Assembly (NCBI GenBank): GCA_028867135.1
Contig: JAGWGW010000006.1
Coordinates: forward strand, 1-60,577
Direction of reading: 5' to 3'
Length of the DNA stretch: 60,577 bases
Source: Candidatus Micrarchaeota archaeon
GTDB taxonomy: Archaea > Micrarchaeota > Micrarchaeia > Micrarchaeales > CABMGC01
The number at the start of each line of letters is the position of its first letter. Positions within the stretch are counted from its first letter, which is position 1. Below are positions 1 to 60,577 of the stretch, piece after piece. The notes under the pieces are model-generated. The model worked only from the letters and a program-made list of their open reading frames with translations. It was not told the origin of the DNA and did not search any database. Both the position numbers and the translations under genes were made by a program.

Positions 1-476
1 ATGCAATGGACAACAAGACAAGGTTCTTGCTCGCCACGCAGATAACGAAAGTAAGAACGATAAAGGATGCGAGGGCTATCATACAGAAGGCAAAGCCATT
101 CCTCTCCCATAAGCCAAACACAATAGCGACGGATAAAGGGCAATTTTATAAGAGAGCGATAAGGAAAGAATACATTACCTTTGCACATAAATTTGTTTTC
201 AATAACAGGATGGGCGTAAATCATGCAACGTCAAAGATGGACAACCAGATAATAGAGAGGTATCATGGCACATTCAGGGAGAGGGATAAGGTTATTCGTG
301 GCTTCAAGAACGAAAGGGCAACAGAACAATACATAGACAATTGGAAAACCTATTACAACTTCGTAAGACCGCACACAAGCTTTAATGGTCTTACGCCATC
401 GGAGATGGCAGGGATAAGCATAGGTGCAGAGAGGAATAGATGGTTAACGTTATTGAAACTTAGTAGTAAACCTTGA
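1..476 (+). mobile_element. IS6-family-like DDE transposase, C-terminal portion (5' end truncated by window edge)
   Basis: ORF 6..476 is open to position 1. It shows DDE-transposase C-terminal motifs (TDKGQFY, NNRMG...ERYHGTFRER, YNFVRPHTSFNGLTPSE). Flanking DNA is AT-rich. Confidence 0.55.
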
Positions 477-1187
477 TTATACTCTATATTTTCTTAATAA
501 TTTTATAGAATGTTGAATAGCAGCATGCACGACGCCCAATTCAATCAATGAGTATAAAACTAAATCAATAAAGATGTACCAACTCGCAGTAAATGTATCA
601 TTAATTGCTCTTGAGTTTATCTTTGAATATTGTTCTATGTAGGATTTATACATGTAATTAGTAGTTTGGTTAGTGGTTGAATTAGTAGTATTAGTAATTG
701 AAACTTCGGCTATAAATCCATGTGCGCCTATGCCTGCAAGTGAATATGTTATGCTATCAAACAAATAATAAACTGGAATAAAGAAAATCGCTATAAGAAG
801 TGCTCCCCACATCATGTTTATTCGATATTTTGGAGAGAAACTTATGATATATTTTTGCAAGAATAATCTTAATTTGGGTATTGTCTGTATTAGGACAATT
901 GAATAAAAACCAAATAATATGCTACAGAATGTTAGTAAACCTTGTAAGAAAAATGGGTAAGTATCATCTGCTAAAGGAATTATATTGAGTATTTGAAGAA
1001 TGATATTTCTTTCAGTGCCGATTATCTGAGAATAAACAAAACCAAATATAATAACGAGAATATAGGCTAATCCTAATAATGTAGTGATTTTCCACTTTCT
1101 TGTACGCTCTCTTTTACTTAATTTGGGATCTTTCTTAAAAAATTCAGATATGGAACTGACCATAGTATCTGTCAAGGATTTTTTCAT
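477..1187 (-). CDS. hypothetical multi-pass membrane protein (AT-rich island)
   Basis: 236-aa ORF with several hydrophobic helices. Low GC. It abuts the IS remnant. Confidence 0.45.
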   Translation of the reverse strand: MKKSLTDTMVSSISEFFKKDPKLSKRERTRKWKITTLLGLAYILVIIFGFVYSQIIGTERNIILQILNIIPLADDTYPFFLQGLLTFCSILFGFYSIVLIQTIPKLRLFLQKYIISFSPKYRINMMWGALLIAIFFIPVYYLFDSITYSLAGIGAHGFIAEVSITNTTNSTTNQTTNYMYKSYIEQYSKINSRAINDTFTASWYIFIDLVLYSLIELGVVHAAIQHSIKLLRKYRV

Positions 1188-1190
1188 TCT

Positions 1191-1385
1191 TTAACGCCTT
1201 CTATTTAACGATAGCCCTATAACGAACCCTATGGCACCTCCAACGAGTGCCCCAGTGCCGCCACCTATAATACCTCCAAAAAGTCCTAAAGCAATTAAGC
1301 CTAACAAAGCATTTTCATCTTGTTTTGTCATAAATTTGTTTTGCTCGATAAGTCTTTTATGCCCTTTGGAAATGCCTTTTTTCAT
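1191..1385 (-). CDS. small glycine-zipper membrane protein
   Basis: 64 aa with a GxxxG-rich TM segment (LGLIALGLFGGIIGGGTGALVGGAIGFVIG). Resembles the N-terminal part of the 5245..5685 protein. Confidence 0.3.
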   Translation of the reverse strand: MKKGISKGHKRLIEQNKFMTKQDENALLGLIALGLFGGIIGGGTGALVGGAIGFVIGLSLNRRR

Positions 1386-1488
1386 TTATTCACCCCAAAA
1401 ACCAACCGAATGCGACGGCTGGATATATAAACCGAATTTGTGGACAATACCCACTAATGATTTATACCTTGTCAATGCATTGTTTACC

Positions 1489-2391
1489 ATGATAAAACTT
1501 CAGTCTGCGATGGAGTACCTGATGACTTACGGATGGGCGATACTCGCGATCGCGATTGTGATGGTCTCCCTTTATTCTCTTGGGATATTCAGCCTCGGAA
1601 ACCTGAAGCCAACTGCAACTCCCGGCTCGTGCCAGGTCATACGGACAGCAGCTCAGGTGAGTCTTGCAGGGCAATGCAATAACATGATTCCGAAATACGT
1701 TGGGCAGTTCAACGGACAAAACGCGTATGTTGATCTCGGAAATAGCGCGTCGGTAAGCCCCGAAGCCGGAGCAAACGGAAAAATGACCTTATGCATCTGG
1801 TACTTTATTACCTCCTCGGCAAGTTACAACGGACCTCTACTGAAAGGTGAGAGTTCTCCTTCAAGCGGAAACGGCTGGGAATATGCGATAGATCCCCAAG
1901 GAGCGTCACATGATGCTGTTGTCTGGGTTCCAGCGGGTAGCGGTATAATGAGCGTAAACTCTGGGAAAGCGACTACACTACAAACTTGGTATTTTGTCTG
2001 CTTTACCTATGATTATGCAGCAAATCAAGGTGCATATTACTACAACGGTACTCAATATTCAACAACATTAAGTCAAGGAAATGGCCCTGCTGCACAAAGA
2101 ACTGGACATCTTGTAATAGGAGCTGGCGAAGGCCCAGGCGGAGGTACTGGATATTCGAATATATATGCTGCAGATGTCCAGATTTACAATACCTCCCTTG
2201 ACAATACTACGATAAAGAGGCTATATCAGGAAGGTATAGGCGGGGCTCCGGTAGACCTGCAGCATCTCGTTGGTTGGTGGCCTCTCAACGGGAACGCAAA
2301 TGACTATTCCGGGAACAACAACCAAGGCACGTCAACAAGTGTAGTCTGGAACGCGAACTGGCAGAGCGGGTATACTGCGCCTACATCGTGA
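1489..2391 (+). CDS. class III signal peptide (archaeal prepilin-like) protein with LamG/ConA-like lectin core, paralog 1
   Basis: N-terminus MIKLQSAMEYLMTYGWAILAIAIVMVSLYSLGIF (short basic segment, QSA, then a hydrophobic helix). The core carries LamG_3-like blocks (YVDLGN..., WYFVCFTYD, LVIGAG, ADVQIYNTSL). The C-terminus is LVGWWPLNGNANDYSGNNNQGT...WNANWQSGY. ATG at 1489 chosen because the upstream part of ORF 1231..2391 overlaps an opposite-strand gene. Confidence 0.6.
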   Translation: MIKLQSAMEYLMTYGWAILAIAIVMVSLYSLGIFSLGNLKPTATPGSCQVIRTAAQVSLAGQCNNMIPKYVGQFNGQNAYVDLGNSASVSPEAGANGKMTLCIWYFITSSASYNGPLLKGESSPSSGNGWEYAIDPQGASHDAVVWVPAGSGIMSVNSGKATTLQTWYFVCFTYDYAANQGAYYYNGTQYSTTLSQGNGPAAQRTGHLVIGAGEGPGGGTGYSNIYAADVQIYNTSLDNTTIKRLYQEGIGGAPVDLQHLVGWWPLNGNANDYSGNNNQGTSTSVVWNANWQSGYTAPTS

Positions 2392-2930
2392 TGATTATGA
2401 AAGGATTTGTCTCCATAGTCATATCCGGAGAGCCGAAATCAGGAAAGTCGACGCTTGCAGGGATGCTTGCAAAGGCATACGGATGGCAGAGACTATCGCT
2501 GGGCGACATGTGGCGCGAGAAATGGAGGAAGCTATACCCTAATGAAGAGGTTCCTTTCGATGTATTCTGGAAAGGCACAACTATAGATGAGAACAGAAGG
2601 ATGAATGTCGAGGCAAAGAAAATATTCGAGAAGGGAAAGATGGTCGGAGACTCAAGGTTCGTATCCTACCTTAATCCCAGTAAATGCTTTCTCATATTCA
2701 TGACTGCCAGCCTTGAAACGAGGGCGAAAAGATCGGCGAACGGCGAATACAAGGGAAAGAGCATCGCTGGAATAAAGAGGCTGCTCAAGAAAAGGGAGAT
2801 GGACGAAGTGCAGATGGGCATGAAGCTGTTCAAGAATGATTACAGGGATCCGGAGCACTACCATCTCATCCTCAACTCAGGCATACTGACTCCGGAGCAG
2901 GAGTTCAACATTGTACGGAGCATCGTATAG
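2388..2930 (+). CDS. cmk: cytidylate kinase, archaeal type
   Basis: P-loop GEPKSGKST. The overall pattern matches archaeal CMP kinases of about 180 aa. Confidence 0.6.
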   Translation: MMIMKGFVSIVISGEPKSGKSTLAGMLAKAYGWQRLSLGDMWREKWRKLYPNEEVPFDVFWKGTTIDENRRMNVEAKKIFEKGKMVGDSRFVSYLNPSKCFLIFMTASLETRAKRSANGEYKGKSIAGIKRLLKKREMDEVQMGMKLFKNDYRDPEHYHLILNSGILTPEQEFNIVRSIV

Positions 2931-4493
2931 CTAGAGCTGCTTCTGCCCCTTGCCCAGCTGATAGCTCTCCGCGAGCTTCCTGTTCAGCGAGTTTATCAGC
3001 ATCCTCATCTTCTCCTCCTTCTGGCCCGATACCCTGAGATACACTTCGTCCTTGGTGCCTTCCGCAACAAGTATGTATATGTCTCCGTCCCTGAACCTCC
3101 CTGTCCTTCCCTTCCTCTGTATGTTCCTTATCTCATTAGGTATCGCTTCGTAAAACACGACCAGGTCAACGCTCGGTATGTCGAGGCCCTCCTCGCCTAT
3201 GGAGCTCGCCACCAGTATGTCAAATTTCCTGTTCCTGAAATCCTCTATCACCTGCTTCTGCTGCAGCTGCGTGACCCCCTCCTTCTTGCCGACGAACGGA
3301 ACGGAGCTGAAGCCGTTGTTGTTGAGGAATTCGACCAGCATCCTTATCGTAGAGCGGTACTGCGCGAACACTATGGCGCTCTTGCCCCTGTAATTCTTCA
3401 GCACGTCTATCAGCGCGAAAACCTTTCCATGCTCCTCGCTTCTCCTTACCGATTCCTCAGCCAGACTCTTCGCAGCCATGATGTTCCTGTTGTTTAGGAG
3501 GTACTCGACAGCGCGGCTCTTCTTCTCCCTGGCATGCAGCGAGTTCATGTAGCTGAGAAACGGGGATATGCCCTCAACAACAAGCAGGTCGTACGCATGC
3601 AGCAGGTTAAGCAGCTTCACATATCCGAATATGGCCCCGAACTTGTAGTTCCTGGCTTCTATCTTCTCTATCTCCCTTCCAAGCGCTATCAATCTTCCCT
3701 TCGGCATGTTCTGGAAGCTCTTGAAGTGCATCAGCCCCATGTGCCTGAGGCTGTCCATGCTGGCTTCGATCTCAGGCACGAGGAGCTTCGATATCTCCTT
3801 TATCCTATCGGTCTGCCTGACGTTGACAATGTGGACGTACTTCGGCATGATGTACTTTACCACATCGCCGTCTGTAGACACTCTCGCCTCGATGTGCCTT
3901 ATGTTGAGGGTTCCAACGAGCTCCTCTATCTTCTCCTTCTTGCTTCCGGGAGACGCCGTCAATCCGACAACAAGTATGTCCCTGACCGTGCATTCGTTCG
4001 CTATGTAAGTATATGCGTATTTCCCGACCGCCCTATGGCACTCGTCGAAGACAGCGACCCCGAACCCCTCAAGGCCGAGCATCGCGCTCTTCACGTCGTT
4101 CGCGACTGTCTGCGGAGTCGCCACTATGACCTTCGCGATGTTCGCCTCCCTAGCCTTCTTGCTTGTCGTTCCTGTGAGCAGCAGTATCTCCTCTTTCGGG
4201 ATCTTCAGCTGGTTCGCAATGGTATTGTAGTGCTGCTCGGAAAGCGGCTTAGTCGGGGCCATGAGCAGCGACCTCTTCCCATCCGCTATCGCCTTCGCTA
4301 TTGCAGCAACGGCTATGAAGGTCTTCCCAAGCCCTGTAGGCAGCACGACCAGCGTGTTGCCGTTCTGATGTATTGATCTTATTATGTTGTACTGGTATTC
4401 CCTGAATTCAGTGCCTTCGAGGTTCATCAGATTGGCGTAGTCACCAAGCAGCCGCCATCTCTCGTCAATAGCCATATAAACCAGTCTCAGCAC
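2931..4493 (-). CDS. hef: Hef/FANCM-like ATP-dependent helicase (helicase domain only, no nuclease)
   Basis: Motifs PTGLGKT, DECH, TASPG and RKGRTGR with superfamily-2 helicase layout. 520 aa, no ERCC4 domain. Confidence 0.65.
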   Translation of the reverse strand: MLRLVYMAIDERWRLLGDYANLMNLEGTEFREYQYNIIRSIHQNGNTLVVLPTGLGKTFIAVAAIAKAIADGKRSLLMAPTKPLSEQHYNTIANQLKIPKEEILLLTGTTSKKAREANIAKVIVATPQTVANDVKSAMLGLEGFGVAVFDECHRAVGKYAYTYIANECTVRDILVVGLTASPGSKKEKIEELVGTLNIRHIEARVSTDGDVVKYIMPKYVHIVNVRQTDRIKEISKLLVPEIEASMDSLRHMGLMHFKSFQNMPKGRLIALGREIEKIEARNYKFGAIFGYVKLLNLLHAYDLLVVEGISPFLSYMNSLHAREKKSRAVEYLLNNRNIMAAKSLAEESVRRSEEHGKVFALIDVLKNYRGKSAIVFAQYRSTIRMLVEFLNNNGFSSVPFVGKKEGVTQLQQKQVIEDFRNRKFDILVASSIGEEGLDIPSVDLVVFYEAIPNEIRNIQRKGRTGRFRDGDIYILVAEGTKDEVYLRVSGQKEEKMRMLINSLNRKLAESYQLGKGQKQL

Positions 4494-4538
4494 TACGATA
4501 TAGCCTTAAAAAGCTTTTAAGCAATACCTTGCTATCGT

Positions 4539-4610
4539 GCCGCAGTAGCTCAATGGGAGAGCGCCGCCCTGAAGAGGCGGATGTTGCTGGTTCAAATCCG
4601 GCCTGCGGCA
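4539..4610 (+). tRNA. tRNA-Phe (anticodon GAA)
   Basis: Cloverleaf folds by hand. Acceptor GCCGCAG/CTGCGGC, D-arm GCTC/GAGC, anticodon stem CCGCC/GGCGG with loop CTGAAGA, T-arm CTGGT-TTCAAAT-CCGGC. Discriminator A, no encoded CCA. Confidence 0.85.
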
Positions 4611-4667
4611 TAACCTCCTCACGAGGGAGTGCAGTCCAAATCCCCAAGGGCGACCTTTAAATAGGTC

Positions 4668-5217
4668 TTGGTCGTAACGGCCAGCATGACTTTGAAAGAA
4701 TCCGAATTGGGCAGGATTGATAGAGGCATAGAGAAATTCGTTTCTAGGCTCAAGAAGGAGAGTCCAACGAACTATATCCATGTCAAGGACTACATTGCCT
4801 TCCTTCAGGCTAACAACAAGCATACGCGCACCGTATACAGGCATGCTTTGCTCTATCTATCTTCTTCAGGTTCTACAACAAGGATGCAAAGGAAGCAACA
4901 AAAGAGGAGCTAGTACAAGCGATAGGCAGGATAAACCTTCTTCCAAACTACCGGGAATCCACAAAAGACAAGGTAAGGACCGTAACCAAACAGTTTTACA
5001 AGCATTTGCTAGGAGATGACGAATTCTACCCCCCCCGTCATTAGATGGCAAAAGGTCAAAGGCCATCCATAGAGGAGAAGGAAAACAGATAAATTCTGAC
5101 GATGTGCTTTGTCTTCGAGATTATGTAAGACGTACAATCCTAGCAGTTAATGATATAAACAAAGGCAAAAAGGAGCTAGCAAACATTTTAAACCGAAGAG
5201 GTTTCTATAACTTTTAA
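4668..5217 (+). pseudogene. tyrosine recombinase (integrase) remnant, frameshifted and fragmented
   Basis: Frame 1 encodes an integrase N-terminal-like segment (…YIHVKDYIAFLQANNKHTRTVYRHALLYL). Another frame continues with …AIGRINLLPNYRESTKDKVRTVTKQFYKHLLGDDEFY and then stops. Lies immediately 3' of tRNA-Phe. GC about 43%. Confidence 0.4.
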
Positions 5218-5244
5218 TAGACCATATCTGTTAGGCCCTAGGCA

Positions 5245-5685
5245 TTACTTCTGCTTCTTCTTAGCTAGAAAGCCACCAATCAAACCTCCTATTGGCGTTG
5301 CGATGAAGAAGAGCAGGTAGCCGATACCGAGTACTGACCTGATGGTATTTGCAAGCTGATATGCTGCCTGGGAAACCTGTGGTGAAGTGGTGCTCCCTGC
5401 TCCAGCAAGACCAATAACCGATGCAAGAATATACGGCACGAAGAGAATTATGATTAGCCCTATAACAAAACTAACAACCCCAGAAAGGAAGCCCACGCCA
5501 GCTCCCCCAACCGCCCCTCGCTTAGCCATATAGCCTGCTATGGCACCGCTGATTAGCAAGCCAAAGAAAACAATACCACCGATAAGTCCTCCAATTATGC
5601 CTCCCACGACTACTGCCTTCGCAATGCTTGGCTGCTTTGCAGAAGTTGTTTCAGGCATATATCCCAAATCTACTTGAATATGCAT
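5245..5685 (-). CDS. glycine-zipper membrane protein
   Basis: 146 aa with repeated GGxIGGLIGG motifs and four predicted TM helices. Confidence 0.45.
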   Translation of the reverse strand: MHIQVDLGYMPETTSAKQPSIAKAVVVGGIIGGLIGGIVFFGLLISGAIAGYMAKRGAVGGAGVGFLSGVVSFVIGLIIILFVPYILASVIGLAGAGSTTSPQVSQAAYQLANTIRSVLGIGYLLFFIATPIGGLIGGFLAKKKQK

Positions 5686-5761
5686 GTTTAAATAGCTGAG
5701 CTAAAGAATTGGAAGGTAGGACTTGAACTTTAGTTCTGATTGAGGCCTGTGGCATAGTACT

Positions 5762-6172
5762 TTATAAGTAAGGTATCAGGTCAGATGTTTTCCATACCTT
5801 TATCATCTTCTGCTTCTGAAAATGACTGTCATCGCTCCATATGCCATCATTTGCAATTGCAAGTCCTAGCGCTATGAATGGCGTGTCATCTGCATCTATC
5901 TTATCCATAATCTTTTTTGCCTCATTAAATTTGTACTTAAGTATGGAATCATCAACTACATACAGATTATTCAATATTAATGACAGCAGGCTATCAAATG
6001 CGGTTTCTGTTAAGTTAGTCCTTCTCAATAGTTCCTCCTTGTGCTCCTCGAGCTCCATTTTTGTAAAACTTGGTGTTAGGAGTATGAACTTATCAGAATA
6101 GATTATTCTCCTGCTTACCGAATCCTTGATGAGTGCTGCAACTATCCTATTGGTATTAGCTACTAGTATCAT
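5762..6172 (-). CDS. vapC: PIN-domain ribonuclease toxin VapC
   Basis: Acidic PIN-like residues in a 136-aa protein. Overlaps the upstream small RHH/AbrB-like gene by 17 nt. Confidence 0.6.
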   Translation of the reverse strand: MILVANTNRIVAALIKDSVSRRIIYSDKFILLTPSFTKMELEEHKEELLRRTNLTETAFDSLLSLILNNLYVVDDSILKYKFNEAKKIMDKIDADDTPFIALGLAIANDGIWSDDSHFQKQKMIKVWKTSDLIPYL

Positions 6173-6398
6173 TCTCGAGCCTCTTACGTATTCCTGCCTT
6201 GACTTTGTGCCCTATGGTCTCAGCATCTTTTTCCGTAAGTCGGCTATTCTTGAGCATCTTATCCACAAGGTCCAGCTCCAGCAGCTTTTTTTCAAAAGCA
6301 AGCCTGGCTATATCGCTCCATTTCAATTCCGTATGTCTTTTCATTTTCTCATACAATTCATCTGAAACTGATAGTGTTATATTCGTCACAGCTTTCAC
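6156..6398 (-). CDS. vapB: VapB-type antitoxin (small DNA-binding protein)
   Basis: 80-aa ORF immediately upstream of and overlapping vapC. Gene order is the classical type II TA arrangement. Confidence 0.5.
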   Translation of the reverse strand: MKAVTNITLSVSDELYEKMKRHTELKWSDIARLAFEKKLLELDLVDKMLKNSRLTEKDAETIGHKVKAGIRKRLENDTSS

Positions 6399-6641
6399 CT
6401 ATGTGTATTATGTGTAATCACATATTTAAACTTTTCCGTTGCCTACTACAGCACATAAGGGTACAAAAGCCATCATGCATAGTATTTCCAATCAAACAAT
6501 GTCTTTCTGAAGTGGCACCATAGGAATATGCCGGCTTGTGGCATTTTCCATTCAACAGGGGATCTGTTTAATCTATCCTGCGGTAAAACGCATTTTGCGG
6601 CATAAATTTAAAGCACGCCAAGCAATATACGATGTGATTTC

Positions 6642-7109
6642 TTGAAAAAAGTGGGGCTTGCAGATACGACGTTTTCCAGATTCGACTACGCGCCGGTGGT
6701 GCTCGGAGTGCTGTCAGAGAGCAACCCAGAGGTAGAAATTGTGCGCTACACTGTGCCTGGAATAAAGGATCTTCCTGTAGCATGCAAGAGGCTCTTTCAG
6801 GAAAAGTGTGACATAGTGATAGCATGCGGCATGGTGGGCAAGATGCCGATAGACAAGCAGTGCTCTCACGAAGCCAGTATCGGGCTCCAGTCAGTCCAGT
6901 TGTCTGAAGCGAAGCACATACTCGAGGTTTTTGTCCACATGGATGAGGCCAAGAACGATAAGGAGCTTGCAAGTATCTGCGAGGACAGGGCAAGAAAACA
7001 TGCCGAGAATGTCCTTATGCTCCTTTTCGACCAGAAGAAACTGCAAGGCAGGGCAGGCACGGGCAGAAGGCAGGGAAAGGAGGACGAAGGTCCCCTGAGG
7101 TTGGGTTAG
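6642..7109 (+). CDS. ribC: riboflavin synthase, archaeal type
   Basis: Matches archaeal RibC by eye (VGLADTTFSRFDYAPV…VPGIKDLPVACKRL…CDIVIACGMVGK…CSHEASIGL…VFVHMDEAKNDKELA…RARKHAEN). Likely TTG start. Confidence 0.75.
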   Translation: MKKVGLADTTFSRFDYAPVVLGVLSESNPEVEIVRYTVPGIKDLPVACKRLFQEKCDIVIACGMVGKMPIDKQCSHEASIGLQSVQLSEAKHILEVFVHMDEAKNDKELASICEDRARKHAENVLMLLFDQKKLQGRAGTGRRQGKEDEGPLRLG

Positions 7110-7523
7110 ATGGTTTCCATAGCAATAGTGCATTCGAAATTCAACCACGAGATAACTGATAAGATGCTTGAGCATGCGAGAGCGCACGCGAAGAAGCTCG
7201 GCATGAAGGTCGCAGTTGAGGTGACAGTGCCAGGCGCATTCGACATGCCAATAACCATAAAGAAGCTGCTTGAGAGAAAGGATATCGACGGAGTGGCAAC
7301 CATAGGAGCCGTAATCAAGGGCGAGACGAAGCATGACGAGCTTATAGCCAATCAGCTTTCCCATGCAATAATCCAGTTGTCGCTGCAATACGGCAAGCCT
7401 GTAGGTCTGGGAGTAATCGGGCCTGGCGTTACCTGGAAACAGGCAGAAGCAAGGGCAAAGCAGTATTCGGAGCAGAGCGTCGAAGCCGTATTGAAACTAC
7501 ACAAAGAGCTGAAGAAGATATAG
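7110..7523 (+). CDS. ribH: 6,7-dimethyl-8-ribityllumazine synthase
   Basis: IAIVHSKFNHEITDKML…VPGAFDMPITIKKL…IGAVIKGETKHDELI pattern in 137 aa. Directly follows ribC. Confidence 0.8.
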   Translation: MVSIAIVHSKFNHEITDKMLEHARAHAKKLGMKVAVEVTVPGAFDMPITIKKLLERKDIDGVATIGAVIKGETKHDELIANQLSHAIIQLSLQYGKPVGLGVIGPGVTWKQAEARAKQYSEQSVEAVLKLHKELKKI

Positions 7524-7660
7524 GCTTTACAGGGTGCGCTAGACGCTACCCAACTAGAACTGTCAGAATAACCGAAAAGCACGTAAGAGTACAAAAAGCG
7601 CCACAAAGCAGATTTGTCATCTTTTGGCGTCGTTTCGGAAGTAGTCCCGAGAAAACTGCT

Positions 7661-7690
7661 GGCCTGCGGCATAGTACTTTCCGTTCAACG
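7661..7690 (+). repeat. att-like repeat derived from tRNA-Phe 3' end (copy R4)
   Basis: GGCCTGCGGCATAGTACTTTCCGTTCAACG. The first 13 nt equal the tRNA-Phe 3' end. Related copies at 5744..5770, 6471..6501 and 6535..6561. Confidence 0.5.
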
Positions 7691-7726
7691 ACGCACGTCT
7701 AAAGATTGCAGAAAGAAGTTTAATAA

Positions 7727-8374
7727 GTGTTTAATGCTTATGATATCGTGGGTTATTATACGGCCAAAAGATCTAAAAAGAAAAGGCTTACGCATGTAAA
7801 ATATCCATTATTAGCATCCGCACTACTATTGGTCGGAATAGCTGCATTATTCATCTTCGCATCACATTTTTCCCAGAAAACCCAGCGACCATCAATGCAA
7901 CAGCTGCAATTAAATTTTGATTATCTTAGTCAACAGCACACTAACCTTTGCGCAGCGCCAAATTTCTTGGATTCAAAATCTAACGACAGTTTTCTCCAGG
8001 GATCATGCTGCTCCTTCATGAACTTCAGCAGCTATGTGGAGCAGGTGGAGGGGTTGACAAACTATTCAAGCATATCCCAGATACCCAAAGACCCTTACAA
8101 CATATCAGTTCCGCTTGCTAAGCAGCTGTTAGGCTACGACCAAAACATACAGCTGGATTCGAATCAGCAAATGATTTATGGTCAAGCTGTCAACATGTCC
8201 TCAGAGCACGGACCATGCTGCTGCAAATGCTGGAGATGGTACGTATTTGAAGGCCAGGCAAAGTACTTCATAGTGCACAATATGTTCAATGCAAGCCAGA
8301 TAGCCCACATCTGGGACCTGGAAGATGGCTGCGGAGGGCCTTCTGATGCCAAGGGCTATCAGCCACCTGCGTGA
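7727..8374 (+). CDS. secreted/membrane-anchored cysteine-rich protein
   Basis: N-terminal basic segment plus TM anchor. Many Cys (CCSF, CCCKCW) and N-x-S/T sequons. Confidence 0.45.
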   Translation: MFNAYDIVGYYTAKRSKKKRLTHVKYPLLASALLLVGIAALFIFASHFSQKTQRPSMQQLQLNFDYLSQQHTNLCAAPNFLDSKSNDSFLQGSCCSFMNFSSYVEQVEGLTNYSSISQIPKDPYNISVPLAKQLLGYDQNIQLDSNQQMIYGQAVNMSSEHGPCCCKCWRWYVFEGQAKYFIVHNMFNASQIAHIWDLEDGCGGPSDAKGYQPPA

Positions 8375-8437
8375 TTTTCAATGGTTCCGGGCTTTTATGA
8401 AACCTAAGGATTCAGAGCAATTTATATAAGCTATCTG

Positions 8438-9940
8438 TTGCATAATAGACACATGGACAAGGCACAAGTTTTCGGCATAATAGTTGTATTGGTAATATTG
8501 GCAGCGCTGGCCATCTTCTTGGCGAACCAGAATCCTGCGTCGCACAAGGGCCTTGGCCTGCTGTCAGTGCTGCTCACGGATCCTCCGCAGGTGCCGAACG
8601 GCACGCAGGCATTGGTTATAAGCTACTCATCGCTTGGGGTGCACACCGAAGGGGCTCAGGGCTCCGGATGGATCCAGTCTAACGCAAGCGGAACTGTCAA
8701 CCTCCTATCCCTTCTCAATCTCACCCAGACGATAGGCACCGTTTCAGTGCCGAACGGCACGCAGGTAAACCTGGTAAGATTCAGCGTCTCCTCCGCAAAG
8801 ATAACGATAAACAACATAACGTACAACGTCACGGTGCCCAGCGGAATGGTGCAGGCAAATGTCGAGGGCATGAACCATGTCAGCAGCAGCAGCGGCGTAC
8901 TGGTTTCGCTATCGCCCACAGTAGTTTCCATCCTGACATCAAACACCACAGTCTTCGTCCTTGTGCCATCGCTTCGCGCAGTAATAATCGCAAATGGCAC
9001 CAACCAGAGCACGGCACGTGTGGGCTTCAAGTCAAGGCTCCACGCAGAGGACAGAGACAGCCTGGAGCACACGGGCTCTAACATAACCGTAACCAACGCG
9101 TCATTGACGGTATCCGGGAACGTGACGGATCTTAGCGTCACAGTAAGGAACAACGGCAACCAGAGCGTGGCGCTGAAGCATGTGGCAATATTCGGGAACG
9201 TCTCAACCATGCTGAATTCAACGGCCATAGGGGACAATGCAGCAAGGGTAGAGGCCGAATTCGAGGACCAGCTAAGGAACAGCACCATATGTGCGAATAT
9301 CACGTCAAATTCAACGGTAAACGCATCTGCGTCTGCTAACAAGTCCGCAAACCTCAGTGTAGGCGCAAGGCCGATGTTCGATCTTCAAGGCAGCGGCCAA
9401 GGCAATGACGGTGCGAACGCATCAGCAAACCTGACAAGCAACATGAGCGGACGTGAAAACAGCGGCAATCAGAGCAAGCAGCAGGAATCGGACCATGTCA
9501 ACTTAAGCGCAAGCGACCGCATGAATGTCAATAATTCGGACTTCGGCGACATGGGCGAGCACCTGCAATCCAACTTGGGGCTTAGGATCAACGGGAGCGT
9601 ATGCACCGCTGCAGGCTTCGCAGAGTTCCAGGACAGGCTCAGGGCAAGGCTAGCAAACGCCACATCCGACTTTGCCCATGCCCAAGCGGACTTCAGGCTG
9701 GTCTCATTCCTGGTCGCGCAGAACGGAACCCTCGAGCTTCCCTACAACTTCGAGGACTTCAACGACACAGGATATTCGCTGCAGCCAAGCAGCTCGTTCA
9801 CATTCACCTTCAGCAACGTTATAGTGACCAGCGACGGCGGCCTTGTAATAAAACCGCTGCCTGGCAGCGCATACAGGATCAGGGTGGGCGGCGAGGAGGG
9901 CGCCTCAGCATCCACGAATCTCACTGCTACAGCAGGCTGA
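8438..9940 (+). CDS. large N-glycosylated surface protein (S-layer-like)
   Basis: N-terminal TM/signal anchor. More than 40 N-x-S/T sequons in 500 aa, with internal repeats (VPNGTQ…). Confidence 0.55.
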   Translation: MHNRHMDKAQVFGIIVVLVILAALAIFLANQNPASHKGLGLLSVLLTDPPQVPNGTQALVISYSSLGVHTEGAQGSGWIQSNASGTVNLLSLLNLTQTIGTVSVPNGTQVNLVRFSVSSAKITINNITYNVTVPSGMVQANVEGMNHVSSSSGVLVSLSPTVVSILTSNTTVFVLVPSLRAVIIANGTNQSTARVGFKSRLHAEDRDSLEHTGSNITVTNASLTVSGNVTDLSVTVRNNGNQSVALKHVAIFGNVSTMLNSTAIGDNAARVEAEFEDQLRNSTICANITSNSTVNASASANKSANLSVGARPMFDLQGSGQGNDGANASANLTSNMSGRENSGNQSKQQESDHVNLSASDRMNVNNSDFGDMGEHLQSNLGLRINGSVCTAAGFAEFQDRLRARLANATSDFAHAQADFRLVSFLVAQNGTLELPYNFEDFNDTGYSLQPSSSFTFTFSNVIVTSDGGLVIKPLPGSAYRIRVGGEEGASASTNLTATAG

Positions 9941-9981
9941 CCCTTTAAAGGACGTTATTTGCCGCGCTGCGCACGCCATTC

Positions 9982-10542
9982 CTACCTGTAGTGCACGGAC
10001 TCGTATCTTACATCGAGTTTTGCGGCTAACTGGGTCTTCTTCAGCAGCGAGAGCACGTCGCCAAACGCTCCTCCTGCGATGTAGAACTGCAGCTGATGCC
10101 CCGGCAGCGCAGCCCCCAGGTCGAGCAGCAGTACGGTATAGTTTACCGAAGGCCTGTTGGAGCCCGGCATGCCGCTTGCGTACGATATGCACCTGCTGAG
10201 CCTTACTGCTGTCACCTTATGGTAGGCATGCTTTATGCGTATGTCCATCTGCCCTGATGGCGACATCGCGCCAAGGCTTTTGCGGACAATGCCACATTGC
10301 GACACGTAATTCCTGAACATCTCCAGCCCCGCGCTGTCAAGGGGCTTCTCATCGAGCTGGGGCAGCAGCGCGCCCAGCACGAAGTTATCAGTAAGGATAA
10401 GCCTGTACGCTGTCGCGTCTGCGATTTTGCGGAACATCACATTGTTGGGGGTTGTTGCCGCAGGGCATATCTCGCCCACGACCTTCTCATCCCTGACGCT
10501 ATCGTAATAGTTTACCATGGATACGCTCTGCGCATTGGCCAT
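9982..10542 (-). CDS. hypothetical protein
   Basis: 186-aa ORF, divergent from thiE. No motif I can confidently assign. Confidence 0.35.
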   Translation of the reverse strand: MANAQSVSMVNYYDSVRDEKVVGEICPAATTPNNVMFRKIADATAYRLILTDNFVLGALLPQLDEKPLDSAGLEMFRNYVSQCGIVRKSLGAMSPSGQMDIRIKHAYHKVTAVRLSRCISYASGMPGSNRPSVNYTVLLLDLGAALPGHQLQFYIAGGAFGDVLSLLKKTQLAAKLDVRYESVHYR

Positions 10543-10720
10543 ACATCCATTTGCCTTTTCTCCTTTATAACGATGCCGCTTGATGTGGCCTGCGGTTCAG
10601 GCATGCCCGTTAGGCGCATTGAGACGCTGTACCTGCAGCGCTGCCGTATCGCTATCCCTTTTACCGAAACAAATCAGATGCTTCTAATATTCTCATTGCA
10701 GATTCCTCTTAGGTGGCATC

Positions 10721-11038
10721 ATGGTCCTGGTATGCCCCAAATGCGGGGCCGAGAACAGCGACGATACTGCAAAATGCAAGATATGCGGCAGCGCTATTGG
10801 AGATGCGGCCGTAGGCAAAAGGCCGACCCACTACAGGTCTGCCGTAGGATTCGTGCTTCTCCTGGCCGTAGTGGCCTTGGCGATACTTCTGTATCCTGTT
10901 ATAGCCTCAAAGCTGTCATCGCTTTACAAGAACATAGTTTCATCGACAACAACCGTTACCAGCATACCGACGACAACAGTCAACCAGTCGACTACCGTGC
11001 CGTGCATCATATGCATAGGCGACCACAGCGGCCATTGA
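10721..11038 (+). CDS. zinc-ribbon membrane protein
   Basis: CPKCG…CKICG zinc ribbon, then a TM helix and a Thr-rich tail. Preferred over the overlapping 10297..11052 ORF. Confidence 0.4.
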   Translation: MVLVCPKCGAENSDDTAKCKICGSAIGDAAVGKRPTHYRSAVGFVLLLAVVALAILLYPVIASKLSSLYKNIVSSTTTVTSIPTTTVNQSTTVPCIICIGDHSGH

Positions 11039-11089
11039 CGCACAAGATATAAAACTTGCATTCGCATATCTATCTCTGTCGGTCTTGAC

Positions 11090-11740
11090 ATGCACGCAGA
11101 AAAAAAGATACCCACAAAGCGAACGGTGCTTCCAAAGGGACTTTACGGAATAACGTCAAGGGATTTTGGAATGACCCACGTCCAGAGCGCCAGGGTGCTG
11201 CTTGGCGGCGGGGCCAAGTTAATCCAGTACAGGGAGAAGAAGGCAGGAACAGGAGCCATGATCGAAGAGGCAAGGGAGATCGGGCTTCTTTGCAAGGCCG
11301 AGAACGCCATTTTCATAGTGAATGACAGCGTAGAGGTTGCAATGGCTGTCGGGGCAGACGGGGTTCACGTGGGACATGAGGACGTGCCTGTCAAGGAAGC
11401 AAGGAGGTCGCTTCCCAACAAGATAATAGGCGCAAGCGCAGCCAGTGCTGAGGAGGCCGTGCGCGCAGAGCGAGACGGCGCAGACTACATAGGAGCTGCG
11501 GCAATCTTCCATTCCCTCAGAAGCAAGCCGGATGCAAGAGTGATAGGCCTCGAGGAGCTGAAAAGGATAAGGGATTCGGTCAAGATACCCGTATATGCTA
11601 TTGGTGGCATAAGGATGGAGCACCTCAAGACCCTCAAGCAATATGGAATTGACGGTTTTACCGTGATCTCAACGATACTAGCATCAGAGGATCCTGAGGC
11701 TGTTGCGAAGGAGTTCATCAACGGATGGCTGCGCGCCTGA
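11090..11740 (+). CDS. thiE: thiamine-phosphate synthase
   Basis: LYGITSRDFG…GADGVHVGHEDVP…IIGASAASAEEA…GADYIGAAAIFHS…IPVYAIGGI…GIDGFTVIS pattern. Confidence 0.75.
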   Translation: MHAEKKIPTKRTVLPKGLYGITSRDFGMTHVQSARVLLGGGAKLIQYREKKAGTGAMIEEAREIGLLCKAENAIFIVNDSVEVAMAVGADGVHVGHEDVPVKEARRSLPNKIIGASAASAEEAVRAERDGADYIGAAAIFHSLRSKPDARVIGLEELKRIRDSVKIPVYAIGGIRMEHLKTLKQYGIDGFTVISTILASEDPEAVAKEFINGWLRA

Positions 11741-12400
11741 CTATTTGCCCTCCTTCCCCTTTGCCGCAGAATCAAGACCGCGCCACAGGTATAGCGTTGC
11801 GATAGAACCGTACGGCCTCCATTTCGATGACAGTTTCTCCATGTCCTTCCTTTCGGGCATCTCCTTGAGCCTGTATGCCGCCCGTATCCCTTTTCTGAAC
11901 CCTAGGTCATCCATCGGCAGCACGTCCACTCTTCCCAGGCTGAACAAAAGGAACATCTCCGCGGTCCATCTGCCTATGCCCTTGACCTCGTCGAGCATCG
12001 TGACAACCTCCTCATCGCTCATCATCTCGACTCCTTCAAGCTTCAGCCTTCCATCATTGATGCGCTCACAAAGGTCCTTGATGTAGCCGTACTTCTGCGG
12101 GGATATGCCTGCTGACCTGAGCCTCTTCTCGCTAGTGCGCAAATATTCCTTAGGAGTCGGTATCCTGCCATTGTACAATCCCTTGAACTTCTTCAGTATC
12201 GCCCTTGCCGCCGAGCCGGCCAATTGCTGGAAGAGTATGGATTCCACGAGAGATTCGTAGTAGCCGCTGCCGTCGATCTCGAACGCGATAGGGCCCACGT
12301 TCCTGACGATATTCGCCATGACCTTGTCCTTCTTGATCAGGTACCTTCTGCCCCTGTTCCATATCCTCTTGTCGTTTAGGAGCTCGGATCCGACTTCCAT
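11741..12400 (-). CDS. HhH-GPD DNA glycosylase (AlkA/3-methyladenine glycosylase II-like)
   Basis: HhH-GPD signature VKGIGRWTAEMFLLFSLGRVDVLPMDDLGFRKG. Start assigned at MEVGSELL; the ORF is open upstream to 12472. Confidence 0.6.
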   Translation of the reverse strand: MEVGSELLNDKRIWNRGRRYLIKKDKVMANIVRNVGPIAFEIDGSGYYESLVESILFQQLAGSAARAILKKFKGLYNGRIPTPKEYLRTSEKRLRSAGISPQKYGYIKDLCERINDGRLKLEGVEMMSDEEVVTMLDEVKGIGRWTAEMFLLFSLGRVDVLPMDDLGFRKGIRAAYRLKEMPERKDMEKLSSKWRPYGSIATLYLWRGLDSAAKGKEGK

Positions 12401-12405
12401 CGTAC

Positions 12406-12924
12406 TCACCGCACGATCCTGGAACCGCACTTCTCGCAGAACTTGGCGTCTGCGCTGTTCTTCGCGCCGCACTTGCTGCAGTATATGCCAGGGTCCGCGT
12501 CCTGGGCAGTTGGAGCGGTGTCCTGGGGCGACTGCCTGCCGTCTATCCTCTGGTTTACGTAATCTGCAAGCTGCCTTGCATCGTCCGCATTCAATCCTAC
12601 GATCTCCCCCTCCTCCTTGCCCTTTGGGATGAGTCCCTTGTCCTCGCTGAAACCCTCGATCCTTATGAATACGCTCGAGAAGATTATTCCCTTGTCCAGC
12701 CTGACCTCGGTTATCTTCTCATAGGGTATGCTTTCGTAGTCCCCCCTTAGCCCGAGCGCAGACCTGTTGACCATTATGACCCTCCTGTCAGTTGCAACGA
12801 TGAAGGAAGGCACCACCCTGTTGCCTCCAGGAGCAATTCTGCTCTGGCTAGCGGTCATTATAATTTTTTCGTCAGGCGTAAGAAGGCCCTTGACCCTCTC
12901 GACGTCTCCCTGATTGACAGCCAT
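12406..12924 (-). CDS. PH-like (DUF304-type) domain protein with C-terminal zinc ribbon
   Basis: Central bPH-like region. C-terminus CSKCGAKNSADAKFCEKCG. Confidence 0.4.
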   Translation of the reverse strand: MAVNQGDVERVKGLLTPDEKIIMTASQSRIAPGGNRVVPSFIVATDRRVIMVNRSALGLRGDYESIPYEKITEVRLDKGIIFSSVFIRIEGFSEDKGLIPKGKEEGEIVGLNADDARQLADYVNQRIDGRQSPQDTAPTAQDADPGIYCSKCGAKNSADAKFCEKCGSRIVR

Positions 12925-12986
12925 GAGTAAATATCGGAATTAGCTATAATATACTATCTGAATATTTCGAAGCCCTGATGCATGCC

Positions 12987-14684
12987 TCAGTACCTTACCT
13001 TGAGCTTCGTTATGCCGCCCCTGCTTCCGACATGGGCATACTCGCCGGTTCCATCGTCGTTTCTTTTTATTACCTTGAAGCCTTCAGGAAGCCTTCCATC
13101 CCTGCCCGCAGCCTTCAATGCAGGCCCGAGGAACTCGCGGTCCTTCTCCAAAAGGTTACCCTTCCCCATGGTCCTTTCCGCCTCTCCAAGAAGCAGGTTC
13201 TCGTGTACAGGGACGTACATCGAAGCAGGAAGATTTACAGGATTTCCGAGCACGATCACATTATTCCCTATCGTTGCGGAGTCTATGTGCGCCTCGGTCC
13301 AGAGCACCTTGCTGAACGCTCCGCTTCCGTATGACGATTCGTTGCCTTCTATGACTGCGCTGCCGTCCGCCCCCAGCATGTCATTTAGCATGCCTGCGCT
13401 CAGCTTCTTGGCGTATTCCTGGAGCCCGCTCGCCCTCATGACCACTTTCGCGCTTGCGTAGCCGTTGCCGTATTTTCCAGGAAGCACAAGCCCCCCATCT
13501 ATGTTGAGCTTCTTGCAGAACGCGTTGAACTCATCAGTAGCGTTCTCCCTGACTGCCTTGTACCAGTTCCAGTAGGCAGTCAGCTGCGGATTCTTCTCAA
13601 TATAATCTATGAAGTCTGCCTCCTCCAGCATCCTGGAGCCTTTCTTGTTGAATGCGGCAACAGTAGCATCGAACATGTCAGTGAACCTCGAATAGCCGAG
13701 GCGCGGCTCAGGGCCAACTCCAGGCCTGCCTTCTATCTCCTTAAGCAGGGCAGGATTGGTCTCCCTCAGCCAATGCGCGAACAATGGCGTAGCAGAGTAG
13801 ATCGCCTGCTTCGGGAACGGGACGTGGGTTACCACGGATTCGGGATTGGGCTTCCTGCCCGTAAGTTTCTCATAAGCCCTTTCGGCGTCCTCGTACGCCT
13901 TTGCGACCACGTACACGTACATCCTCTCGGAAAACTTGCCGTGTACTGTCGGGGTCTCGCTGCCGAACTTGTTGAAATCTGATGCTGGTATATGGAACGC
14001 GCCGGATCCTTTTCCGTACATGACCTCCACGAGCTTCGGATTCTTCGTTATCCATGCGAGTGTAGCCGCTGAACCCTGCGTCACCTCTGCGTTCGGCGCC
14101 TTGTTATGGTCGTAGATTGCGGTGTCCACGCTCAGGACCAGCGCGCTGTTCGGCATCCCTATTGCATGGTTCGCAAATATTGTCGATACGGCCTGCTCGA
14201 GTGCTATGCCCTCCCCTGCGCATGCGAAAGTTATCTGGATCGGTGTCGCCCTCTTGAGCATCTCAACTATCGTCCTGTTCCTTCCCTCGTCCTCCGCAAG
14301 CAGCTTCGAATAGACCATGAGAAGCGCAGGAGTGAGCTCCGGTCTGCTCCTATCCACGTTGCTTTCTGTGGCAAAGTAAATGTGCGTTATGGGCTCATCC
14401 ATTAGCTTAGCCCTCTCTCCGGGGTCATCCAGCGTTTTCTTCAGGAACTTGTAAAGAACGTCAGCGGTCAACGTCGCGTTCGTTTCTGAGAAGCTTGGGT
14501 ACCTGTTGCCCTCTATCATCAGCCCTTTCCTAAGCTTGCCCTCGCTCTGGAGCTGTTCGCCGGTGCTTACGTTTACCCCCTCGGCCAGCTCAGCTGCGGT
14601 AAACTGCACGCTGCCAGCCTTTAGCACAAGCGTCGTGATCCCTATCCTTGGGAAATTGTCCGGAGAATCTAGTTTGCCGTTCAT
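12987..14684 (-). CDS. hydroxymethylglutaryl-CoA synthase-like condensing enzyme (extended, 565 aa)
   Basis: Blocks align to archaeal HMG-CoA synthase: ATESNVD, active-site FACAGEG, ALVLSVDTAIYD…AEVTQGSAAT, FPK, SYGSGAF, and C-terminal GEYAHVG. Confidence 0.6.
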   Translation of the reverse strand: MNGKLDSPDNFPRIGITTLVLKAGSVQFTAAELAEGVNVSTGEQLQSEGKLRKGLMIEGNRYPSFSETNATLTADVLYKFLKKTLDDPGERAKLMDEPITHIYFATESNVDRSRPELTPALLMVYSKLLAEDEGRNRTIVEMLKRATPIQITFACAGEGIALEQAVSTIFANHAIGMPNSALVLSVDTAIYDHNKAPNAEVTQGSAATLAWITKNPKLVEVMYGKGSGAFHIPASDFNKFGSETPTVHGKFSERMYVYVVAKAYEDAERAYEKLTGRKPNPESVVTHVPFPKQAIYSATPLFAHWLRETNPALLKEIEGRPGVGPEPRLGYSRFTDMFDATVAAFNKKGSRMLEEADFIDYIEKNPQLTAYWNWYKAVRENATDEFNAFCKKLNIDGGLVLPGKYGNGYASAKVVMRASGLQEYAKKLSAGMLNDMLGADGSAVIEGNESSYGSGAFSKVLWTEAHIDSATIGNNVIVLGNPVNLPASMYVPVHENLLLGEAERTMGKGNLLEKDREFLGPALKAAGRDGRLPEGFKVIKRNDDGTGEYAHVGSRGGITKLKVRY

Positions 14685-14971
14685 GCCTTCACCTTCGTGC
14701 CATTCTGCCTTGCGTCTTGATTTCCGTACAGGATCCTGTCGAACGCCTCATTTCTGGGCGTCACCATGCCGTCTCCATGATAAGCAAAATACGCCTCTGC
14801 AAAGCTTAATGCCCTGGTCCTGTCTGCTTTAGCGCTGCCGTTTCTCAATTGCCCTGCAAGCAGCATCTCAAATTCTCTATCCCTAGGGGCGGGCATCTTT
14901 ATCCCATGGTAGTCCATGACTGCCGCCTCGAAGCTGACAGCCTTGCCTGAGCTTCCGTTCTTATTTGACAT
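14681..14971 (-). CDS. small hypothetical protein, translationally coupled to the HMGS-like gene
   Basis: 96-aa ORF whose stop overlaps the downstream start (ATGA). Confidence 0.3.
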   Translation of the reverse strand: MSNKNGSSGKAVSFEAAVMDYHGIKMPAPRDREFEMLLAGQLRNGSAKADRTRALSFAEAYFAYHGDGMVTPRNEAFDRILYGNQDARQNGTKVKA

Positions 14972-15001
14972 TCGATCAACGTGGGATTAGTGAAAATGCA
15001 G

Positions 15002-15799
15002 CTATTTAAAAAGGGGTTTGGGGATAGGACAAAGGACGAACATGCTCGTCTCCCTTTTAACCCCATCCATGTGCACCTTTGCGATCCTCCTTACCTCTTC
15101 AGTGGCATAAGGCGACGCTATCGAGACGCTTGCCTCCTCCATCAGCGCGACGTCGCCCTCGCTGTCCCCTATGACGGCTGAGCGCCTGACAGGGGGCAAG
15201 CCAAGTTCATGTAGCTTCCTTTCAGTGGCATCAAGCTTTGTTGTCCTGTCGACCATGCATACATCTATGCCTTCAAGCTCCCTCGATATCCCCTGCCTTA
15301 TCTTTCCGAACCTGTCAGTGTTCGACGCAAAACCCGCTGTCTTAAGGCCCAGGTGGTCGAGGTAGCTGACAGCCGCTTCGCACACCATGGAACCGTTCAT
15401 CGACGAGATGAATACCGGCATTGGCTGAAGCTCGAGCATCAGCCCCAGCGTCTGCTTCACGGCATTCGCCTGTATGTATCGCCTTGCAAAATAGAACATG
15501 TCCTCATCATCCCCCATCCCGTTCCTTACCATCGAATCGTAGAGCCTCTTGAGCCCCAGCGAGACCCCGTCACGCTCGTTCCTCCTTACTGCGCGCTTTA
15601 TGGCAAGGCCGTCGCCCATGAACCTAAGCGGCCGGATGGGATGCCTTGCGAGCTCCCTTCCCCTTAGCGTCTCCCTGAGGTATCCGAGCGCGATGCCCCT
15701 TTCTGCAGCGTTGCCTTTCCAAAGGGTCTTGTCGCCATCGCTTATTACCAGCTCGGCCTCCCTCCTCACCAGTTGCGCTATCTTATGGCCGTTATGCAA
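15002..15799 (-). CDS. HAD-superfamily hydrolase (SerB/phosphatase-like)
   Basis: DxDxT motif (ISDGDKTLW) and overall HAD fold pattern. Confidence 0.5.
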   Translation of the reverse strand: MHNGHKIAQLVRREAELVISDGDKTLWKGNAAERGIALGYLRETLRGRELARHPIRPLRFMGDGLAIKRAVRRNERDGVSLGLKRLYDSMVRNGMGDDEDMFYFARRYIQANAVKQTLGLMLELQPMPVFISSMNGSMVCEAAVSYLDHLGLKTAGFASNTDRFGKIRQGISRELEGIDVCMVDRTTKLDATERKLHELGLPPVRRSAVIGDSEGDVALMEEASVSIASPYATEEVRRIAKVHMDGVKRETSMFVLCPIPKPLFK

Positions 15800-15928
15800 T
15801 CAATCATCCGGTAGTGCATCTGTGCATGACCTGGTTTAATATACGGGATATCGCAGTCGGCAATAAGCGAAGCCGCATCTTTTAATAATTGTATTGAATA
15901 TAATGAATCGGTATCCCATAGTGGTCAA

Positions 15929-16735
15929 ATGAACAACAAGCTGTTCTACGGCATAATCGCCCTGATAATCGTGGCCGCGCTCCTGGCGTTCTTCATCTTC
16001 GGGTTCAACGGCTCGAAGAAGCAGGACCTGACAGCTTATGACGACCAGCCGGTTTCGCCTGCAGTCCTTGCGAAGCTTAACGTGCCTGCAAGCGTCAGCC
16101 AGTCGGTCGGAATAGGCGTCGCAACCCCTCCAATGAGGGTGAACGGCACCCCGATGCGGATCAACGGCAAGGCCGTCGTAGTCTACGTAGGCGCGGAGTA
16201 CTGCCCATACTGTGCAGCGCAGAGATGGCCGATGGTGATAGCGCTCATGAGGTTCGGCAGCTTCTCCGGATTGAGGTACATGACATCCGACCCGCGTGAC
16301 GTATTCCCGAGCACCCCTACATTCACGTTCCACAACTCGACGTACACAAGCCAGTATGTCGTCTTCATGCCTGTGGAAACGACAAACAACACAGGCGCAA
16401 GGCTGGAAACCCCAAACCAGCTGCAGAATGCGACATTCAACGCCTACGACCTGCACAACCCGGCCATACCTTCTAGCAACAGGGGCAGCATACCGTTCAC
16501 GGATTTCGGCAACCGCACCATAATACTCGGATCCAGCTACCAGCCGACCGCGCTGAACAACCTCAACTGGTCGCAGATAGCAACGGAGATGAACGACCCT
16601 TCAACGCTGCAGGCCCAGTCGATCGTCGGCACGGCCGATCTCATGACCGCGCAGATATGCACGATAATAAACAATTCAGATACGACTGTTTGCAATCAGC
16701 AGTACGTGAAGCAGATACAGAAGAGCCTGGGTTGA
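15929..16735 (+). CDS. DUF929 family thioredoxin-like membrane-anchored protein
   Basis: N-terminal TM segment. [16 protein letters not shown] motif typical of DUF929. Confidence 0.6.
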
Positions 16736-16738
16736 TGC

Positions 16739-17128
16739 ATGGGGACTGCTGAAAAGGCGATAATAGCAATCTCGCTACTCGGCCTCGCTGTGACTGCGTA
16801 CCTAATACTATATCATTACTCGGCTGTTCAGCTTGTCTGCCCGAACGGCGGAGGAGCCATAAACTGCGAGAAGATACTCAACAGCAGCTACTCTGTCGTA
16901 CACGGGGTGCCGCTGCCTGTCATAGGCTTTGCCTTCTTCATCATCGAGCTCCTCTTCCTCAGGATAAAGGCCAAGGAACCGATAGTCTTCCTCAACGCGC
17001 TGGCTGTCGCTGTGGTAGTATTCCTGATATACATCGAGTACACGCTGGGAAGCATATGCCTGTGGTGCACCACGGTGCACATCCTCGTAATCGCGCTTTT
17101 CCTAGTTTCGCTCTACCGCGCGAAATAA
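16739..17128 (+). CDS. vitamin K epoxide reductase (VKOR)-like membrane protein
   Basis: Four TM helices with CxxC (CLWC) in the last helix and LVCPNGGGAINCE in the loop. Adjacent to DUF929. Confidence 0.6.
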   Translation: MGTAEKAIIAISLLGLAVTAYLILYHYSAVQLVCPNGGGAINCEKILNSSYSVVHGVPLPVIGFAFFIIELLFLRIKAKEPIVFLNALAVAVVVFLIYIEYTLGSICLWCTTVHILVIALFLVSLYRAK

Positions 17129-17133
17129 TCTGC

Positions 17134-18042
17134 TCATCTGCCTATCTTTCTCTCTATCTCGAGCAGTAGGTCCAGTATCAGCCCGGATATCCAGAACAGG
17201 AAGCCGAGCATCACCATGAAGAACGCAATCAGGGCCCTTCCGGTCTCCGCAAACCTTCCGGTCCTCAGGAAGTCGTAGAACACGTTCAATCCAAGAATCA
17301 GCCCTATTATTATTACTATGACACCGAGTCCGCCGAATATCGCGAGCGGGCTGTAGTCCCTCAACTGCCTGATTATGTGCGACGCCACGTTTATCCCATA
17401 TACGAACTTCGACCTGGTAAGCTTCGACGACCCGTATCTTCTCCTGTAATACTTAATGCCCACCTCCTTTATATCACATCCCCTTCGCGCAAGCTCTATG
17501 GCGAAGAAGGCGATTCCCGCCCTGTAAGGCTCTATGTTCCTTATCTCGTTGAACGCGCTCCTTTTCGTAACGAACAGGCCGGTTAGCACATCGTGCACCT
17601 CCGTCTTGTAAAGCACCCTGAACAGCCAGCTCAGTATGCTGTTGCCTATTATTATGTACCAGCTCATGGAGCCCCTCTCGAGATGCCCCATCCTGTTCCC
17701 CAGCACAAGGTCGGCCTTGCCTTCCTTGACCAGCCTGAAGCCATCCTTCAGGCCCGCGGGGTCGTGCGTCCCGTCAGCGTCGATGCTTGCGAGTACGTTC
17801 CCCCTCGCAGCCCTCAGCCCCATCATTATCGCCCTCTCGACCCCCCTGTCCCTCTGCCTGATCACCCTCGCCCCGGTCTTCTGCAGCCTCCTGAAGTAGG
17901 CGTTGCCGCTCTTGTCAACTATTATTATCTCGGTCCCGTTTCCCAGAAGCCTACGTATGTCCTTGACCAGCTGGAAGACGCTCTCCTCGTCTATCGTTGG
18001 TATTACGACGCTTATCTCAGGTTTCATGGCCTCGAGATACAA
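17134..18042 (-). CDS. GT2 glycosyltransferase, dolichyl-phosphate mannose/glucose synthase-like
   Basis: ISVVIPTIDEE, DADGTHDP (DxD-type) and two C-terminal TM helices. Confidence 0.6.
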   Translation of the reverse strand: MYLEAMKPEISVVIPTIDEESVFQLVKDIRRLLGNGTEIIIVDKSGNAYFRRLQKTGARVIRQRDRGVERAIMMGLRAARGNVLASIDADGTHDPAGLKDGFRLVKEGKADLVLGNRMGHLERGSMSWYIIIGNSILSWLFRVLYKTEVHDVLTGLFVTKRSAFNEIRNIEPYRAGIAFFAIELARRGCDIKEVGIKYYRRRYGSSKLTRSKFVYGINVASHIIRQLRDYSPLAIFGGLGVIVIIIGLILGLNVFYDFLRTGRFAETGRALIAFFMVMLGFLFWISGLILDLLLEIERKIGR

Positions 18043-18186
18043 TGGGCATGTAAAGCTTTTAAATTGCTAACAGTCCTTAAAAAGCGAATTTTCGCAATGC
18101 CCCTCTGCCAGAAACAAAAAGAAAGGTATAAATATCTTTAATAGTTTAAATTTAAACTGTTTAGAATTAAACCATAGAGTGAGCCC

Positions 18187-18531
18187 TTGGAGGGAATATT
18201 TTCAAACAGGATGCACAAGGAGATGAGGCGCACGCTGCTCAAGCTCATAATCCTTACGAAGGCGAGCAGGTCCAGGCTGTACCCGTATTCGCTGATCAAG
18301 AAGCTGATCAGCGAGAAGATGTTCTATTCCGACGACACGGAGATCAAGAACGACGTTTACAATGCGGTAAGCACGCTTGAGCATTTCGGGCTGATCAAGA
18401 TGTCCGAAAGGACCGGAAAAGGCAGGAACAAGACATACTATTCGATAACGAAGAAGGGAAGGGATGCGCTCAAGACCGCGATGCGGATGAGGCTCAAGAT
18501 GAGGAAATACACTGAAAGCCTGATGGGGTGA
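18187..18531 (+). CDS. PadR-family transcriptional regulator
   Basis: Winged-HTH pattern (YPYSLIKKL…YYSITKKGRDAL). Immediately upstream of the ABC genes. Confidence 0.55.
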   Translation: MEGIFSNRMHKEMRRTLLKLIILTKASRSRLYPYSLIKKLISEKMFYSDDTEIKNDVYNAVSTLEHFGLIKMSERTGKGRNKTYYSITKKGRDALKTAMRMRLKMRKYTESLMG

Positions 18532-18535
18532 ACCG

Positions 18536-19537
18536 ATGAGCGGCATAATAGAGATAGACCACCTAGTCAAGAAATTCGAGGACTTCACAGCTGTCGATAA
18601 CATAAGCCTCGACATAAAGGAGGGCGAAATATTCGGAATACTGGGGCCGAACGGCGCCGGAAAGACCACCACCATAAACATGATACTCGGGCTGCTGAAA
18701 CCGACCGCTGGGAAGATACGTGTAAACGGCATGGACGTAAACAAACACCACGAGCAGACGAGGAGCATGCTCGGGTTCATGACGCAGGAAACCGTCGTCG
18801 AGGGGGACCTCACCGCAAGGGACAACCTCTGGCTGTTCGCAAAGCTGTACCATGTACCAGAGGGGGAGATAGAGGGAAGGATCAAGAATGCCCTGGAGGA
18901 ATCCGACCTGATGAACTTCTCGGACAAGAAGGCCGGCACGTTCTCAGGAGGGATGCAGAGGAGGCTTGCGCTCGTGAAGGCGATGATACAGAGGCCCAAG
19001 ATACTCGTGCTAGACGAGCCGACAACCGGCCTCGACGTGCAGAACAGGGTGCGAATGTGGGAGTCGCTAAGGGAGCTGAACAGGAAGAACATGACCTTGA
19101 TAATAACGACCCAGTACCTTGAAGAGGCCGACTTCCTGTGCAACAGGATAGCGATAATAGACCACGGCAAGATAAAGGCGATAGGCACGCCGTCAGAGCT
19201 CAAGAAGATGGTCGGCACAGGCAGGATACTTGAGATAGTTCTGAACAGCAAGGAGGATGCGGGAAATGTAGTGAAGGTGCTGAAGGGCTCCTTCAAGCTC
19301 AGTCCTGATGTAAAGGGCGAGAAGATACTCTGCCCCGTAGACAGCTCACGAAGCGATATACTTACAAAGATACTTGGCGAACTCGACAGGAAGAAACTGA
19401 GAGTGGCATCGGTAAACCTTCACATGCCCACCCTAGATGACGTTTTCATAAAGCTCACAGGTTCAGGGCTCAGGGACACTGCAGACAACGATTACCAGGG
19501 ATCCGGAATGAACCTTATGATGAGGGGAAGAAGATGA
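18536..19537 (+). CDS. ABC transporter ATP-binding protein (ABC-2 type)
   Basis: Walker A GPNGAGKTT, signature FSGGMQRRLAL, Walker B LVLDEPTTGLD. Confidence 0.85.
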   Translation: MSGIIEIDHLVKKFEDFTAVDNISLDIKEGEIFGILGPNGAGKTTTINMILGLLKPTAGKIRVNGMDVNKHHEQTRSMLGFMTQETVVEGDLTARDNLWLFAKLYHVPEGEIEGRIKNALEESDLMNFSDKKAGTFSGGMQRRLALVKAMIQRPKILVLDEPTTGLDVQNRVRMWESLRELNRKNMTLIITTQYLEEADFLCNRIAIIDHGKIKAIGTPSELKKMVGTGRILEIVLNSKEDAGNVVKVLKGSFKLSPDVKGEKILCPVDSSRSDILTKILGELDRKKLRVASVNLHMPTLDDVFIKLTGSGLRDTADNDYQGSGMNLMMRGRR

Positions 19538-20655
19538 GCCTGCTATCCGATTCAATAACGCTTTATACAAGGGAACTGCTCATCTTCAAGGCCAACCTCA
19601 GGACCAACATCATGAGGTCCGTGATGTTCCCCTTCGTCATCATACTCTTCTTCGGAAGCATAGGCGCGATAGCGCTGAATACGCCGATAGCCATCGTGAA
19701 CTATGCGAACAACCCGCAGTCCCTTTCGCTGATAAGCAGCCTGGGCTCAACAAACAACGTAAAGATCTATACCATAACAGACCAGAACACGGCGCTCAAG
19801 CTGCTGCAGGACGGGAAGGTCCAGGCTGTCGTAGTCATACTCCCAACGTTCCCGAGCATGACTCCGAACGTTCCAGGAGTGCAACTCTACTATTCCACGA
19901 TACAATCGTCATCAGTGACTTTTGCAGTCCAGTACATAACAAACACCGCGAACAGGTTCGGCGCGGTATCGCAGCAAGGCAATCTAACAGTCCAGAAGCA
20001 GAGCGGACAGGTCACTCCGATAATACTCTACGGGACCAAGGGCTCCTACAAGGACTTCCTCACCGCAGGGATACTGGGCATGATAGTCGTATTCACGTCG
20101 ATATTCAGCGGCGGGATAGCCTTCATATCCGACAGGCAGCTGGGCAACGTGAAGATGTTCCTGATAACGCCGATAAGCAAGAACGCGATAGTGCTGAGCA
20201 AGGTCTTTGCAGGCGCCACCTTCTCTCTCATATCAGCTTTCCTGGCGCTCGGCATAGGCGTGCTGCTCGGCGCGAAGGTGGCCATGCAGCCGATAGAGGC
20301 GATACCGCTGATCGCGGTCACCGTGGGCGTACTGGGCGCCGGCTTCAGCTCGCTGGCGATGATAATAGCGACAAAGGTGAAGAAGGTAGACGCGTACGCC
20401 ATATTCGGCCAGGCCATAGGGCTCCCGCTATGGTTCATAGCGGGAGGGATCACCCCTGTGCAGAGCCTGCCTACGTGGCTCCAGCCGCTCTCGACCTTCG
20501 ACCCGCTTACGTATGCGAACATCATAAACAGGGCAGTGGTCATGCAGGGCGTGATACCGCTCGGCCAGTTCCTCGAGTCCATCGGAGTGATAATAGCCTT
20601 CACGCTGGTGCTGACGCTTATCAGCTTCAGGATGTTCAAGTCCACGATAGAATAA
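19534..20655 (+). CDS. ABC-2 type transporter permease
   Basis: Six TM helices. 4-nt overlap with the ATPase gene. Confidence 0.7.
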   Translation: MSLLSDSITLYTRELLIFKANLRTNIMRSVMFPFVIILFFGSIGAIALNTPIAIVNYANNPQSLSLISSLGSTNNVKIYTITDQNTALKLLQDGKVQAVVVILPTFPSMTPNVPGVQLYYSTIQSSSVTFAVQYITNTANRFGAVSQQGNLTVQKQSGQVTPIILYGTKGSYKDFLTAGILGMIVVFTSIFSGGIAFISDRQLGNVKMFLITPISKNAIVLSKVFAGATFSLISAFLALGIGVLLGAKVAMQPIEAIPLIAVTVGVLGAGFSSLAMIIATKVKKVDAYAIFGQAIGLPLWFIAGGITPVQSLPTWLQPLSTFDPLTYANIINRAVVMQGVIPLGQFLESIGVIIAFTLVLTLISFRMFKSTIE

Positions 20656-20682
20656 TAATACTATAATTGAAATGGTGCAAAT

Positions 20683-22335
20683 ATGAGACAAATATTGCAA
20701 ACTGCTGTTGCCGCTGCGCTGCTGTCAACGCTATTGGGCATCGCATTGGCCCAATCGTCATCCGTATCGGGCGCATTGTCGGTAGCCAACCTGAACGTGG
20801 CCCCGGAACCGATCCTGCCAGGCCAGAACGTGACCATATACTTCCAGCTTTACAACTCGTACACCTCTTCGCTGAGCAATGTCAACCTCTGGCTTCAGGG
20901 CTCCTACCCGCTGCTGAACTACTCGCCTGCAAACACCACGATAATAAGCTCTATCGCGACAGGCCTGAACACCGGTGGCCTCAACTACAAGGGGGTCGGC
21001 AACTACTATACGTATACCCTGCACATACCCAGGAACATAAAGGGCGGCTCATACACGCTGCACCTGATGGCCAGCTATACCGCTGTTCCGTCTGCCTCAT
21101 CCGGAACCTCTTCCGCGGTCACAGGCACATCCGACGTGCCCATAACGATATTCATATCGGGAACGCCCAACATCGCGCTAACGGCAAGCCCGAGTCCGCA
21201 GATAGTGCCCGGCCAGCAGTCAGATGTGAAGATAAGCGCGACTAACGCAGGAACGGACAACGCTACGAACGTAAGCATAAAGGTGCTGAATTCGAGGAAC
21301 TTCAGTGTCGCAGGTTCAAGCATGCTGAACCTCGGGACCATAGCCCAGGAGGCGTCAGGCAGCGGAACTGTCACGCTGCAGGCAAACACCAGCCTTGCAA
21401 GCGGAAATAGCTCCATACCGATGCTGCTTACGTACTCGACATTGGCAGGTGCAAACTACTCCAAGGTTGTCATGGTGCCTGTAAGCGTGCTGATAAACAG
21501 GCCGAACATAGTCGCTAGCATAATCGACGCAACGCCCACTGTGCTCCGTTCGGGCGCAAACCAGACCCTGACAGTAGGCATACAGAACATAGGGACAGGG
21601 GTCGCAAAGAACCTGACAGTGAGCTTCATGAGCACATCCAATATAACTGTCGGCAATGCCGCATCCGGCATATTCATAGCTACGCTGCAGCCGAACCAGA
21701 CTGCAACATACGGCATATCGATAACCGCAAGCTCCAACGCAAACTATACGAGCTACAGCATACCCATACGCATGGGCTACCAGACCGCCAACTACCAGCA
21801 GTCGATAAGCAAGAACACATCCATCAACGTCACGTTGCAGAAGGCCGCGATATTCAACGTCACTGGCGTCAGCGGCTACCTGAATGTCGGCGGCACCTAC
21901 GTGCCCCTTACGTTCACGGTCAGGAACGTGGGCAACGAGCCCGCCAACCATGTCACTGTCAGCCTGCAGACCATATATCCGATATCGAGCGCGAACTCGA
22001 ACGCGTACGTCGAGAGCCTTGCGCCAGGTCAGTCCAGGCAGGTGACCTTCTACGTCAACGTGGACTCGCAGGGCAATCCAGGCCCTTATCCTGTGACATT
22101 GTACGAGCAGTGGACGCAGCCTAACGGGGCGACAAACCAGCAGTACACGGGCTCCAACAACTACTACGCAAACGTTGGAGGAACGGGCAACGGCCCGATG
22201 AGCAAGCTGCCGATATCCGACATAGTGCTGGGCATAATAATAGTGGTTGCTGCTGCGCTCCTGCTCAGGAGGTTCAGGCCTGAGATATTTGCAAGGAGCG
22301 GCAAGAATGGAAAGGCAGAAAAGCCTAAGAAGTGA
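20683..22335 (+). CDS. surface protein with CARDB/DUF11-like repeats, signal peptide and C-terminal TM anchor
   Basis: Signal peptide (…ALAQSSS). Repetitive Ig-like segments rich in N-x-S/T. C-terminal LPISDIVLGIIIVVAAALLLRRFR anchor plus basic tail. Confidence 0.55.
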   Translation: MRQILQTAVAAALLSTLLGIALAQSSSVSGALSVANLNVAPEPILPGQNVTIYFQLYNSYTSSLSNVNLWLQGSYPLLNYSPANTTIISSIATGLNTGGLNYKGVGNYYTYTLHIPRNIKGGSYTLHLMASYTAVPSASSGTSSAVTGTSDVPITIFISGTPNIALTASPSPQIVPGQQSDVKISATNAGTDNATNVSIKVLNSRNFSVAGSSMLNLGTIAQEASGSGTVTLQANTSLASGNSSIPMLLTYSTLAGANYSKVVMVPVSVLINRPNIVASIIDATPTVLRSGANQTLTVGIQNIGTGVAKNLTVSFMSTSNITVGNAASGIFIATLQPNQTATYGISITASSNANYTSYSIPIRMGYQTANYQQSISKNTSINVTLQKAAIFNVTGVSGYLNVGGTYVPLTFTVRNVGNEPANHVTVSLQTIYPISSANSNAYVESLAPGQSRQVTFYVNVDSQGNPGPYPVTLYEQWTQPNGATNQQYTGSNNYYANVGGTGNGPMSKLPISDIVLGIIIVVAAALLLRRFRPEIFARSGKNGKAEKPKK

Positions 22336-22353
22336 AGAGAATGCTGTGGTTTC

Positions 22354-23154
22354 ATGACTGCTGAGATTGGTATAATTGGCGGATCCGGCTTCTATTCGTT
22401 GATAGAAGGCGCAAGGTCCGAGAGCGCCGCATCTGAATACGGCAGCGCAAGCGATGCGCTATCTATTGGCAGGATGAGCGGCAGGGATGTCGCCTTCCTG
22501 CCAAGGCACGGGACGATGCACACAATACCCCCGCACAAGGTCCCGTACAGGGCCAACATTGACTCGATGTCAAAGCTGGGGGTCGAGAGAATACTCGCGA
22601 CAAACGCTGTAGGGTCGCTCAAGGAGGATTACAGGCCAGGAGAGCTTGTCCTTTTCGACCAGTTCTTCAACGCAACCAATGGAAGGAGCGACACGTTCTA
22701 CGACAAGGACATAGTCGCGCACATGAGCATAGCGGAGCCATACTGCCCCGAGCTGAGGAGTGTTGCGGCAGAGGCGCTGGACAAGCTCGGATACCCGTAC
22801 CACAAGGCAGGCACGGTGGTCGTGATAAACGGGCCCAGGTTCTCCACAAAATCCGAATCCAGGTTCTTCGCAAGGCAGGGATTCGAGACCATCAACATGA
22901 CTCAGTATCCAGAGGTCGTCCTCGCCCGCGAGAAGGGCATATGCTACCTAGGCATAGGCCTTGTGACGGATTACGATGTAGGGCTTGAGGGCACGAGCAT
23001 AAGGCCTGTCACTGCAGAGCAGGTGATGAAGACGTTTGCTGAGAACGTAGAGAAGGCGAAGAGGCTCGTCTCCGAGCTTGTGCCCATGATACCAAAAAAT
23101 AGGGGCTGCAACTGCTCAAGGTCCATGGACGGGGCAATACAGACGAGAAAGTGA
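22354..23154 (+). CDS. mtnP: S-methyl-5'-thioadenosine phosphorylase / purine nucleoside phosphorylase family
   Basis: IGIIGGSG, PRHGTMHTIPPHKVPYRANI, ATNAVGSL and LFDQFFNAT patterns of the MTAP family. Confidence 0.65.
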   Translation: MTAEIGIIGGSGFYSLIEGARSESAASEYGSASDALSIGRMSGRDVAFLPRHGTMHTIPPHKVPYRANIDSMSKLGVERILATNAVGSLKEDYRPGELVLFDQFFNATNGRSDTFYDKDIVAHMSIAEPYCPELRSVAAEALDKLGYPYHKAGTVVVINGPRFSTKSESRFFARQGFETINMTQYPEVVLAREKGICYLGIGLVTDYDVGLEGTSIRPVTAEQVMKTFAENVEKAKRLVSELVPMIPKNRGCNCSRSMDGAIQTRK

Positions 23155-23188
23155 TTTTAAGCTTATCCAACGATGCATATCTGATATC

Positions 23189-24076
23189 ATGGGAATACAA
23201 GTAGTGGATGCTGTAAGCAGTTCGATAACGAGGCTGTTCACAGATAGGGGCCTGCTGCTGATGTCCGTAATAGAATCGGCAATACTCATCGCGCTGTCCA
23301 TGCTCTATTCCAGCGGTCCTATTTCGAACATCACCGGAACTCTCTCTAGCGTGAACCCCTCAGACGTCGGCACCATAGCGGCAGGCATACTTCAGCTCAT
23401 CGCGCTGGTCATAGTAACGCTGCTTGTGCAGGCGTTCTTCGTCTTTGCGATACTCTCGAAGTCATTCTACGGGATCAAGATGGGCGTCAACGAGGCCTTC
23501 AACGCGTCGATCAACAGGTACTTTACGGGCATAATAGCCGCGCTGGTCATAGGCATCGCAATAGTTGTCCCCTACGTTGTCCTCATACTGCTAGCTGCGC
23601 TCGCGCCGATAGCCATCGTGCTGTTCGTCCCCTACCTTATCTATGTCGTATATGTCTCTACGATGCTCAGCCTCTCGCTTCCTTACGCTGTCATAGGAAA
23701 GCAGGGCGCCATCGACTCGCTGCGCAGCAGCTGGAATTCGGTAAAGGGCAGCTGGTGGTCCGTCTTCTCCGCGTACCTGCTCCTGGGAGCCGTATACCTT
23801 GTGGTATCGATAATAATCCAGCTTCCTGTCTATCTGCAGCTACTGCCAGCGTACTTCAGCGCGTTCGCTAGCGGCGCAGCAAGCCCCGCGCAGGCGCAGG
23901 CTCTGACAGCAACAGCCACCAGCGTGGCAAACTCGCCGATAGGCATAGCGACAGGGTTCGTAGCCCAGATACTTGGTGCATGGCTCGTGATACTGTTCGC
24001 TATGGTGTACTCGCAGCTTTCAAAGCCGCAGGAGCAGCAGAAGCAGCCAAAACCTGCAAGTAAAATGCCGAAGTAA
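23189..24076 (+). CDS. hypothetical polytopic membrane protein
   Basis: 295 aa, 6-7 TM helices, QEQQKQPKP tail. Confidence 0.45.
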   Translation: MGIQVVDAVSSSITRLFTDRGLLLMSVIESAILIALSMLYSSGPISNITGTLSSVNPSDVGTIAAGILQLIALVIVTLLVQAFFVFAILSKSFYGIKMGVNEAFNASINRYFTGIIAALVIGIAIVVPYVVLILLAALAPIAIVLFVPYLIYVVYVSTMLSLSLPYAVIGKQGAIDSLRSSWNSVKGSWWSVFSAYLLLGAVYLVVSIIIQLPVYLQLLPAYFSAFASGAASPAQAQALTATATSVANSPIGIATGFVAQILGAWLVILFAMVYSQLSKPQEQQKQPKPASKMPK

Positions 24077-24094
24077 GCTTTAAATAGTTACGCA

Positions 24095-24110
24095 GCTATA
24101 AAAATCTTAA
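24095..24110 (+). promoter_or_regulatory. candidate BRE/TATA promoter for rnp1-ribosomal operon
   Basis: gctataaaaatc about 25 nt upstream of the rnp1 ATG (leaderless-type spacing). A second TTTAAATA lies at 24079. Confidence 0.35.
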
Positions 24111-24126
24111 CTATCCAGTCTAACTG

Positions 24127-24420
24127 ATGGAATACAACAACAGGAACATTGTGCTTCACGAGCTCATCGGGCTCAAGGTACGGGTCATCAAGTCGCTGGA
24201 TAAGAAGCAAAGAGGATTGTCCGGGACCGTGGTCGACGAGACCAAGAATACCCTGGAAATAAGGAAAGGAGCGGAAAGGAAACGGGTGATCAAGAAGATC
24301 TCCGTGTTCAAATTCTACGCTTCCGGAAGATCCTTTATTGTAAATGGTGAAGAGATAAGTTTCAGGCCCCATGAGAGGCTAGAAAAGGCGCTGAAGTATT
24401 ACAAGAGAAGAGAAGCATAA
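24127..24420 (+). CDS. rnp1: RNase P protein component 1 (Rpp29/Pop4)
   Basis: ELIGLKVRVIKS…GLSGTVVDETKNTLEI pattern. Canonical position upstream of S17. Confidence 0.7.
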   Translation: MEYNNRNIVLHELIGLKVRVIKSLDKKQRGLSGTVVDETKNTLEIRKGAERKRVIKKISVFKFYASGRSFIVNGEEISFRPHERLEKALKYYKRREA

Positions 24421-24429
24421 AGTGCTATT

Positions 24430-24714
24430 ATGGAATGCAAGGATCCTAAGTGCCCAATCCACGGGCACGTAAAGACAAGAGGAATGCAGTTCGACGGACT
24501 CGTAGTTAGCGACAAGGCCAAGCGGACAGTCATAGTGAAGGTAGACTACACCAAGTACATCTACAAGTACGAGAGGTATCTCAGGAAGAGATCCAGGATA
24601 CCTGCCCATAACCCCGAATGCATAAACGCGAAGGCGGGCGACATGGTAAGCATCGCCGAGACAAGGAGGCTCAGCAAGACCAAGTCCTTCGCTGTGATAG
24701 GGATGGCCAAGTGA
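24430..24714 (+). CDS. rps17: 30S ribosomal protein S17 (uS17)
   Basis: GMQFDGLVVSDKAKRTVIVKVDY…. Confidence 0.85.
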   Translation: MECKDPKCPIHGHVKTRGMQFDGLVVSDKAKRTVIVKVDYTKYIYKYERYLRKRSRIPAHNPECINAKAGDMVSIAETRRLSKTKSFAVIGMAK

Positions 24715-24718
24715 TACC

Positions 24719-25120
24719 ATGAAGGGAATATCGTCAGTGATAATGAAGACGCTCGTTCCAGGAGCCGTAATCCCGTGTGCTGACAACAGCGGAGCCTACG
24801 AGTTCAGGATGATACACATAATAGGAAAGACGGGAGGCAGGCACGGGAAGCAGACGGCAGTGGGAGTGGGCGACATAGTCTCGTGCAGCGTCAGGAAGGG
24901 AACGGCCACGTACCTCAAGAAGCCTGTCAGGGTCATAGTGATAAGGCAGAAGGCGTACATCAGGAGGGCGAACGGCATGAGGGTGAAGTTCGAGGACAAT
25001 GCCGGCATAATGGTGACCGAGGACAACCTCCCTGTAGGGACCGAGGTGAAGGGCGCGATGGCAAGGGAGGTAGTCGAGAGGTTCGTAAAGGTAGCAGGGG
25101 TCGCATCAAGGATAGTGTGA
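24719..25120 (+). CDS. rpl14: 50S ribosomal protein L14 (uL14)
   Basis: IPCADNSGA…GDIV… pattern. Confidence 0.9.
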   Translation: MKGISSVIMKTLVPGAVIPCADNSGAYEFRMIHIIGKTGGRHGKQTAVGVGDIVSCSVRKGTATYLKKPVRVIVIRQKAYIRRANGMRVKFEDNAGIMVTEDNLPVGTEVKGAMAREVVERFVKVAGVASRIV

Positions 25121-25125
25121 TTATC

Positions 25126-25497
25126 ATGATAAAGAGCGCGCAGAAGAGGAAGCAAAGGAAGTTCAGGTTCACCGCACCGATGCACGAGAGGCAGAAGTTC
25201 GCCAACGCGCACGTCTCAAAGGAGCTCGCATCGAAGCTGGGGATAAAGAGGAGGAGCATGCAGATAAGGAAGGGAGACACGGTCAAGGTCATGGCCGGCG
25301 ACAACAAGGGCAAGAGCGGAAAGGTGAACGACGTCAATCTTCTAAAGGGCACGGTGAGCGTAGACGGGATAATCAGGAAGAACGCCAAAGGGAAGGAGAT
25401 GCCCATACCGATAAGCGCATCGAACGTATACATAACGGAGGTCGACACGACAGACAAGGCAAGGCAGGCCAAGATAGACTCGTTCAAGAGGAAGTGA
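25126..25497 (+). CDS. rpl24: 50S ribosomal protein L24 (uL24)
   Basis: MIKSAQKRKQRKF…IRKGDTVKVMAGDNKGKSGKV (KOW). Confidence 0.85.
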   Translation: MIKSAQKRKQRKFRFTAPMHERQKFANAHVSKELASKLGIKRRSMQIRKGDTVKVMAGDNKGKSGKVNDVNLLKGTVSVDGIIRKNAKGKEMPIPISASNVYITEVDTTDKARQAKIDSFKRK

Positions 25498-26183
25498 TGA
25501 GCATGGGAGCAAAAGGAAACCAAAGGCACGTTAAGAGAATAGCGTCAAACAGGTACCTTCACGTTGAGAGGAAGATCAAGAAGTACGTAATGAAGCCAAA
25601 CGCGGGAAGGCACACGGGCAGCTCGAGCATAGCGCTGTCCACCGTGCTCAAGGAGAAGCTCATGCTCGCAAAGAATTCGTTCGAGGCCAACAAGGCGCTG
25701 AAGAGCGGCTCGATAGAGGTCAACGGCAGGGCCGTGCATGACGGAAGGTATCCGGTAGGCTTCGGAGACATAATACACATAAAACCGGCCAGGGAGAGCT
25801 TCACCGTCTATGTCGGCAAGAAGGGGGTCGTGGATTTCAGGAAGCATTCAGGAAAGGAGGAGCAGGCATTCAAGGTCATAGGCAAGTACCTCACAAACGG
25901 GAGGAAGATCATGGTAAGACTGCACAACGGCAACGTGCTCGAGGGCAGCAAGGACGTCATGGTGAACGACTCGGTGACGCTCAAGAACGGATCCATAGAC
26001 AAGGTCATGAAGCTGAAGGAAGGCGCAAGCTGCCTTGTGATAAAGGGAGTGCACGCGTCTGAGAGCGGAACGATAAGGAGCATAAAGAAGGGGACTGCGA
26101 CAAGGCCCCCCACGGTCGAGATCGAGGGCAAGAAGGGCAGCGCCGAGACGCTGCTAGACAATATAATGGTAGTTGGAGGATGA
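25494..26183 (+). CDS. rps4e: 30S ribosomal protein S4e
   Basis: HVKRIASNRYLHVERK… typical eS4. Confidence 0.85.
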   Translation: MMSMGAKGNQRHVKRIASNRYLHVERKIKKYVMKPNAGRHTGSSSIALSTVLKEKLMLAKNSFEANKALKSGSIEVNGRAVHDGRYPVGFGDIIHIKPARESFTVYVGKKGVVDFRKHSGKEEQAFKVIGKYLTNGRKIMVRLHNGNVLEGSKDVMVNDSVTLKNGSIDKVMKLKEGASCLVIKGVHASESGTIRSIKKGTATRPPTVEIEGKKGSAETLLDNIMVVGG

Positions 26184-26713
26184 GCATGGCAGACAATCCG
26201 ATGCAGGGCATCTATCTCGACAAGGTCGTCGTAAACATAGGCATCGGAGACAACGAGAACCTTTTCCAGAACGCGAAGCTGCTGCTCGAGAAGTTGACAG
26301 GGCGCAAGCCTGTCGCAGCAAGGTCCAGGACAAGGCAGCCAGAGCTGAAGCTTAGGAAAGGCCAGATAATAGGCGCGTTCGTGACATTGAGGGATGATGA
26401 TGCGAGGGACATGCTGAAGAGGGCGCTCGACGCCAACGACAACATAGTCAGCGAGAGGGGCATAGCAGGCAACTCGTTCAGTTTCGGAGTAAAGGAGTAC
26501 ATCTACTTCCCGGGAGTGAAATACGACCCCAAGATAGGCATGCTCGGGCTCAACGTCAACGCGGCTTTCAGGAGAAAGGGCAAGAGAGTGGAGACAAGAA
26601 AGAGGAAAAGGTCCAAGGTCGCGGCAACGCATAGGGAGATACCGAACACTGCGATCATGGGATACCTGAAGGACAACTTCAAGGTGAGCACGGGGAACGC
26701 AGCAGAGGCATGA
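26180..26713 (+). CDS. rpl5: 50S ribosomal protein L5 (uL5)
   Basis: VVNIGIGDN…. Confidence 0.85.
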   Translation: MSMADNPMQGIYLDKVVVNIGIGDNENLFQNAKLLLEKLTGRKPVAARSRTRQPELKLRKGQIIGAFVTLRDDDARDMLKRALDANDNIVSERGIAGNSFSFGVKEYIYFPGVKYDPKIGMLGLNVNAAFRRKGKRVETRKRKRSKVAATHREIPNTAIMGYLKDNFKVSTGNAAEA

Positions 26714-26717
26714 TTCC

Positions 26718-26876
26718 ATGAAGATGAGATACGACATGAGGAGGAAAGGAAGGGGCATGAGGAAGTGCAAGATATGCGGAACAGCAAGGGGGCTCATAAG
26801 ATCGTACGGACTCTTCGTATGCAGGAGATGCTTCAGGGAGCTCGGGCCTGAGATAGGCTTCGAGAAATACCAGTGA
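26718..26876 (+). CDS. rps14: 30S ribosomal protein S14 (uS14, zinc-binding type)
   Basis: 52-aa ORF not in the supplied track (MKMRYDMRRKGRGMRKCKICGTARGLIRSYGLFVCRRCFRELG…). CxxC…CxxC. Confidence 0.8.
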   Translation: MKMRYDMRRKGRGMRKCKICGTARGLIRSYGLFVCRRCFRELGPEIGFEKYQ

Positions 26877-26880
26877 TGTT

Positions 26881-27264
26881 ATGGTTGACGTATTCGCAGA
26901 CGCTGTGAACAAGATAAAGGTGTACGAGGACAAGGGCATGTACGAGTGCATGGTGCCGTCCACGAAGCTGCTTGCAGCGGTGCTTTCCAAGATGAAGGAG
27001 AACAACTACATAAAGGATTTCGAGGAGGTGCAGGCAGGGAAGTTCAAGAGCATAAAGATAACGCTTTCGAAGAGGATAAACGACATAGGCGTCATAAAGC
27101 CGAGGTACGCGGTCACGACCGACGACATCCAGAAGTACGAGATGAGGTACATCCCGAGCCTGCACTTCGGCATGCTCATAGTCTCGACGTCGAAGGGCAT
27201 AATGACGAACAAGGAGGCAAGGGAGAACAAGATAGGCGGAAGGCTAATAGCATATGTTTACTGA
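26881..27264 (+). CDS. rps8: 30S ribosomal protein S8 (uS8)
   Basis: Order and sequence pattern. Confidence 0.85.
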   Translation: MVDVFADAVNKIKVYEDKGMYECMVPSTKLLAAVLSKMKENNYIKDFEEVQAGKFKSIKITLSKRINDIGVIKPRYAVTTDDIQKYEMRYIPSLHFGMLIVSTSKGIMTNKEARENKIGGRLIAYVY

Positions 27265-27794
27265 TGATCATGTACGAAATAGAGATACCCAGCGGCACAA
27301 CCGTGCAATTCGCCAACGGCGAGATAACGGTAAAGGGGAAGCTGGGCTCCACAAGGAAGATGTTCAACACAAAGCTTAACACCTACAAGCAGGAAGGCGC
27401 CAAGATAAGCATAGACTGGACCAGGAACAAGAAGCTCGCGAAGAAGGCCGAGCTTGCTGCGACAGCGGTCGCCAACGAGCTAAGGGACGCGCTGAAGTAC
27501 GTCAACGAAGGCATGGAGACGCACATGAAGGTGCTCTACGCGCACTTCCCGATGTCGCTTGAGCTCAAGGGCAAGGAGCTCCACCTGAAGAACGTATTCG
27601 GGGAGAAGGTCCCAAGGACAGCCGCGATAGTGGGCGACACGAAGGTCGAGATAAAGGGTCAGGACGTCAACATCAAGGGCGTCGACAGGTACGATGTCGG
27701 GCAGACCATAGCCAACATAAGGAAGGCGTGCAAGGCTAGAGGCTACGACACAAGGGTGTTCCAGGACGGCATATACGTGAACTCAGAGGAATGA
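27264..27794 (+). CDS. rpl6: 50S ribosomal protein L6 (uL6)
   Basis: MIMYEIEIPSGTTVQF… ATG overlaps the S8 stop (tgATG). Confidence 0.85.
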   Translation: MIMYEIEIPSGTTVQFANGEITVKGKLGSTRKMFNTKLNTYKQEGAKISIDWTRNKKLAKKAELAATAVANELRDALKYVNEGMETHMKVLYAHFPMSLELKGKELHLKNVFGEKVPRTAAIVGDTKVEIKGQDVNIKGVDRYDVGQTIANIRKACKARGYDTRVFQDGIYVNSEE

Positions 27795-27798
27795 TCAT

Positions 27799-28155
27799 AT
27801 GGCTAGCAAGAAGAAGCATCCGACATTTGCGGTTCCGAACCTTGGCGCGAAAGGCAGGTCAAGGGTCAAGGACAGGTGGAGGAAGCAGAGGGGGACCGAC
27901 AACAAGCTGAGGGTCAAGGCGTACGGCCACGGCAACACGCCCAACATAGGCTACAAGAACAGCGACTCCATAAGGAACGCGAGGCCCGACGGCACGATGG
28001 AGATGCTCGTGCACAACGTAAGCGAGCTCATGATGCTTAAGGGAAAGAGCAGCTATTCAGCAGTGCTCTTCCACGGGCTTTCGTCAAGGAAAAGGATGGA
28101 GATGCAGAAGCTCGCAGACGAGAACAGGATAAGGATAACAAACAGGATGAGATAA
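27799..28155 (+). CDS. rpl32e: 50S ribosomal protein L32e
   Basis: RWRKQRGTDNKLR…. Confidence 0.85.
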   Translation: MASKKKHPTFAVPNLGAKGRSRVKDRWRKQRGTDNKLRVKAYGHGNTPNIGYKNSDSIRNARPDGTMEMLVHNVSELMMLKGKSSYSAVLFHGLSSRKRMEMQKLADENRIRITNRMR

Positions 28156-28646
28156 TGTCGATAAGATTCGCAAAAAGGGCTGCAGCGCAGATACTCAACA
28201 GGGGAGCGAGCGCGATAAGGATAAACCCGAACTCATTCTCAGAGGCAGAGAAGGCGCTGACCAAGGAGGACATAAGGAGGCTCATCTCAAGCGGAGGCAT
28301 ATTCGCGGTAAAGGAGAAGCACAACAGGACGAGCAAAGCCAAGAGGCTGAACCAGGCGAGGGCCGAGGGAAGGAGGAGGGGCCCTGGAAGAAGGAGAGGA
28401 ACTAGGAAGGCAAGGCAGGGAAGGACCTGGGAGAAGAAGGTAAGGAGCCAGAGAAGGCTCCTCTCGATGCTCAAGACGATGGGAAGGATAGACAACAAGA
28501 CCTTCACGAGGTTCTACAGGCTGATAAAGGGAAACGTATACGCGACAAAGGCAACGCTCGTTTCGCACCTTCGCGAGGAAGGCGCCAAGATAACCGATCA
28601 GGACGTGACACAGATAAACGATGAGGTAAGGAAGCTGTACAAGTGA
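28155..28646 (+). CDS. rpl19e: 50S ribosomal protein L19e
   Basis: Basic eL19 pattern. Confidence 0.85.
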   Translation: MSIRFAKRAAAQILNRGASAIRINPNSFSEAEKALTKEDIRRLISSGGIFAVKEKHNRTSKAKRLNQARAEGRRRGPGRRRGTRKARQGRTWEKKVRSQRRLLSMLKTMGRIDNKTFTRFYRLIKGNVYATKATLVSHLREEGAKITDQDVTQINDEVRKLYK

Positions 28647-29215
28647 TGCTCATGAATATCAAGGCTATCAAGTTCAGGAGAAGGCGAGAGGCGCTCACCG
28701 ACTACAAGAAGAGGTTCAGGCTCGTGAAATCGGGCATGGACAGGATAGTGATCAGGAAGACGAACAAGAGGATAATAGCGCATGCCGTCAGGTACACCGA
28801 AAAGGGGGATCAGACGCTCGCATACGCTGACTCGAGCGAGCTGAAGGCGTTCAACTGGCCCTCGAACTCGAACAGGGGAACGGCGTATCTCACAGGAATG
28901 CTGCTTGCAAGGAAGCTCAAGGAGAAAGGCTCCTCGACAGAATACATACTGGACATAGGCATAACCTCGCCCGTCAAGAACTCCATACCGTTTGTTTTCG
29001 CTAAGGGATGCGCAGACGCGGGAGTGAAGATAAGGGGCACCTTCGACATGGATAGCAATATATATGACTATTCGAATACAAAGTACATACAGGAGATGAA
29101 AAGCAAGGACGCAGAGGCGTACAAGAAGCAGTACTCCGGACTTTTGGAAAAGAAGATAGAGCCTGAGCAGATGCACAAGCTTTTCGCCGAAGTAAAATCA
29201 AGGATATTGAAGTGA
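28643..29215 (+). CDS. rpl18: 50S ribosomal protein L18 (uL18)
   Basis: Order and sequence pattern. Confidence 0.85.
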   Translation: MMLMNIKAIKFRRRREALTDYKKRFRLVKSGMDRIVIRKTNKRIIAHAVRYTEKGDQTLAYADSSELKAFNWPSNSNRGTAYLTGMLLARKLKEKGSSTEYILDIGITSPVKNSIPFVFAKGCADAGVKIRGTFDMDSNIYDYSNTKYIQEMKSKDAEAYKKQYSGLLEKKIEPEQMHKLFAEVKSRILK

Positions 29216-29219
29216 TCGG

Positions 29220-29903
29220 TTGGCCTACAATAGGAATTACAATAGGAGAGAGCCTGAGAACAGGTTCAGCATAGACGACTGGAAGCCCAAGACAAGGATA
29301 GGCGAGATGGTCAAGGCCAAGGAGATAACAAGCCTTGAGCAGATATTCGAGAGCGGCAAGATAATCAAGGAAGTCGAGATAGTGGACGCGCTCATACCGA
29401 ACATAGAGGACAACGTCATAGAGATCGCATCGGTGCAGAGGATGACCAAGAACAACAGGAAACAGAAGTACAGGGCAACTGTCGTCATTGGGGACAGGAA
29501 CGGCCACGTAGGCATAGGGGTCGGGAAGGACGTCGAGGTAAAGCCGTCGATCGAGACTGCGATAAGGGATGCGAAGAAGCACATCATATCCGTCAACATA
29601 GGCTGCGGCTCGTGGGAGTGCAACTGCGGCACGAGGCACAGCATACCGCTTACGCTCAAGGCAAAGTGCGGCTCGTCCAACGTCATACTCAAGCCTGCAC
29701 CCAAAGGGGTGGGGATAGTCGCGTCCAAGACCATAAGCTCGGTCCTCGAACTCGCAGGAATAAAGGATGTCTGGACTTTCGCGAGAGGAAGGACGAGGGA
29801 CAAGTACAACGCCGCGCTGGCCACTTACAACGCGCTGAAGAGCCTGTCAGAGATAAAGAACGTGGACGCATTGGCTGTAAAAGAAAAGAGTAAACCTAAC
29901 TAA
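29220..29903 (+). CDS. rps5: 30S ribosomal protein S5 (uS5)
   Basis: Last gene of the cluster. TTG start. Confidence 0.85.
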   Translation: MAYNRNYNRREPENRFSIDDWKPKTRIGEMVKAKEITSLEQIFESGKIIKEVEIVDALIPNIEDNVIEIASVQRMTKNNRKQKYRATVVIGDRNGHVGIGVGKDVEVKPSIETAIRDAKKHIISVNIGCGSWECNCGTRHSIPLTLKAKCGSSNVILKPAPKGVGIVASKTISSVLELAGIKDVWTFARGRTRDKYNAALATYNALKSLSEIKNVDALAVKEKSKPN

Positions 29904-29949
29904 TTCTTATTACCAAGTAATTTAAGAATTCTCTTAATAATCAAACATT

Positions 29950-30849
29950 ATGCCTTCCTTGAGATTTGTGAGGACCAAAAGACTCCAATCCGCGATGGAG
30001 TACCTCATGACATATGGTTGGGCCATCCTCGCAATCGCAATCGTGATGGTCTCTCTCTATTCTTTGGGCATATTCAGTCTTGGAAATCTGCAACCTACTG
30101 CGACTCCCGGTTCCTGCCAGGTGATAAGGACAACTGCGCAGACGAGCCTTGCAGGTCAATGCAACAACCTTATTCCGAAGTATGTAGGCAGCTTCAACGG
30201 CGCAAACAGCTATATCTCAGTTCCCGATGCAAAGGTGCAGAGATCCATGACAACAGCCAGCTTTATCGGATGGATATATACCGCCACTACCGACGCGTCC
30301 TCTTACGACATGATGATAGCAAAGTACGCAACCAACCAGATAGGCTACAACTTCTATCTCAGCGGCGGATCACTACGCTGCTCGCTGTACAATGCCAGCG
30401 GCAATTCGGTGGATCACGCAATGGCTCCGAACCTGCATGATGGAAAGTGGCATTTTGTCGCATGCACTTATAACGGCAGCACGATGACGCTGTACGAAGA
30501 TGGGAAGTTCCTTGCAAGCTGGACCGGCACGTGGCAGCAGACTGGATCATGGACATTGAACCCTCTCGGATTGGGCTACAGGGGATACGGAGGCACGCTG
30601 TATTGCAATTGCTACCTTTCAAACCTGCAGATATACAACTCCTCGCTCGATTCGTCATCCATAAAGGCGCTATACCTGGAGGGAATAGGAGGCGTGCCGA
30701 TAGATCTCCAGGACCTTGTCGCATGGTATCCACTGAACGGGAATGCCAACGACTACTCGGGTTTGAACAGCAACGCGAATCTCAGCGGGATTGTAAACAC
30801 CGTCTGGAACGCGAACTGGCAGTCAGGGTACAAAGCGCCAACCTCCTGA
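29950..30849 (+). CDS. class III signal peptide (prepilin-like) LamG/ConA-like protein, paralog 2
   Basis: MPSLRFVRTKRLQSAMEYLMTYGWAILAIAIVMV… N-terminus. C-terminus LVAWYPLNGNANDYSGLNSNANLSG…WNANWQSGYKAPTS. Core is LamG-like. Confidence 0.6.
   Translation: MPSLRFVRTKRLQSAMEYLMTYGWAILAIAIVMVSLYSLGIFSLGNLQPTATPGSCQVIRTTAQTSLAGQCNNLIPKYVGSFNGANSYISVPDAKVQRSMTTASFIGWIYTATTDASSYDMMIAKYATNQIGYNFYLSGGSLRCSLYNASGNSVDHAMAPNLHDGKWHFVACTYNGSTMTLYEDGKFLASWTGTWQQTGSWTLNPLGLGYRGYGGTLYCNCYLSNLQIYNSSLDSSSIKALYLEGIGGVPIDLQDLVAWYPLNGNANDYSGLNSNANLSGIVNTVWNANWQSGYKAPTS
29986..30200 (+). repeat. 5' cassette of pilin-like gene (left arm of inverted repeat)
   Basis: About 174 nt (30027..30200) is 100% identical to the reverse complement of 35164..35337. 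A further 40 nt toward the ATG is near-identical. Confidence 0.8.
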
Positions 30850-30855
30850 ACTGCA

Positions 30856-31539
30856 TTATTTCACTATGCTTCCCTTGTAAGGCTTGCCCAGTATCGCCTT
30901 CTCTATCTCTGCCATGTCGTTGCTCACGAACCTTACTTCTATCCTCGACCTTCTCGCAAGCTTGCATCCGACCAGGTCGAACACGAAAGGAGCCTTTGCC
31001 TCCCTGCTGTCGTACTTGTATGCAAGATCGAGGAGCTGCTGGTAATTGAGCCTCTCCAGGCGCTTTGCCCCCTTCTCTGAAGGGTTCTTATCGTATATGT
31101 ATCCTACGCTGCTGACGTTTATCAGCGTCTTGCAGCCAGTGACCTCGCATGCGAGCACGGTAGACGCATCGGTGGTTATTCCCGGGATCAGCCCTCCCAT
31201 CAGCACGAGCTCGTTCTCGTTTATCGCAGCCTTGAGCTCCTCGAGGTTCGTGACCACGTTGGGGTAGGTCTTGAAATCCGAGAAAAGGTCCTTCATCATC
31301 AGCGCGTTTATCCTAGTGAACGCTATTCCCACCTCGTCGAGCAGCGCGTTGTTGTTTATGATGCTCCTTGTCGAGTTGATGTATAGCCTGTTGGCATACC
31401 CTCCGCCAACCACTATTATGAACTTGTACTTGTGTATGGCGCTCTTAAGCAATTTTGAGAACCTCTTGATGAAACCGACATTTATGCCCTCCTCTGTCGA
31501 TATTATGCTTCCTCCTAAAGATATGCAGATTATCTCCAT
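30856..31539 (-). CDS. pyrH: UMP kinase (uridylate kinase)
   Basis: Amino-acid-kinase fold motifs (IVVGGG, TTDASTVLAC) in 227 aa. Confidence 0.65.
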   Translation of the reverse strand: MEIICISLGGSIISTEEGINVGFIKRFSKLLKSAIHKYKFIIVVGGGYANRLYINSTRSIINNNALLDEVGIAFTRINALMMKDLFSDFKTYPNVVTNLEELKAAINENELVLMGGLIPGITTDASTVLACEVTGCKTLINVSSVGYIYDKNPSEKGAKRLERLNYQQLLDLAYKYDSREAKAPFVFDLVGCKLARRSRIEVRFVSNDMAEIEKAILGKPYKGSIVK

Positions 31540-31542
31540 CTT

Positions 31543-32448
31543 CTACCTCTTACTATCTCCTTTAGATAAGTATAATATTATTGCCTTTTCGACCAGCAGC
31601 TTGTTCTTCGCCTGCCTCCAGACTATGCTCCTTCTGCCGTCTATGACGCTTGCCGTTATCTCCTCGCCCCTGTGTGCGGGCAGGCAGTGCATCACGCTTG
31701 CATTTCTCCTTGCGTACGAGAGTGCCTGGTCGTTCAGCTGGTACGGCATGAACATCTCGCGCCTCCTTTCAGCATCATCCTCCTGGCCCATGCTGACGAA
31801 AGTGTCTGTCGAGACAATGTCGGCATTCCTGAGCCCCTTTTTGATGTCGCTGCCTACCTCCACCTTCGAATACTTCCTTGCCTTTCTCACGTATTCGTCA
31901 TTAGGTGCGCAGCTATCGGGGCCTACAAGCGATACCTTCGCACCCAGCATCGCAGCGCCTACCATCAGCGAGTTTGCGGTGTTCGCGGCTATGTCCCCCA
32001 TAATCGCTATCCTCAGCCCCTTTATCCTTTTCTTTGCCTCCCTTATCGTATACAGGTCGCTCAGCGCCTGGCACGGATGCTCAAGGTCTGTGAGTGCGTT
32101 GATCACTGGAACAGACGAGAATCTCGACAGCTCTACCAGCATTGAGTGCCTGTACATCCTGGCAGCTATGAAGTCGACATACGAGCTCAGGACCTTTGCA
32201 GTATCCGCGACGGTCTCTCCCCTCGACATCTGCGAGCTTCTGGAATCGATGTATATCGAGTAGCCGCCCAGCTGCGCCATCGCTGCCTCGAACGAGACCC
32301 TTGTCCTTGTGGAAGCCTTCTCGAACAGCAGCGCCAGCGTCTTCCTCCTCCTGAAGCGGAATCCGCCGTCCGCCTTCAGGTCATCGGCGATGGAGAATAT
32401 GCTCTCTATGCCTTTTCTCCCGAAGTCGTCAACGCAAAGGAAGTTCAT
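31543..32448 (-). CDS. argF: ornithine carbamoyltransferase-like
   Basis: STRTR, HPCQ, SMG and HCLP motifs. 301 aa. Confidence 0.65.
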   Translation of the reverse strand: MNFLCVDDFGRKGIESIFSIADDLKADGGFRFRRRKTLALLFEKASTRTRVSFEAAMAQLGGYSIYIDSRSSQMSRGETVADTAKVLSSYVDFIAARMYRHSMLVELSRFSSVPVINALTDLEHPCQALSDLYTIREAKKRIKGLRIAIMGDIAANTANSLMVGAAMLGAKVSLVGPDSCAPNDEYVRKARKYSKVEVGSDIKKGLRNADIVSTDTFVSMGQEDDAERRREMFMPYQLNDQALSYARRNASVMHCLPAHRGEEITASVIDGRRSIVWRQAKNKLLVEKAIILYLSKGDSKR

Positions 32449-32457
32449 CCAATCTAT

Positions 32458-32832
32458 CTATCCAAAAAGCAGGCCTATGCCCTGCTCGCTCTCCTTTCTT
32501 TCCTCTTCAATCGTAGCTATTATCTTGGCTTCGAGCTCAGGCTCCACCCTCTTCAGGCTGCCTATGCCCTCTTTCAGCTTCTTCTCGCCCTTTTCAAGGA
32601 ACTCGTCAGGCGCGCTAATTGTGAGATAGTACATGCCCCTGTCCAATCCAAGCGAGGTTCCGTCCTTGAGCCAGTAGTCCTGCCTGGCGAATATTATGTT
32701 CGCGTTTGGATCGTCCTTTAGTCCTGCGAGTTCCGCTTCGCTCTTGCTCTTGTCAAGATAAGGATCATATTCGAGCAGCTGCTTCAGCGCGCCAGCATCC
32801 TTGGCTTCGCAGCTGTAGACGCGCATACCCAT
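32458..32832 (-). CDS. hypothetical protein
   Basis: 124-aa ORF between argF-like and S8e. Confidence 0.35.
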   Translation of the reverse strand: MGMRVYSCEAKDAGALKQLLEYDPYLDKSKSEAELAGLKDDPNANIIFARQDYWLKDGTSLGLDRGMYYLTISAPDEFLEKGEKKLKEGIGSLKRVEPELEAKIIATIEEERKESEQGIGLLFG

Positions 32833-32836
32833 GGCA

Positions 32837-33229
32837 TCACAGCTTCTTCGCGTTGATGAAGCCCTCCTTCCCGGGCCTGTTTACCACGACGGCCCTTCCT
32901 GCATCCGTCAGTATGACTGTGCCCTTGGTGATTATGTTCATCCTTGCGAAGTTCCTGTTGTCCTTTGATTCGACGACCCCGGTTATCTTGACCTTCTTGT
33001 ACGACTTGCCTTCAAGAAGGTTTGCGAATCCTGCGTACTGCATCTTGCTCCTTCTTGAGCCTCCCCTGACCCTGACATTCTTGGATGAGTTGCTCTCTCC
33101 AAGCTTCGTGGCTACGAAGTATCCTCCCATCTCGTGCCTCCTCTTGTCACGGTTGTTCTTCTTTATCTTGCCGCTTCCATTCAGGGTCCTGCCTGACCTT
33201 CCATGGAACTGCGCACCAAACTGGCTCAT
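32837..33229 (-). CDS. rps8e: 30S ribosomal protein S8e
   Basis: KVKITGVVESKDNRNFARMNIITKGTVILTDAGRAVVVNRPGKEGFINAKKL matches the eS8 C-terminus. Start assigned at MSQFGAQF. Confidence 0.7.
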   Translation of the reverse strand: MSQFGAQFHGRSGRTLNGSGKIKKNNRDKRRHEMGGYFVATKLGESNSSKNVRVRGGSRRSKMQYAGFANLLEGKSYKKVKITGVVESKDNRNFARMNIITKGTVILTDAGRAVVVNRPGKEGFINAKKL

Positions 33230-33322
33230 AGTATCAACATAAAATGAGATCAGAAACGTCAATATACTTATCAATAACAAGGAATATAAAGATTACATAG
33301 GAGATGCTCGTATGGTGCATCG

Positions 33323-33766
33323 ATGGGCATAGAGAGGGAGCTAGGTAAGCCTGCAGCGTACGCATGCTCCTCAGCTGTTGAGCCGCAGAGGCTGCTCAAT
33401 GAGGCAAGGAAGCTCTCAAGGGGCAACTCCTTCATACTGCTCCTTGACAAGAGAAGGGGCATAGAGGACAGGCTACTTCCTGCATACCTTAACGCGTACC
33501 TCAGGCATAGGGAGAGGAGCATGAGGTCAGAAAGCCTTCAGATAGAGGTCCTGCTATTCGCGGCCATGACCATGCAGATAGGCAGCGCGATAAAAAGCCA
33601 CGGCATAAGGAACCAAAAGGGCTTTATAATCTTCACGAACAGGAAGCAGTTGCTCAAAAGGATGCAGAAGAAGTTTCCCATAAAGCTCTCCAAGGAGCTG
33701 AAACTGTCGCTCGGTTCGGAGGAAAGCGGAAGAATGGCGGTACTGCCAATATCCTATGTCAGGTAG
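33323..33766 (+). CDS. cgi121: KEOPS complex subunit Cgi121-like
   Basis: Pattern ILLLD…EVLLFAAMTMQIGSAIKSHGI aligns with archaeal Cgi121 (IL.AD…EIL..A…QI..AIK..G). About 147 aa. Confidence 0.4.
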   Translation: MGIERELGKPAAYACSSAVEPQRLLNEARKLSRGNSFILLLDKRRGIEDRLLPAYLNAYLRHRERSMRSESLQIEVLLFAAMTMQIGSAIKSHGIRNQKGFIIFTNRKQLLKRMQKKFPIKLSKELKLSLGSEESGRMAVLPISYVR

Positions 33767-34424
33767 CGGTCTCGCTCTCCCCAAATTGGGAATCAAGGAT
33801 CTCGCTTATCCTTGCCGCTTTTTTCTTGCCTATCTTGTCCACTTCTTGCAGCTCTTCTGCATTGGCATTTACTATGTTCTTTATGCTCTTGAAATGCGAT
33901 ATCAGGTTCCTTGCGAGCTTCGGCCCTACGCCTGGCATAGAGCTGAGTATGAGCAGCTGCCACTGCTCGGTCGTGTACGCCTTTTTCAGCCCCAACAGCC
34001 TAGGCTCCCTGTTCTCCTGCACCTGCTCTCTTTCCGCAGCCTTGCAGAGTATCGACACTGTCTGCTCCTTCCCGTTCGATCTCAGTATCTGCAGGTTGTA
34101 ATCCGTATAAAGCTTGAGCATGGTGCCTACTATCACGTTGCTTCCGAGCCTGAAGTCATCCTCTCCCTCTATCAGCATTATCGGCTTCTTGTAGCTGTCG
34201 TTGAGCCTTGAGATCTGGTCGAAGAGCCTGTTGTCTATTATCGAGCTTTCGAAGTCGCTGACCGTCTTCCTCTCTATGCATATCCTGTCCGATACTACGT
34301 AATCGCCTACGGGCAGCTGCGCGAAGGTGATGTCCACGCCGTTGCCTGAGAGCCCCTCTATTATGCTGAGGTCGCGCTCCCTGTTGTCGACTATCATCTT
34401 CAGCTCCTTCATCTCTACCATCAA
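33759..34424 (-). CDS. XPF/ERCC4-type nuclease, short form with C-terminal HhH2
   Basis: ERCC4 motif VDNRER…GDYVV…ERKTVSDF. C-terminal helix-hairpin-helix (GVGPKLARNLISHF). Confidence 0.65.
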   Translation of the reverse strand: MMVEMKELKMIVDNRERDLSIIEGLSGNGVDITFAQLPVGDYVVSDRICIERKTVSDFESSIIDNRLFDQISRLNDSYKKPIMLIEGEDDFRLGSNVIVGTMLKLYTDYNLQILRSNGKEQTVSILCKAAEREQVQENREPRLLGLKKAYTTEQWQLLILSSMPGVGPKLARNLISHFKSIKNIVNANAEELQEVDKIGKKKAARISEILDSQFGESETAT

Positions 34425-34493
34425 AACAAGCGATTTCCTTTACCAGTTAAAAATTATAAGCACTTCCATTGTGATCACGAAGCCAATGTTCTG

Positions 34494-35387
34494 TCACGAT
34501 GAAGGAAGCGAGTATCCGTTCTGCCAGTTCGCGTTCCAGATAACGTTTGTTGGAGTTCCCTGGTTGTTGTTACCAGAATAGTCGTTCGCATTGCCGTTCA
34601 GCGGCCACCATGCTACTAGATGGCCTACATCTATAGGTGCGCCTCCTATTCCCTCCTTGTAGAGTGCTTTTACTGTCGTATTGTCAAGCGATGCATTGTA
34701 GATTTGGACGTCTGCAATTGAACCATTGAAGTATAAGCCGGAATAGGCTCCAGCCCTCCCTATCATATAAGGCTGGGCTGTAAGGTTGCCTCCACTGACG
34801 GTCTGCGTCAAAGTATTTATGACAACGCCATTCTTGTAGAATACTACATTGCTTCCGTCGTATGTTATGGAGAGCATGACCCATTTTCCTGCTGGAAAGT
34901 TAGTAGAGTTGTACTTCTGCCCTGAGCAGGCCTTCTGTTCTGATCCACCGCTTGTTATAATCGTATACCAGCTGCCATCTGGACACATACCGACATTGAG
35001 CACACCAAGCACGTATCTGGCGCTGACATCAGAACCACCGCTATTTCCTCCACACATCACATTCTGACGGTAGGTATAGTCGCCGTTAGGCGCTATCCAT
35101 ACGGTCATCGTTGCCGCTGCTGTCGAACTGAAGTTTCCCACGCTGACATAGCTATGATGTGCTCCGTTGAAGCTGCCTACATACTTCGGAATAAGGTTGT
35201 TGCATTGACCTGCAAGGCTTGTCTGCGCAGTTGTCCTTATCACCTGGCAGGAACCGGGAGTCGCAGTAGGTTGCAGATTTCCAAGACTGAATATGCCCAA
35301 AGAATAGAGAGAGACCATCACGATTGCGATTGCGAGGACGGTCCATCCATAGGTCATGAGGTATTCCATTGCAGACTGCGATAGCAT
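34494..35387 (-). CDS. class III signal peptide (prepilin-like) LamG/ConA-like protein, paralog 3
   Basis: MLSQSAMEYLMTYGWTVLAIAIVMV… N-terminus. C-terminus LVAWWPLNGNANDYSGNNNQGTPTNVIWNANWQNGYSLPSS. Confidence 0.6.
   Translation of the reverse strand: MLSQSAMEYLMTYGWTVLAIAIVMVSLYSLGIFSLGNLQPTATPGSCQVIRTTAQTSLAGQCNNLIPKYVGSFNGAHHSYVSVGNFSSTAAATMTVWIAPNGDYTYRQNVMCGGNSGGSDVSARYVLGVLNVGMCPDGSWYTIITSGGSEQKACSGQKYNSTNFPAGKWVMLSITYDGSNVVFYKNGVVINTLTQTVSGGNLTAQPYMIGRAGAYSGLYFNGSIADVQIYNASLDNTTVKALYKEGIGGAPIDVGHLVAWWPLNGNANDYSGNNNQGTPTNVIWNANWQNGYSLPSS
35164..35369 (-). repeat. 5' cassette of pilin-like gene (right arm of inverted repeat)
   Basis: Reverse complement is identical to 30027..30200 over about 174 nt. 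Confidence 0.8.
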
Positions 35388-35428
35388 TGCATTCCCTTTT
35401 ATTAGTTGATGCTGGAATCTTATAAAAG

Positions 35429-36196
35429 ATGATACTTATGGCGAGAAGGGTCAGCAGGAGGAAGGAACCGAGCAGAGAGAAGCACATGATTAAGGAGCAG
35501 CTGAAGATTGAGGAGGGCGTATTCGACAACAGGACAATGATGAACCTGAGCAGGGTGTTCACGCACAACATCGCCTCAAAGCTCCTCTTCCTTACTGCGA
35601 AGGGAAAGGAGGCTGACGTATACGTCGCTGAGCACGGATCAAGGGTTGATTCCGAGCTTGTCATTCTGAAGATATTCCGTATAGAAACATCGCATTTCTT
35701 CAAGCGCGACCTCTACATAAAGGGGGATCCAAGGTTCGAGAAGATAAAGCTCAACCAGATGGGCATAATAAACACGTGGTGCAAGAAGGAGTACGGCAAC
35801 CTCAAGCTCGCAGAACTCGCGGGGGTCCATGCGCCAAAGCCATACTACTTCAGCGGCAACGTCCTTGCGATGGAGTTCATAGGAAAGGACGGAATTCCTT
35901 CAAGCACGCTGAAGAATGCAGGAACTCCTAATCCGAAAAGGACCCTCGATCTAATCATAGAGGACATGAAGAGGATGTACCAGAACGAGCTGGTGCATGC
36001 GGACATGAGCGAGTACAACATACTGATGCAAGGTGACGTTCCATACATAATAGACTTCGGCCAGGCTGTAGTGCTTGGGCATCCAAGCGCGATGAAATTC
36101 CTGAACAGAGATGTAGGCATCATACTCCAGTTCTTCAGGAAGTCTTACGGCATAGACATGGACCCGGAAGAGGCGCTGAAGCGGATAACAAAATAG
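35429..36196 (+). CDS. rio1: RIO-type serine/threonine protein kinase (Rio1)
   Basis: GKEADVY, LVHADMSEYNIL, IIDFGQAV. The true start may be the internal Met at 35486. Confidence 0.7.
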   Translation: MILMARRVSRRKEPSREKHMIKEQLKIEEGVFDNRTMMNLSRVFTHNIASKLLFLTAKGKEADVYVAEHGSRVDSELVILKIFRIETSHFFKRDLYIKGDPRFEKIKLNQMGIINTWCKKEYGNLKLAELAGVHAPKPYYFSGNVLAMEFIGKDGIPSSTLKNAGTPNPKRTLDLIIEDMKRMYQNELVHADMSEYNILMQGDVPYIIDFGQAVVLGHPSAMKFLNRDVGIILQFFRKSYGIDMDPEEALKRITK

Positions 36197-36235
36197 CGAT
36201 TCCTGTAGATTAACTTAATAAACCTATTCAGCTCC

Positions 36236-36874
36236 ATGTGCGATATGGGTGTTGAGGCGACTGCACGTTCCAAGTTGCGCACTAGAGGCGCTGATAATGC
36301 GCCCCAATGGATGACAAGGAACACGCATGTCAACAGCGGCTACGAGAGGCTGTTCAAGGGCCAGCTCCTCAAGGCGCTGCCGCACAACGATGTCAGCTAC
36401 GAGCCTGTAAGGCTTCCACTGATAGAACACGGCCTTGTCAAAGACGCGTATACCCCTGACTTTATCCTGCCTACATTGTATGTCAACGGAAAGGTCGTCG
36501 CAATAGAGCCGCATGGCGCACCGTTCCTAAGCGCCAGGTATCTGGAAAAGCTCGCAGCTGCAAAGGATATATACAACCTCTATCTAGTGCTGGCTTCAGA
36601 TGTTGAGAGGGTGGGGATCGAGAAGAAGTTCGGGCTCCTGGTGGGCGACTTCATCGACCAGTACTGGTACGTATCGAATCCCAAGTTCTCCAAAGGCCAG
36701 CCAAAATCAAAATCCGAGGCCGTACTCAGGTTAAGGATACATGACCTTCTCAATGTAGCAGAAAGGGGTGAAGACTACCTCAAATATCTAAAGAGCGCTG
36801 CAAGGTTCTATTCTGCGATGGCGCAGAAGGACAAGGCCGATTTTGTGGACCTTATGAGGCCGATGGCCGCGTAG
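36236..36874 (+). CDS. hypothetical protein (possible PD-(D/E)xK-like fold)
   Basis: 212 aa. YTPDFILP…VVAIEPHG is loosely nuclease-like. Weak. Confidence 0.3.
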   Translation: MCDMGVEATARSKLRTRGADNAPQWMTRNTHVNSGYERLFKGQLLKALPHNDVSYEPVRLPLIEHGLVKDAYTPDFILPTLYVNGKVVAIEPHGAPFLSARYLEKLAAAKDIYNLYLVLASDVERVGIEKKFGLLVGDFIDQYWYVSNPKFSKGQPKSKSEAVLRLRIHDLLNVAERGEDYLKYLKSAARFYSAMAQKDKADFVDLMRPMAA

Positions 36875-36881
36875 CCCAGCT

Positions 36882-37181
36882 TCACTGTATGTTGTAGCCC
36901 TTCTGCTTGAGAAGCTCCTTGTCCATGAGGCTGTACCTCCAGACTATGTCTCCCTTCTCATCCGACTGCACAACCCACGGCTTGACAAGCACGATATCAT
37001 TCTCCTTGACCCAGAACCTTCTCTTGAGCCTTCCGGGAATCGAGCACATCCTCTCCTTGTTGTCGGTGCAGAGCACGCTGAACTTCGATGCTCCCTGCGC
37101 CTTCACAACGGTTCCGATCACCTCGTTGTCTCTTGGGAGTACGAACCTGTGCTCTTCCGGTTGTCCGTGTTTCTTGTACAA
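36882..37181 (-). CDS. eif1a: translation initiation factor 1A (aIF-1A/eIF-1A)
   Basis: RLKRRFWVKENDIVLV…DKGDIVWRY. Start trimmed to a TTG so as not to overlap aIF-2 beta; the track ORF extends to 37235. Confidence 0.65.
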   Translation of the reverse strand: MYKKHGQPEEHRFVLPRDNEVIGTVVKAQGASKFSVLCTDNKERMCSIPGRLKRRFWVKENDIVLVKPWVVQSDEKGDIVWRYSLMDKELLKQKGYNIQ

Positions 37182-37188
37182 TATACCA

Positions 37189-37620
37189 CTAATAGTTCTT
37201 GACAGTGTACCTTGCCCCGCATGCCTCGCAGACAATTGTTATGTATCCTCTCTCAACTCCCTGTATGTGCGTGTCCGGCTTGTGGCACTCCTTGCATATT
37301 ACGTACATTTCAAAATATTTCCTTATCTTCTCGTTGAGGTTGTTTGCGTTCACCTTCGCGCCTATGTTCAGGCTCTGCGCGTCTATGCTCACAGGAGCCG
37401 CAAGCTCCTTCGTAAGGTACTTGCCGATCTCCTCCTTGCTCCTTCTGGCAACGTCTGCTATCTGCCCAATGTTCTTGAGCATCGTCTTGTTTCCCTGGAC
37501 TATCGCGTCAGCTACAGGTATCTTGAAATCTACCTTCTCCTCGCTGACCCCCGAGAACTTGGTGAATGCCCTGTCGAGCAGCTGTTCGTAATCCATAATA
37601 AGCATCCGATTATTACTCAA
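37189..37620 (-). CDS. eif2b: translation initiation factor 2 beta subunit (aIF-2 beta)
   Basis: MDYEQLLDRA…C-terminal zinc ribbon CKECHKPDT…CEACG. Confidence 0.75.
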   Translation of the reverse strand: MSNNRMLIMDYEQLLDRAFTKFSGVSEEKVDFKIPVADAIVQGNKTMLKNIGQIADVARRSKEEIGKYLTKELAAPVSIDAQSLNIGAKVNANNLNEKIRKYFEMYVICKECHKPDTHIQGVERGYITIVCEACGARYTVKNY

Positions 37621-37907
37621 TATTATGCAGCAACTGATATAAAATAGTTGGGATTTTAGGTTCTGTCAACAAATCCGTCAGTTGAATTGTAGTGTCGCAT
37701 TCGTCAGGTGGAAATACCAAACTTTCCTCTCCGCATTCTTCTATCATTCCATTTCTGTTCATATTCAGAGCAAAAGCTCGATTCTTGGGGTGAATAGATG
37801 AAAAATCTAGTTCTTAAAATTAAGAAACTTCTGTCAAAACCAGAAAAATTGTTATCAGCTAATACTTTTTATAGTAATTGCCATATGTTTTATTTTAGGT
37901 TTATACA

Positions 37908-38768
37908 TTACTCTATCTTCTTAAATAGAAGATAATAAACCCAGAATAGAATTAGATTGATTATTATTAGATATATACTTAGTTTAAAGTATATACGCAC
38001 GCTGGAATTTATCAAAACTGGTAAATTAACCACATACGAGTATAAACCCGTTGAATTAAGCCAAGCAGAACCAACTTTCATGTTTAATACATAGTTTTGA
38101 CCATTTATGATATTGGCATTTTGTTCCTGTTGCTGTGCTAATGTAATATATTGTGTCCAATTTGAATGGATTATAGTATTATTATCTGTTGTGAGGAAGG
38201 TATTAATTGCTCTATATATACCTTGATAAATGCCTGCTACTGACAATGTATGTAATATTCCGATAAAGAGCAGAATTAATGGTGTTATCATTAAAAAGAT
38301 TACCAAATATCTAAGCCAATTATATCCATTTGAAGAACGCATTTTCTTAATTTCATCCTTAAAAAGTTTCAGAAATTCAACAAATACAAGAGAGTATAAA
38401 CCCATCAAGGTTGCAGATATAGCCAAATAAGTTTCTAAAAATTGATTAAAATAAGTTGTTAGGTAAGGCAAAGCTAAAGATGTCAGATACTGTATATGGT
38501 TGGGTTCGCAAGAATTAAAATTAAGCGGAGCAGAACCTGTAAAGTTTGCAGAGCTGGTTACAATGCCATTCACAGCAATTGAATTAGGTAAGTAAATGGT
38601 AGAAAACTTGCAATTAGAGAATGTAATACCTGCATAGATATTAGAAAAAGCCTGTGTTGTCGAGTTGGTTGATAGAATATAATTAGACCATGATAGTAAT
38701 GTTATTGCAAGAATTATTACTAATCCGATAAATAGGTACAGCCATCCGTTTACAGCCATAGATGCCAT
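37908..38768 (-). CDS. hypothetical polytopic membrane protein in AT-rich island
   Basis: 286-aa ORF, GC about 30%. Segmental resemblance to the 477..1187 protein (FKKDxxKxxR…W…LxxIxxF). Confidence 0.45.
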   Translation of the reverse strand: MASMAVNGWLYLFIGLVIILAITLLSWSNYILSTNSTTQAFSNIYAGITFSNCKFSTIYLPNSIAVNGIVTSSANFTGSAPLNFNSCEPNHIQYLTSLALPYLTTYFNQFLETYLAISATLMGLYSLVFVEFLKLFKDEIKKMRSSNGYNWLRYLVIFLMITPLILLFIGILHTLSVAGIYQGIYRAINTFLTTDNNTIIHSNWTQYITLAQQQEQNANIINGQNYVLNMKVGSAWLNSTGLYSYVVNLPVLINSSVRIYFKLSIYLIIINLILFWVYYLLFKKIE

Positions 38769-38822
38769 ACTACATAAAAGCCTTTAAACTTAATCTATAA
38801 GTGCTTCAATAAACTCATCCAT

Positions 38823-39158
38823 CTATTCCTTCCGTTTCCTATGCTTATCCTCGGCCATCTCCGATGGCGTAAGACCATTAAAGCTTGTGTGTGGCCTTAC
38901 GAAGTGTAATAGGTCTGCGTTATTATTTTCCATAGTTATTCCTTTGTTTTGAAAATTTCCCCCAATTTCCATTCTCACATTATTTGAAGATATTATTGCC
39001 TTTTCACCTACCACAACCCTCGCACCATTGGAACCTACATTTTTCAGCGGTTCACCACATTTATCGCACCGTATAATTCCAGTCGAGTATACTGCAAAAG
39101 CTACACCATCATCATGTCCACATCTACTACAAACAGTCATATCTATTCCTCTTTCCAA
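38823..39158 (-). pseudogene. zinc-ribbon protein gene fused to an IS transposase 3'-end remnant
   Basis: N-terminus CSRCG…CDKCG. C-terminus …HFVRPHTSFNGLTPSEMA is encoded by a roughly 50-nt sequence (38846..38898) nearly identical to the reverse complement of 360..413. Confidence 0.45.
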
Positions 39159-39176
39159 CCTTGTGCTTCTATCTCA

Positions 39177-39335
39177 TCATGGTAATATATGTGGTAATTT
39201 GCCTGTGAATATGAATATTAATAAGAACACTCCCAAAATTATCCAGACTAAAAGAAAAACCCAGAAAGTCATACCCATATCTATTTCAACTTTTAACTTT
39301 TGAATGTCATTTCCTTTCTCTACCACATTATCCAT
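39177..39335 (-). CDS. small single-TM protein (52 aa)
   Basis: Unlisted ORF MDNVVEKGNDIQKLKVEIDMGMTFWVFLLVWIILGVFLLIFIFTGKLPHILP. Preceded by the same roughly 30-nt leader as the zinc-ribbon gene. Confidence 0.3.
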   Translation of the reverse strand: MDNVVEKGNDIQKLKVEIDMGMTFWVFLLVWIILGVFLLIFIFTGKLPHILP

Positions 39336-39449
39336 CCTTCCAATCCTGTGCCTCTATCTCCTCATCTAACTTCCTCTGCAGAAGGTCGATAGGTTTCATA
39401 TTTCTATAGACTACATCATATTATATAATGCTTCACTGGTGAGTTATAT

Positions 39450-39745
39450 AGCGCAGCAGGAAGGCGGGAAGCTAGGGGTTTCCCCCACCACAAATCCCCT
39501 TCAGGTGGGCCACATGCCTGCAGAGTAGTTTGCAAAGAATATGGGACCCATGCCGAAGCGTTGAGGCTCTGCCTCCAGTGGTAGTTCTGTGTATGAAACG
39601 GGCCAGGCCGGAAGGAGCAACCCTAAGTATATGGCAACATGACTAAGAGCATTTGCGTACAAAGATCTATGCTTTGGAGATACAGAACCGAGCAGAGGCA
39701 TGACAATCCCATACTCTTTCATGCTGCAATGCAGGCCAATGCTGC
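39450..39745 (+). ncRNA. signal recognition particle RNA (7S/SRP RNA)
   Basis: Conserved helix-8 motif GGGCCAGGCCGGAAGGAGCAACC at about 39602..39624. GC-rich structured region with an AT-rich TATA (atattatataa) roughly 25 nt upstream. Immediately followed by tRNA-Ser. Ends are approximate. Confidence 0.55.
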
Positions 39746-39749
39746 ACAT

Positions 39750-39833
39750 GCCGGGTTCGCCTAGAGGTATGGCGGTGGATTGCTAATCCACTTGGTCGAA
39801 AGACCTTCACGAGTTCGATTCTCGTACCCGGCG
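39750..39833 (+). tRNA. tRNA-Ser (anticodon GCU)
   Basis: Acceptor GCCGGGT/ACCCGGC. Anticodon stem-loop GTGGA-TTGCTAA-TCCAC. Long variable arm. T-arm ACGAG-TTCGATT-CTCGT. Confidence 0.8.
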
Positions 39834-40114
39834 TTCATCCTATCCTTATCTTGCAAACCGACCTGTGGGAAGCGTTGAAGCGGAACTATACAAACTAACG
39901 AAGCGCGGTAAATCTCTATATTCACAGATACTAAAGAAACTTAAGAAGATCCGCATAATCCCGGTAAATGGATGCACGGCGCTTATCCTGGAGTTAAGGA
40001 AATCCACCTTATGCACGTCCATCTCGTGCTCATGTTCGGGATTGATGGGCAAGAGAAGGTGGTGTCCATAGCCAACTTTGAACACCATCCGGAATCGCAT
40101 GGTTATTAATTTGC

Positions 40115-40579
40115 TCAGCCGCCAGTAGGCAGGTACGCGCAGAAGCTTCCTATGCATCCCAGCTTGTCAGCCTTTATGTAGAAAGCCGTGAGCGAGCAGT
40201 CCTCATTCGCTACGAACGTGCCTGTTCTTCCGTTCACCGAGCAGCCGTTCGTGCCTATGTAGACATAGGTGTTGCTGCCGCTTCCAAGAGTGTACCTGAA
40301 CGAGAAGCTATGCCCTGTGCCGTTCGCAAACGAGAGCGCCAGCGGGAACGACGAATAACTGTAATTGCTGCCATCCACGCTCAGCACAGCAGAATCAGGG
40401 CTGACGTTCATCTGCTGCACTAGGAAGACGTAATGGTGCGAGGGGCTCGAAACAGTCGCTGCGTGGGCGATGCCCGGCTGCGAGAACACCTGCAGCTGCT
40501 TCGGCACCGCGAGGGACAGCATGGCCAGCGCGAAGACTATTGCTACAAACGCCGTAGCGTACCAAATACTCCTGACCAT
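40115..40579 (-). CDS. secreted/membrane-anchored hypothetical protein
   Basis: N-terminal TM or signal anchor. Ser/Thr-rich with N-x-S/T sites. Confidence 0.4.
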   Translation of the reverse strand: MVRSIWYATAFVAIVFALAMLSLAVPKQLQVFSQPGIAHAATVSSPSHHYVFLVQQMNVSPDSAVLSVDGSNYSYSSFPLALSFANGTGHSFSFRYTLGSGSNTYVYIGTNGCSVNGRTGTFVANEDCSLTAFYIKADKLGCIGSFCAYLPTGG

Positions 40580-40727
40580 TTCCCAACACCCAATTTTCTA
40601 GTGCGAAGAACGCTTAAAAACCTATTCTACAATTTCGGTTCCTGGCCGCTTTCCCTCGCTATCCTGCAGCGCAGCAAATCATGTATTTAAATTTGATCCC
40701 TTTCCAATATGTAGCGTAGGTTTTGAA

Positions 40728-41048
40728 ATGGACTTGAACGAGTATCAGAAGATGGCAAGGACGACTGCGATATACCCGAGCAGGCTTGACGGCGGCATGT
40801 TCTATCCCGCTCTCGGCCTTGCCGGAGAGGTCGGGGAGCTGCTCAACAAGATAAAGAAGGTAGGAAGGGATGGCAAGGTCCTTGACAAGGAGGAGATGGC
40901 CGGGGAGCTCGGAGACGTGCTGTGGTACGTGTCTCAGCTTGCGGCAGAGCTAGGGCTCGATATGGATTACATAGCGGAAAAGAACATCAAGAAGCTGAAG
41001 GACAGGATGGACAGGAACGCGCTAAAAGGCAGCGGCGACAACCGCTGA
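40728..41048 (+). CDS. MazG-like nucleotide pyrophosphohydrolase
   Basis: LNEYQKMARTT…AGEVGELLN…ELGDVLWYV…EKNIKKL (the EExxE/D all-alpha NTP-PPase pattern). Confidence 0.65.
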   Translation: MDLNEYQKMARTTAIYPSRLDGGMFYPALGLAGEVGELLNKIKKVGRDGKVLDKEEMAGELGDVLWYVSQLAAELGLDMDYIAEKNIKKLKDRMDRNALKGSGDNR

Positions 41049-41270
41049 TGGCTTACGCTAGCCATCAGTGATTGCCGATGCCTTCCCCACCCATTCCAAA
41101 CGGCGCATTGCCAAGAGCGCAATAGAGCACCTCAGCGCGCTTCCTTCCTAAGATACCGTTATGGCTTTTCTGGTATATATACCTTCTCGGTTTTCCATAA
41201 AAACGCAATCGACGATGGTGCATTCGCTTTATATATTTGAACAGCAAACATTACATTAGCGAGGGCAGAA

Positions 41271-41915
41271 TTGGTGCCATCAATGGACGAGGGTTATGTA
41301 AAATTCGTGCCGATTTGGACAGGGGGCAAGCCCCTCAGCGCCGAGAGGCTCAAGGAGCTGATACAGTGGCGCCAGAGGTTCTACGGCCTTGGACTGATAG
41401 GCATGTATGACGATGGCGTAGGATTCGGCAATATCAGCGAGAGACTTGAGAAGGAGTCGCAGCAGTTCATAATATCGGGAACTGCCACTGGCGGCGTAAA
41501 GCAGATAACGCCCAACGAATTCACGCTTATAACAAGATCAGACATGGGCATGAATACAGTATGGTGCACAGGCCCTGTCAACGCATCATCGGAAACGATG
41601 ACGCATGCGGCTGTCTACGACAGCGACAGCTCGATCAACGCGGTCATCCATGTGCACTCGCTGCCTTTCTGGAAAGGCATCCTCAACAATCTGCCTACGA
41701 CCTCCCCGAATGCCGCTTACGGGACCCCCGAAATGGCAAGGGAGATAATGAGGCTTTTCAAGGACGATAGGGCAATGGTATGGGACAAAAGGATAATAGC
41801 AATGGGAGGACACGAAAGCGGCATCCTCTCATTCGGCAGGTCGCTCGCAGACGCGGGCACCGTCCTTGCCAACGAATTCAACCGTTTCTCAAAAAGACAG
41901 AGAATCATCCATTGA
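41271..41915 (+). CDS. class II aldolase/adducin family protein (possibly MtnB-like)
   Basis: AVIHVHSLPF and GHESGILSFGRSLADA motifs. 214 aa. Confidence 0.45.
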   Translation: MVPSMDEGYVKFVPIWTGGKPLSAERLKELIQWRQRFYGLGLIGMYDDGVGFGNISERLEKESQQFIISGTATGGVKQITPNEFTLITRSDMGMNTVWCTGPVNASSETMTHAAVYDSDSSINAVIHVHSLPFWKGILNNLPTTSPNAAYGTPEMAREIMRLFKDDRAMVWDKRIIAMGGHESGILSFGRSLADAGTVLANEFNRFSKRQRIIH

Positions 41916-41992
41916 TTACTCTAGAGCTGAAAAACAAAAAGGAAAAGTAAATAAAAATAAAATAAATTCTGCCTATTCGCTATCTGTTCTGC

Positions 41993-42346
41993 TTATTCGC
42001 TTGAAGGCTGCTCTTCTGGTGCAGGCTCGGGTGCTGGTTCAGCAGCAGGTGCAGCAGATGACTCTCCAATGATTTCGCCTATGGCGAATCTTGTCCTTAC
42101 ATCTGTTATCCTTACTCTTACAGTCTGTCCCTGCTTTGCGTCCTTTACAAAGACCACAAAGCCGTCCTTCTTTGCTATGCCGTCCCCTTTTGAGGCTGTT
42201 GCCTCAATGGTTACGTCAATCTCGTCTCCGACCTTCACCGGCTTTGGCAGGAAGTAATTAGGGTTCAAGCCCCTTCCGCCTCCTCTGCTCCCGCCGCTTC
42301 TGTCGTCACGTCTGTCTCCTCTCATTCCTCCGAAATCTCTGGACAT
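41993..42346 (-). CDS. TRAM domain protein
   Basis: VKVGDEIDVTIEATASKGDGIAKKDGFVVFVKDAKQGQTVRVRI. N-terminal RGG-rich region, acidic Pro/Ala tail. Confidence 0.6.
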   Translation of the reverse strand: MSRDFGGMRGDRRDDRSGGSRGGGRGLNPNYFLPKPVKVGDEIDVTIEATASKGDGIAKKDGFVVFVKDAKQGQTVRVRITDVRTRFAIGEIIGESSAAPAAEPAPEPAPEEQPSSE

Positions 42347-42448
42347 TTTCTTTTTCCTCTGTAGAAAGAGCGCTCTGCGCTTTACTACTCTGCAATACTA
42401 ATGAATGTTTACCTTTATAAAACTATCGCTTTTTCCGTCGTCATAAGG

Positions 42449-43375
42449 CTATTCCTGCTGTCCCTCCTCCGCGTTTTCTCCCTTGCCCTTAGCGCCCTTG
42501 CCCATCTTCTTCCCTGTCAGGTCCTGGATGCCCAGGAGCCCGAGCGGGGTAGGCATGCTGAAGCCCTTGCTGTCCGTCGGTATGAATATTATCGGGTTGT
42601 TGCCGTTCAGGCTGATCTCGTACATCATGTCGAGCGCCCTCAGCTGCATGGCATACAGGTCCTTCTTGTACTTACCAGCAGCAACAAGCATCTTGTCCGC
42701 AGCGAGCACCTCGCTCTCCGCCAGTATGACCCTTGCGTCTTTCTCCCTTTCTGATGTAGCCACCCTCGCCATCGCGTCCTGGAGCTGCTGCGGTATCTTC
42801 ACATCTCGTATCTCAACGGATATCGCCTTGATGCCCCATTCGGAAACCCTATCCTGTATCAGGTCCTGTATGTCCTTGCCGATTATGTCCCTCCCGGCAA
42901 GCATTTGCGACAGCACGCTCTTGCCGATGACGTCTCTCATCGCGGTCTGCGCAGAGAGCTGTATCGAATCGTAGTATGACTGCACGTTGAGGGTCGCCTT
43001 CTCAGGGTCCTCGGTCTGCCAGAAGAGTATCGCATCAACATTCACAGGAACGTTGTCCTTCGTAAGGGTCTGCTCAGCGCTGAACGTTGTGCTTATGACC
43101 CTCAGGTCGACCGAGAAAGGAGTCGCGTCCACTATCGGTATTATTGTCTTGAATCCTGGGCCCAGTATTCCCTTGTATCTTCCAAGCCTGAGCACAGGCA
43201 TCCTGTTCCATTCCTTCACCACCCTTATCGACATTGCAAGCAGCACAAGGAAAGCGATCACAGCAGCGAGCAGCGCTGATCCAGCTCCTCCAGAGACGTC
43301 CGCAAGTATGCCGACTATAGCAGCTCCTACTATGTCAACTATTATTGCTATTCCGGAACCATTGTAGCTTTGCAT
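42449..43375 (-). CDS. SPFH/band-7 (stomatin/prohibitin) family protein
   Basis: N-terminal TM. SPFH-domain pattern with a coiled-coil tail. Start assigned at MQSYNG. Confidence 0.65.
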   Translation of the reverse strand: MQSYNGSGIAIIVDIVGAAIVGILADVSGGAGSALLAAVIAFLVLLAMSIRVVKEWNRMPVLRLGRYKGILGPGFKTIIPIVDATPFSVDLRVISTTFSAEQTLTKDNVPVNVDAILFWQTEDPEKATLNVQSYYDSIQLSAQTAMRDVIGKSVLSQMLAGRDIIGKDIQDLIQDRVSEWGIKAISVEIRDVKIPQQLQDAMARVATSEREKDARVILAESEVLAADKMLVAAGKYKKDLYAMQLRALDMMYEISLNGNNPIIFIPTDSKGFSMPTPLGLLGIQDLTGKKMGKGAKGKGENAEEGQQE

Positions 43376-43410
43376 AGAAATTGCCCCACAGATTACTGGC
43401 ACGATATCTA

Positions 43411-44076
43411 TTAAAGCCTGCGTTCAAGATCCCCGAGGCTGTCTACCGAATAATCCGGACCAACCTTTTCGAGAAGGCCCTTCGGGTCGAGGCCGTCGCA
43501 GACCGCGCACGAGTCTATGCCCGCAAACTTCGCAGTGAATATGTCGACAGCCATGTCGCCCACGTAAAGGCACCGTTTCTTGGATACGTCGAAATTGTCG
43601 ATCACCGTGTAAATGCCTGCCGGATCAGGCTTGAAGCTCTTTATCGAATCGGCGCTGAGAACGAAGTCTATGTACTTGACTGCATTTGTTTTCCTTGTTT
43701 CTATGTACAGCCTGTGCCTGTTCGAGTCGCTGAACACCGCGACCTTCTTCCTGTGCTTCTTCAGCGCCTTCAGCAGCTCCATCGCGCCAGGCTTAAGCTC
43801 CGCGCTGGAGAACCTCGAATATATGTCGTATATGAACGAATAGAGCTTGGCCCTGCCCTCCTTCCTCTTGACATCCTTCATCGAGCTTATGCTGTATAGG
43901 TCCTTGTGCTTCCTGATGTAGTCGACATTGTACCTTCTTTTCAGGAACCTCGTGACCCTTACAAGCGCGCTGCTTGTCGAGAGGGTGCCGTCCCAATCAA
44001 AGATGAAGAGGTCATATTTCTCGAGAAACATAAGGTTAATAATATTGCCAATAAATAAAAGCGTATGTGATGACAC
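43411..44076 (-). CDS. HAD-superfamily hydrolase
   Basis: FIFDWDGTL (DxDGT) motif. KKVAVFSDS. Confidence 0.5.
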   Translation of the reverse strand: MSSHTLLFIGNIINLMFLEKYDLFIFDWDGTLSTSSALVRVTRFLKRRYNVDYIRKHKDLYSISSMKDVKRKEGRAKLYSFIYDIYSRFSSAELKPGAMELLKALKKHRKKVAVFSDSNRHRLYIETRKTNAVKYIDFVLSADSIKSFKPDPAGIYTVIDNFDVSKKRCLYVGDMAVDIFTAKFAGIDSCAVCDGLDPKGLLEKVGPDYSVDSLGDLERRL

Positions 44077-44147
44077 AGGTGATCGCTGAGCTTAATCGCG
44101 ATGACGATCGGTAGGCAGTCTGATATAATTTCTATTCGTGGTTTTGG

Positions 44148-45038
44148 ATGATTGGCAGGCAAACTGCATTGGAGAGGCTGCACAAGAGCAGCATATCTGC
44201 CAAGGACATAGCTAACCAGTTCTGGTGCGAGAAGCAGATGGAGCTGTACTACACGAATGGGCAGAAGACCACGGCGCAGATGGACAGGGGAACGCAGCTG
44301 CACGAGACGCTGCAGGTGGAGGTCTTCGTGCCGCTCACAATAGAGCCGGCAAGCTACGCGGACAGGGTATACAAGACGGCTTACGAGAATGTCGCTGCAG
44401 TCAATACGCTTATGGAGAAGAGCCTTGCGAGGGAGCTGCGGGTCTACGGTTCCGTCAACGGCTACAGGCTCTCCGGGCAGATAGACGAGCTGCAGCTCAG
44501 GGAGGGCAAGGTCTGCATAATAGAGAACAAGACAACGGATGCGAGGAGAACGCTCACAAGCGCGTATGTGCTGCCCCACACCGTCCAGGTGATGCTGTAC
44601 AAGAAGACGCTGGACGAGATGAGGTCAGGAGCGTACACATACGATAATTACGCTGTGTCGAACAGGATCAAGGAGATGAAGATGTCTGAGCAGTTCATGA
44701 ACGGGCTCAGGGGCATGAACCTGAAGGACGAGTACATGAGCCTAGAGGGCATGCTCAAGAGGATGTTCGAGACAATGCGCGGCCTTCCCGAGATAAGCGA
44801 CTCCCTGGAGATACACTACATAGACAGGAACACCGGGAAGGTGGGCAACGAGCTCAGGGTCATGTACGACAAGCAGCTGCTCGGCATGCAGCTGGTGGAC
44901 GCGCTCAAGTACTGGAACGGGGAGAGGGAGGCAAGGCCGGTTCCTGAGGAAGACGCATGGAAGTGCAGGATATGCAGGTTCTTCGGAAAGGAGTGCACGG
45001 TATGGTACAACAAGGGATCAAATGCTAGCGCCAGGTAG
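44148..45038 (+). CDS. Cas4-like PD-(D/E)xK nuclease with Fe-S cysteine cluster (stand-alone)
   Basis: N-terminal FWCEKQ. Catalytic-like GQIDEL…IIENKT. C-terminal WKCRICRFFGKEC three-Cys cluster. No cas genes or CRISPR nearby. Confidence 0.45.
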   Translation: MIGRQTALERLHKSSISAKDIANQFWCEKQMELYYTNGQKTTAQMDRGTQLHETLQVEVFVPLTIEPASYADRVYKTAYENVAAVNTLMEKSLARELRVYGSVNGYRLSGQIDELQLREGKVCIIENKTTDARRTLTSAYVLPHTVQVMLYKKTLDEMRSGAYTYDNYAVSNRIKEMKMSEQFMNGLRGMNLKDEYMSLEGMLKRMFETMRGLPEISDSLEIHYIDRNTGKVGNELRVMYDKQLLGMQLVDALKYWNGEREARPVPEEDAWKCRICRFFGKECTVWYNKGSNASAR

Positions 45039-47661
45039 ACTCGACAAGGACTCGTTGAGAGCAGAATTCTCGAAGAACCCCAACGAGTACTACAAGGTCA
45101 GGCTATTCGACGAGCAGGGCTACGAAAGGCGCAGGTGCAGCGCATGCGGCAAGTTCTTCTGGAGCATAGGGGAAAGGGAGACGTGCGACGATCCGAGCCA
45201 TACGGAGTACTCCTTCTTCAAGGAGAGCCCGAAGCCAATAGGCTATGTCGAGTTCTGGAAGAAGTTCTCGGGATTTTTCAAGAAGAACGGTCATGCTATA
45301 GTAGACAGGTACCCCGTTGTAAGCAGGTGGAGGCAGGACCTCTACTTCACTATAGCAAGCATACAGGATTTCCAGCGCATAGAGAACGGGGCGATGTCCT
45401 TCGAGTACGGGGCAAACCCGTTGCTGGTGCCGCAGATATGCCTGAGGTTCAGCGACATAGAGAACGTAGGGGTGACGGGAAGGCATCTCACGAGCTTCAT
45501 GATGGCTGGCCAGCACGCGTTCAACTATCCTAAGGAAGGTTATTGGAGGGACAGGACCATCGAGCTCAACTACAACTTCCTTACTGAGGAATTGGGCGTA
45601 AAGAAGGAGAACCTTCTGTACAACGAGGACGTCTGGGCTATGGGCGACTTCTCCGAGTTCGGGCCGTGCCTCGAAAGCTTTTCCAACGGAGCCGAGCTGG
45701 TCAACAGCGTATTCACGCAGTTCGAGAGCGTCAACGGCGAGGTCAAGGAGCTGAAGGGAAAGGTGGTCGACGTGGGATGGGGGTTCGAGAGGCTGATGTG
45801 GTTCTACACAGGATACGACAGCGCGCTTGAGGCCGTATTCCACGACACGATAAGAAAGCTGGGAGGAAAGATAACCTTTGAGGTCGACGGCAAGCTGTTC
45901 AGGAAGTTCAGCACGCTGTCCAGCGAGCTGGACGTGACCGAGAAAGGGGCGAAGTCCAAGGAGCTCGCGCTTTTGGACAAGGCAGGAATATCCTTGGAAG
46001 ACTACGAATCGAAGGTAAGGCCGACGCAGGCGCTTTACGCCGTGCTCGACCACACCAGGACGCTCCTGTTCGCGATAACCGACGGCGCGCTGCCGTCCAA
46101 CATAGGAGGAGGCTACAACCTGAGGGTCATACTGAGGAGGGCATTGAGCTTCATAGAGGAGTACAATCTTGCATTCGATCTTAACGAAGTCGCAAAGCTG
46201 CAGGCCCATGAGCTCAGCGAACTATTCCCCGAACTCTCTACAAATCTTGACCTGTTCGCAAAGGTGGTCGAGATAGAGGATAGGAGGTTCATGAATACGA
46301 GGGAGAATGCAAGCCGGATCATCGAAGGGATAATGGCGAAGAGCAGGAAGTTAGACGCCAAGGAGCTCAGGACACTGTACGAAAGCAACGGCATAACGCC
46401 AGAGCTTATTAAGACGACAGCTGCAAAGAAGAAGATAAGGATGGACATGCCCGAGAGCAGCTATGAGGACATCGTGAAGGGGGATTTCGCCGCAAGGGAG
46501 AGGGGCAAGAGGATAGAGATAGGCACCGAGGGGATTGGCAAGACCGAGCAACTGTACTACAAGCTTGCCGAAGAGTCAACATCGAAGATACTCAAGTCCG
46601 AGAAAAAGTACATAGTACTTGACAAGACACCCTTCTATCCTGAAGGGGGAGGCCAGGAGGCGGACCACGGCACGATAAACGGCTTCAAGGTGGTCGACGT
46701 GCAGAAGTTGGGCAACGTCATCGTGCACGTTATGGAGGATGACATCGGAAGCAAGAAGGAGCTGCAGAAGGGCGCGGCTGCAAAATGCCTCGTGGACAAG
46801 GAGAGAAGGAAAAGGCTGATGGTGCACCACACGTCCACGCACCTCATGAGCGCAGCTGCAAGGCATGTACTTGGCCAGCACGCGTGGCAGGAAGGAACCA
46901 GAAAGGAGTTCCACAAGGCCCACATAGACATAGCGCATTACGACAAGCTCAACGACCAGGAGATAAAGATGTTGGAGGATTTCGCCAACGGCAAGCTTTT
47001 CGGCGGAATAAAGGTGACCGTAAAGGAGATGGACAGGAAGGAGGCTGAGAAGGCGTACGGCTTCGAGATATACCAGGGGCACGGGGTTCCGGCGCAGAGG
47101 ATAAGGATGGTGATAATAGAGGACAGGGACGGCAACTTCATAGACGCGGAGGCGTGCGGAGGCCTTCATGTATCAGGAACGGAGCAGGCGATAGGGATGA
47201 TCAAGATAATAAAGACCGAGAGGATATCCGACGGCATAGACAGGATAGAGTTCGTTGCAGGGAACGCCGCACTCGACCACTGGAGAAGCATACAGGAGAA
47301 GACCGAGGCGCAGCTCAAGGAGAACAACTGGAAGATGCTGGAGCTGAGGCAGCATGAAGCGAAGGTCGAGGAGAAACTGCTCAGAGGCATAGTCGGTGAA
47401 AAGGAGGTTGGAAGGGACAGCGTAGTTGCACAGGAGTACGACCTGGAGAAGGACATGCTGAGGAAGCTTGTGCTGCTGTTCGTGGAAAAGCACCCTGACA
47501 AGCTGTTCGAGCTCAGGAACAGGCATGGCGATGTCATATGCTTCAAGGGGCCCAAGCTCAGCGCGCCGGGCGCAGGCGCCTTGGAGCACCTAAAGCAGAA
47601 ATACGGCGACAAGTTCAAGGGAGGGGGCAACCAGCAGACAGCAGAAGGAAGGATAGGATAG
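45022..47661 (+). CDS. alaS: alanyl-tRNA synthetase
   Basis: 879 aa. HTSTHLMSAAARHVLGQHAWQEG editing-site motif. CGGLHV motif. Archaeal AlaRS layout. Confidence 0.8.
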   Translation: MLAPGRLDKDSLRAEFSKNPNEYYKVRLFDEQGYERRRCSACGKFFWSIGERETCDDPSHTEYSFFKESPKPIGYVEFWKKFSGFFKKNGHAIVDRYPVVSRWRQDLYFTIASIQDFQRIENGAMSFEYGANPLLVPQICLRFSDIENVGVTGRHLTSFMMAGQHAFNYPKEGYWRDRTIELNYNFLTEELGVKKENLLYNEDVWAMGDFSEFGPCLESFSNGAELVNSVFTQFESVNGEVKELKGKVVDVGWGFERLMWFYTGYDSALEAVFHDTIRKLGGKITFEVDGKLFRKFSTLSSELDVTEKGAKSKELALLDKAGISLEDYESKVRPTQALYAVLDHTRTLLFAITDGALPSNIGGGYNLRVILRRALSFIEEYNLAFDLNEVAKLQAHELSELFPELSTNLDLFAKVVEIEDRRFMNTRENASRIIEGIMAKSRKLDAKELRTLYESNGITPELIKTTAAKKKIRMDMPESSYEDIVKGDFAARERGKRIEIGTEGIGKTEQLYYKLAEESTSKILKSEKKYIVLDKTPFYPEGGGQEADHGTINGFKVVDVQKLGNVIVHVMEDDIGSKKELQKGAAAKCLVDKERRKRLMVHHTSTHLMSAAARHVLGQHAWQEGTRKEFHKAHIDIAHYDKLNDQEIKMLEDFANGKLFGGIKVTVKEMDRKEAEKAYGFEIYQGHGVPAQRIRMVIIEDRDGNFIDAEACGGLHVSGTEQAIGMIKIIKTERISDGIDRIEFVAGNAALDHWRSIQEKTEAQLKENNWKMLELRQHEAKVEEKLLRGIVGEKEVGRDSVVAQEYDLEKDMLRKLVLLFVEKHPDKLFELRNRHGDVICFKGPKLSAPGAGALEHLKQKYGDKFKGGGNQQTAEGRIG

Positions 47662-47669
47662 GTAAGAGA

Positions 47670-48170
47670 ATGCAACCGATACTCTATTACGCGATCCTAT
47701 ATCCGATAATATACATATTTCCAGCGTACGTTGCTAATGGAGCTCCGGTGCTCTTCGGCGGAAAGAAGCCGCTTGACATGGGAATGAAATTCAAAGGCAG
47801 GCCCATACTGGGCATGCACAAGACAATAAGAGGCACGATCGCGGGGCTGCTGTCAGGCTCCCTCGTAGGATACATCGAATCCTTCGCGCTCCCATACATG
47901 CTGCCCGTTGGGATAATGCTCAGCGCAGGCGCGATGTTCGGCGACATCTTCGGCAGCTTCCTGAAAAGGAGGATGGGAATAAGGGAAGGGGCCAAGACGT
48001 TGCTGCTTGACCAATACCCATTCCTCATATTCGCGCTTCTATTCGCGTTTCCTCTTGGCAACCAGCCGGCACTGTACGGCATTCTCTTCCTTTTCATACT
48101 GACAGGGGCCATGCACGCGTTCACGAACTACGCCGCAAACAGGATGAAGCTCAAAAGAGTGCCCTGGTAG
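47670..48170 (+). CDS. carS: CDP-archaeol synthase (DUF46)
   Basis: PAYVANGAPVLFGG…MFGDIFGSFLKRRMGI…LDQYPF pattern. Start at internal ATG 47670. Confidence 0.6.
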   Translation: MQPILYYAILYPIIYIFPAYVANGAPVLFGGKKPLDMGMKFKGRPILGMHKTIRGTIAGLLSGSLVGYIESFALPYMLPVGIMLSAGAMFGDIFGSFLKRRMGIREGAKTLLLDQYPFLIFALLFAFPLGNQPALYGILFLFILTGAMHAFTNYAANRMKLKRVPW

Positions 48171-48171
48171 G

Positions 48172-49644
48172 TCAGATGCGCCATACCCACGGCAGGAAGT
48201 TTATCGCTATGCAGACGATCGAGAGGAACATCAGCCACTTGATCACGTTCCTGCTCTTTATGCTGGCGTTGAATATCCTCCATCCGTCAAGCCCTGGCAA
48301 CGGCAGCAGGTTGAACATGCCGACGAACAGGTTCAGAAGAAACGAGAGTGCGAACAGCGAGTAGAGGAAGTAGACAGCTGCAGATACGGGGCTGTTCCTG
48401 GTAATCGTTGTAACCTGGTTCAGCAGCACGCCTATCTTCCCGGTGCTGTTCGTATGCAGTACAAACGCGCCCCTGTCTGTCACGAGCGACACGTTAGAGT
48501 ACGGAGTGTCGTTCCTGGCGACCTGCTGAAGGCCCGACAGGTTCTTGATTTCATGGCCGTTCCACTTCAGCACGGTCGATCCCGGCGTTATCGCATTGTA
48601 GGCTGCAGAGCCGGGGACGGTCGAGCTGACAACAACGGCGGTGCTTATGAAATGCGGCAGCACGTACAGCACCACCAGGAGCATGAGCGCCAGGAACACT
48701 ATGGAAAAGAGCAGGTTCGAGGCTATCCCAGCCGAGAATATCCTGTTCTGCTCCCTTTTCTTCAGCTTCAGTATCGCCTTCTCGTCGGGTTCGACGTAGG
48801 CTCCCAGAGGCACGATGCCGACCAGCAGCAGCCCCACCGTCTTGACCTTTATGCCGGCTATCCTTGCCAGGACCCCGTGGGAGAACTCGTGCACGACGAG
48901 GATTATCGCGAGCGCTATCACGCCGCTGAATATCGGTATGGTAATGCCGGGTATTATCGGCGCCGCTCCGGGCACCTGGTTTGTCAATATCGAATAATTC
49001 GGCGCAGCATTTGCCGCGCTTATCAGGAAATCTGCGATGCCCCACAATATCACGACGGCCCCGTATACCATCGACGCGATAAGGTAGAGGAAGAAGCCGC
49101 CGATTATGCTAATCGCGTAAAGCGCATACTGCAACGCTGTGACCGGCAATGACAGCTGGACCGACGGCTGCTGCTGTTGGATGCCTCCGAGCCCTGGAAT
49201 GTTGATGAAGCTTATAGATGCGAGCAGGTTAGGGAGCACAACGACAAGGAAGAAAAGCATCGAGAGTATGCCAAAGGCGATCATCCTCCTGCTGATGTCC
49301 TTCCTGAACATAAGATAAGACAAGAGGCCGAATCCAAGGACCATGCCCCAGTCCGCAAGCCCCTTCCAGAACCACTGCCCTGACTTTGACAGCCTCTCTA
49401 TGGTCCCTATGCCATGCTTTCCTCCCATTAGGTATATCCCGTAAAAAACCCTTGTGAAGTTCATCCGCTTGCGGATCAGCTCGCCGAAGGCGAGCAGAGC
49501 CAGTATCGCCAAGCCCCACTTTGCCACAACGCCCAGGCTGCCTATTGCGATAGCGTACAGAGTCAGCGCGCATATCACCGCCAAAAGAATAGGCGCCTTC
49601 ACATCCAGACTGGCTTTTGCGCTGCTGCTCCTGGGTTTGGGCAT
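48172..49644 (-). CDS. site-2 protease family (M50) zinc metalloprotease
   Basis: HEFSHG (HExxH) in a TM helix. LPGLDGWRIF (LDG motif). Polytopic. Confidence 0.65.
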   Translation of the reverse strand: MPKPRSSSAKASLDVKAPILLAVICALTLYAIAIGSLGVVAKWGLAILALLAFGELIRKRMNFTRVFYGIYLMGGKHGIGTIERLSKSGQWFWKGLADWGMVLGFGLLSYLMFRKDISRRMIAFGILSMLFFLVVVLPNLLASISFINIPGLGGIQQQQPSVQLSLPVTALQYALYAISIIGGFFLYLIASMVYGAVVILWGIADFLISAANAAPNYSILTNQVPGAAPIIPGITIPIFSGVIALAIILVVHEFSHGVLARIAGIKVKTVGLLLVGIVPLGAYVEPDEKAILKLKKREQNRIFSAGIASNLLFSIVFLALMLLVVLYVLPHFISTAVVVSSTVPGSAAYNAITPGSTVLKWNGHEIKNLSGLQQVARNDTPYSNVSLVTDRGAFVLHTNSTGKIGVLLNQVTTITRNSPVSAAVYFLYSLFALSFLLNLFVGMFNLLPLPGLDGWRIFNASIKSRNVIKWLMFLSIVCIAINFLPWVWRI

Positions 49645-49712
49645 TGTCTCAATGATTTATCACAGTCGCTATTATATACCTTACATGAATAATTGGTATT
49701 CAGGGGATTGAA

Positions 49713-50174
49713 ATGGCGGATTGCGAGATCTGCGGAAGGGACGCGGCAACGCAGCACATAATCGAGATAGAGGGGGCACAGATGTCCGTGTGCGCAAACT
49801 GCGCGAAGGGCAAGAAGGTGCTCGAGAAGATAGAGCCTCATAGCGAGCCGGACAAGAGGCAGCGGCAGGCCAAACCAGCTGCAGAGGAGCGCGAGCTGGT
49901 GGACGATTACGGGACCAGGATAAGGCACGCGAGGGAGGGCATGGGGCTGTCGCTCAAGGTTGTCGCCGAGAAGATAAGCGAGAAGGAGTCCACGCTGCTG
50001 CGTGTTGAAGAGGAGAAGATGAGACCCAACGACGCGCTGATGAAGAAGCTGGAGAAGGAGCTTGGAATCAGGCTTACGGAATCAATTGCCCAGGCCAGTG
50101 GCAGGATGCCTGTGAGCAGGGGAGAACCAATCACCCTCGGCGATGCGGTAATAAGGAAGGACGGCAAGAGATAG
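49713..50174 (+). CDS. archaeal MBF1-type regulator (N-terminal zinc ribbon plus XRE-type HTH)
   Basis: MADCEICGR…CANCAK. C-terminal HTH (MGLSLKVVAEKISEKESTLLRVE). Confidence 0.6.
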   Translation: MADCEICGRDAATQHIIEIEGAQMSVCANCAKGKKVLEKIEPHSEPDKRQRQAKPAAEERELVDDYGTRIRHAREGMGLSLKVVAEKISEKESTLLRVEEEKMRPNDALMKKLEKELGIRLTESIAQASGRMPVSRGEPITLGDAVIRKDGKR

Positions 50175-50185
50175 CGCGTGGTTAA

Positions 50186-51244
50186 TTGGCTGTTGACCTT
50201 GGGAAGTTCGTAGGAGAGGTAAAGGAGAACATAACACTTGACGAGCTTTCCGGAAAGACGATAGCTGTAGACGCTTACAACACCATCTACCAGTTCCTGT
50301 CCATAATCAGGCAGCCGGACGGCACTCCGCTGATGGACTCGAAGGGAAGGGTCACCAGCCACCTGTCGGGCCTTCTTTACAGGACCACCAATCTTCTCGA
50401 GTTTGGGATATCCCCAGTATTCGTGTTCGACGGTCTGCCTCCAATCCAGAAGCAGAGGACCATAGAAGCAAGGATGAACAGGAGGAAGGAAGCCCTTGAA
50501 GGGTGGAACAAGGCAAAGGCGGAAGGGATGGTAGCAGAGGCAAGGGCGTTCGCGATGGCGAGCACCAGGATAACAAAAGACGTTGTGGAGAGTGCAAAGG
50601 AGCTGCTCGGCTACATGGGCATACCGTACATGCAGGCGAACAGCGAGGCTGAGGCGCAGGCAGCGCACATGGTCAAGTCGGGGCTTGTATACGCCACTGC
50701 AAGCCAGGACTACGACTCGTTCCTTTTTGGTTCAGATGTCGTGCTAAGGAACATAACTATAACAGGAAAGAGGAAGCTGCCGAAGAGGAACGTCTTCATA
50801 GACGTAAAGCCTGAGAGGGTGATGCTTCAGAAGCTCCTTTCGAACCTTGGGCTGAGCATCAACCAGCTTATCTGGATGGGCATGCTGATAGGCACAGACT
50901 TCAATTCAGGGATAGACAAGGTCGGGCCCAAGACGGCGCTCAAGATAGTCAAGGGGCACAGCACGCTAGATGCGATAACCAAGCACGTAAAGGAGAAGTA
51001 CAACTACGATTGGGAATCGGATCCGAAGGAGATAGAAGCGATATTCACGAAACCCGACGTGCTGGACGTCTCGGTCGATAGGTTCAACGAAATGATCAAA
51101 GGCGCAAGGCCTGAAGCAGGCAGGATAATCAAGTTCATGTGCGACGAGCACGGCTTTTCACATGAGAGGGTAGGGAAGGTTGCGGACAAGCTGCTCGAGA
51201 TTAAGGGCAGGAAGGGCCAGAAAGGAATAAATACTTGGCTATGA
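50186..51244 (+). CDS. fen: flap endonuclease 1
   Basis: IAVDAYNTIYQFLS…PVFVFDG…XPG-N/I domains. TTG start. Confidence 0.8.
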   Translation: MAVDLGKFVGEVKENITLDELSGKTIAVDAYNTIYQFLSIIRQPDGTPLMDSKGRVTSHLSGLLYRTTNLLEFGISPVFVFDGLPPIQKQRTIEARMNRRKEALEGWNKAKAEGMVAEARAFAMASTRITKDVVESAKELLGYMGIPYMQANSEAEAQAAHMVKSGLVYATASQDYDSFLFGSDVVLRNITITGKRKLPKRNVFIDVKPERVMLQKLLSNLGLSINQLIWMGMLIGTDFNSGIDKVGPKTALKIVKGHSTLDAITKHVKEKYNYDWESDPKEIEAIFTKPDVLDVSVDRFNEMIKGARPEAGRIIKFMCDEHGFSHERVGKVADKLLEIKGRKGQKGINTWL

Positions 51245-51375
51245 CATCTACTTCTGATTCAATGCAGAAAACGGTATCAAAAAGCAAAAGGAAGCTCGGA
51301 AAGCACTACAGGTCCAGAGTGAAGATAATGAAGCTGAGGAAGGCTGCAAGGAAGAAGCTCAAGAAGCAGCGCTAG
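51241..51375 (+). CDS. small Lys/Arg-rich protein (44 aa)
   Basis: Unlisted ORF MTSTSDSMQKTVSKSKRKLGKHYRSRVKIMKLRKAARKKLKKQR. ATG overlaps the fen stop. Identity unknown. Confidence 0.3.
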   Translation: MTSTSDSMQKTVSKSKRKLGKHYRSRVKIMKLRKAARKKLKKQR

Positions 51376-51977
51376 GCAATGTCGTTGTACATCTTGTCGT
51401 TGAATTCGTACGCCGTCACATCAGCGCCTTTCACTATCCCAAGGCTTTCCAGCAGCTCCTCCCTGCTGCCGCATTCCCTGATGCCGCTCTCCAGGTCTAT
51501 TGCGATGACCCTCCCGTTATACTCGGAATAGACCACGAAGCTCCTGTCCGCATCCCTTATCCTTATTATCACTTTCGAGGACGCGGAGCCAAGCGCGACT
51601 AGCAGGCTGCAGAGAAGGACAGCCCTGTCGAAGACGTCGCCAGCCTCGTGCTTGAGCGTTTCGGAAGGCTTCTGCCAGAACTGTATGGGCAGCGCTATGG
51701 GCGTTATTACATCCTTGACGTAATCGTATGCCTTTGCAGCAGCCTCAGGAAAGTGCTCCTCATACCTGTATAATGGGAACTTGTCCGTTATGCCCTTTGC
51801 CACATTTGCAACCCCGTCGTTCTCAGGGGTCACGAGCTTCGGCAGCTCAGCGACATAGAGGCTCTCCTTGTCCTCTATGTGCTCTTTGTACCTCATTATT
51901 ATTTCAAGATAGATGTCGTTGTACTTTTTCAACAACTCATTGTCATCCATTTTTACCTTGATATAATGTGCTAACAA
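51372..51977 (-). CDS. hypothetical protein
   Basis: 201-aa ORF, no motif recognised. Confidence 0.4.
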   Translation of the reverse strand: MLAHYIKVKMDDNELLKKYNDIYLEIIMRYKEHIEDKESLYVAELPKLVTPENDGVANVAKGITDKFPLYRYEEHFPEAAAKAYDYVKDVITPIALPIQFWQKPSETLKHEAGDVFDRAVLLCSLLVALGSASSKVIIRIRDADRSFVVYSEYNGRVIAIDLESGIRECGSREELLESLGIVKGADVTAYEFNDKMYNDIA

Positions 51978-52017
51978 AGAATTAATACTCTTTCTGGATA
52001 CTTAGTATGGAGCTACC

Positions 52018-53322
52018 ATGTCCATAAGCATAGCAAAGTCCCAGAAGGCCGCAGGCAGGAAGGTGTCGTTGGCCGGATGGGTGCACAGGAAGAGGGAAAG
52101 CGGAGGCATCGTGTTCATAATAATCAGGGACAGCAGCGGGATCCTGCAGATAGCCATCAAGAAGGACAGCGTGGACGAAAGCTCGTGGAAAGCCGCAAAC
52201 GAGACGACTATAGAATCGAGCGTCAAGGTATCGGGCATAGTAAAGGAGGAGAAGAGGGCACCTACCGGATACGAGATGCAGGCAACAAAATTCAGGAACG
52301 TGCAGGTGTCTGAACCGTACCCGATAACGGAGTACCAGAGCACGGAGCTGCTGCTGGACAAGAGGCATCTCTGGTTGAGGAGCAGGCGCATGACCGAGAT
52401 AATGAAGGCGAGGTCGTACATATTCAGGTATACCCGGCAATTCCTCGACAAAAAGGGGTTCTACGAAATAACGCCGCCGATAATAACGAAGGCCGGTGGG
52501 GAAACTGGAGCTGACATGTTCGAGATAGACTTCTTCGGCCAGAAGGCCTACCTGACCGAATCATCGCAGCTCTACGCAGAGGTCATGGAGTTCGCGCTGG
52601 AGAAGACGTACTCGTTTGTGCCGTCCTTCAGGGCTGAGAAGTCAAGGACAACGAAGCACCTTGCAGAGTACTGGCACCTGGAACCCGAGATGCCTTACTA
52701 TAGCAATGAGCAGGCTATGGGCCTTGAAGAAAAGCTGGTCAGCTACATAGCGAACACCCTTGCAGCTAAGAATCCTGACATACTTAAGAACCTCGAGATA
52801 AATCCCGATACGCTGCTCAAGATAAAGCCGCCATTCGAAAGGATAAGCTATGAGAAGGCGCTCGAGATACTGGACCAGAAAGGGCTCAAGAGGAGCTGGG
52901 GCGACGATTTCGGTGTAGACGACGAACGCGCGCTGACCGAGGACAAGGACAAGCCGATATTCGTGCACAGCTGGCCAAGGGAGATAAAACCATTCTACAT
53001 GCCGGTAAACCCGAAGGATAAGAGAACGGTGCTAAGCTCCGACATGCTTGCGCCAAAGGGGCACGGGGAAATCATAGGAAGCGGGGTCAGGGAATGGAGG
53101 CTGAAGGAGCTGCTTGCAAGGATGAAGGAGGTGGAGGACCGGAAGGGCATAAAGTTCAACATGAAGAACTACGAGTGGTGGATAGACCTGAGAAGGTACG
53201 GCTCCATACCGCACGCAGGCTTCGGCATGGGGATGGAGCGGCTCATCAAATGGCTGCTAAACCTGGATCACATAAGGGACGCGATACCGTTCCCGAGAAT
53301 GGTGAACAGGCTCGAACCGTGA
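52018..53322 (+). CDS. asnS: asparaginyl-tRNA synthetase (class IIb; Asn over Asp favoured)
   Basis: Class II motifs. FRAEKSRTTKHLAEYWHLEPEM (the W-containing variant typical of AsnRS). 434 aa. Confidence 0.6.
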   Translation: MSISIAKSQKAAGRKVSLAGWVHRKRESGGIVFIIIRDSSGILQIAIKKDSVDESSWKAANETTIESSVKVSGIVKEEKRAPTGYEMQATKFRNVQVSEPYPITEYQSTELLLDKRHLWLRSRRMTEIMKARSYIFRYTRQFLDKKGFYEITPPIITKAGGETGADMFEIDFFGQKAYLTESSQLYAEVMEFALEKTYSFVPSFRAEKSRTTKHLAEYWHLEPEMPYYSNEQAMGLEEKLVSYIANTLAAKNPDILKNLEINPDTLLKIKPPFERISYEKALEILDQKGLKRSWGDDFGVDDERALTEDKDKPIFVHSWPREIKPFYMPVNPKDKRTVLSSDMLAPKGHGEIIGSGVREWRLKELLARMKEVEDRKGIKFNMKNYEWWIDLRRYGSIPHAGFGMGMERLIKWLLNLDHIRDAIPFPRMVNRLEP

Positions 53323-53326
53323 CTGC

Positions 53327-53800
53327 ATGGAGCAGGCACTCGAATCCTACCTAAAGAAGCTAGGGATAAGTTACAGGATGCATACACACAAAGCTGTCTT
53401 CACAGTCGAGGAATCGACCCGCCTGAGGGGAGAGATACCGGGCATGCACACGAAGAGCCTCTTCCTAGAGGATGAAAAAGGGAACTTCTACCTTGTATGC
53501 ATGGACGCCTTCAAGAGGCTTGACATCAGGGCGCTTAGAAAGCGCCTGAATGCTGGCAAGCTCCAGTTCGCATCCCCCGACAAGCTCAAGAGCGAACTGA
53601 ACCTCACTCCTGGAAGCGTCTCAATATTCGGCATGATAAACGCAAGGAACACAAAGCTGATAATCGACAGGGACCTATGGGATGCAGGCATGGTCGCATT
53701 CCATCCAAACATCAACACAGAAACGCTTGAGATAACGCACGATGGCCTGAAGAGTTTCTGCGATTCGCTGGGTTCCAGCAAGGAAATAATCGAACTGTAG
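53327..53800 (+). CDS. ybaK: YbaK/ProX-type aminoacyl-tRNA deacylase domain protein
   Basis: About 157 aa with the YbaK-like pattern (…HTKSLFLEDEKGNFYLVC…). Confidence 0.5.
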   Translation: MEQALESYLKKLGISYRMHTHKAVFTVEESTRLRGEIPGMHTKSLFLEDEKGNFYLVCMDAFKRLDIRALRKRLNAGKLQFASPDKLKSELNLTPGSVSIFGMINARNTKLIIDRDLWDAGMVAFHPNINTETLEITHDGLKSFCDSLGSSKEIIEL

Positions 53801-53865
53801 CATAGGAATATTTTTATACCATATAATTGCCTATATCTGCGCCGATTTGATGCAATAGTGGTAAA

Positions 53866-54576
53866 ATGGATCAAGAAACGACTCAGGAGCACGCAGTGAT
53901 AATAGCATGCATGGACAAGAGGCTGAACGCGCCTCTCGATGAATTCATGGCAAAACTGCAGGGAGGAAGCAGCGGAATGGGGGTGACGGTCCTGAGGAAT
54001 CCCGGTGCCAATGTAAATGGGGCAAAGGAATCAATATATGCACTTGAGAGATCTGGGACGAGGCCGACCGCGTATTACATAATGCCTCACACAGACTGCG
54101 CAGCTGTAAAGCTCGCAGCTGACAACGTAAATGTAGGCGCGAGCGACATCTCGAACAAGACCCTTCAGGCTGAAAATCTTGTCAAAATGCTGGGCGAGAT
54201 GGACTCGTTGGCATTTTTCGACACCAAGAAGAACGTGATATTTGCAGACGTGGCAAAGGTAAAAGCCCCTCATCATGACATCGGGCCCGTCTTGGTTGTC
54301 ACGGTAACCCCTTCAGCAAAAAGCTACGCCGAAATGGCGAAGACCGTAGGCTCGGACATACTGGACACATACTTTGTGCAGGCGCTGAGCCCGGGAGAGG
54401 CATCTAAGGACGTCTTCAACTTCGCAAAGAAAATAGATGCAAGCAAGATAGTGGTCCTATGCCTGACAGCCTCCAGCCAGGAAAAATCCATGGCAGACGG
54501 CATGGTGAGGCAGTATTCGTCCCTTGGGATCGACTCCACGGCCCAGTCGCTCAGGAAGGACAGGATAAAGGGATGA
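53866..54576 (+). CDS. beta-class carbonic anhydrase-like protein (divergent)
   Basis: CMDKR (compare CxDxR) and HTDCAA (compare HxxCG), 60 residues apart, as in beta-CAs. Confidence 0.35.
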   Translation: MDQETTQEHAVIIACMDKRLNAPLDEFMAKLQGGSSGMGVTVLRNPGANVNGAKESIYALERSGTRPTAYYIMPHTDCAAVKLAADNVNVGASDISNKTLQAENLVKMLGEMDSLAFFDTKKNVIFADVAKVKAPHHDIGPVLVVTVTPSAKSYAEMAKTVGSDILDTYFVQALSPGEASKDVFNFAKKIDASKIVVLCLTASSQEKSMADGMVRQYSSLGIDSTAQSLRKDRIKG

Positions 54577-54580
54577 CGGC

Positions 54581-55012
54581 TCAATCCAGCACCAGCGACG
54601 TCTTTGTCTTCACGACGCCATGCTTGGAGTCTATGAATCCGAGGAGAATCTCCTTGAGATGCTCAGAGCTCTTCGCTATGACCTTAAGCAGGATGTCAGC
54701 TTCCCCGGTTATCAGCGACCCCTCCCTTATGTACATATGCTCCAGCAGCTCATCAAGCAGGTCATCCTGCGTCTTGTGTATCTTCTTCAGAAGGTCAACG
54801 TCTATATTGACGAATATGTAGGCCGTTATCGGATATCCTGCCTTCTTCCAGTCTATCTCCCCCTTGTAATGCTCTATCACCCTCTCCTTCTCCAGCTTCT
54901 TCATCCTTACGTGCACGGTGGAGAGCGGCGAGCCTGTCTTCTTGGCTAGATCTGAATACCTTGTCGTTCCTCCGTCGACCAGCTCTATCAGCTCCTCGTC
55001 AAATTGGTCCAT
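54581..55012 (-). CDS. lrp: Lrp/AsnC family transcriptional regulator
   Basis: HTH (YSDLAKKTGSPLSTVHVRMKKL) plus RAM domain. Divergent from asnB. Confidence 0.75.
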   Translation of the reverse strand: MDQFDEELIELVDGGTTRYSDLAKKTGSPLSTVHVRMKKLEKERVIEHYKGEIDWKKAGYPITAYIFVNIDVDLLKKIHKTQDDLLDELLEHMYIREGSLITGEADILLKVIAKSSEHLKEILLGFIDSKHGVVKTKTSLVLD

Positions 55013-55101
55013 GGTTGTATTTTATGCAATATTATATATAAATCTATTGATTATTCTTGTAATAAATCCGCTTTATTATCAAATAAATATATATAGGGCC
55101 T
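55013..55101. promoter_or_regulatory. AT-rich divergent promoter/operator region for lrp/asnC and asnB
   Basis: tatatataaat and aaatatatata TATA-like elements on both sides. Confidence 0.35.
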
Positions 55102-56796
55102 ATGCAGATAGTTGATGCATCTTTAGCTGGTAGAATGTGCGGGATAGTGGGGCTGTTCGATTTCAAGGACAAGGATGCCATGAGGAAGAGGGCGCTGAGC
55201 ATGGCTTCGAAGATAAGGTACAGGGGGCCGGACTGGAGTGGGATATACGCCGACGATAAGGCAATACTAGCACACGAAAGGCTATCGATAGTCGATGTTG
55301 AGCATGGAGCGCAGCCGTTGATAGACAGGAAGAACGGCAACGCGCTTGCTGTAAACGGCGAGATATACAACCACAAAGAGGTAGCTAAGAGTCTGAGGAA
55401 GAAGCACGACTGGCAGACGAACTCAGACTGCGAGGTAATACTGTACCTGTACGACGAGTACGGGAGCAGGTGCGTCGACATGCTCAGTGGGATATTCGCG
55501 TTTATACTATATGACAAGGAGAGGAAAAGCTACTTCATAGCAAGGGACCACATAGGCGTGATGCCACTTTACATCGGATGGGACAGGGAAGGGGTAACGC
55601 ACGTGGCAAGCGAAATGAAAGCGCTGGCCCCCTACTGCGAAAAGCTGATCGAGTTCCCAGCCGGCCAGTTCTACGACAGCAGATCAGGCAAATTCACCAA
55701 ATGGTACAGGAGAAAATGGATGGGGACGGTTCCAAAGCAGAAGGTGTCGCTGAAAATGCTGAGGCATGAGCTCGAGATGTCAGTCAAGAGGCAGCTGATG
55801 TCCGACGTGCCTTACGGCGTGCTGATATCCGGGGGACTTGACTCGTCGATAGTTGCTGCAATCGCGCAGAAATACAGCAGGAAGCGGATCGAATCGAACG
55901 ATAGGGTGGAGGCGTGGTGGCCAAGGCTGCATTCCTTCTCGGTCGGCCTGGAGGGCTCTCCAGACATGAAGTTCGCAAGGGTGGTGGCAAAGCATATCGG
56001 GACAGTGCACCATGAGATAATATTCACTGTCCAGGAAGGGCTTGACGCGCTGCGCGACGTCATATACCATCTCGAGACATTTGACGTTACAACAATAAGG
56101 GCATCCACGCCGATGTACCTCATGGCGAGGAAGATAAAATCGATGGGCATAAAGATGGTGCTGTCCGGGGAGGGATCCGATGAGGTATTTGGTGGGTATC
56201 TCTACTTTCACATGGCTCCCAATGCCAAGGAGTTCCACAAGGAGCTAGTCACAAAGCTCTCCCTTCTCAGCAAGTACGACTGCCTGAGGGCCAACAAGTC
56301 CACGTCGGCATGGGGCCTTGAGACAAGGGTGCCATTCCTCGACAAGGAATTCCTGGAATACGCAATGTCTATAGACCCGCAGCAGAAGATGTGCCCCGGC
56401 AAGACCATGGAGAAAGGAATACTCAGAAAGGCTTTCAAAGGGCTGATCCCTGACGAGATACTCTGGAGGCAGAAGGAGCAGTTCTCCGATGGGGTCGGAT
56501 ACGGCTGGATCGACAGCCTGAAGAGGCATGCGGAGGAGCACGTTACAGACAGCATGATGAAGAATGTCAAGAAAAGGTTCCCGACGCAGACCCCTACATC
56601 AAAGGAGCAGTACTTCTACAGGGAGATCTTCGACGAGCTTTTCAGGAACGGCCAGGCGCCGCTCACGGTTCCTGTAGGCCCATCTATAGCATGCTCCACT
56701 CCTGCAGCAATGGAATGGAGCAAGGAGTTCAAGAACATGGCAGACCCTTCAGGAAGGGCCGTAGTGGGCGTGCACAACGACTCCATAAAGAGATGA
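55102..56796 (+). CDS. asnB: asparagine synthetase (glutamine-hydrolysing)
   Basis: MCGIVG N-terminal nucleophile. SGGLDSS PP-loop. Confidence 0.85.
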   Translation: MQIVDASLAGRMCGIVGLFDFKDKDAMRKRALSMASKIRYRGPDWSGIYADDKAILAHERLSIVDVEHGAQPLIDRKNGNALAVNGEIYNHKEVAKSLRKKHDWQTNSDCEVILYLYDEYGSRCVDMLSGIFAFILYDKERKSYFIARDHIGVMPLYIGWDREGVTHVASEMKALAPYCEKLIEFPAGQFYDSRSGKFTKWYRRKWMGTVPKQKVSLKMLRHELEMSVKRQLMSDVPYGVLISGGLDSSIVAAIAQKYSRKRIESNDRVEAWWPRLHSFSVGLEGSPDMKFARVVAKHIGTVHHEIIFTVQEGLDALRDVIYHLETFDVTTIRASTPMYLMARKIKSMGIKMVLSGEGSDEVFGGYLYFHMAPNAKEFHKELVTKLSLLSKYDCLRANKSTSAWGLETRVPFLDKEFLEYAMSIDPQQKMCPGKTMEKGILRKAFKGLIPDEILWRQKEQFSDGVGYGWIDSLKRHAEEHVTDSMMKNVKKRFPTQTPTSKEQYFYREIFDELFRNGQAPLTVPVGPSIACSTPAAMEWSKEFKNMADPSGRAVVGVHNDSIKR

Positions 56797-56865
56797 CCTT
56801 CGTCAAAGAACGGCTGCTCCTGTCCCCCTATTTATAGGCAGGAATTCACTTATAATGCGGGAAGC

Positions 56866-57915
56866 ATGCTGAAGAGTACGCCCATGAACAGGTCGGGCAC
56901 ATCGCTGATTCTAGGCAGAAACCACACATACCTTTGCGACGTTTTCGGTTCGGGCAGTGCTGCAGTGAGAAACTTCACCGAGCTGTTCAGGGAGGAGAGC
57001 AGGGGCAGGCGCGTGAACCTGAACTACCTTCGCAGTAACCTTCACGTTGTCACGAAGCTGGCATCGGTAATGGCCTTGCACTCGTTTGACGGCAAGACAG
57101 CAGTGGCGATACCAGAAACAGCTTCATCAATCCTCTTCTTCAACAGGCAGGCTGCCTATACCACCTTAAAGGGTTCAAGGCAGGCCTCAACCAACGGTAA
57201 GATACGAGACCTCCTAAGCTATTTGAACAACAGCGCAAGCGGCTTTGTAGTGGCCGCAAAGGAGGATATGGCTTCGAAGGGGCTTTACGACCTTTCTGCG
57301 AAGTTCAACAACATGATAATGGAATTCGCCATATCGCCGACAAATAAGGATATTGGGAGCGAAATCGCAAGACTGCTTCGCAAGCACGGCGGCATGGATC
57401 AGCACAACATCGCATACGAGATTCTGAAGGAGCCTGTGAGATTCGGGGCGATAGCAGACAGGCTCATGAACGGCAAGGAAGACCCCCTTGCGCATCTCCT
57501 GAGCGCCGGAATGCTCTCCAGGGCTTACGGCATCGGCAACGCCAACGGTGCTGCCATGAGAATTGCATCGACTACCGCACTCTACGGATTCAGCGTCGAG
57601 CAGACGAAACTTCTGCTCAGCACCTATATCGATGTTCTAAGGCATTCCTCGCATGATTTGGCAGAGCGCGCAAGAAGGGCTGACTCATATCTTTCGCTCG
57701 CTCACAACGGCTTCTTCGTGGCCGCACTGAAGGCAACCGCAGCGCACGACACAGAACTCTCGCTCAGGCTCCACAGGCAGCTCGCCTCCTTCGGCAGCCA
57801 TGACGACTCGATCGAGATGGCTGCTATGATAACCGGAATGGCAAGGGCTGAAAGATACGAAGACATCTCGACTCTGCTTACGGCTAACGGCGCGCGAGCG
57901 CTGTTAAGGCACTGA
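56866..57915 (+). CDS. hypothetical protein
   Basis: 349-aa mostly helical ORF with no recognised motifs. Confidence 0.4.
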   Translation: MLKSTPMNRSGTSLILGRNHTYLCDVFGSGSAAVRNFTELFREESRGRRVNLNYLRSNLHVVTKLASVMALHSFDGKTAVAIPETASSILFFNRQAAYTTLKGSRQASTNGKIRDLLSYLNNSASGFVVAAKEDMASKGLYDLSAKFNNMIMEFAISPTNKDIGSEIARLLRKHGGMDQHNIAYEILKEPVRFGAIADRLMNGKEDPLAHLLSAGMLSRAYGIGNANGAAMRIASTTALYGFSVEQTKLLLSTYIDVLRHSSHDLAERARRADSYLSLAHNGFFVAALKATAAHDTELSLRLHRQLASFGSHDDSIEMAAMITGMARAERYEDISTLLTANGARALLRH

Positions 57916-58056
57916 TCAAAACGCACCTCTTCCACCAAAAACATGCTAGGCCGCACTAAAAAGCAAAATATATATAGGATACCCAATATATTAAAAATTA
58001 AAGGCCACAGAGCCAATTATGTGATCCTCATGATAGCGCAAAAAACAGAGCCAAAG

Positions 58057-58992
58057 ATGAAGGCCGTTGTTATTCACGAGTACGGCGACCCTAGCGTGCT
58101 GAAGCTGGAGCAGGCAAGGATCCCAGATATAGGCCCGAAGGACATACTGGTAAGGGTGCACGCGACCAGCGTCAACCCGATGGACTGGAAGGTAAGGGCC
58201 GGATATGCGAAGGACTGGATTAAGCTTGAGATGCCTGCGATACTGGGAATCGATGTTGCAGGCACGGTGGAGCAGGTAGGCGGCAAGGTCAGGAGATTCA
58301 AGGTAGGGGACCTGATATACGGGAAGGCGAGCTATTCAAAAGGGGGCAGCTACGCAGAGTATGTTGCTGTAAACGAGGAGAGCGCCGCACTGGCGCCGCA
58401 GACGATACCGCTTGACAGGGCCGCTGGCGTGCCGCTGACAGCGACAACAGCTTACCAAGCCCTTTTCGACGGGGCGAAGCTCAAGCCTGGGGAAACTGTC
58501 ATCATAACAGGAGCTGCAGGCGGCGTAGGCACATTCGCCGTGCAGTTCGCCAAGATAATAGGGGCCAGGGTCATAGCAGTCACGTCAGGAGCCAATGCTG
58601 AGATGGTCAGGTCATTGGGTGCCGACCAGGTAATCGATTATACTAGGGAGGATGTGGCAAAGAAGACAAAGAATGCCGATGTGGCTTTCGATACAGTAGG
58701 AAGGGAAAGTGCCAACAAGGCTATCCATGCACTCAAGAAAGGCGGAAGGCTCGTTGCGATCGCCGGAGAGCCTGACAAGGAGCTTGCGGGCAGTCACGAA
58801 ATCAACGTGATTTCGGTCAACGCATCCGGCGGCAGGATTAAGCTTGAGGAGATAGCCAATCTGATAGACACAGGAAAGCTTAGAGTGATAGTTGACCGGG
58901 AGCTTCCCTTGTCCGAGATGAAGGCTGCGCACGAACTGAGCCAGAGCGGAAAGGCGCGCGGCAAGATAATCATAAAAGTCGAGCCGGACTAA
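58057..58992 (+). CDS. zinc-type/quinone oxidoreductase (MDR family, Qor-like)
   Basis: MKAVVIHEYGDP…GAAGGVGTFAVQFAK… Rossmann motif. Start assigned at the internal ATG. Confidence 0.7.
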   Translation: MKAVVIHEYGDPSVLKLEQARIPDIGPKDILVRVHATSVNPMDWKVRAGYAKDWIKLEMPAILGIDVAGTVEQVGGKVRRFKVGDLIYGKASYSKGGSYAEYVAVNEESAALAPQTIPLDRAAGVPLTATTAYQALFDGAKLKPGETVIITGAAGGVGTFAVQFAKIIGARVIAVTSGANAEMVRSLGADQVIDYTREDVAKKTKNADVAFDTVGRESANKAIHALKKGGRLVAIAGEPDKELAGSHEINVISVNASGGRIKLEEIANLIDTGKLRVIVDRELPLSEMKAAHELSQSGKARGKIIIKVEPD

Positions 58993-59158
58993 AGATTTCA
59001 GCTGCTTTAAGTATCAGCATCCTTCCCGATTTTGGCTGGCAAAGCGAAGATCTAGGAGGAAGGCCGCATACAGCGTAAACCGTGAATTTGACGTGCGCTG
59101 CAGCATGACTCTTTTTATACCTTGCAACATACTTTCTAATTGAAACAAGGGGAAGCAT

Positions 59159-60163
59159 TTGATAACCATAACCTCTCTCAGGCATGCCAAATCCAAGAAC
59201 AGGATTGAGGAGCTGAAGAAATTTCCTGCACGCATAAGCAGGGGTGAGATGGTCTGGGTCGACGTGGAGGACCCGAAGGAGAGCGAGATCAAGGAGTTGA
59301 AGGAGAGGTTCTCGCTTGATTCGTATGCGATAGAAGACGTCATGCACGGGAATCAGCGCCCGAAGATGGAGGACTACAAGGAATACCTCTTCGCAGTCAT
59401 ACACATACCCACATTGAAGAACAGGAAATACGAGACCCTTGAGGTGTTCTTCTTCTTCCAGAAAAACTGGATAATAAGCATACACTCTGGGAGCACCGAG
59501 GTGACGCAGGCGGTCGAGAGCAGGATAAAGACAAGGGGCCTTGAGCCATTGGCATCGAACCCCACTCCGGACCTTCTGTTCTATACGTACCTCGACTTCG
59601 CCGTCGACGCCTACTATCCGATGCTGGATGAGGCGGAGGAGCAGATAGAAACGCTTGACAGCAAGGCCATGACGTCGTTCAAGCAGCGCTCGAAGAAGTT
59701 TGATCTGATGGTGGGGGCGATGTCGACCATAGGCGGCGTAAGGAAAAGGATCAGGAGCCTCAGGAAGTCGCTTGTGCCGACAAGGGACATGGTCGGCATG
59801 ATAATGAGGGGCGCAGTCCCATTCATACAGGACTCGAGCCTGAGAAGCTTTCGAGATGTCTATGACCATTCGTTCCAGCTGCTCGAGACGATAGACAACT
59901 ACAGGGACAGGACCAGCGACGTAAGGGAGCTCTACATAAACCTTCTCATGGCTTCAACCGACAACATTATCAAGCTGCTTACGATAGTCGCAACCATATT
60001 CCTTCCGCTTGCCCTGCTTGCAGGGATATACGGAACAAACTTCACACCTGGGTTCTTCGAGCCGGGAAGCTCGACACCGACTGGCTTCTACATCCTTATA
60101 GGGTCGATGCTGCTCATCGCCATAGCCCTTCTCTATTCGTTCAGAAGATCCGGCTGGATATAG
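59159..60163 (+). CDS. corA: CorA-family magnesium transporter (GTN variant of GMN)
   Basis: C-terminal TM pair with LTIVATIFLPLALLAGIYGTNF. TTG start. Confidence 0.6.
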   Translation: MITITSLRHAKSKNRIEELKKFPARISRGEMVWVDVEDPKESEIKELKERFSLDSYAIEDVMHGNQRPKMEDYKEYLFAVIHIPTLKNRKYETLEVFFFFQKNWIISIHSGSTEVTQAVESRIKTRGLEPLASNPTPDLLFYTYLDFAVDAYYPMLDEAEEQIETLDSKAMTSFKQRSKKFDLMVGAMSTIGGVRKRIRSLRKSLVPTRDMVGMIMRGAVPFIQDSSLRSFRDVYDHSFQLLETIDNYRDRTSDVRELYINLLMASTDNIIKLLTIVATIFLPLALLAGIYGTNFTPGFFEPGSSTPTGFYILIGSMLLIAIALLYSFRRSGWI

Positions 60164-60169
60164 CAAAGG

Positions 60170-60577
60170 TCATATCCCTACGTCGTTGACGTCCGTGTCT
60201 ATGCACTGTGTCACGTAGCTCTGCGTGACGAGATTCACGATCATGTCCACAAGGTACGGGGAGATGAGCACCAGTACCAATCCTATTATGGCCCCGTAAA
60301 GCATCATGGCACTGTACCCCTGGATGCTGCCTTTCATGTTGCCTGCATTTGGGGAAAGGTGCGAGATAGCGTATACGGCTCCGCCGCCGATGAAGAGAAC
60401 CAGGGTAAGCACGCCTATCGCGTCCTGGAATGCGAACAGGATGCCGCACAGCCTGTCCTCCACAGCGTCCTGCGCTATCGTCACGTCCTCAGGGTTCCCA
60501 ACTATTGCGAGAGAAAGCTTCAGCATCATGGACAGCGCAAAATAAGCGATGGCAATGGCCTTAATTGTTCGCCAGGG
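60170..60577 (-). CDS. small two-TM membrane protein (5' end probably beyond window)
   Basis: ORF remains open upstream to the window edge. Signal-like N-terminus and two TM helices. Confidence 0.35.
   Translation of the reverse strand, partial: PWRTIKAIAIAYFALSMMLKLSLAIVGNPEDVTIAQDAVEDRLCGILFAFQDAIGVLTLVLFIGGGAVYAISHLSPNAGNMKGSIQGYSAMMLYGAIIGLVLVLISPYLVDMIVNLVTQSYVTQCIDTDVNDVGI

Follow-up and report, generated by a model that had tools for sequence, protein, structure and literature searches.

Three genes on a contig of a Candidatus Micrarchaeota MAG, the genome of a tiny symbiotic archaeon, belong to a strongly expanded and Micrarchaeota-specific family, whose products are probably cell-surface proteins composed of three modules. 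The best explanation of the data, which as a whole we consider probable though well short of certain, is that these are pilin-type surface adhesins with swappable LamG cores. Sequence and structure models suggest that the likeliest function is that of a pilus-displayed or membrane-anchored lectin-like adhesin. The genes, p1, p2 and p3, occupy 4.4% of the bases of the analysed window (60,577 nt of JAGWGW010000006.1, GCA_028867135.1), and a tblastn search found exactly three copies and no further paralog in the window (remaining matches E>0.8). In the NCBI annotation they are labelled only as ‘LamG domain-containing protein’.

The family comprises 2474 database matches and is practically confined to Micrarchaeota, where one genome of roughly 0.85 Mb (REEA68, ~850 kb) holds at least 25 copies. 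Most family genes are scattered among housekeeping genes and no partner is consistently co-located. The first-pass annotation of this DNA did not recognise the family, a statement that holds only in part since passages of a report on the cultured Micrarchaeon Mia14 (Golyshina et al. 2017, PMC5498576) already note many LamG-like jellyroll paralogs, a number of them close to loci for type IV pili, and propose a role in host interaction. The phylum, the domain and the abundance of paralogs are shared with the present case, although the same subfamily is not implied. These passages also describe type IV pili systems in Micrarchaeota, with one FlaK-like peptidase in Mia14, and a pilus system of the Methanococci group.

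Gene features and regional conservation

All three ORFs were found where they had previously been placed, with the addition that the third lies on the minus strand. p1 (1489..2391, plus strand, 300 aa, Laminin_G_3 E=1.1e-14) is identical to the NCBI model KGI00_02595 (300 aa) and, by family alignment, is divided into the leader MIKL (1489-1500), an N-module (Q5-G76, 1501-1716), a variable LamG core (1717-2178) and a conserved tail with the stop codon (2179-2391). An upstream extension of this ORF as far as 1231 is possible, but both the family alignment and the NCBI model back the ATG at 1489. p2 (29950..30849, plus strand, 299 aa) is immediately preceded by the gene for ribosomal protein S5 and consists of a leader (29950-29985), N-module (Q13-G84, 29986-30201), core (30202-30627) and tail with stop (30628-30849); NCBI places its start at a GTG at 29968, giving 293 aa. 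p3 (34494..35387, minus strand, 297 aa) lies between an ERCC4-type nuclease gene on one side and a RIO kinase gene on the other. Its leader, MLS (35387-35379), is atypical in having three residues and lacking K/R at -2, and is followed by the N-module (35378-35163), core (35162-34707) and tail with stop (34706-34494).

Regional identities bear out, far beyond chance, the earlier description of a shared N-terminus and a shared tail around a divergent middle. Pairwise amino acid identity among p1, p2 and p3 is 90-97% over the N-terminal 72 codons, 23-25% in the cores and 67-79% over the 70 codons of the tail, and an alignment of 115 family members has the same profile of constant ends and variable core. 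Synonymous sites have reached saturation (pS 0.68-0.83) in all comparisons other than that of the p2 and p3 N-modules (dS 0.18), so the conserved ends are kept by purifying selection, together with one local conversion tract.

A pilin-like N-terminus and a LamG domain

The N-terminus had been described as an archaeal class III signal followed by a hydrophobic pilin helix, and this description is upheld by the short basic leader, the K/R at -2, the Q at +1, the E at +5 and a helix at residues 15-38 of the p2 AF2 model. K/R at -2 is present in 104 of 106 relatives; p1 reads MIK-L/Q and p2 ..KR-L/Q (the slash marking the predicted cleavage site), with p3 (ML-S/Q) as an exception. The residue at -1 is S in 52 family members, L in 30 and A in 8, being Leu in p1 and p2 and Ser in p3, as against the canonical Gly/Ala of class III signals. 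In the family alignment Q+1 and E+5, the latter conserved in at least 90% of members, are followed by a hydrophobic stretch of about 24 residues; the segment after the predicted cleavage site reads QSAMEYLMTYGWAILAIAIVMVSLYSLGIF. K/R-2, Q+1 and E+5 are hallmarks of EppA-processed DUF361 pilins (PMC2910488, PMC3875500) and, with S/L/A at -1, are the grounds on which the N-terminus is read, from sequence, as an Epd/DUF361-type class III (type IV pilin-like) signal. The likeness to the EppA-processed Epd/DUF361 pilins of Methanococcus maripaludis extends to the short leader, Gln+1, Glu+5 and the hydrophobic helix. Those pilins differ in having Gly at -1 and the motif QxSxExxxL, where the present family has Ser/Leu/Ala, QSAMEY and a Flp-like Tyr at +6, and they are small, whereas the mature part here is a 26-kDa LamG domain. 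The Pfam Class_IIIsignal/DUF361 model gave no match at E<=1 for p1, p2 or p3.

A widespread family of pilin-sized proteins (156-200 aa) in the same organisms carries the same N-module. The small ORFs that adjoin a T2SSE ATPase at one locus (L041) have the same K-L/Q..S.E N-termini, which suggests that Leu at -1 may be accepted in this lineage; the platform and small pilin genes of L041 are putative, with no Pfam confirmation. In other Micrarchaeota a T2SSE ATPase lies within ~6 kb of a family gene in 6 of 78 loci and directly beside one in L012, L025 and L080. No prepilin peptidase, ATPase or platform gene is present within the 60-kb window.

That the middle of each protein is a LamG domain was borne out by Pfam HMM search, in which p1, p2 and p3 all exceed the Laminin_G_3 gathering threshold (55-69 bits versus 27.6; E 1e-14 to 6e-19). 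Profile matches to PDB entries support a LamG fold, and Foldseek returned the PAPP-A LamG domain, neurotoxin HCN and pentraxins at probability 1.00. In the p2 AF2 model (pLDDT 83.7) the sandwich spans residues 79-229, with tail strands at 256-260 and 285-287, and is preceded only by the N-terminal helix and one hairpin (56-69) bounded by two invariant cysteines, without a full pilin head domain. The tail of roughly 60 aa had been taken for a constant assembly end. A separate C-terminal ‘assembly end’ of this kind is contradicted by the homology of the tail to the motif between successive LamG cores in tandem-LamG relatives and by a model of p2 without the whole pilin-like N-terminus, in which the tail is still confidently packed on the sandwich (pLDDT 87.8, pTM 0.88). 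By the evidence of these relatives and models the tail is part of the LamG sandwich and supplies its last strands.

Probable core replacement and concerted evolution

The three chromosomal slots of p1, p2 and p3 are conserved in the related genome REEA68, with flanking proteins 84-92% identical, whereas slot-matched cores are only 25-34% identical. The DNA sequences go from 80-93% identity to 25-45% precisely over the cores; at the p1 slot identity recovers to 70-80% where the tail begins and holds from there on, so that the junction coincides with the core/tail border. An ortholog of the p2 core (86%) is found at a different REEA68 locus, and the p3 slot of REEA68 holds a family gene with the leader MLL. 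Among 51 positional pairs core identity was unrelated to neighbour identity. These comparisons, mainly of one close genome pair with additional weaker pairs and all between MAGs, make it probable, within the joint judgement given above, that cores behave as cassettes subject to whole-core replacement at conserved loci.

The N-module evolves in concert within genomes. Its identity is 0.88 within genomes as against 0.66 between them, where the cores stand at 0.33 in both comparisons, and exact nucleotide runs of at least 50 nt occur only within genomes (6/82 versus 0/312 between genomes). A repeat search revealed an inverted conversion tract of 219 nt between p2 and p3, with its left arm in p2 (29986..30204, plus strand, N-module coding) and its right arm in p3 (35160..35378, minus strand); the arms are 95% complementary and lie 4955 nt apart. 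The inner ~178 nt contain a single mismatch, whereas ~20% of these positions are different in p1.

Core types evolve slowly under purifying selection. Between p2 and its ortholog P0041 dN/dS is 0.074 in the core and 0.064 and 0.062 in the ends, values that are rough given the high dS between these orthologs (1.25-1.8). The diversifying selection proposed in the first-pass annotation is thus not seen as accelerated point substitution, the core value in this pair being like that of the ends. The exposed core is indeed the variable part, as had been claimed, but its variation comes from the replacement of entire cassettes at conserved loci.

In the mechanism that we propose, a prepilin peptidase of FlaK/EppA type would cut the leader before Gln+1 and the N-module helix (~24 residues) would then anchor the protein in the membrane, from which a type IV pilus ATPase and platform could bring it, together with short pilins that have the same N-module, into a filament. 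The variable LamG core would be the ligand-binding, lectin-like part in contact with glycans or proteins of the host cell or of other surfaces. The repertoire would change by recombination inside conserved modules, with the N-module homogenised within each genome and the cores, with or without the tail, differing at conserved slots between related genomes. In this way the set of binding domains would differ from lineage to lineage on an assembly module that stays invariant. A further and distinctly tentative proposal is that the conserved modules at the 5' (pilin-type) and 3' (tail) ends serve as portable homology arms, within which recombination moves LamG cores between dispersed loci, probably between strains, as a repertoire-level variation system for pilus-displayed host-binding adhesins in Micrarchaeota. 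Inverted pairs such as p2/p3 might allow a reversible inversion that re-pairs cores with other leaders and promoters. No description of such a recombination-driven variation system in archaea was found in the literature searched.

Alternative explanations and known systems

It is possible, though doubtful, that the proteins are instead membrane-anchored surface lectins outside filaments, monomeric or oligomeric receptors for which the class III signal would serve export and anchoring only, in a bindosome-like assembly or short pseudopilus. Class III signals do occur on many archaeal non-pilin proteins, such as the sugar-binding proteins of Sulfolobus (PMC2910488), and the dispersal of family genes, mostly unlinked to pilus machinery, points the same way, as do the large globular part (~230 aa in the p2 AF2 model) following only a helix and a hairpin and the ~438-aa ATPase that stands beside some members without an adjacent platform gene. 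Against this weigh the occurrence of the N-module on short pilin-sized proteins, its concerted evolution within genomes, as co-assembling subunits would need, the conservation of E+5 and the ATPase loci adjoining some members that also carry small class III ORFs. The mismatch between slots and cores could also stem from differential loss of anciently duplicated tandem paralogs, from chimeric MAG assembly at conserved repeats, or from both. We consider this unlikely. Three independent assemblies agree on the order S5, p2, pyrH, REEA68 has conserved both flanks, the 86% ortholog of the p2 core lies at another locus there, the junction at the p1 slot sits right on the core/tail border and the tail is as similar as the flanks, and conversion tracts can be seen directly. 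Some loci (L013, L027, L077) nevertheless have 2-4 family genes in tandem, which lends differential loss some weight, and the MAG origin of all genomes compared favours both loss and mis-assembly. On the same side of the argument, a sister-MAG contig (L001) breaks inside p3, with 231 of 297 aa present and ~66 N-terminal residues, roughly the N-module or repeat arm, missing; on the upstream side of the p1 slot a mis-join at the repeat is an alternative to core exchange; and database sequences include no chimeras of p2 and p3 in the inverted state.

Classical antigenic or phase variation, with the core under positive selection or copied from silent cassettes into one expression site, is very unlikely. 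In Neisseria pilE/pilS a constant N-terminal pilin part is joined to a variable exposed part and recombination takes place between dispersed copies, features that the present family shares, and constant ends around a variable exposed middle and gene-conversion tracts between copies speak for such a system. A pilE/pilS-type system is nonetheless largely refuted by the low core dN/dS between orthologs and by the ORFs, all three of which are complete with their own start codons and leaders, leaving no silent cassettes; the effect of the conversion tract seen here is to make the constant part uniform, not to diversify the variable part, and exchange is seen only on evolutionary time scales. The NCBI label would be compatible with ordinary Sec-secreted lectins or glycoside hydrolases that bear an N-terminal signal peptide or signal anchor and have no relation to pilins. 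LamG proteins of DPANN are described in this way, as Sec-exported signal-peptide proteins, in passages of one survey (PMC9563170). This reading is scarcely credible in view of the invariant K/R-x/Q...E+5 with a hydrophobic stretch of ~24 residues in place of an n-h-c signal, and the three proteins did not combine an ordinary Sec signal with a known hydrolase or lectin family: no catalytic family match was found for any of them and Laminin_G_3 was the sole domain detected by Pfam.

For the preferred pilin-type adhesin the best functional analogy is PilC of Streptococcus sanguinis, in which a class III signal and a ConA-like lectin module are combined and, according to the passages concerned, a tip-adhesin role has been shown and the pilin moiety is also unusually short (PMC9934059). 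Both have a class III signal and a lectin domain of the ConA/LamG superfamily. PilC differs in being bacterial, single-copy, encoded in a pil operon and endowed with a recognisable pilin moiety and an Ig-like module, whereas here there are dozens of dispersed archaeal genes with a minimal pilin moiety. In the Sulfolobus bindosome a class III signal likewise exports and assembles a large ligand-binding domain (PMC2910488), but that domain is of the solute-binding-protein type. None was detected here, the neighbours are housekeeping genes and in the window none of p1, p2 and p3 has an ABC transporter gene beside it, the only ABC-2 permease (19534-20655) lying ~9 kb from the nearest of them. Passages on the UpsA pilins of Sulfolobales report species-specific glycan recognition (PMC7064770) and passages on Saccharibacteria report type IV pili-driven episymbiosis (PMC9894109). 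The likeness of these systems lies in function only, that is, in recognition of partner surfaces and in host binding by pili of ultrasmall episymbionts; unlike the present family they have neither a LamG domain nor a multigene cassette family.

Published accounts of the Micrarchaeota/DPANN LamG expansion, in the passages concerned, are one-paragraph notes; a LamG-like arCOG07813 is recorded in Undinarchaeales (PMC7414124). Fusion to a class III signal, the conserved tail, concerted evolution of the N-module and core replacement at syntenic slots are not mentioned in the passages on DPANN LamG proteins. DPANN genome surveys often report no annotatable pilins and treat LamG proteins as generic secreted proteins, as passages of one source have it (PMC9563170).

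DPANN archaea, Micrarchaeota among them, cannot do without physical contact with a host cell, and host recognition is largely unexplained. Should the family consist of pilin-type subunits, some 3% of a ~1-Mb genome would be spent on it (in REEA68, ~850 kb with about 25 such genes of ~870 nt each) and its members would be prime candidates for the host-recognition repertoire. The variable core cassettes may give the cell a changeable host-binding kit, and their behaviour suggests that host range could be changed quickly, or phage evaded, without altering the assembly machinery.

Conserved ends, a variable core and a pilin-type N-terminus

Three open reading frames encoding LamG paralogs were confirmed in the window: p1 (1489-2391, forward strand), p2 (29950-30849, forward strand) and p3 (34494-35387), which lies on the reverse strand, a point left unstated in the first-pass annotation. 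Searches by tblastn with each of the three returned exactly these three sites in the 60.6-kb window, and all three proteins exceed the threshold of Pfam Laminin_G_3. The N-module is 90-97% identical at the amino acid level over the 72 codons past the putative cleavage site and the tail 67-79% identical over the final 70 codons, with the cores between them at 23-25%; this bears out the earlier description of conserved ends around a variable core, and the same profile holds for 115 aligned family members. Synonymous sites are saturated (pS 0.68-0.83) in all comparisons but that of the p2 and p3 N-modules (dS 0.18), so that these are old paralogs whose ends are kept by purifying selection. The p1 frame is also open upstream (1231-1488), which would give a 386-aa ORF; this extension, rich in proline and lysine, is absent from relatives and almost certainly non-coding.

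The source contig belongs to a Candidatus Micrarchaeota metagenome-assembled genome (MAG) with locus tags KGI00_. A word-indexed search gave 2474 relatives at E<=1e-3, of which the best 120 are nearly all Micrarchaeota proteins of approximately 280-300 aa; the related genome REEA68, with contigs of 727 and 120 kb, contributes at least 25 of these 120. In species-representative genomes at least 540 matches were confirmed, the best 80 all being from MAGs named Micrarchaeota or Micrarchaeia save two loci in one MAG labelled Marsarchaeota. A global library search produced 13,647 representatives at E<=1e-30, a number that is not the family size as most are giant multi-LamG proteins. In a sister MAG the contig stops inside p3 (L001 10241-10938), leaving 231 of 297 aa and lacking about 66 N-terminal residues, roughly the N-module or repeat arm. 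This suggests that short-read assemblies break at the conserved modules and that MAGs understate how many copies of the family a genome has.

Leaders are short in the set of 106 relatives (3-19 residues in most), with K or R at position -2 in 104 and S (52), L (30) or A (8) at position -1. The mature N-terminus (QSAMEYLMTYGWAIL...) has Q at +1, E at +5 and approximately 24 hydrophobic residues; AlphaFold places a helix at residues 15-38 and, after it, a hairpin that two invariant cysteines close. The family joins a class III-type motif to a LamG domain architecture. Q+1 together with E+5 characterises the DUF361/Epd pilins cut by EppA in Methanococcus (PMC2910488, PMC3875500). The family deviates from the textbook class III signal by Leu or Ser at -1, and the Pfam class III signal model matches none of p1, p2 and p3. 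The leader of p3 is only Met-Leu-Ser (35379-35387, reverse strand) and, unlike those of 104 of the 106 relatives, has no basic residue at -2. The REEA68 family gene in the same slot, between ERCC4 and RIO genes (L032 11174-12019), begins Met-Leu-Leu, so that a non-canonical leader particular to this slot is conserved despite differing cores.

The same N-module heads a widespread Micrarchaeota family of pilin-sized proteins (156-200 aa) that have no Pfam domain. A similar K-L|Q..S.E start, with Q+1 and E+5, is seen on small ORFs in another relative's locus (L041), where a T2SSE ATPase is followed by two small membrane proteins and then by these ORFs. Pfam confirms only the ATPase and gives zero matches for the putative platform and small pilin ORFs, so that the reading of L041 as a complete pilus locus is tentative. 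Elsewhere in the window a DUF929 protein (15929-16735) is directly followed by a VKOR-family protein (16739-17128). These look like a membrane disulfide-forming pair, whose clients could include exported proteins with conserved pairs of cysteines, for instance the LamG family with its Cys56/Cys71 hairpin.

The tail and the LamG fold

The conserved tail of about 60 residues had been taken for a second assembly end. This was not borne out, as the tail is part of the LamG sandwich. In an HMM search the tail profile matched the three-LamG protein L013_12765 three times, once directly after LamG 1 (E 5e-12) and twice directly before LamG 2 and 3. The best matches in a library of 1.84 billion proteins are giants with 4-28 LamG repeats, and approximately 60 of the top 150 span profile positions ~74-281, that is, core and tail unbroken. 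In P0206 each of two LamG units closes with its own tail, one of them at the extreme C-terminus, and in P0151 the tail motif follows the first core but does not precede it. When the helix and hairpin were removed, AlphaFold gave a better single-domain model of p2 (residues 73-299; pLDDT 87.8, pTM 0.88) in which both tail strands were still confident. Profile matches and model together show that the LamG fold includes the tail. A query with the tail placed before the core gave only weak matches in PDB and NCBIfam (Pappalysin at E~1, and TafC at E 1e-4 to 6e-4, well short of the cut-off), and a tail-only profile had no meaningful match in PDB. For this reason the claim is limited to membership of the sandwich and does not extend to circular permutation as a proven feature.

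A regular-expression search of the collected family loci found no tandem-LamG relatives; the HMM search did find them. Many proteins of approximately 1100 aa in the global library (P0151, P0175) consist of a hydrophobic N-terminal helix, an N-domain of about 190 aa and five LamG units. A class III-like start (KI|QIALEY) is readable in P0151, and the N-terminus of P0175 seems truncated. The giants P0125-P0134 reach 7,662 aa, with up to 28 LamG repeats in the library. The single-domain family resembles the opening unit of these multi-LamG proteins.

Core turnover at conserved loci

The variable core had been attributed to diversifying selection. Saturation of synonymous sites makes dN/dS among p1, p2 and p3 uninformative, and an ortholog pair was used instead. 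P0041, the REEA68 ortholog of p2, is 84% identical to it overall and 86% in the core, and dN/dS is 0.064 in the N-module, 0.074 in the core and 0.062 in the tail. These values are rough at a dS of 1.25-1.8, but the excess of pS (0.61) over pN (0.09) is unambiguous. Each core type is therefore under purifying selection, as are the ends, and the core is without diversifying point selection, leaving the original proposal poorly supported. Between paralogs, strands and loops of the core are about equally variable and indels are frequent.

p2 and p3 are inverted with respect to each other and have in common a tract of 219 nt (29986-30204 and 35160-35378) with 95% identity, the inner ~178 nt of which contain a single mismatch; p1 differs at about 20% of the same sites. 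In a set of 67 family genes drawn from about 30 genomes, N-module identity is 88% within genomes and 66% between them, core identity is 33% in both cases, and exact runs of at least 50 nt occur in 6 of 82 within-genome comparisons against 0 of 312 between genomes. With N-modules more alike within genomes and cores equally alike both ways, the N-module is under concerted evolution. An inversion switch between p2 and p3 is without evidence: none of the three chimeric proteins predicted for the inverted state was found by exact look-up in 15 billion sequences, a search of low power.

Gene order in REEA68 matches that of the window along S5 - family gene - pyrH - pyrB - ... - ERCC4 nuclease - family gene (inverted) - RIO kinase, and again along family gene - kinase - helicase. 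Of 11 flanking proteins compared, ten are 84-92% identical and one, which lies at the block's distal edge, is 60% identical. The slot-matched family genes nevertheless carry foreign cores (28%, 34% and 25% identity), and DNA identity falls from 80-93% in the flanks to 25-45% exactly over the cores. In the p1 slot it is approximately 76% in the N-module and 31-46% from ~1725 to ~2150, and regains 70-80% from the start of the tail, past the stop codon and into the genes that follow; on the upstream side of the gene, synteny with REEA68 is lost. The real core ortholog of p2, P0041, is found elsewhere in REEA68, flanked by a GTPase and a glycosyltransferase, and downstream of a third p2-like core (P0022) the neighbour is different again. 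In 51 cross-genome pairs sharing a neighbour gene, median core identity is 31% against 32% for random pairs and shows no rise with neighbour identity (rho -0.22), whereas N-module identity does rise (rho 0.43, P 0.002).

Taken with the p2/p3 tract and the concerted evolution of the N-module, these mismatches and statistics make exchange of cores, with or without the tail, between family members by crossovers or conversion in the conserved modules the simplest reading. All the genomes compared are MAGs, and differential loss from old tandem arrays could account for part of the mismatch between slot and core, and the lost synteny upstream of p1 could reflect a mis-join. The arrangement of the S5 slot is seen in three assemblies.

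Genomic context and proposed function

Among 30 window proteins scanned with Pfam, none was recognised as a pilus peptidase, ATPase or platform protein, and the family genes of the window have ribosomal, nucleotide-metabolism and repair genes around them. S5 is the last gene of the ribosomal-protein operon; after it comes a family gene (window 29220-31539; REEA68 L032 5953-8270) and then, in both genomes, convergent pyrH where L30/L15/SecY genes would usually stand. FK5.bin94 also has family genes, two of them, directly after ribosomal-protein genes (L013 9043-10852). No neighbour family is constant, the most frequent occurring in at most 8 of 78-79 loci, and a dedicated operon was rejected on these grounds. 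A T2SSE ATPase lies within approximately 6 kb of a family gene in 6 of 78 loci. One conserved type of ~438 aa, 53-59% identical across four genomes and found beside class III-LamG or short pilin-like genes, directly adjoins class III-LamG genes in three of them (L012 10868-12184, L025 14468-15793, L080 5143-6459) and lies ~5 kb from a family gene in the fourth (L006 15908-17224). No platform gene adjoins it in these four loci; in two genomes it sits beside genes that read as FtsY-like and prefoldin-like. It might be a dedicated assembly ATPase, and one or two such ATPases per genome against dozens of family genes fits a picture in which few members lie beside the machinery and the rest are dispersed.

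In FK5.bin94 a gene for a Wzx-type polysaccharide flippase (Polysacc_synt) stands between class III-LamG genes beside the ATPase (L025 9971-14416), and glycosyltransferases adjoin family genes in REEA68 (L081) and in L054. These neighbours hint at a link to surface glycan synthesis or to glycosylation of the family itself, which has a conserved N-x-S sequon at IYN(T/S)S.

Other window genes may also encode surface proteins. After an ABC-2 type permease (19534-20655) comes a protein of 550 aa (20683-22335) that looks secreted, has CARDB/NPCBM_assoc/Ig-like domains and is probably another surface or adhesion protein. ORFs 8438-9940 (500 aa), 12987-14684 (565 aa) and 37908-38768 (286 aa) have no Pfam match and are possible further surface proteins; the first and last have N-terminal hydrophobic segments. 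A PIN_2 domain protein (5762-6172, reverse strand) overlaps an upstream 80-aa ORF (6156-6398, reverse strand) in a layout typical of a toxin-antitoxin pair.

Earlier work already covers the LamG expansion of Micrarchaeota, the occurrence of class III signals on proteins other than pilins, and bacterial modular pilins that bear lectins. The available parts of the literature on LamG expansion (Golyshina et al. included) make no mention of the class III signal fusion or of the tail and recombination features. As far as the searchable literature goes, it is new that the expanded family carries an Epd-type pilin module, that the conserved tail belongs to the LamG fold, and that cores under purifying selection turn over like cassettes at conserved loci while the N-module is homogenised.

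We propose that the leader would be cleaved before Gln+1 by a FlaK/EppA-type peptidase, that the helix would serve as membrane anchor and that the protein would then be extracted into a type IV pilus-like filament alongside short pilins. The main rival, by analogy with the bindosome, is that the LamG proteins stay anchored in the membrane; an ordinary Sec-secreted enzyme is poorly supported. The LamG domain may act as a lectin-like adhesin toward the host surface; the analogies that suggest this role are the ConA-like module of S. sanguinis PilC, glycan recognition by the Ups pilins of Sulfolobus and the pilus-driven episymbiosis of Saccharibacteria.

What the first reader, a model, noticed from the sequence alone, without database searches (positions are those of the whole stretch)
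4539..7692. tRNA-Phe integration scar: decayed integrase plus four tRNA-3'-end-derived repeats enclosing vapBC and ribC-ribH
Immediately 3' of tRNA-Phe lies a low-GC stretch encoding a frameshifted tyrosine-recombinase-like N-terminus. The tRNA 3' end GGCCTGCGGCA recurs as GGCCTG(T/C)GGCATAGTACTTT… at 5744 and 7661. Degenerate copies of the extended motif (…CATAGTATTTCCAATCAAAC…, …GGCATTTTCCATTCAACAG…) occur at 6471 and 6535. Repeats R1 and R4 are 20/21 identical, and both carry ATAGTACTTT beyond the tRNA match, which is absent after the real tRNA. That fits serial integration or excision at tRNA-Phe, with the original downstream flank retained at R4. A vapBC toxin-antitoxin pair and, unexpectedly, the housekeeping riboflavin genes ribC-ribH lie between repeats.
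Basis: seen in the sequence. Interest (0 to 1): 0.6.

Follow-up and report, generated by a model that had tools for sequence, protein, structure and literature searches.

The report
Decayed integration scar at tRNA-Phe
Mobile elements inserted repeatedly at the end of a tRNA-Phe gene in a tiny DPANN archaeon, leaving a dead integrase stump, a toxin-antitoxin cassette and several copies of the tRNA end; the riboflavin genes caught between copies look like resident genes, so this is an ordinary kind of genome scar.

Summary
The 13-mer GGCCTGCGGCATA (the tRNA-Phe 3' end plus 2 nt) recurs at 7661 (13/13) and 5744 (12/13). R1 and R4 match 19/20. Chance expectation is about 5e-5.

The window is from a Micrarchaeota (DPANN) genome. 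Bases 4611-5743 are the stump of an integrase-bearing element. Its left arm is 86% identical to that of an element with an intact 397-aa integrase. The window copy keeps only integrase residues 1-139, with a frameshift and two stops.

R1 abuts a PIN/RHH toxin-antitoxin cassette that ends at the degenerate copy R3, 789 nt further on. Related genomes carry ParE toxin-antitoxin cassettes of 0.6-0.8 kb, bounded in the same way by tRNA-Phe-end repeats.

A new finding is that ribC-ribH are bracketed by a diverged ~110-nt direct repeat (6450-6557 and 7578-7690). It contains R2/R3 and R4.

ribCH have core-like composition and lie near tRNA-Phe in two relatives. They are therefore most likely resident genes, not cargo. 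How the repeat downstream of ribH arose is unresolved.

The motif is absent from the rest of the window and from 1.08 Mb of related loci. This is a new member of a known kind: tandem accretion of decayed elements at a tRNA gene.

The parts
4539..4610 (+). tRNA-Phe(GAA), intact; integration target
   Evidence: ARAGORN; Rfam RF00005 at 71.6 bits. A tRNA-Phe 3' end sits next to the helicase gene in about 48 related loci.
4600..4612 (+). attL core: last 11 nt of the tRNA plus TA (GGCCTGCGGCATA)
   Evidence: Direct-repeat family D4. Chance expectation 5e-5.
4611..4685 (+). Left (P') arm of the most recent element, with the conserved motif TCACGAGGGAG and a TATA-like box (CTTTAAATAG, 4655-4664) ahead of the integrase start
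   Evidence: Window 4586-4644 is 86% identical to L071 5-62, the tRNA end plus arm of an element with an intact integrase. Arm-to-arm alignment z 15. The same motif follows the target tRNA in L073 and L042. The TATA-like box was read from the sequence.
4686..5220 (+). Tyrosine-integrase pseudogene holding the N-terminal SAM-like domain only. It has a frameshift near 4845 and in-frame stops near 5042 and 5090. Homology to integrases ends between 5101 (tblastn) and about 5170 (stitched read). The catalytic domain is absent.
   Evidence: tblastn with P0121: residues 1-53 match 4686-4844 (55% identity) and residues 55-139 match 4847-5101 (62%), E 6e-38. A stitched reading matches L071 at 54% over 162 aa and the L004 integrase at E 1e-13. 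PF13495 is hit weakly. No C-terminal fragment exists elsewhere in the window. Sister assembly L069 has the same frameshifts with no indels.
5245..5685 (-). Small glycine-rich membrane protein (weak DUF5518 match); probably the only surviving cargo of the stump element
   Evidence: PF17647 E 3e-4, below the curated cut-off. GC3 0.43 against a core of 0.63. No homologue in related loci.
5744..5763 (+). R1: a displaced copy of the tRNA end (attR of the stump element, attL of the toxin-antitoxin cassette). GGCCTGTGGCATA plus GTACTTT.
   Evidence: 12/13 to the tRNA end and 19/20 to R4. The PIN stop codon overlaps its last 2 nt. The contig of sister MAG GCA_028867445.1 ends at 5750, inside R1.
5762..6172 (-). 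PIN-domain toxin (VapC-like)
   Evidence: PF10130 PIN_2, E 3e-23. GC 0.37, GC3 0.40. In L014 a homologous PIN fragment (57% identity) abuts the tRNA-Phe end.
6156..6398 (-). RHH antitoxin (VapB-like); overlaps the toxin gene by 17 nt
   Evidence: Precomputed PF26688 RHH_12 on the identical protein. ORF geometry.
6399..6445 (-). Promoter and operator of the toxin-antitoxin operon. A TATA-like box lies at 6424-6432 on the - strand. An inverted repeat TATGTG-TAAT-CACATA lies at 6409-6424.
   Evidence: Read from the sequence. The homologous promoter of the L062 vapBC matches window 6406-6434 at 83%.
6450..6557 (+). Repeat C: a diverged copy of repeat D. It contains R2 (6477-6497, GCATAGTATTTCCAATCAAAC) and R3 (6533-6556, GGCTTGTGGCATTTTCCATTCAAC).
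   Evidence: 59/111 identities on the +1128 diagonal, against a mean of 27.8 (sd 4.6) and a next-best of 48. Gapped score 30.5, z about 15. R2 against R4, z 5.4.
6577..6604 (+). Further core-like fragments (CCTGCGGTA at 6577-6585 and TGCGGCATA at 6596-6604) running into the ribC TATA box
   Evidence: One of only four TGYGGCATA sites in the window. Not individually significant.
6642..7523 (+). ribC (6642-7109, archaeal riboflavin synthase) and ribH (7110-7523, lumazine synthase); resident genes trapped between repeat copies
   Evidence: TIGR01506 scores 181 bits (cut-off 100.6) and TIGR00114 scores 135.5 bits (cut-off 84.6). Composition is core-like. Syntenic with tRNA-Phe in L003 and L021.
7578..7690 (+). 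Repeat D, containing R4 (7661-7689, GGCCTGCGGCATAGTACTTTCCGTTCAAC), the best-preserved copy of the site
   Evidence: 13/13 to the tRNA end. Homologous to repeat C. No RNA family or structure signal.

Best explanation
The locus is a fixed, decayed tandem array of integrated-element remnants at the 3' end of tRNA-Phe(GAA) in a Micrarchaeota genome.

Steps that are shown:
- The latest arrival was an element of the family carrying integrase P0121. It recombined with the last ~11-13 nt of the tRNA. This put its own left arm and integrase gene directly after the tRNA (4611 onward) and pushed the earlier tRNA-end copy to 5744 (R1).
- That element has since been cut down from more than 16 kb to 1.1 kb. 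Its integrase is reduced to a frameshifted N-terminal fragment without the catalytic domain.
- R1 directly abuts an older PIN/RHH toxin-antitoxin cassette of foreign composition, which ends at the degenerate site copy R3.
- This cassette has no integrase and is flanked by att copies. It has the same size and layout as the ParE cassettes flanked by tRNA-Phe-end repeats in related genomes.

Steps that are inferred:
- Toxin-antitoxin modules outlast the rest of decaying elements because losing them is harmful to the cell.
- Successive elements keep integrating at the regenerated tRNA end, which is accretion.
- ribC-ribH are resident genes that have long lain just downstream of tRNA-Phe.
- ribC-ribH became bracketed by two diverged copies of a ~110-nt junction (arm plus core plus flank). 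This happened either by duplication of a 1128-bp unit followed by loss, or by att-mediated excision and re-insertion of a circle.

With no functional integrase in the locus, the array cannot move by itself.
For: - **Repeats.** The repeats are far beyond chance and confined to this locus.
- **Integrase stump.** tblastn to P0121 gives E 6e-38 with a frameshift and stops. The attL junction and arm are 86% identical to L071, which carries the intact gene. No catalytic-domain fragment exists in the window. The same lesions occur in an independent assembly.
- **Foreign composition.** The integrase fragment, membrane gene, PIN and RHH have GC3 of 0.40-0.47 against a core of 0.63 +/- 0.12.
- **Parallel cassettes in relatives.** Direct repeats of the tRNA-Phe end bound DUF7557-ParE cassettes: 26/28 nt in L062, 15/17 in L003 and 12/13 in L011, at +612 to +816 nt. 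These cassettes are homologous between lineages.
- **Earlier position of the R1 flank.** L014 has the tRNA-Phe end abutting a PIN fragment, as R1 abuts PIN here.
- **ribCH as residents.** Composition is core-like. They lie next to tRNA-Phe in L003 and L021, and ribK/HAD lie near it in L021, L012 and L038. RibC/RibH identities (88/82% to L003, 75/69% to L021) parallel the helicase (85%, 60%).
- **Precedent.** Short archaeal att sites of 8-14 bp are documented (PMC8371274). Accretion with integrase-less cis-mobilizable elements (CIMEs) is documented in bacteria (PMC5704250).
Against: - R4, downstream of ribH, is the best-preserved copy (13/13). Under a 'ribCH resident' model the outermost attR should lie upstream of ribC.
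- The origin of repeat D is inferred, not shown.
- R3 is a poor core copy (10/13 with a 5-nt deletion), so pairing R1 with R3 as the cassette ends is plausible but not proven.
- No empty site, excised form or attR/right arm of an intact relative was recovered.
- orf8438 homologues sit directly beside the helicase/tRNA-Phe in several relatives. This fits an ancestral flank that starts after R4.
Confidence: 0.6

Rival explanations
1. Everything from 4611 to 7660, ribC-ribH included, is imported island DNA built by serial integrations. R4 is the outermost attR followed by the original chromosomal flank. Repeats C and D are internal junctions (right arm of one element, core, left arm of the next) between related elements in a tandem array.
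For: - R4 matches the tRNA end exactly, and R1 matches R4 19/20.
- C and D share about 83 nt to the left of the core, as expected for right arms of related elements.
- orf8438-like genes directly neighbour the helicase/tRNA-Phe in L039, L065 and L028.
- The right flanks of R3 and R4 faintly resemble the family's left-arm motif TCACGAGG (z 2.2).
Against: - ribCH composition is core-like.
- ribCH are linked to tRNA-Phe in L003 and L021, and ribK/HAD in L021, L012 and L038. No flanking att copies are detectable around ribCH in L003 or L021.
- ribCH divergence equals that of core neighbours.
- The arm resemblance is not significant.
- The apparent D-like sequence downstream of ribH in L003 scores no better than other places in that locus.
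Confidence: 0.22
2. An active cassette-capture platform anchored on the tRNA. Single-operon modules (membrane gene, vapBC, ribCH) are each bounded by copies of one recombination site. Integrases of incoming elements shuffle them in trans, which would be integron-like or CIME-like mobilisation in an archaeon.
For: - Each module is bounded by a site copy.
- Toxin-antitoxin cassettes flanked by att copies recur at the same tRNA in other lineages.
- Cassette content differs between species at a fixed site: ParE in L003, L011, L021 and L062, and PIN here and in L014.
- Sister-MAG contigs break at or near R1 and inside PIN.
Against: - Three assemblies of the species have identical structure with no indels or rearrangement.
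- R2 and R3 are badly decayed.
- There is no functional integrase in the locus.
- The repeats are direct and have no hairpin signal.
- The ParE cassettes look vertically inherited, flank included.
- No circular or empty forms were found.
Confidence: 0.08
3. The repeated motif is a regulatory sequence (promoter element, terminator or transcription-factor site) or a small RNA gene. Its resemblance to the tRNA end is incidental.
For: - Copies lie in intergenic regions upstream of promoters for ribC, orf7748 and the membrane gene.
- One terminator-like hairpin overlaps R3.
Against: - There are no copies elsewhere in 60.6 kb or in 1.08 Mb of related loci.
- There is no Rfam hit, and folding is no better than shuffles (z about 0).
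- Terminator-like sites are fewer than in shuffles.
- An exact 13-nt match to the adjacent tRNA end has a chance expectation of 5e-5.
Confidence: 0.03

Closest known systems
Classical (non-suicidal, pNOB8/XerA-like) archaeal tyrosine integrases and their tRNA-integrated elements (review PMC8371274)
   Same: - Integration is at the 3' end of a tRNA gene, and the tRNA is regenerated.
- The integrase gene lies next to attL and reads away from it.
- Direct repeats of the tRNA end mark the ends.
- A short core of 11-13 nt is within the documented range, for example 13-14 nt for SNJ2.
   Different: - Only the N-terminal third of the integrase survives.
- The element is reduced to 1.1 kb.
- The host is a DPANN Micrarchaeon. 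None of the few papers returned by one literature search described such scars in this group.
Tandem accretion of genomic islands and cis-mobilizable elements (CIMEs) in bacteria, for example ICESt1/ICESt3 and tRNA-Lys islands of Streptococcus (PMC5704250)
   Same: - Decayed elements keep attL and attR but have lost the integrase.
- A new element integrates at the att site that carries the gene end, giving a tandem array with internal att copies.
- Gene capture has been described in such arrays.
   Different: - This is an archaeal host with no conjugation genes.
- The units are tiny, one operon each.
- Mobilisation has not been shown here.
- One unit appears to consist of resident housekeeping genes.
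Suicidal (SSV1-type) archaeal integrases that split into int(N) and int(C) on integration
   Same: An N-terminal integrase fragment lies beside a tRNA-derived att site.
   Different: - The att core lies outside the ORF. The gene starts 75 nt after the tRNA and reads away from it.
- Intact relatives (L071, L073, L004) keep a whole gene next to the tRNA.
- No int(C) fragment exists in the window.
- The loss is by frameshift and deletion, not by partition.
Chromosomal integrons with toxin-antitoxin cassettes
   Same: An array of short single-operon units separated by copies of a recombination site, next to a tyrosine-recombinase gene. Toxin-antitoxin cassettes are present.
   Different: - The sites are direct repeats of a tRNA end, not imperfect-palindrome attC sites.
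- There is no IntI-type integrase. P0121 scores 32 bits against a cut-off of 265 for integron integrase.
- The cassettes carry their own promoters.

Membership tests
tRNA-integrated element with a classical tyrosine integrase | Tyrosine-recombinase gene adjacent to the att site | tested here: met
   The N-terminal domain is homologous to P0121 (E 6e-38) and to the L004 integrase, which carries PF00589. P0121 hits XerA/Xer-type models, all below the cut-offs.
tRNA-integrated element with a classical tyrosine integrase | Intact catalytic domain (R..HxxR..Y), meaning a functional element | tested here: not met
   Homology stops at P0121 residue 139 by tblastn and about residue 162 in the stitched read, out of 397. 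There is a frameshift and two in-frame stops. No C-terminal fragment exists in the window. It is a remnant, not a functional member.
tRNA-integrated element with a classical tyrosine integrase | Direct repeats of the tRNA 3' end bounding DNA of foreign composition | tested here: met
   Cores at 4600, 5744 and 7661. GC3 of 0.40-0.47 between 4611 and 6450, against a core of 0.63.
tRNA-integrated element with a classical tyrosine integrase | Empty site or excised form in relatives or in the population | tested here: inconclusive
   The metagenome scan for the site found only an unrelated hit. Relatives have different content after tRNA-Phe, and no clean empty site matches R4.
Suicidal (SSV-type) integrase | att core inside the integrase ORF, with int(N) and int(C) at opposite ends of the element | tested here: not met
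   The ORF starts 75 nt after the core and reads away from it. There is no int(C). Relatives have intact genes beside the tRNA.
Type II toxin-antitoxin, VapBC-like | PIN-domain toxin preceded by a small overlapping DNA-binding antitoxin gene | tested here: met
   PF10130, E 3e-23. PF26688 RHH_12 on the identical 80-aa protein. The genes overlap by 17 nt. A palindromic operator lies at the promoter (read from sequence). Toxicity and neutralisation are not testable here.
Cis-mobilizable element (CIME) | attL and attR retained, integrase and transfer genes lost | tested here: inconclusive
   R1 is a good copy (12/13). R3 is degenerate (10/13 plus a 5-nt deletion). There is no integrase between them.
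Cis-mobilizable element (CIME) | Mobilisation together with, or by, an incoming element | not testable with these tools
   This needs read-level junction data or experiments. Three assemblies show no variation.
Archaeal riboflavin synthase and lumazine synthase | Score above the curated equivalog cut-off | tested here: met
   TIGR01506 scores 181 against a cut-off of 100.6. TIGR00114 scores 135.5 against a cut-off of 84.6.
Integron | IntI-type integrase and attC sites with imperfect inverted repeats | tested here: not met
   The integron-integrase models score far below cut-off. The repeats are direct, and folding is no better than shuffles.

The most novel reading that the evidence does not exclude
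tRNA-Phe in Micrarchaeota may be a long-lived cassette-exchange site. Under this reading, integrase-less single-operon units bounded by copies of the tRNA end are swapped or captured in trans by integrases of incoming elements. The units seen are ParE or PIN toxin-antitoxin modules and, in this species, even the housekeeping ribC-ribH pair. This would be an archaeal counterpart of bacterial CIME accretion and a route for moving metabolic genes among genome-reduced DPANN archaea.
Probability: 0.12. Interest if true: 0.55.

Novelty: new member of a known kind. Interest (0 to 1): 0.3.

Why it matters
It documents, for a DPANN archaeon, the familiar life cycle of tRNA-targeting elements: integration, decay to a toxin-antitoxin-only stump, then re-use of the site. 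It also links the stump to a family with intact integrases that share a conserved arm motif (TCACGAGG).

For annotation, it shows three things. The integrase is dead. The vapBC pair is a relic of mobile DNA. The riboflavin genes should not be counted as horizontally acquired just because they sit between repeats.

The recurrence of toxin-antitoxin cassettes flanked by att copies at the same tRNA across Micrarchaeota lineages is a modest but reusable marker for island turnover in these small genomes.

Tried and rejected
- **RNA gene or structure.** Rfam found only the two tRNAs at gathering threshold. A permissive scan of 4400-8400 found nothing credible. Folding of repeats C and D on both strands gave z about 0. 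The RNA and riboswitch reading was rejected.
- **Promoter and terminator scan.** Results were at or below shuffle level.
- **Tandem repeats.** TRF found no array in the region, so the ~60-nt periodicity of core fragments in 6474-6604 is not supported.
- **Metagenome scan.** GGCCTGYGGCATAGTAYTTT returned one unrelated hit. No strain variants or empty sites were obtained.
- **Viral collection.** The arm motif and P0121 found nothing in the viral contig collection.
- **Word-index search.** The protein search with the stitched integrase found nothing. The exhaustive HMMER search was needed.
- **Right end of an intact relative.** No attR was found within about 16 kb (L071 plus L072) or within 8.7 kb (L073). 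The idea that the left parts of C and D are element right arms therefore could not be tested.
- **Conservation of D in L003.** An apparent match downstream of ribH (z 4.3) is no better than other sites in that locus. It is treated as inconclusive.
- **Right flanks against the left-arm motif.** Similarity of the R3/R4 right flanks to the family's left arm is not significant (z 2.2 at best).
- **Extended tRNA similarity.** Similarity of the tRNA to C or D beyond the core is not significant.
- **Technical failures.** A Monte-Carlo simulation timed out and was replaced by an analytic estimate.

Full report
**What the window is**

The helicase gene next to the tRNA has its best relatives in Micrarchaeota MAGs. 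The closest is 85% identical (L003, isolate REEA68).

Two NCBI assemblies of the same species cover parts of the locus at 99.6-99.8% identity without indels. GCA_028867475.1 is seen as L069 and L001. GCA_028867445.1 is seen as L002. All features described below, including the integrase frameshifts, therefore reproduce across independent assemblies.

**Check of the observation**

tRNA-Phe(GAA) is at 4539-4610. Its last 11 nt plus the next two (GGCCTGCGGCATA, 4600-4612) recur exactly at 7661-7673 and with one mismatch at 5744-5756. R1 (5744-5763) and R4 (7661-7680) match 19/20.

| Event | Chance expectation |
|---|---|
| Exact 13-mer within 3.1 kb, same strand | 5e-5 |
| Two copies with at most one mismatch | 2e-6 |
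| Any 19/20 pair within 4 kb | 5e-4 |

The 9-mer TGYGGCATA occurs four times in 60.6 kb. All four are on the + strand between 4604 and 7673. The extended motif has no other copy in the window. It is also absent from 1.08 Mb of related loci.

Region 6450-6557 (repeat C) is a diverged copy of 7578-7690 (repeat D).

- On the +1128 diagonal, 59 of 111 positions match. The mean elsewhere in the window is 27.8 +/- 4.6 and the next best is 48.
- The gapped score is 30.5 against 10.2 +/- 1.3 for shuffles.
- R3 (6533-6556) aligns with R4. R2 (6477-6497) is a further partial copy of R4 (z 5.4).

Thus ribC-ribH are bracketed by a ~110-nt direct repeat, and each copy carries a copy of the site.

**The integrase stump (4611-5743)**

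An exhaustive profile search with the best-conserved frame found P0121, an intact 397-aa tyrosine recombinase. It carries PF00589. Its NCBIfam hits are to XerA and Xer-type models, all below cut-off.

- P0121 residues 1-53 match window 4686-4844 in one frame (55% identity).
- Residues 55-139 match 4847-5101 in another frame (62% identity) with two in-frame stops. Combined E is 6e-38.
- A stitched reading carries homology to about residue 162.
- The catalytic domain is missing, and no fragment of it lies elsewhere in the window.

The contig carrying P0121 (L071) starts with a tRNA 3' end (GGTTCAAATCCTGCTTGCGGCA) followed by TAAC...TTCACGAGGGAGGCAGTCTAAATCC. Window 4586-4644 is 86% identical to this. 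The arm alignment has z 15.

A second family member, P0129 in L073, sits after an intron-containing tRNA with a CAU anticodon. L042 has an integrase fragment after tRNA-Gly. Both have the same arm motif. The intact L004 integrase also sits after tRNA-Gly but lacks a clear copy of the motif.

So 4611 onward is the left arm and integrase gene of a classical element (one that does not split its own gene) which recombined with the tRNA end. The intact relative is longer than 16 kb with no attR in view. The window element has therefore been cut down to 1.1 kb. It keeps one small membrane-protein gene (5245-5685, GC3 0.43). R1 is its attR.

**The toxin-antitoxin cassette (5762 to about 6450)**

The PIN_2 toxin (E 3e-23) and RHH antitoxin overlap by 17 nt and have the lowest GC in the region (0.37 and 0.41). 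The PIN stop codon overlaps the last two bases of R1. The operon's promoter and operator end about five bases before repeat C. The spacing from R1 to R3 is 789 nt.

Two comparisons place this cassette in context.

- **L014.** The helicase there is 61% identical. An intron-containing tRNA-Phe that ARAGORN misses is followed after 4 nt by the stop codon of a C-terminal PIN fragment. That fragment is 57% identical to the window's PIN and lies in the same orientation. The R1|PIN junction was therefore very likely once the tRNA|PIN junction, before the integrase element inserted.
- **ParE cassettes.** Four other lineages (L003, L011, L021, L062) carry a DUF7557-ParE pair in the same position. In three of them it is bounded by a direct repeat of the tRNA-Phe end, as the table shows.

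| Locus | Repeat identity | Distance downstream of tRNA end |
|---|---|---|
| L062 | 26/28 | +612 to +639 |
| L003 | 15/17 | +697 to +713 |
| L011 | 12/13 | +804 to +816 |

These cassettes are homologous to one another, including the attR region (z 10-19). Integrase-less toxin-antitoxin units flanked by tRNA-Phe-end repeats are thus a recurrent, long-lived feature of this group.

The usual explanation is inferred here from established knowledge of addiction modules. It holds that the toxin-antitoxin pair is the last part of a decaying element to be lost. The bacterial literature calls such att-flanked, integrase-less relics cis-mobilizable elements (CIMEs). It describes tandem accretion when a new element integrates at the att site that carries the gene end (PMC5704250). 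Short archaeal att cores of 8-14 bp are documented (PMC8371274).

**ribC-ribH**

Both pass curated equivalog cut-offs. TIGR01506 scores 181 against 100.6, and TIGR00114 scores 135.5 against 84.6.

| Gene or set | GC | GC3 |
|---|---|---|
| ribC | 0.52 | 0.63 |
| ribH | 0.50 | 0.59 |
| Window genes, mean +/- sd | 0.51 +/- 0.05 | 0.63 +/- 0.12 |

- In L003, ribC-ribH lie 2 kb downstream of tRNA-Phe, after the ParE cassette and two other genes.
- In L021 they lie 1.3 kb downstream in inverted orientation, with a riboflavin kinase and a HAD phosphatase.
- ribK or HAD genes also lie near tRNA-Phe in L012 and L038.
- RibC/RibH identities (88/82% to L003, 75/69% to L021) track the helicase (85%, 60%) and the next conserved neighbours (87%, 73%).

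I therefore read ribCH as resident genes in an old linkage with tRNA-Phe, not as cargo.

**What remains unexplained**

The open question is why a second, better-preserved copy of the junction (repeat D with R4) lies downstream of ribH.

Two mechanisms would give the observed topology. One is duplication of a 1128-bp unit followed by loss of the second ribCH copy. The other is att-mediated or homologous excision and re-insertion of a circle. I could not discriminate between them.

The rival reading is that R4 is the outermost attR and that ribCH came in with an ancient element. The following points keep it alive:

- R4 matches the tRNA end exactly.
- C and D share about 83 nt to the left of the core.
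- orf8438 homologues lie beside the helicase in several relatives.

I give this rival 0.22.

R1 and R3 share the T variant (TGTGGCAT). The tRNA, R4 and the fragment at 6596 share the C variant. This fits R1 and R3 as a pair but proves nothing.

**Other readings rejected**

- There is no RNA family or structure signal.
- There is no promoter or terminator enrichment.
- There is no tandem array.
- It is not a suicidal integrase. The geometry is wrong and there is no int(C) fragment.
- It is not an integron.

**Verdict**

This is a real and well-defined but ordinary kind of feature: a fixed, decayed accretion scar at a tRNA gene. It is new only in its host group and in the detail that resident riboflavin genes are bracketed by copies of the junction. 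Interest is 0.3.

Noticed in passing
L062 9189-9828; L003 9153-9866; L011 8083-8899: DUF7557-ParE toxin-antitoxin cassettes directly after tRNA-Phe are bounded by direct repeats of the tRNA 3' end: 26/28, 15/17 and 12/13 nt. The cassettes are homologous across lineages whose helicases are only about 60% identical to the window's.
   Followed up: yes
L014 9828-9960 and many other related loci: ARAGORN misses intron-containing tRNA-Phe genes. A simple pattern for the 3' half finds a tRNA-Phe end beside the helicase in about 48 loci, against about 19 called by ARAGORN.
   Followed up: partly
window 1-476 and 38795-38914: The window starts inside a truncated IS6/IS240-type transposase gene (DDE_Tnp_IS240, rve_3). 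An 86% identical 120-nt piece of the same IS region lies at 38795-38914, just upstream of tRNA-Ser.
   Followed up: partly
window 477-1187 (-) and 37908-38768 (-): Two ORFs with no family match have very low GC (0.29 and 0.31, GC3 about 0.25). One is beside the IS fragment and the other is upstream of tRNA-Ser(GCU) at 39749-39834. They may mark further foreign islands.
   Followed up: no
window 5750 and 5904-5940: Contigs of both sister MAGs break here. GCA_028867445.1 ends at 5750, exactly at the T/C variant position inside R1. GCA_028867475.1 has two contigs ending at 5904 and 5940, inside the PIN gene. This may reflect population heterogeneity or PIN paralogues.
   Followed up: partly
window 4637-4712: Five of the 12 SNPs between the window and L069 over 5.9 kb fall in this 76-nt stretch, which covers the element arm and the start of the integrase pseudogene.
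   Followed up: no
L071 1-11297 and L072 1-6603: The element with the intact integrase P0121 is longer than 16 kb. It carries a D12-class methyltransferase, a DnaJ-domain protein and an RVT_1 reverse transcriptase (L072 2079-3323). Its nature (virus, plasmid or other) is unknown.
   Followed up: partly
L038 about 3590-3665 (- strand): Downstream of its tRNA-Phe, L038 has a second CTGCGGCA about 30 nt on and a GATTCAAATCCGCACA fragment. This looks like another pile-up of tRNA-end remnants.
   Followed up: no
window 7727-8374: The gene after R4 probably starts at GTG 7748, with a TTTAATAA box at 7713-7720. That start gives a basic N-terminus plus a membrane anchor. NCBI calls a shorter 135-aa product from 7967. 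It has no family match.
   Followed up: no
window 7524-11090 versus L003: Relative to L003 the window has about 3.5 kb extra between ribH and the conserved HhH-GPD gene (orf7748, orf8438, a 186-aa ORF and a zinc-ribbon ORF). Its thiE-like gene is only 36% identical and in the opposite orientation. This is a second variable segment, starting right at R4.
   Followed up: partly

Follow-up and report, generated by a model that had tools for sequence, protein, structure and literature searches.

Two neighbouring, convergent genes for pilin-like LamG proteins (P2 and P3) in a Micrarchaeota genome carry ~175 nt of almost identical coding sequence at their 5' ends, and comparison of paralogs and orthologs suggests that this tract is very probably the product of a short gene conversion, i.e., of ordinary concerted evolution between adjacent paralogs. 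The two copies lie as an inverted repeat around a 5-kb block of housekeeping genes within the window, by which we mean the whole analyzed stretch of 60,577 nucleotides. The organism is a tiny symbiotic DPANN archaeon, uncultivated and genome-reduced. The features considered here are as follows:

1489..2391, + strand: P1, third paralog in the window, the un-converted control (78.7% nucleotide identity and 52/57 amino acids in the tract)
29220..29903, + strand: ribosomal protein S5, last gene of the r-protein cluster (about 24127–29903)
29950..30849, + strand: P2, pilin-like N-terminus plus LamG, 299 aa from the ATG at 29950
29986..30204, + strand: left arm, codons ~13–85 of P2 (signal-peptide motif, hydrophobic helix, conserved Cys-containing N-domain)
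30027..30200, + strand: homogenized (putative gene-conversion) tract, left copy, 173/174 against the reverse complement of 35164–35337
30856..31539, - strand: amino-acid-kinase family protein, UMP-kinase-like, first gene of the block
31543..32448, - strand: aspartate/ornithine carbamoyltransferase
32458..32832, - strand: conserved 124-aa protein, without family match
32837..33280, - strand: ribosomal protein S8e
33323..33766, + strand: Cgi121-like protein (weak Pfam match, 21 bits vs a 25-bit cut-off)
33759..34424, - strand: XPF/ERCC4 nuclease plus HhH2, last gene of the block
34494..35387, - strand: P3, pilin-like N-terminus plus LamG, 297 aa (MDE1849644.1)
35160..35378, - strand: right arm, codons ~4–76 of P3
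35164..35337, - strand: homogenized tract, right copy, in P3
35429..36196, + strand: RIO1 kinase, divergent from P3, right-hand unique flank

The three paralogs are Laminin_G_3 proteins (PF13385; 64, 69, and 55 bits vs a 27.6-bit cut-off), and an AF2 model (pLDDT 76) matches the PAPP-A LamG module, pentraxins, laminin LG4-5, and BoNT Hc (E ~1e-9). We call them pilin-like on the basis of a sequence motif and a predicted helix: their N-termini show the class III signal peptide pattern (short basic leader, Q at +1, E at +5, ~20-residue hydrophobic helix), the motif ...[KR]xQSAMEYLMTYGWAILAIAIVMVSLYSL is found in all three paralogs and in their homologs, and the AF2 model places a helix at residues 15–38. 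The N-terminal 50–60 residues gave no match to Class_IIIsignal (PF04021) even at E <= 10, and none of the NCBIfam pilin models matched, the sole signal being a far-sub-threshold one for TafC against the jelly-roll part. No prepilin peptidase and no pilus assembly ATPase or platform protein is encoded within the window; type IV pilus loci do occur in another Micrarchaeote, Mia14, which has two of them along with one FlaK-like peptidase (PMC5498576). The LamG-pilin family is hugely expanded in Micrarchaeota, with at least ~25 paralogs per ~1-Mb genome. The NCBI version of P2 (MDE1849637.1, 293 aa) starts six codons downstream, at ~29968.

The arms, which are the 5' coding parts of P2 and P3, form an inverted repeat of 219 nt that is 95% complementary across 4955 intervening nt, and it is the only repeat of at least 60 nt and at least 88% identity in the 60.6-kb window. 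A 34-mer from the arm occurs exactly twice with up to three mismatches allowed (chance expectation 0), and the exact 34-mer had no match among JGI metagenome contigs, which thus yielded neither further strains nor other junctions. A sequence-only reading of this DNA had described a perfect 174-bp repeat that stays near-identical toward both start codons. The repeat is real, yet the two copies differ by a synonymous G/A at 30144, the sole difference in the tract, and the longest perfect run is 117 nt. Near-identity does not extend to the ATGs either: the 41 nt 5' of 30027 contain nine mismatches (~78%, the usual paralog level), and the leaders upstream of 29986 and 35378 are unrelated to each other. 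At its 3' boundary, the tract stops at the end of the conserved N-domain (...FNGA). That reading had also credited P1 with the same protein sequence at ~75% nucleotide identity; its nucleotide identity is 78.7%, and its protein is not the same, differing at five of the 57 tract residues.

Synonymous sites speak for conversion. Within the tract, a single one of the 57 codons encoding identical residues in P2 and P3 differs, compared with 24 of 52 (~46%) for P1 and P2 over the same codons (binomial P = 2e-14). In the 5' 25 codons and the C-terminal domain, which lie beyond the tract and are conserved to the same degree, identical-residue codons differ in 7/14, 8/15, and 8/19 cases. The 57/57 tract peptide is found in no other homolog among the best 120. 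The variable cores of P2 and P3 share just ~14–35% protein identity, so the identity of the tract does not stem from a recent duplication, and a recent inverted duplication is thereby ruled out.

Homogenization is confined to one lineage. In a sister species at ~80% nucleotide identity (L002, REEA68), gene order and orientation are the same (S5 > PIL > pyrH < ATC < orf124 < S8e < Cgi > XPF < PIL < RIO >), and the arms of the syntenic pair reach 74% identity over 183 nt and 63% in the tract codons, as against 99.4% for the tract here. Given this much lower identity in the sister species, the tract is recent and lineage-specific. The suggestion of recent gene conversion made in the sequence-only reading is thus supported, with synonymous sites uniform in the ~175-nt tract only. 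Among the present strains, the tract and its single G/A difference are the same in three independent assemblies (the window; L082; L083 plus L001) that differ by 0.14–1% outside it, all sequences compared being short-read MAG assemblies from one study. The assemblies are the MAG of the window, with locus tags KGI00_, GCA_028867445.1, and GCA_028867475.1.

The pattern would be explained if a ~175-nt non-reciprocal homologous recombination copied N-domain coding sequence from one gene onto the other, after the split from the ~80%-identical sister species and before the present strains diverged. The 3' end of the tract falls at the exact end of P2/P3 homology and its 5' end inside the homologous region, limits as expected under heteroduplex-limited conversion. 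Strand exchange of the RadA type may have carried out the transfer, or else template switching during replication, with the inverted copies as templates. An even number of crossovers alongside the conversion would leave the same pattern. As to direction, the P2 tract is 72.5% identical to that of the sister-species ortholog of the P2 core (S_X), where core against core gives 80%, a weak hint from sequence comparison that P2 may have been the recipient. S_X sits at an unrelated locus, and the syntenic genes of the sister species carry unrelated cores.

An alternative is that the arms recombine reciprocally now and then, inverting the 5-kb block and acting as a slow expression switch in which the P2 and P3 cores are exchanged between a ribosomal-operon-proximal site and a RIO1-divergent promoter; repeated crossovers would then have left the identity tract as a side effect. 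Geometry permits this, with arms at the 5' ends of convergent genes, and a perfect run of 117 nt suffices for homologous recombination. The L082 assembly breaks inside the right arm, as expected of an unresolved repeat, and bacterial tuf-gene conversion has been tied to inversions (PMC6735719). However, all five assembled junctions in the three assemblies are in the window's orientation, as is the block in the sister species and in six more distant relatives, the latter without flanking pilin-like genes. Nor is there any chimeric protein, with the P2 leader on the P3 core or the reverse, in the 90% clusters of P2 and P3 (15 billion proteins), and an inversion would flip six housekeeping genes as well. 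We therefore regard an occasionally inverting block as quite unlikely, and the actively invertible segment envisaged in the sequence-only reading is not supported, given this single orientation, the lack of chimeras, and the lack of a recombinase domain in the genes scanned (see below). Its corollary, that inversion would swap which core follows which promoter or leader, is sound as geometry, but the swap would leave the mature P2 and P3 proteins nearly unaltered, as their N-terminal domains differ at two residues only.

It is very improbable that the identity arose in assembly, with reads from the similar 5' ends of two paralogs collapsed into a single consensus. The sequences are short-read MAGs, and assemblies do break at the conserved N-termini of this family, as where L082 stops within the right arm and the P1 ortholog (P0244) has a truncated N-terminus. 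Yet the tract, the arm-specific G/A, and the sharp boundaries recur in three assemblies that differ elsewhere, and ~78%-identical paralogs share too few k-mers to be merged.

A site-specific inversion switch like Hin/Gin, the shufflon, or fimS, with its sites inside the arms, is hardly credible; all that speaks for it is an inverted repeat around a segment next to variable surface-protein genes. Neither a serine nor a tyrosine recombinase domain turned up in Pfam scans of 30 window proteins, including those of all genes at 29.2–36.9 kb; mobile elements are represented solely by a truncated IS240-type DDE transposase gene at 6–476, 29 kb away. A conserved crossover site is absent, since the arms are coding sequence and just 74% identical in the sister species, and orientation is invariant. 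We give next to no weight to selection on nucleotides, in which the 5' coding region would contain a functional RNA or DNA element that keeps the copies identical: the identity itself is all that favors it, and we rejected such a functional element on finding the other paralogs unconserved in nucleotides (P1, the sister syntenic genes, and the P2 core-ortholog are 57–80% identical at near-identical protein).

The position of the repeat beside the ribosomal cluster is a separate matter. As had been noticed from the sequence, the left arm lies right after rps5 (S5 ends at 29903, 47 nt before the P2 start), and L30, L15, and SecY, expected there, are missing: none was found anywhere in the window, SecY being probed with a methanogen query only. 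A methanogen L15 query missed the L15 of another Micrarchaeota locus (L020), and the L30 and L15 of that locus were then used as queries; they found nothing in the window, nor near S5 in other loci. L30 directly follows S5 in 0/51 Micrarchaeota loci with at least 1.5 kb of downstream DNA vs 24/24 euryarchaeal loci, and none of the same 51 has L30, L15, or SecY right after S5, where the 24 euryarchaeal loci carry all three. L30 and L15 instead form a separate pair in L020, L085, and L086, adjacent to PheRS in the latter two. This pair was seen in other Micrarchaeota MAGs, two of them apparently submitted to NCBI in one series with the window's genome, the best 120 matches of the L15 homolog search including no copy from the window's own genome. 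The sequence-only reading had proposed that an inversion between the arms could have split an spc-like cluster, and that a pilin-like 5' cassette might be found beside the displaced genes. An inversion flips only the DNA between the arms, which has no L30, L15, or SecY, so it could not have split the cluster; the stand-alone pair has unrelated flanks and no pilin-like neighbor. Because the break after S5 is common to all Micrarchaeota loci examined, it does not derive from this repeat: it is an old Micrarchaeota feature, and the location of the repeat at the cluster end is a coincidence. The gene content assigned earlier to the enclosed block holds for pyrH, argF-like, S8e, and XPF, which have domain matches, and is less secure for Cgi121, with its match below the cut-off.

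The tract very probably records homologous gene conversion in an uncultivated, genome-reduced DPANN archaeon, and it would be a mistake to take the repeat for an invertible switch or to attribute the split ribosomal cluster to it. Repeats of this kind explain MAG breaks at LamG-pilin genes in these organisms. On a broader view, which we consider unlikely, the tract would be one trace of frequent recombination within the LamG-pilin family with which the symbiont could vary its host-contact surface, i.e., of an archaeal surface-variation system based on homologous recombination. Under such family-wide recombination, the conserved 5' and 3' coding ends may serve as homology arms that move cores, and the P2/P3 arms may occasionally invert the block and exchange cores between one site that transcription from the ribosomal operon probably reaches and another with a separate promoter. 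Members of the family do change loci between sister species and, if host attachment depends on the family, analysis of their recombination would be worthwhile.

Several known systems invite comparison with this probable short gene conversion. In Neisseria pilE/pilS, a single expression locus receives variable sequence from silent cassettes that lack promoters; the Micrarchaeota genes likewise make up a multigene family of pilin type, in which conserved ends enclose a variable middle and copies recombine, but here both copies are complete genes and the transferred part is the conserved N-domain, not the variable core. Hin/Gin/Cin, the R64 shufflon, and fimS also have inverted repeats around a segment beside surface-structure genes. 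Unlike them, the P2/P3 locus has no recombinase, its repeats are long and coding rather than short sites, and it occurs in one orientation.

In Mia14, LamG-like jelly-roll proteins are expanded; its authors connect some of them with type IV pilus loci and propose that they take part in contact with the host cell (PMC5498576). The report on Mia14 covers expansion, not recombination, and P2 and P3 lie in a housekeeping neighborhood rather than a pilus locus or island; the two cases share the same family (PF13385) and phylum, with many paralogs per ~1-Mb genome. Gene conversion between archaeal paralogs is documented for mtrA copies in methanogens (PMC4632066) and in a prokaryote-wide survey (PMC6053082). 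As in those cases, paralogs in one archaeal genome are closer to each other than to cross-species orthologs over part of their length, although those events are ancient and recurrent and P2/P3 presents a single recent short tract.

In Salmonella, gene conversion acts between the inverted paralogs tufA and tufB (PMC5485169; PMC6735719). Our case differs in extent, with ~175 nt of a ~900-nt gene homogenized because the rest of the gene is too diverged, and in setting, with P2 and P3 5 kb apart in a DPANN archaeon and the machinery putative; it differs, too, in that homogenization shows no sign of long duration and the sister species lacks it. What P2/P3 shares with tufA/tufB is the arrangement as inverted paralogs, a non-reciprocal transfer that includes synonymous sites, a tract bounded by homology, and a geometry in which inversion is possible.

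Three LamG/pilin-like paralogs lie in the window, which is a complete 60,577-bp contig of a Candidatus Micrarchaeota MAG, and two of the three carry an inverted repeat around a block of ~5 kb:

29950-30849, + strand: P2, convergent with P3; the left arm is its 5' coding part
34494-35387, - strand: P3, convergent with P2; the right arm is its 5' coding part
1489-2391: P1, the third paralog

A repeat search of the window recovered one strong inverted repeat, with arms of 219 nt each (29986-30204 and 35160-35378; 95% complementary, spacing 4955 nt), and no second repeat of at least 88% identity; a 34-mer taken from an arm matches at exactly two places, against a chance expectation of none. The sequence-only reading had described a perfect 174-bp repeat, and while the repeat exists, its perfection does not: 30027-30200 (the tract in P2) and the reverse complement of 35164-35337 (P3) agree at 173 of 174 positions, with a G/A difference at 30144 and a longest perfect run of 117 nt. 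Nor does near-identity extend toward both ATGs, as had been proposed, since 5' of 30027 there are 9 mismatches in 41 nt (i.e., the ordinary paralog level) and the leaders outside the arms are unrelated. The KGH74 strain (L082, GCA_028867475.1) departs from the window at two left-arm positions immediately 5' of the tract, the equivalents of 29991 and 30000; the second of these has the right-arm base, and the conversion tract may be slightly longer in this strain.

Codon-level comparison within the tract found 1 of 57 identical-residue codons differing between P2 and P3 versus 24 of 52 between P1 and P2 (binomial P = 2e-14), and about half differ between P2 and P3 in conserved parts outside it (7/14, 8/15, 8/19). 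The tract's 3' boundary is the end of the conserved N-domain and of P2/P3 homology. P1, earlier credited with the same protein and ~75% nucleotide identity here, has 52/57 protein and 78.7% nucleotide identity. A young duplication is ruled out as the source of the P2/P3 identity because protein identity between their variable cores is only 14-35%. The tract's 57-residue peptide occurs in no other family member among the best 120 matches, so the homogenisation is confined to these two neighbours.

The sister species (L002, MAG REEA68; ~80% nucleotide identity) has exactly the window's order and orientation (S5, pilin-like, UMP-kinase-like, carbamoyltransferase, orf124, S8e, Cgi121-like, XPF, inverted pilin-like, RIO1), and its arms are only 74% identical. 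The tract with its single difference is common to three assemblies of the window's species (99-99.9% identical among themselves), which places conversion after the species split and before strain divergence. The codon contrast and the sister-species arms thus uphold the earlier suggestion of recent gene conversion. As read from sequence, the P2/P3 repeat is a real, statistically solid and mechanistically ordinary conversion tract.

The last 400 nt of one same-species contig (L001 3581-3980; GCA_028867445.1, JAGWGJ010000072) have no match to the window, which leaves its XPF gene only 54% identical overall; the remainder is 99% identical to window 37707-34131, and the end is either chimeric or a strain-level replacement. 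A protein fragment on a 555-bp contig in the REEA68 bin (P0243; MDE1852104.1, KGH69_05500) matches the C-terminal half of P3 at 147 of 148 positions. For other sister-species genes protein identity is ~85%, and this contig probably belongs to the window's species, cross-binned into REEA68.

The alternative that the repeat bounds an invertible segment is not supported. The left junction (assembled in the window, L082 and L083) and the right junction (window and L001) have the window orientation throughout; the L082 contig stops within the right arm, as contigs typically do at repeats. In six Micrarchaeota at greater distance (L003, L005, L015, L025, L026, L027), the block likewise follows S5 and points the same way, with no pilin-like gene flanking it, which makes the present orientation the ancestral one. 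Clustering at 90% identity put no chimeric leader/core protein together with P2 or P3, and a scan of 30 window proteins found no recombinase domain. The one sign of a mobile element is a truncated IS240/IS6-type DDE transposase (rve_3, DDE_Tnp_IS240; 6-476, + strand), which opens the contig and is the probable reason why the assembly ends there. Orientation here is read from assemblies, and a minority of molecules may carry the block inverted.

An inversion between the arms had also been proposed to have split the spc-like ribosomal cluster. L30/L15/SecY adjoin S5 in 24/24 euryarchaeal loci versus 0 of 56 Micrarchaeota loci retrieved around S5 (51 with at least 1.5 kb of downstream DNA). The L30-L15 unit is instead found detached from S5, with no SecY following:

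L020, 16579-17443: L30-L15 two-gene unit, 6 kb downstream of S5
L085, 7571-8396: L30-L15 two-gene unit
L086, 5603-6441: L30-L15 two-gene unit

L30 and L15 queries from L020 matched neither the window nor the vicinity of S5 elsewhere. L085 and L086, MAGs apparently from the window's NCBI submission series that stand in for its genome, have the unit as a stand-alone pair between PheRS alpha/beta and a beta-CASP nuclease, and no pilin-like gene lies within 8 kb of it in either. The Micrarchaeota have thus long had the break after S5, and inversion could not have caused it, as this flips only the enclosed DNA, which holds no L30/L15/SecY. In 4 of the 51 Micrarchaeota loci (sister species included; L011, L014, L018), S5 is directly followed by a gene that starts with a class-III-type motif (QSAxEYLxTYGW), and a pilin-like gene beside the ribosomal-protein cluster end thus recurs in several lineages.

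Further along, 39450-39748 (+ strand) matches archaeal SRP RNA over its full length (RF01857; 63 bits, E = 9e-14), a hit that default thresholds miss because it scores below the Rfam gathering score of 96.5. It ends one base before tRNA-Ser(GCT) (39749-39834), and over 39414-39839 identity to the sister species is 91%, versus ~80% for surrounding genes. The low-GC stretch at ~37900-39200 (38.6% in the 38-40 kb bin versus ~52% elsewhere) holds ORFs without family match at 37908-38768 (membrane-like) and 38823-39158, and looks like a species-specific insertion given an eIF-2beta to SRP RNA interval of 1.76 kb versus 0.63 kb in the sister species.

All three paralogs have Laminin_G_3 (PF13385) and an N-terminus of basic leader, QSAMEYLMTYGW and hydrophobic stretch. 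The P2 AlphaFold model (pLDDT 76) predicts a helix (15-38), then a jelly roll matching the PAPP-A LamG module, pentraxins, laminin LG domains and botulinum-toxin Hc domains. Since neither the Pfam class III signal model nor NCBIfam pilin models match these proteins, the "pilin-like" label rests on motif and helix. The family counts 2076 homologs at E ≤ 1e-10, nearly all in Micrarchaeota, and one 727-kb sister-species contig encodes at least 21 of the best 120. LamG expansion is known from Micrarchaeote Mia14, with a proposed host-contact role (PMC5498576); a 550-aa secreted-looking protein at 20683-22335 (+ strand; CARDB/NPCBM-associated and Ig-like domains) is a further putative adhesion protein of the kind noted there.

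The P2 core and C-terminal part have a clear sister-species ortholog (84% aa, 80% nt) at a different locus (L084 10001-10876, REEA68 contig JAGWHD010000002, flanked by a YchF-like GTPase and a GT2 glycosyltransferase), and the cores of the sister's genes beside S5 and RIO1 are unrelated (20-29% aa). Over the time in which species diverge, LamG-pilin members thus move to other loci or trade cores, which would fit recombination through their conserved ends.

Of the defining features of site-specific inversion switches that were tested, the P2/P3 region shows none. It is unlike pilE/pilS variation as well: what passed between these two complete genes was the conserved part, not the variable one. 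Gene conversion or concerted evolution between paralogs has archaeal examples (PMC4632066, PMC6053082).
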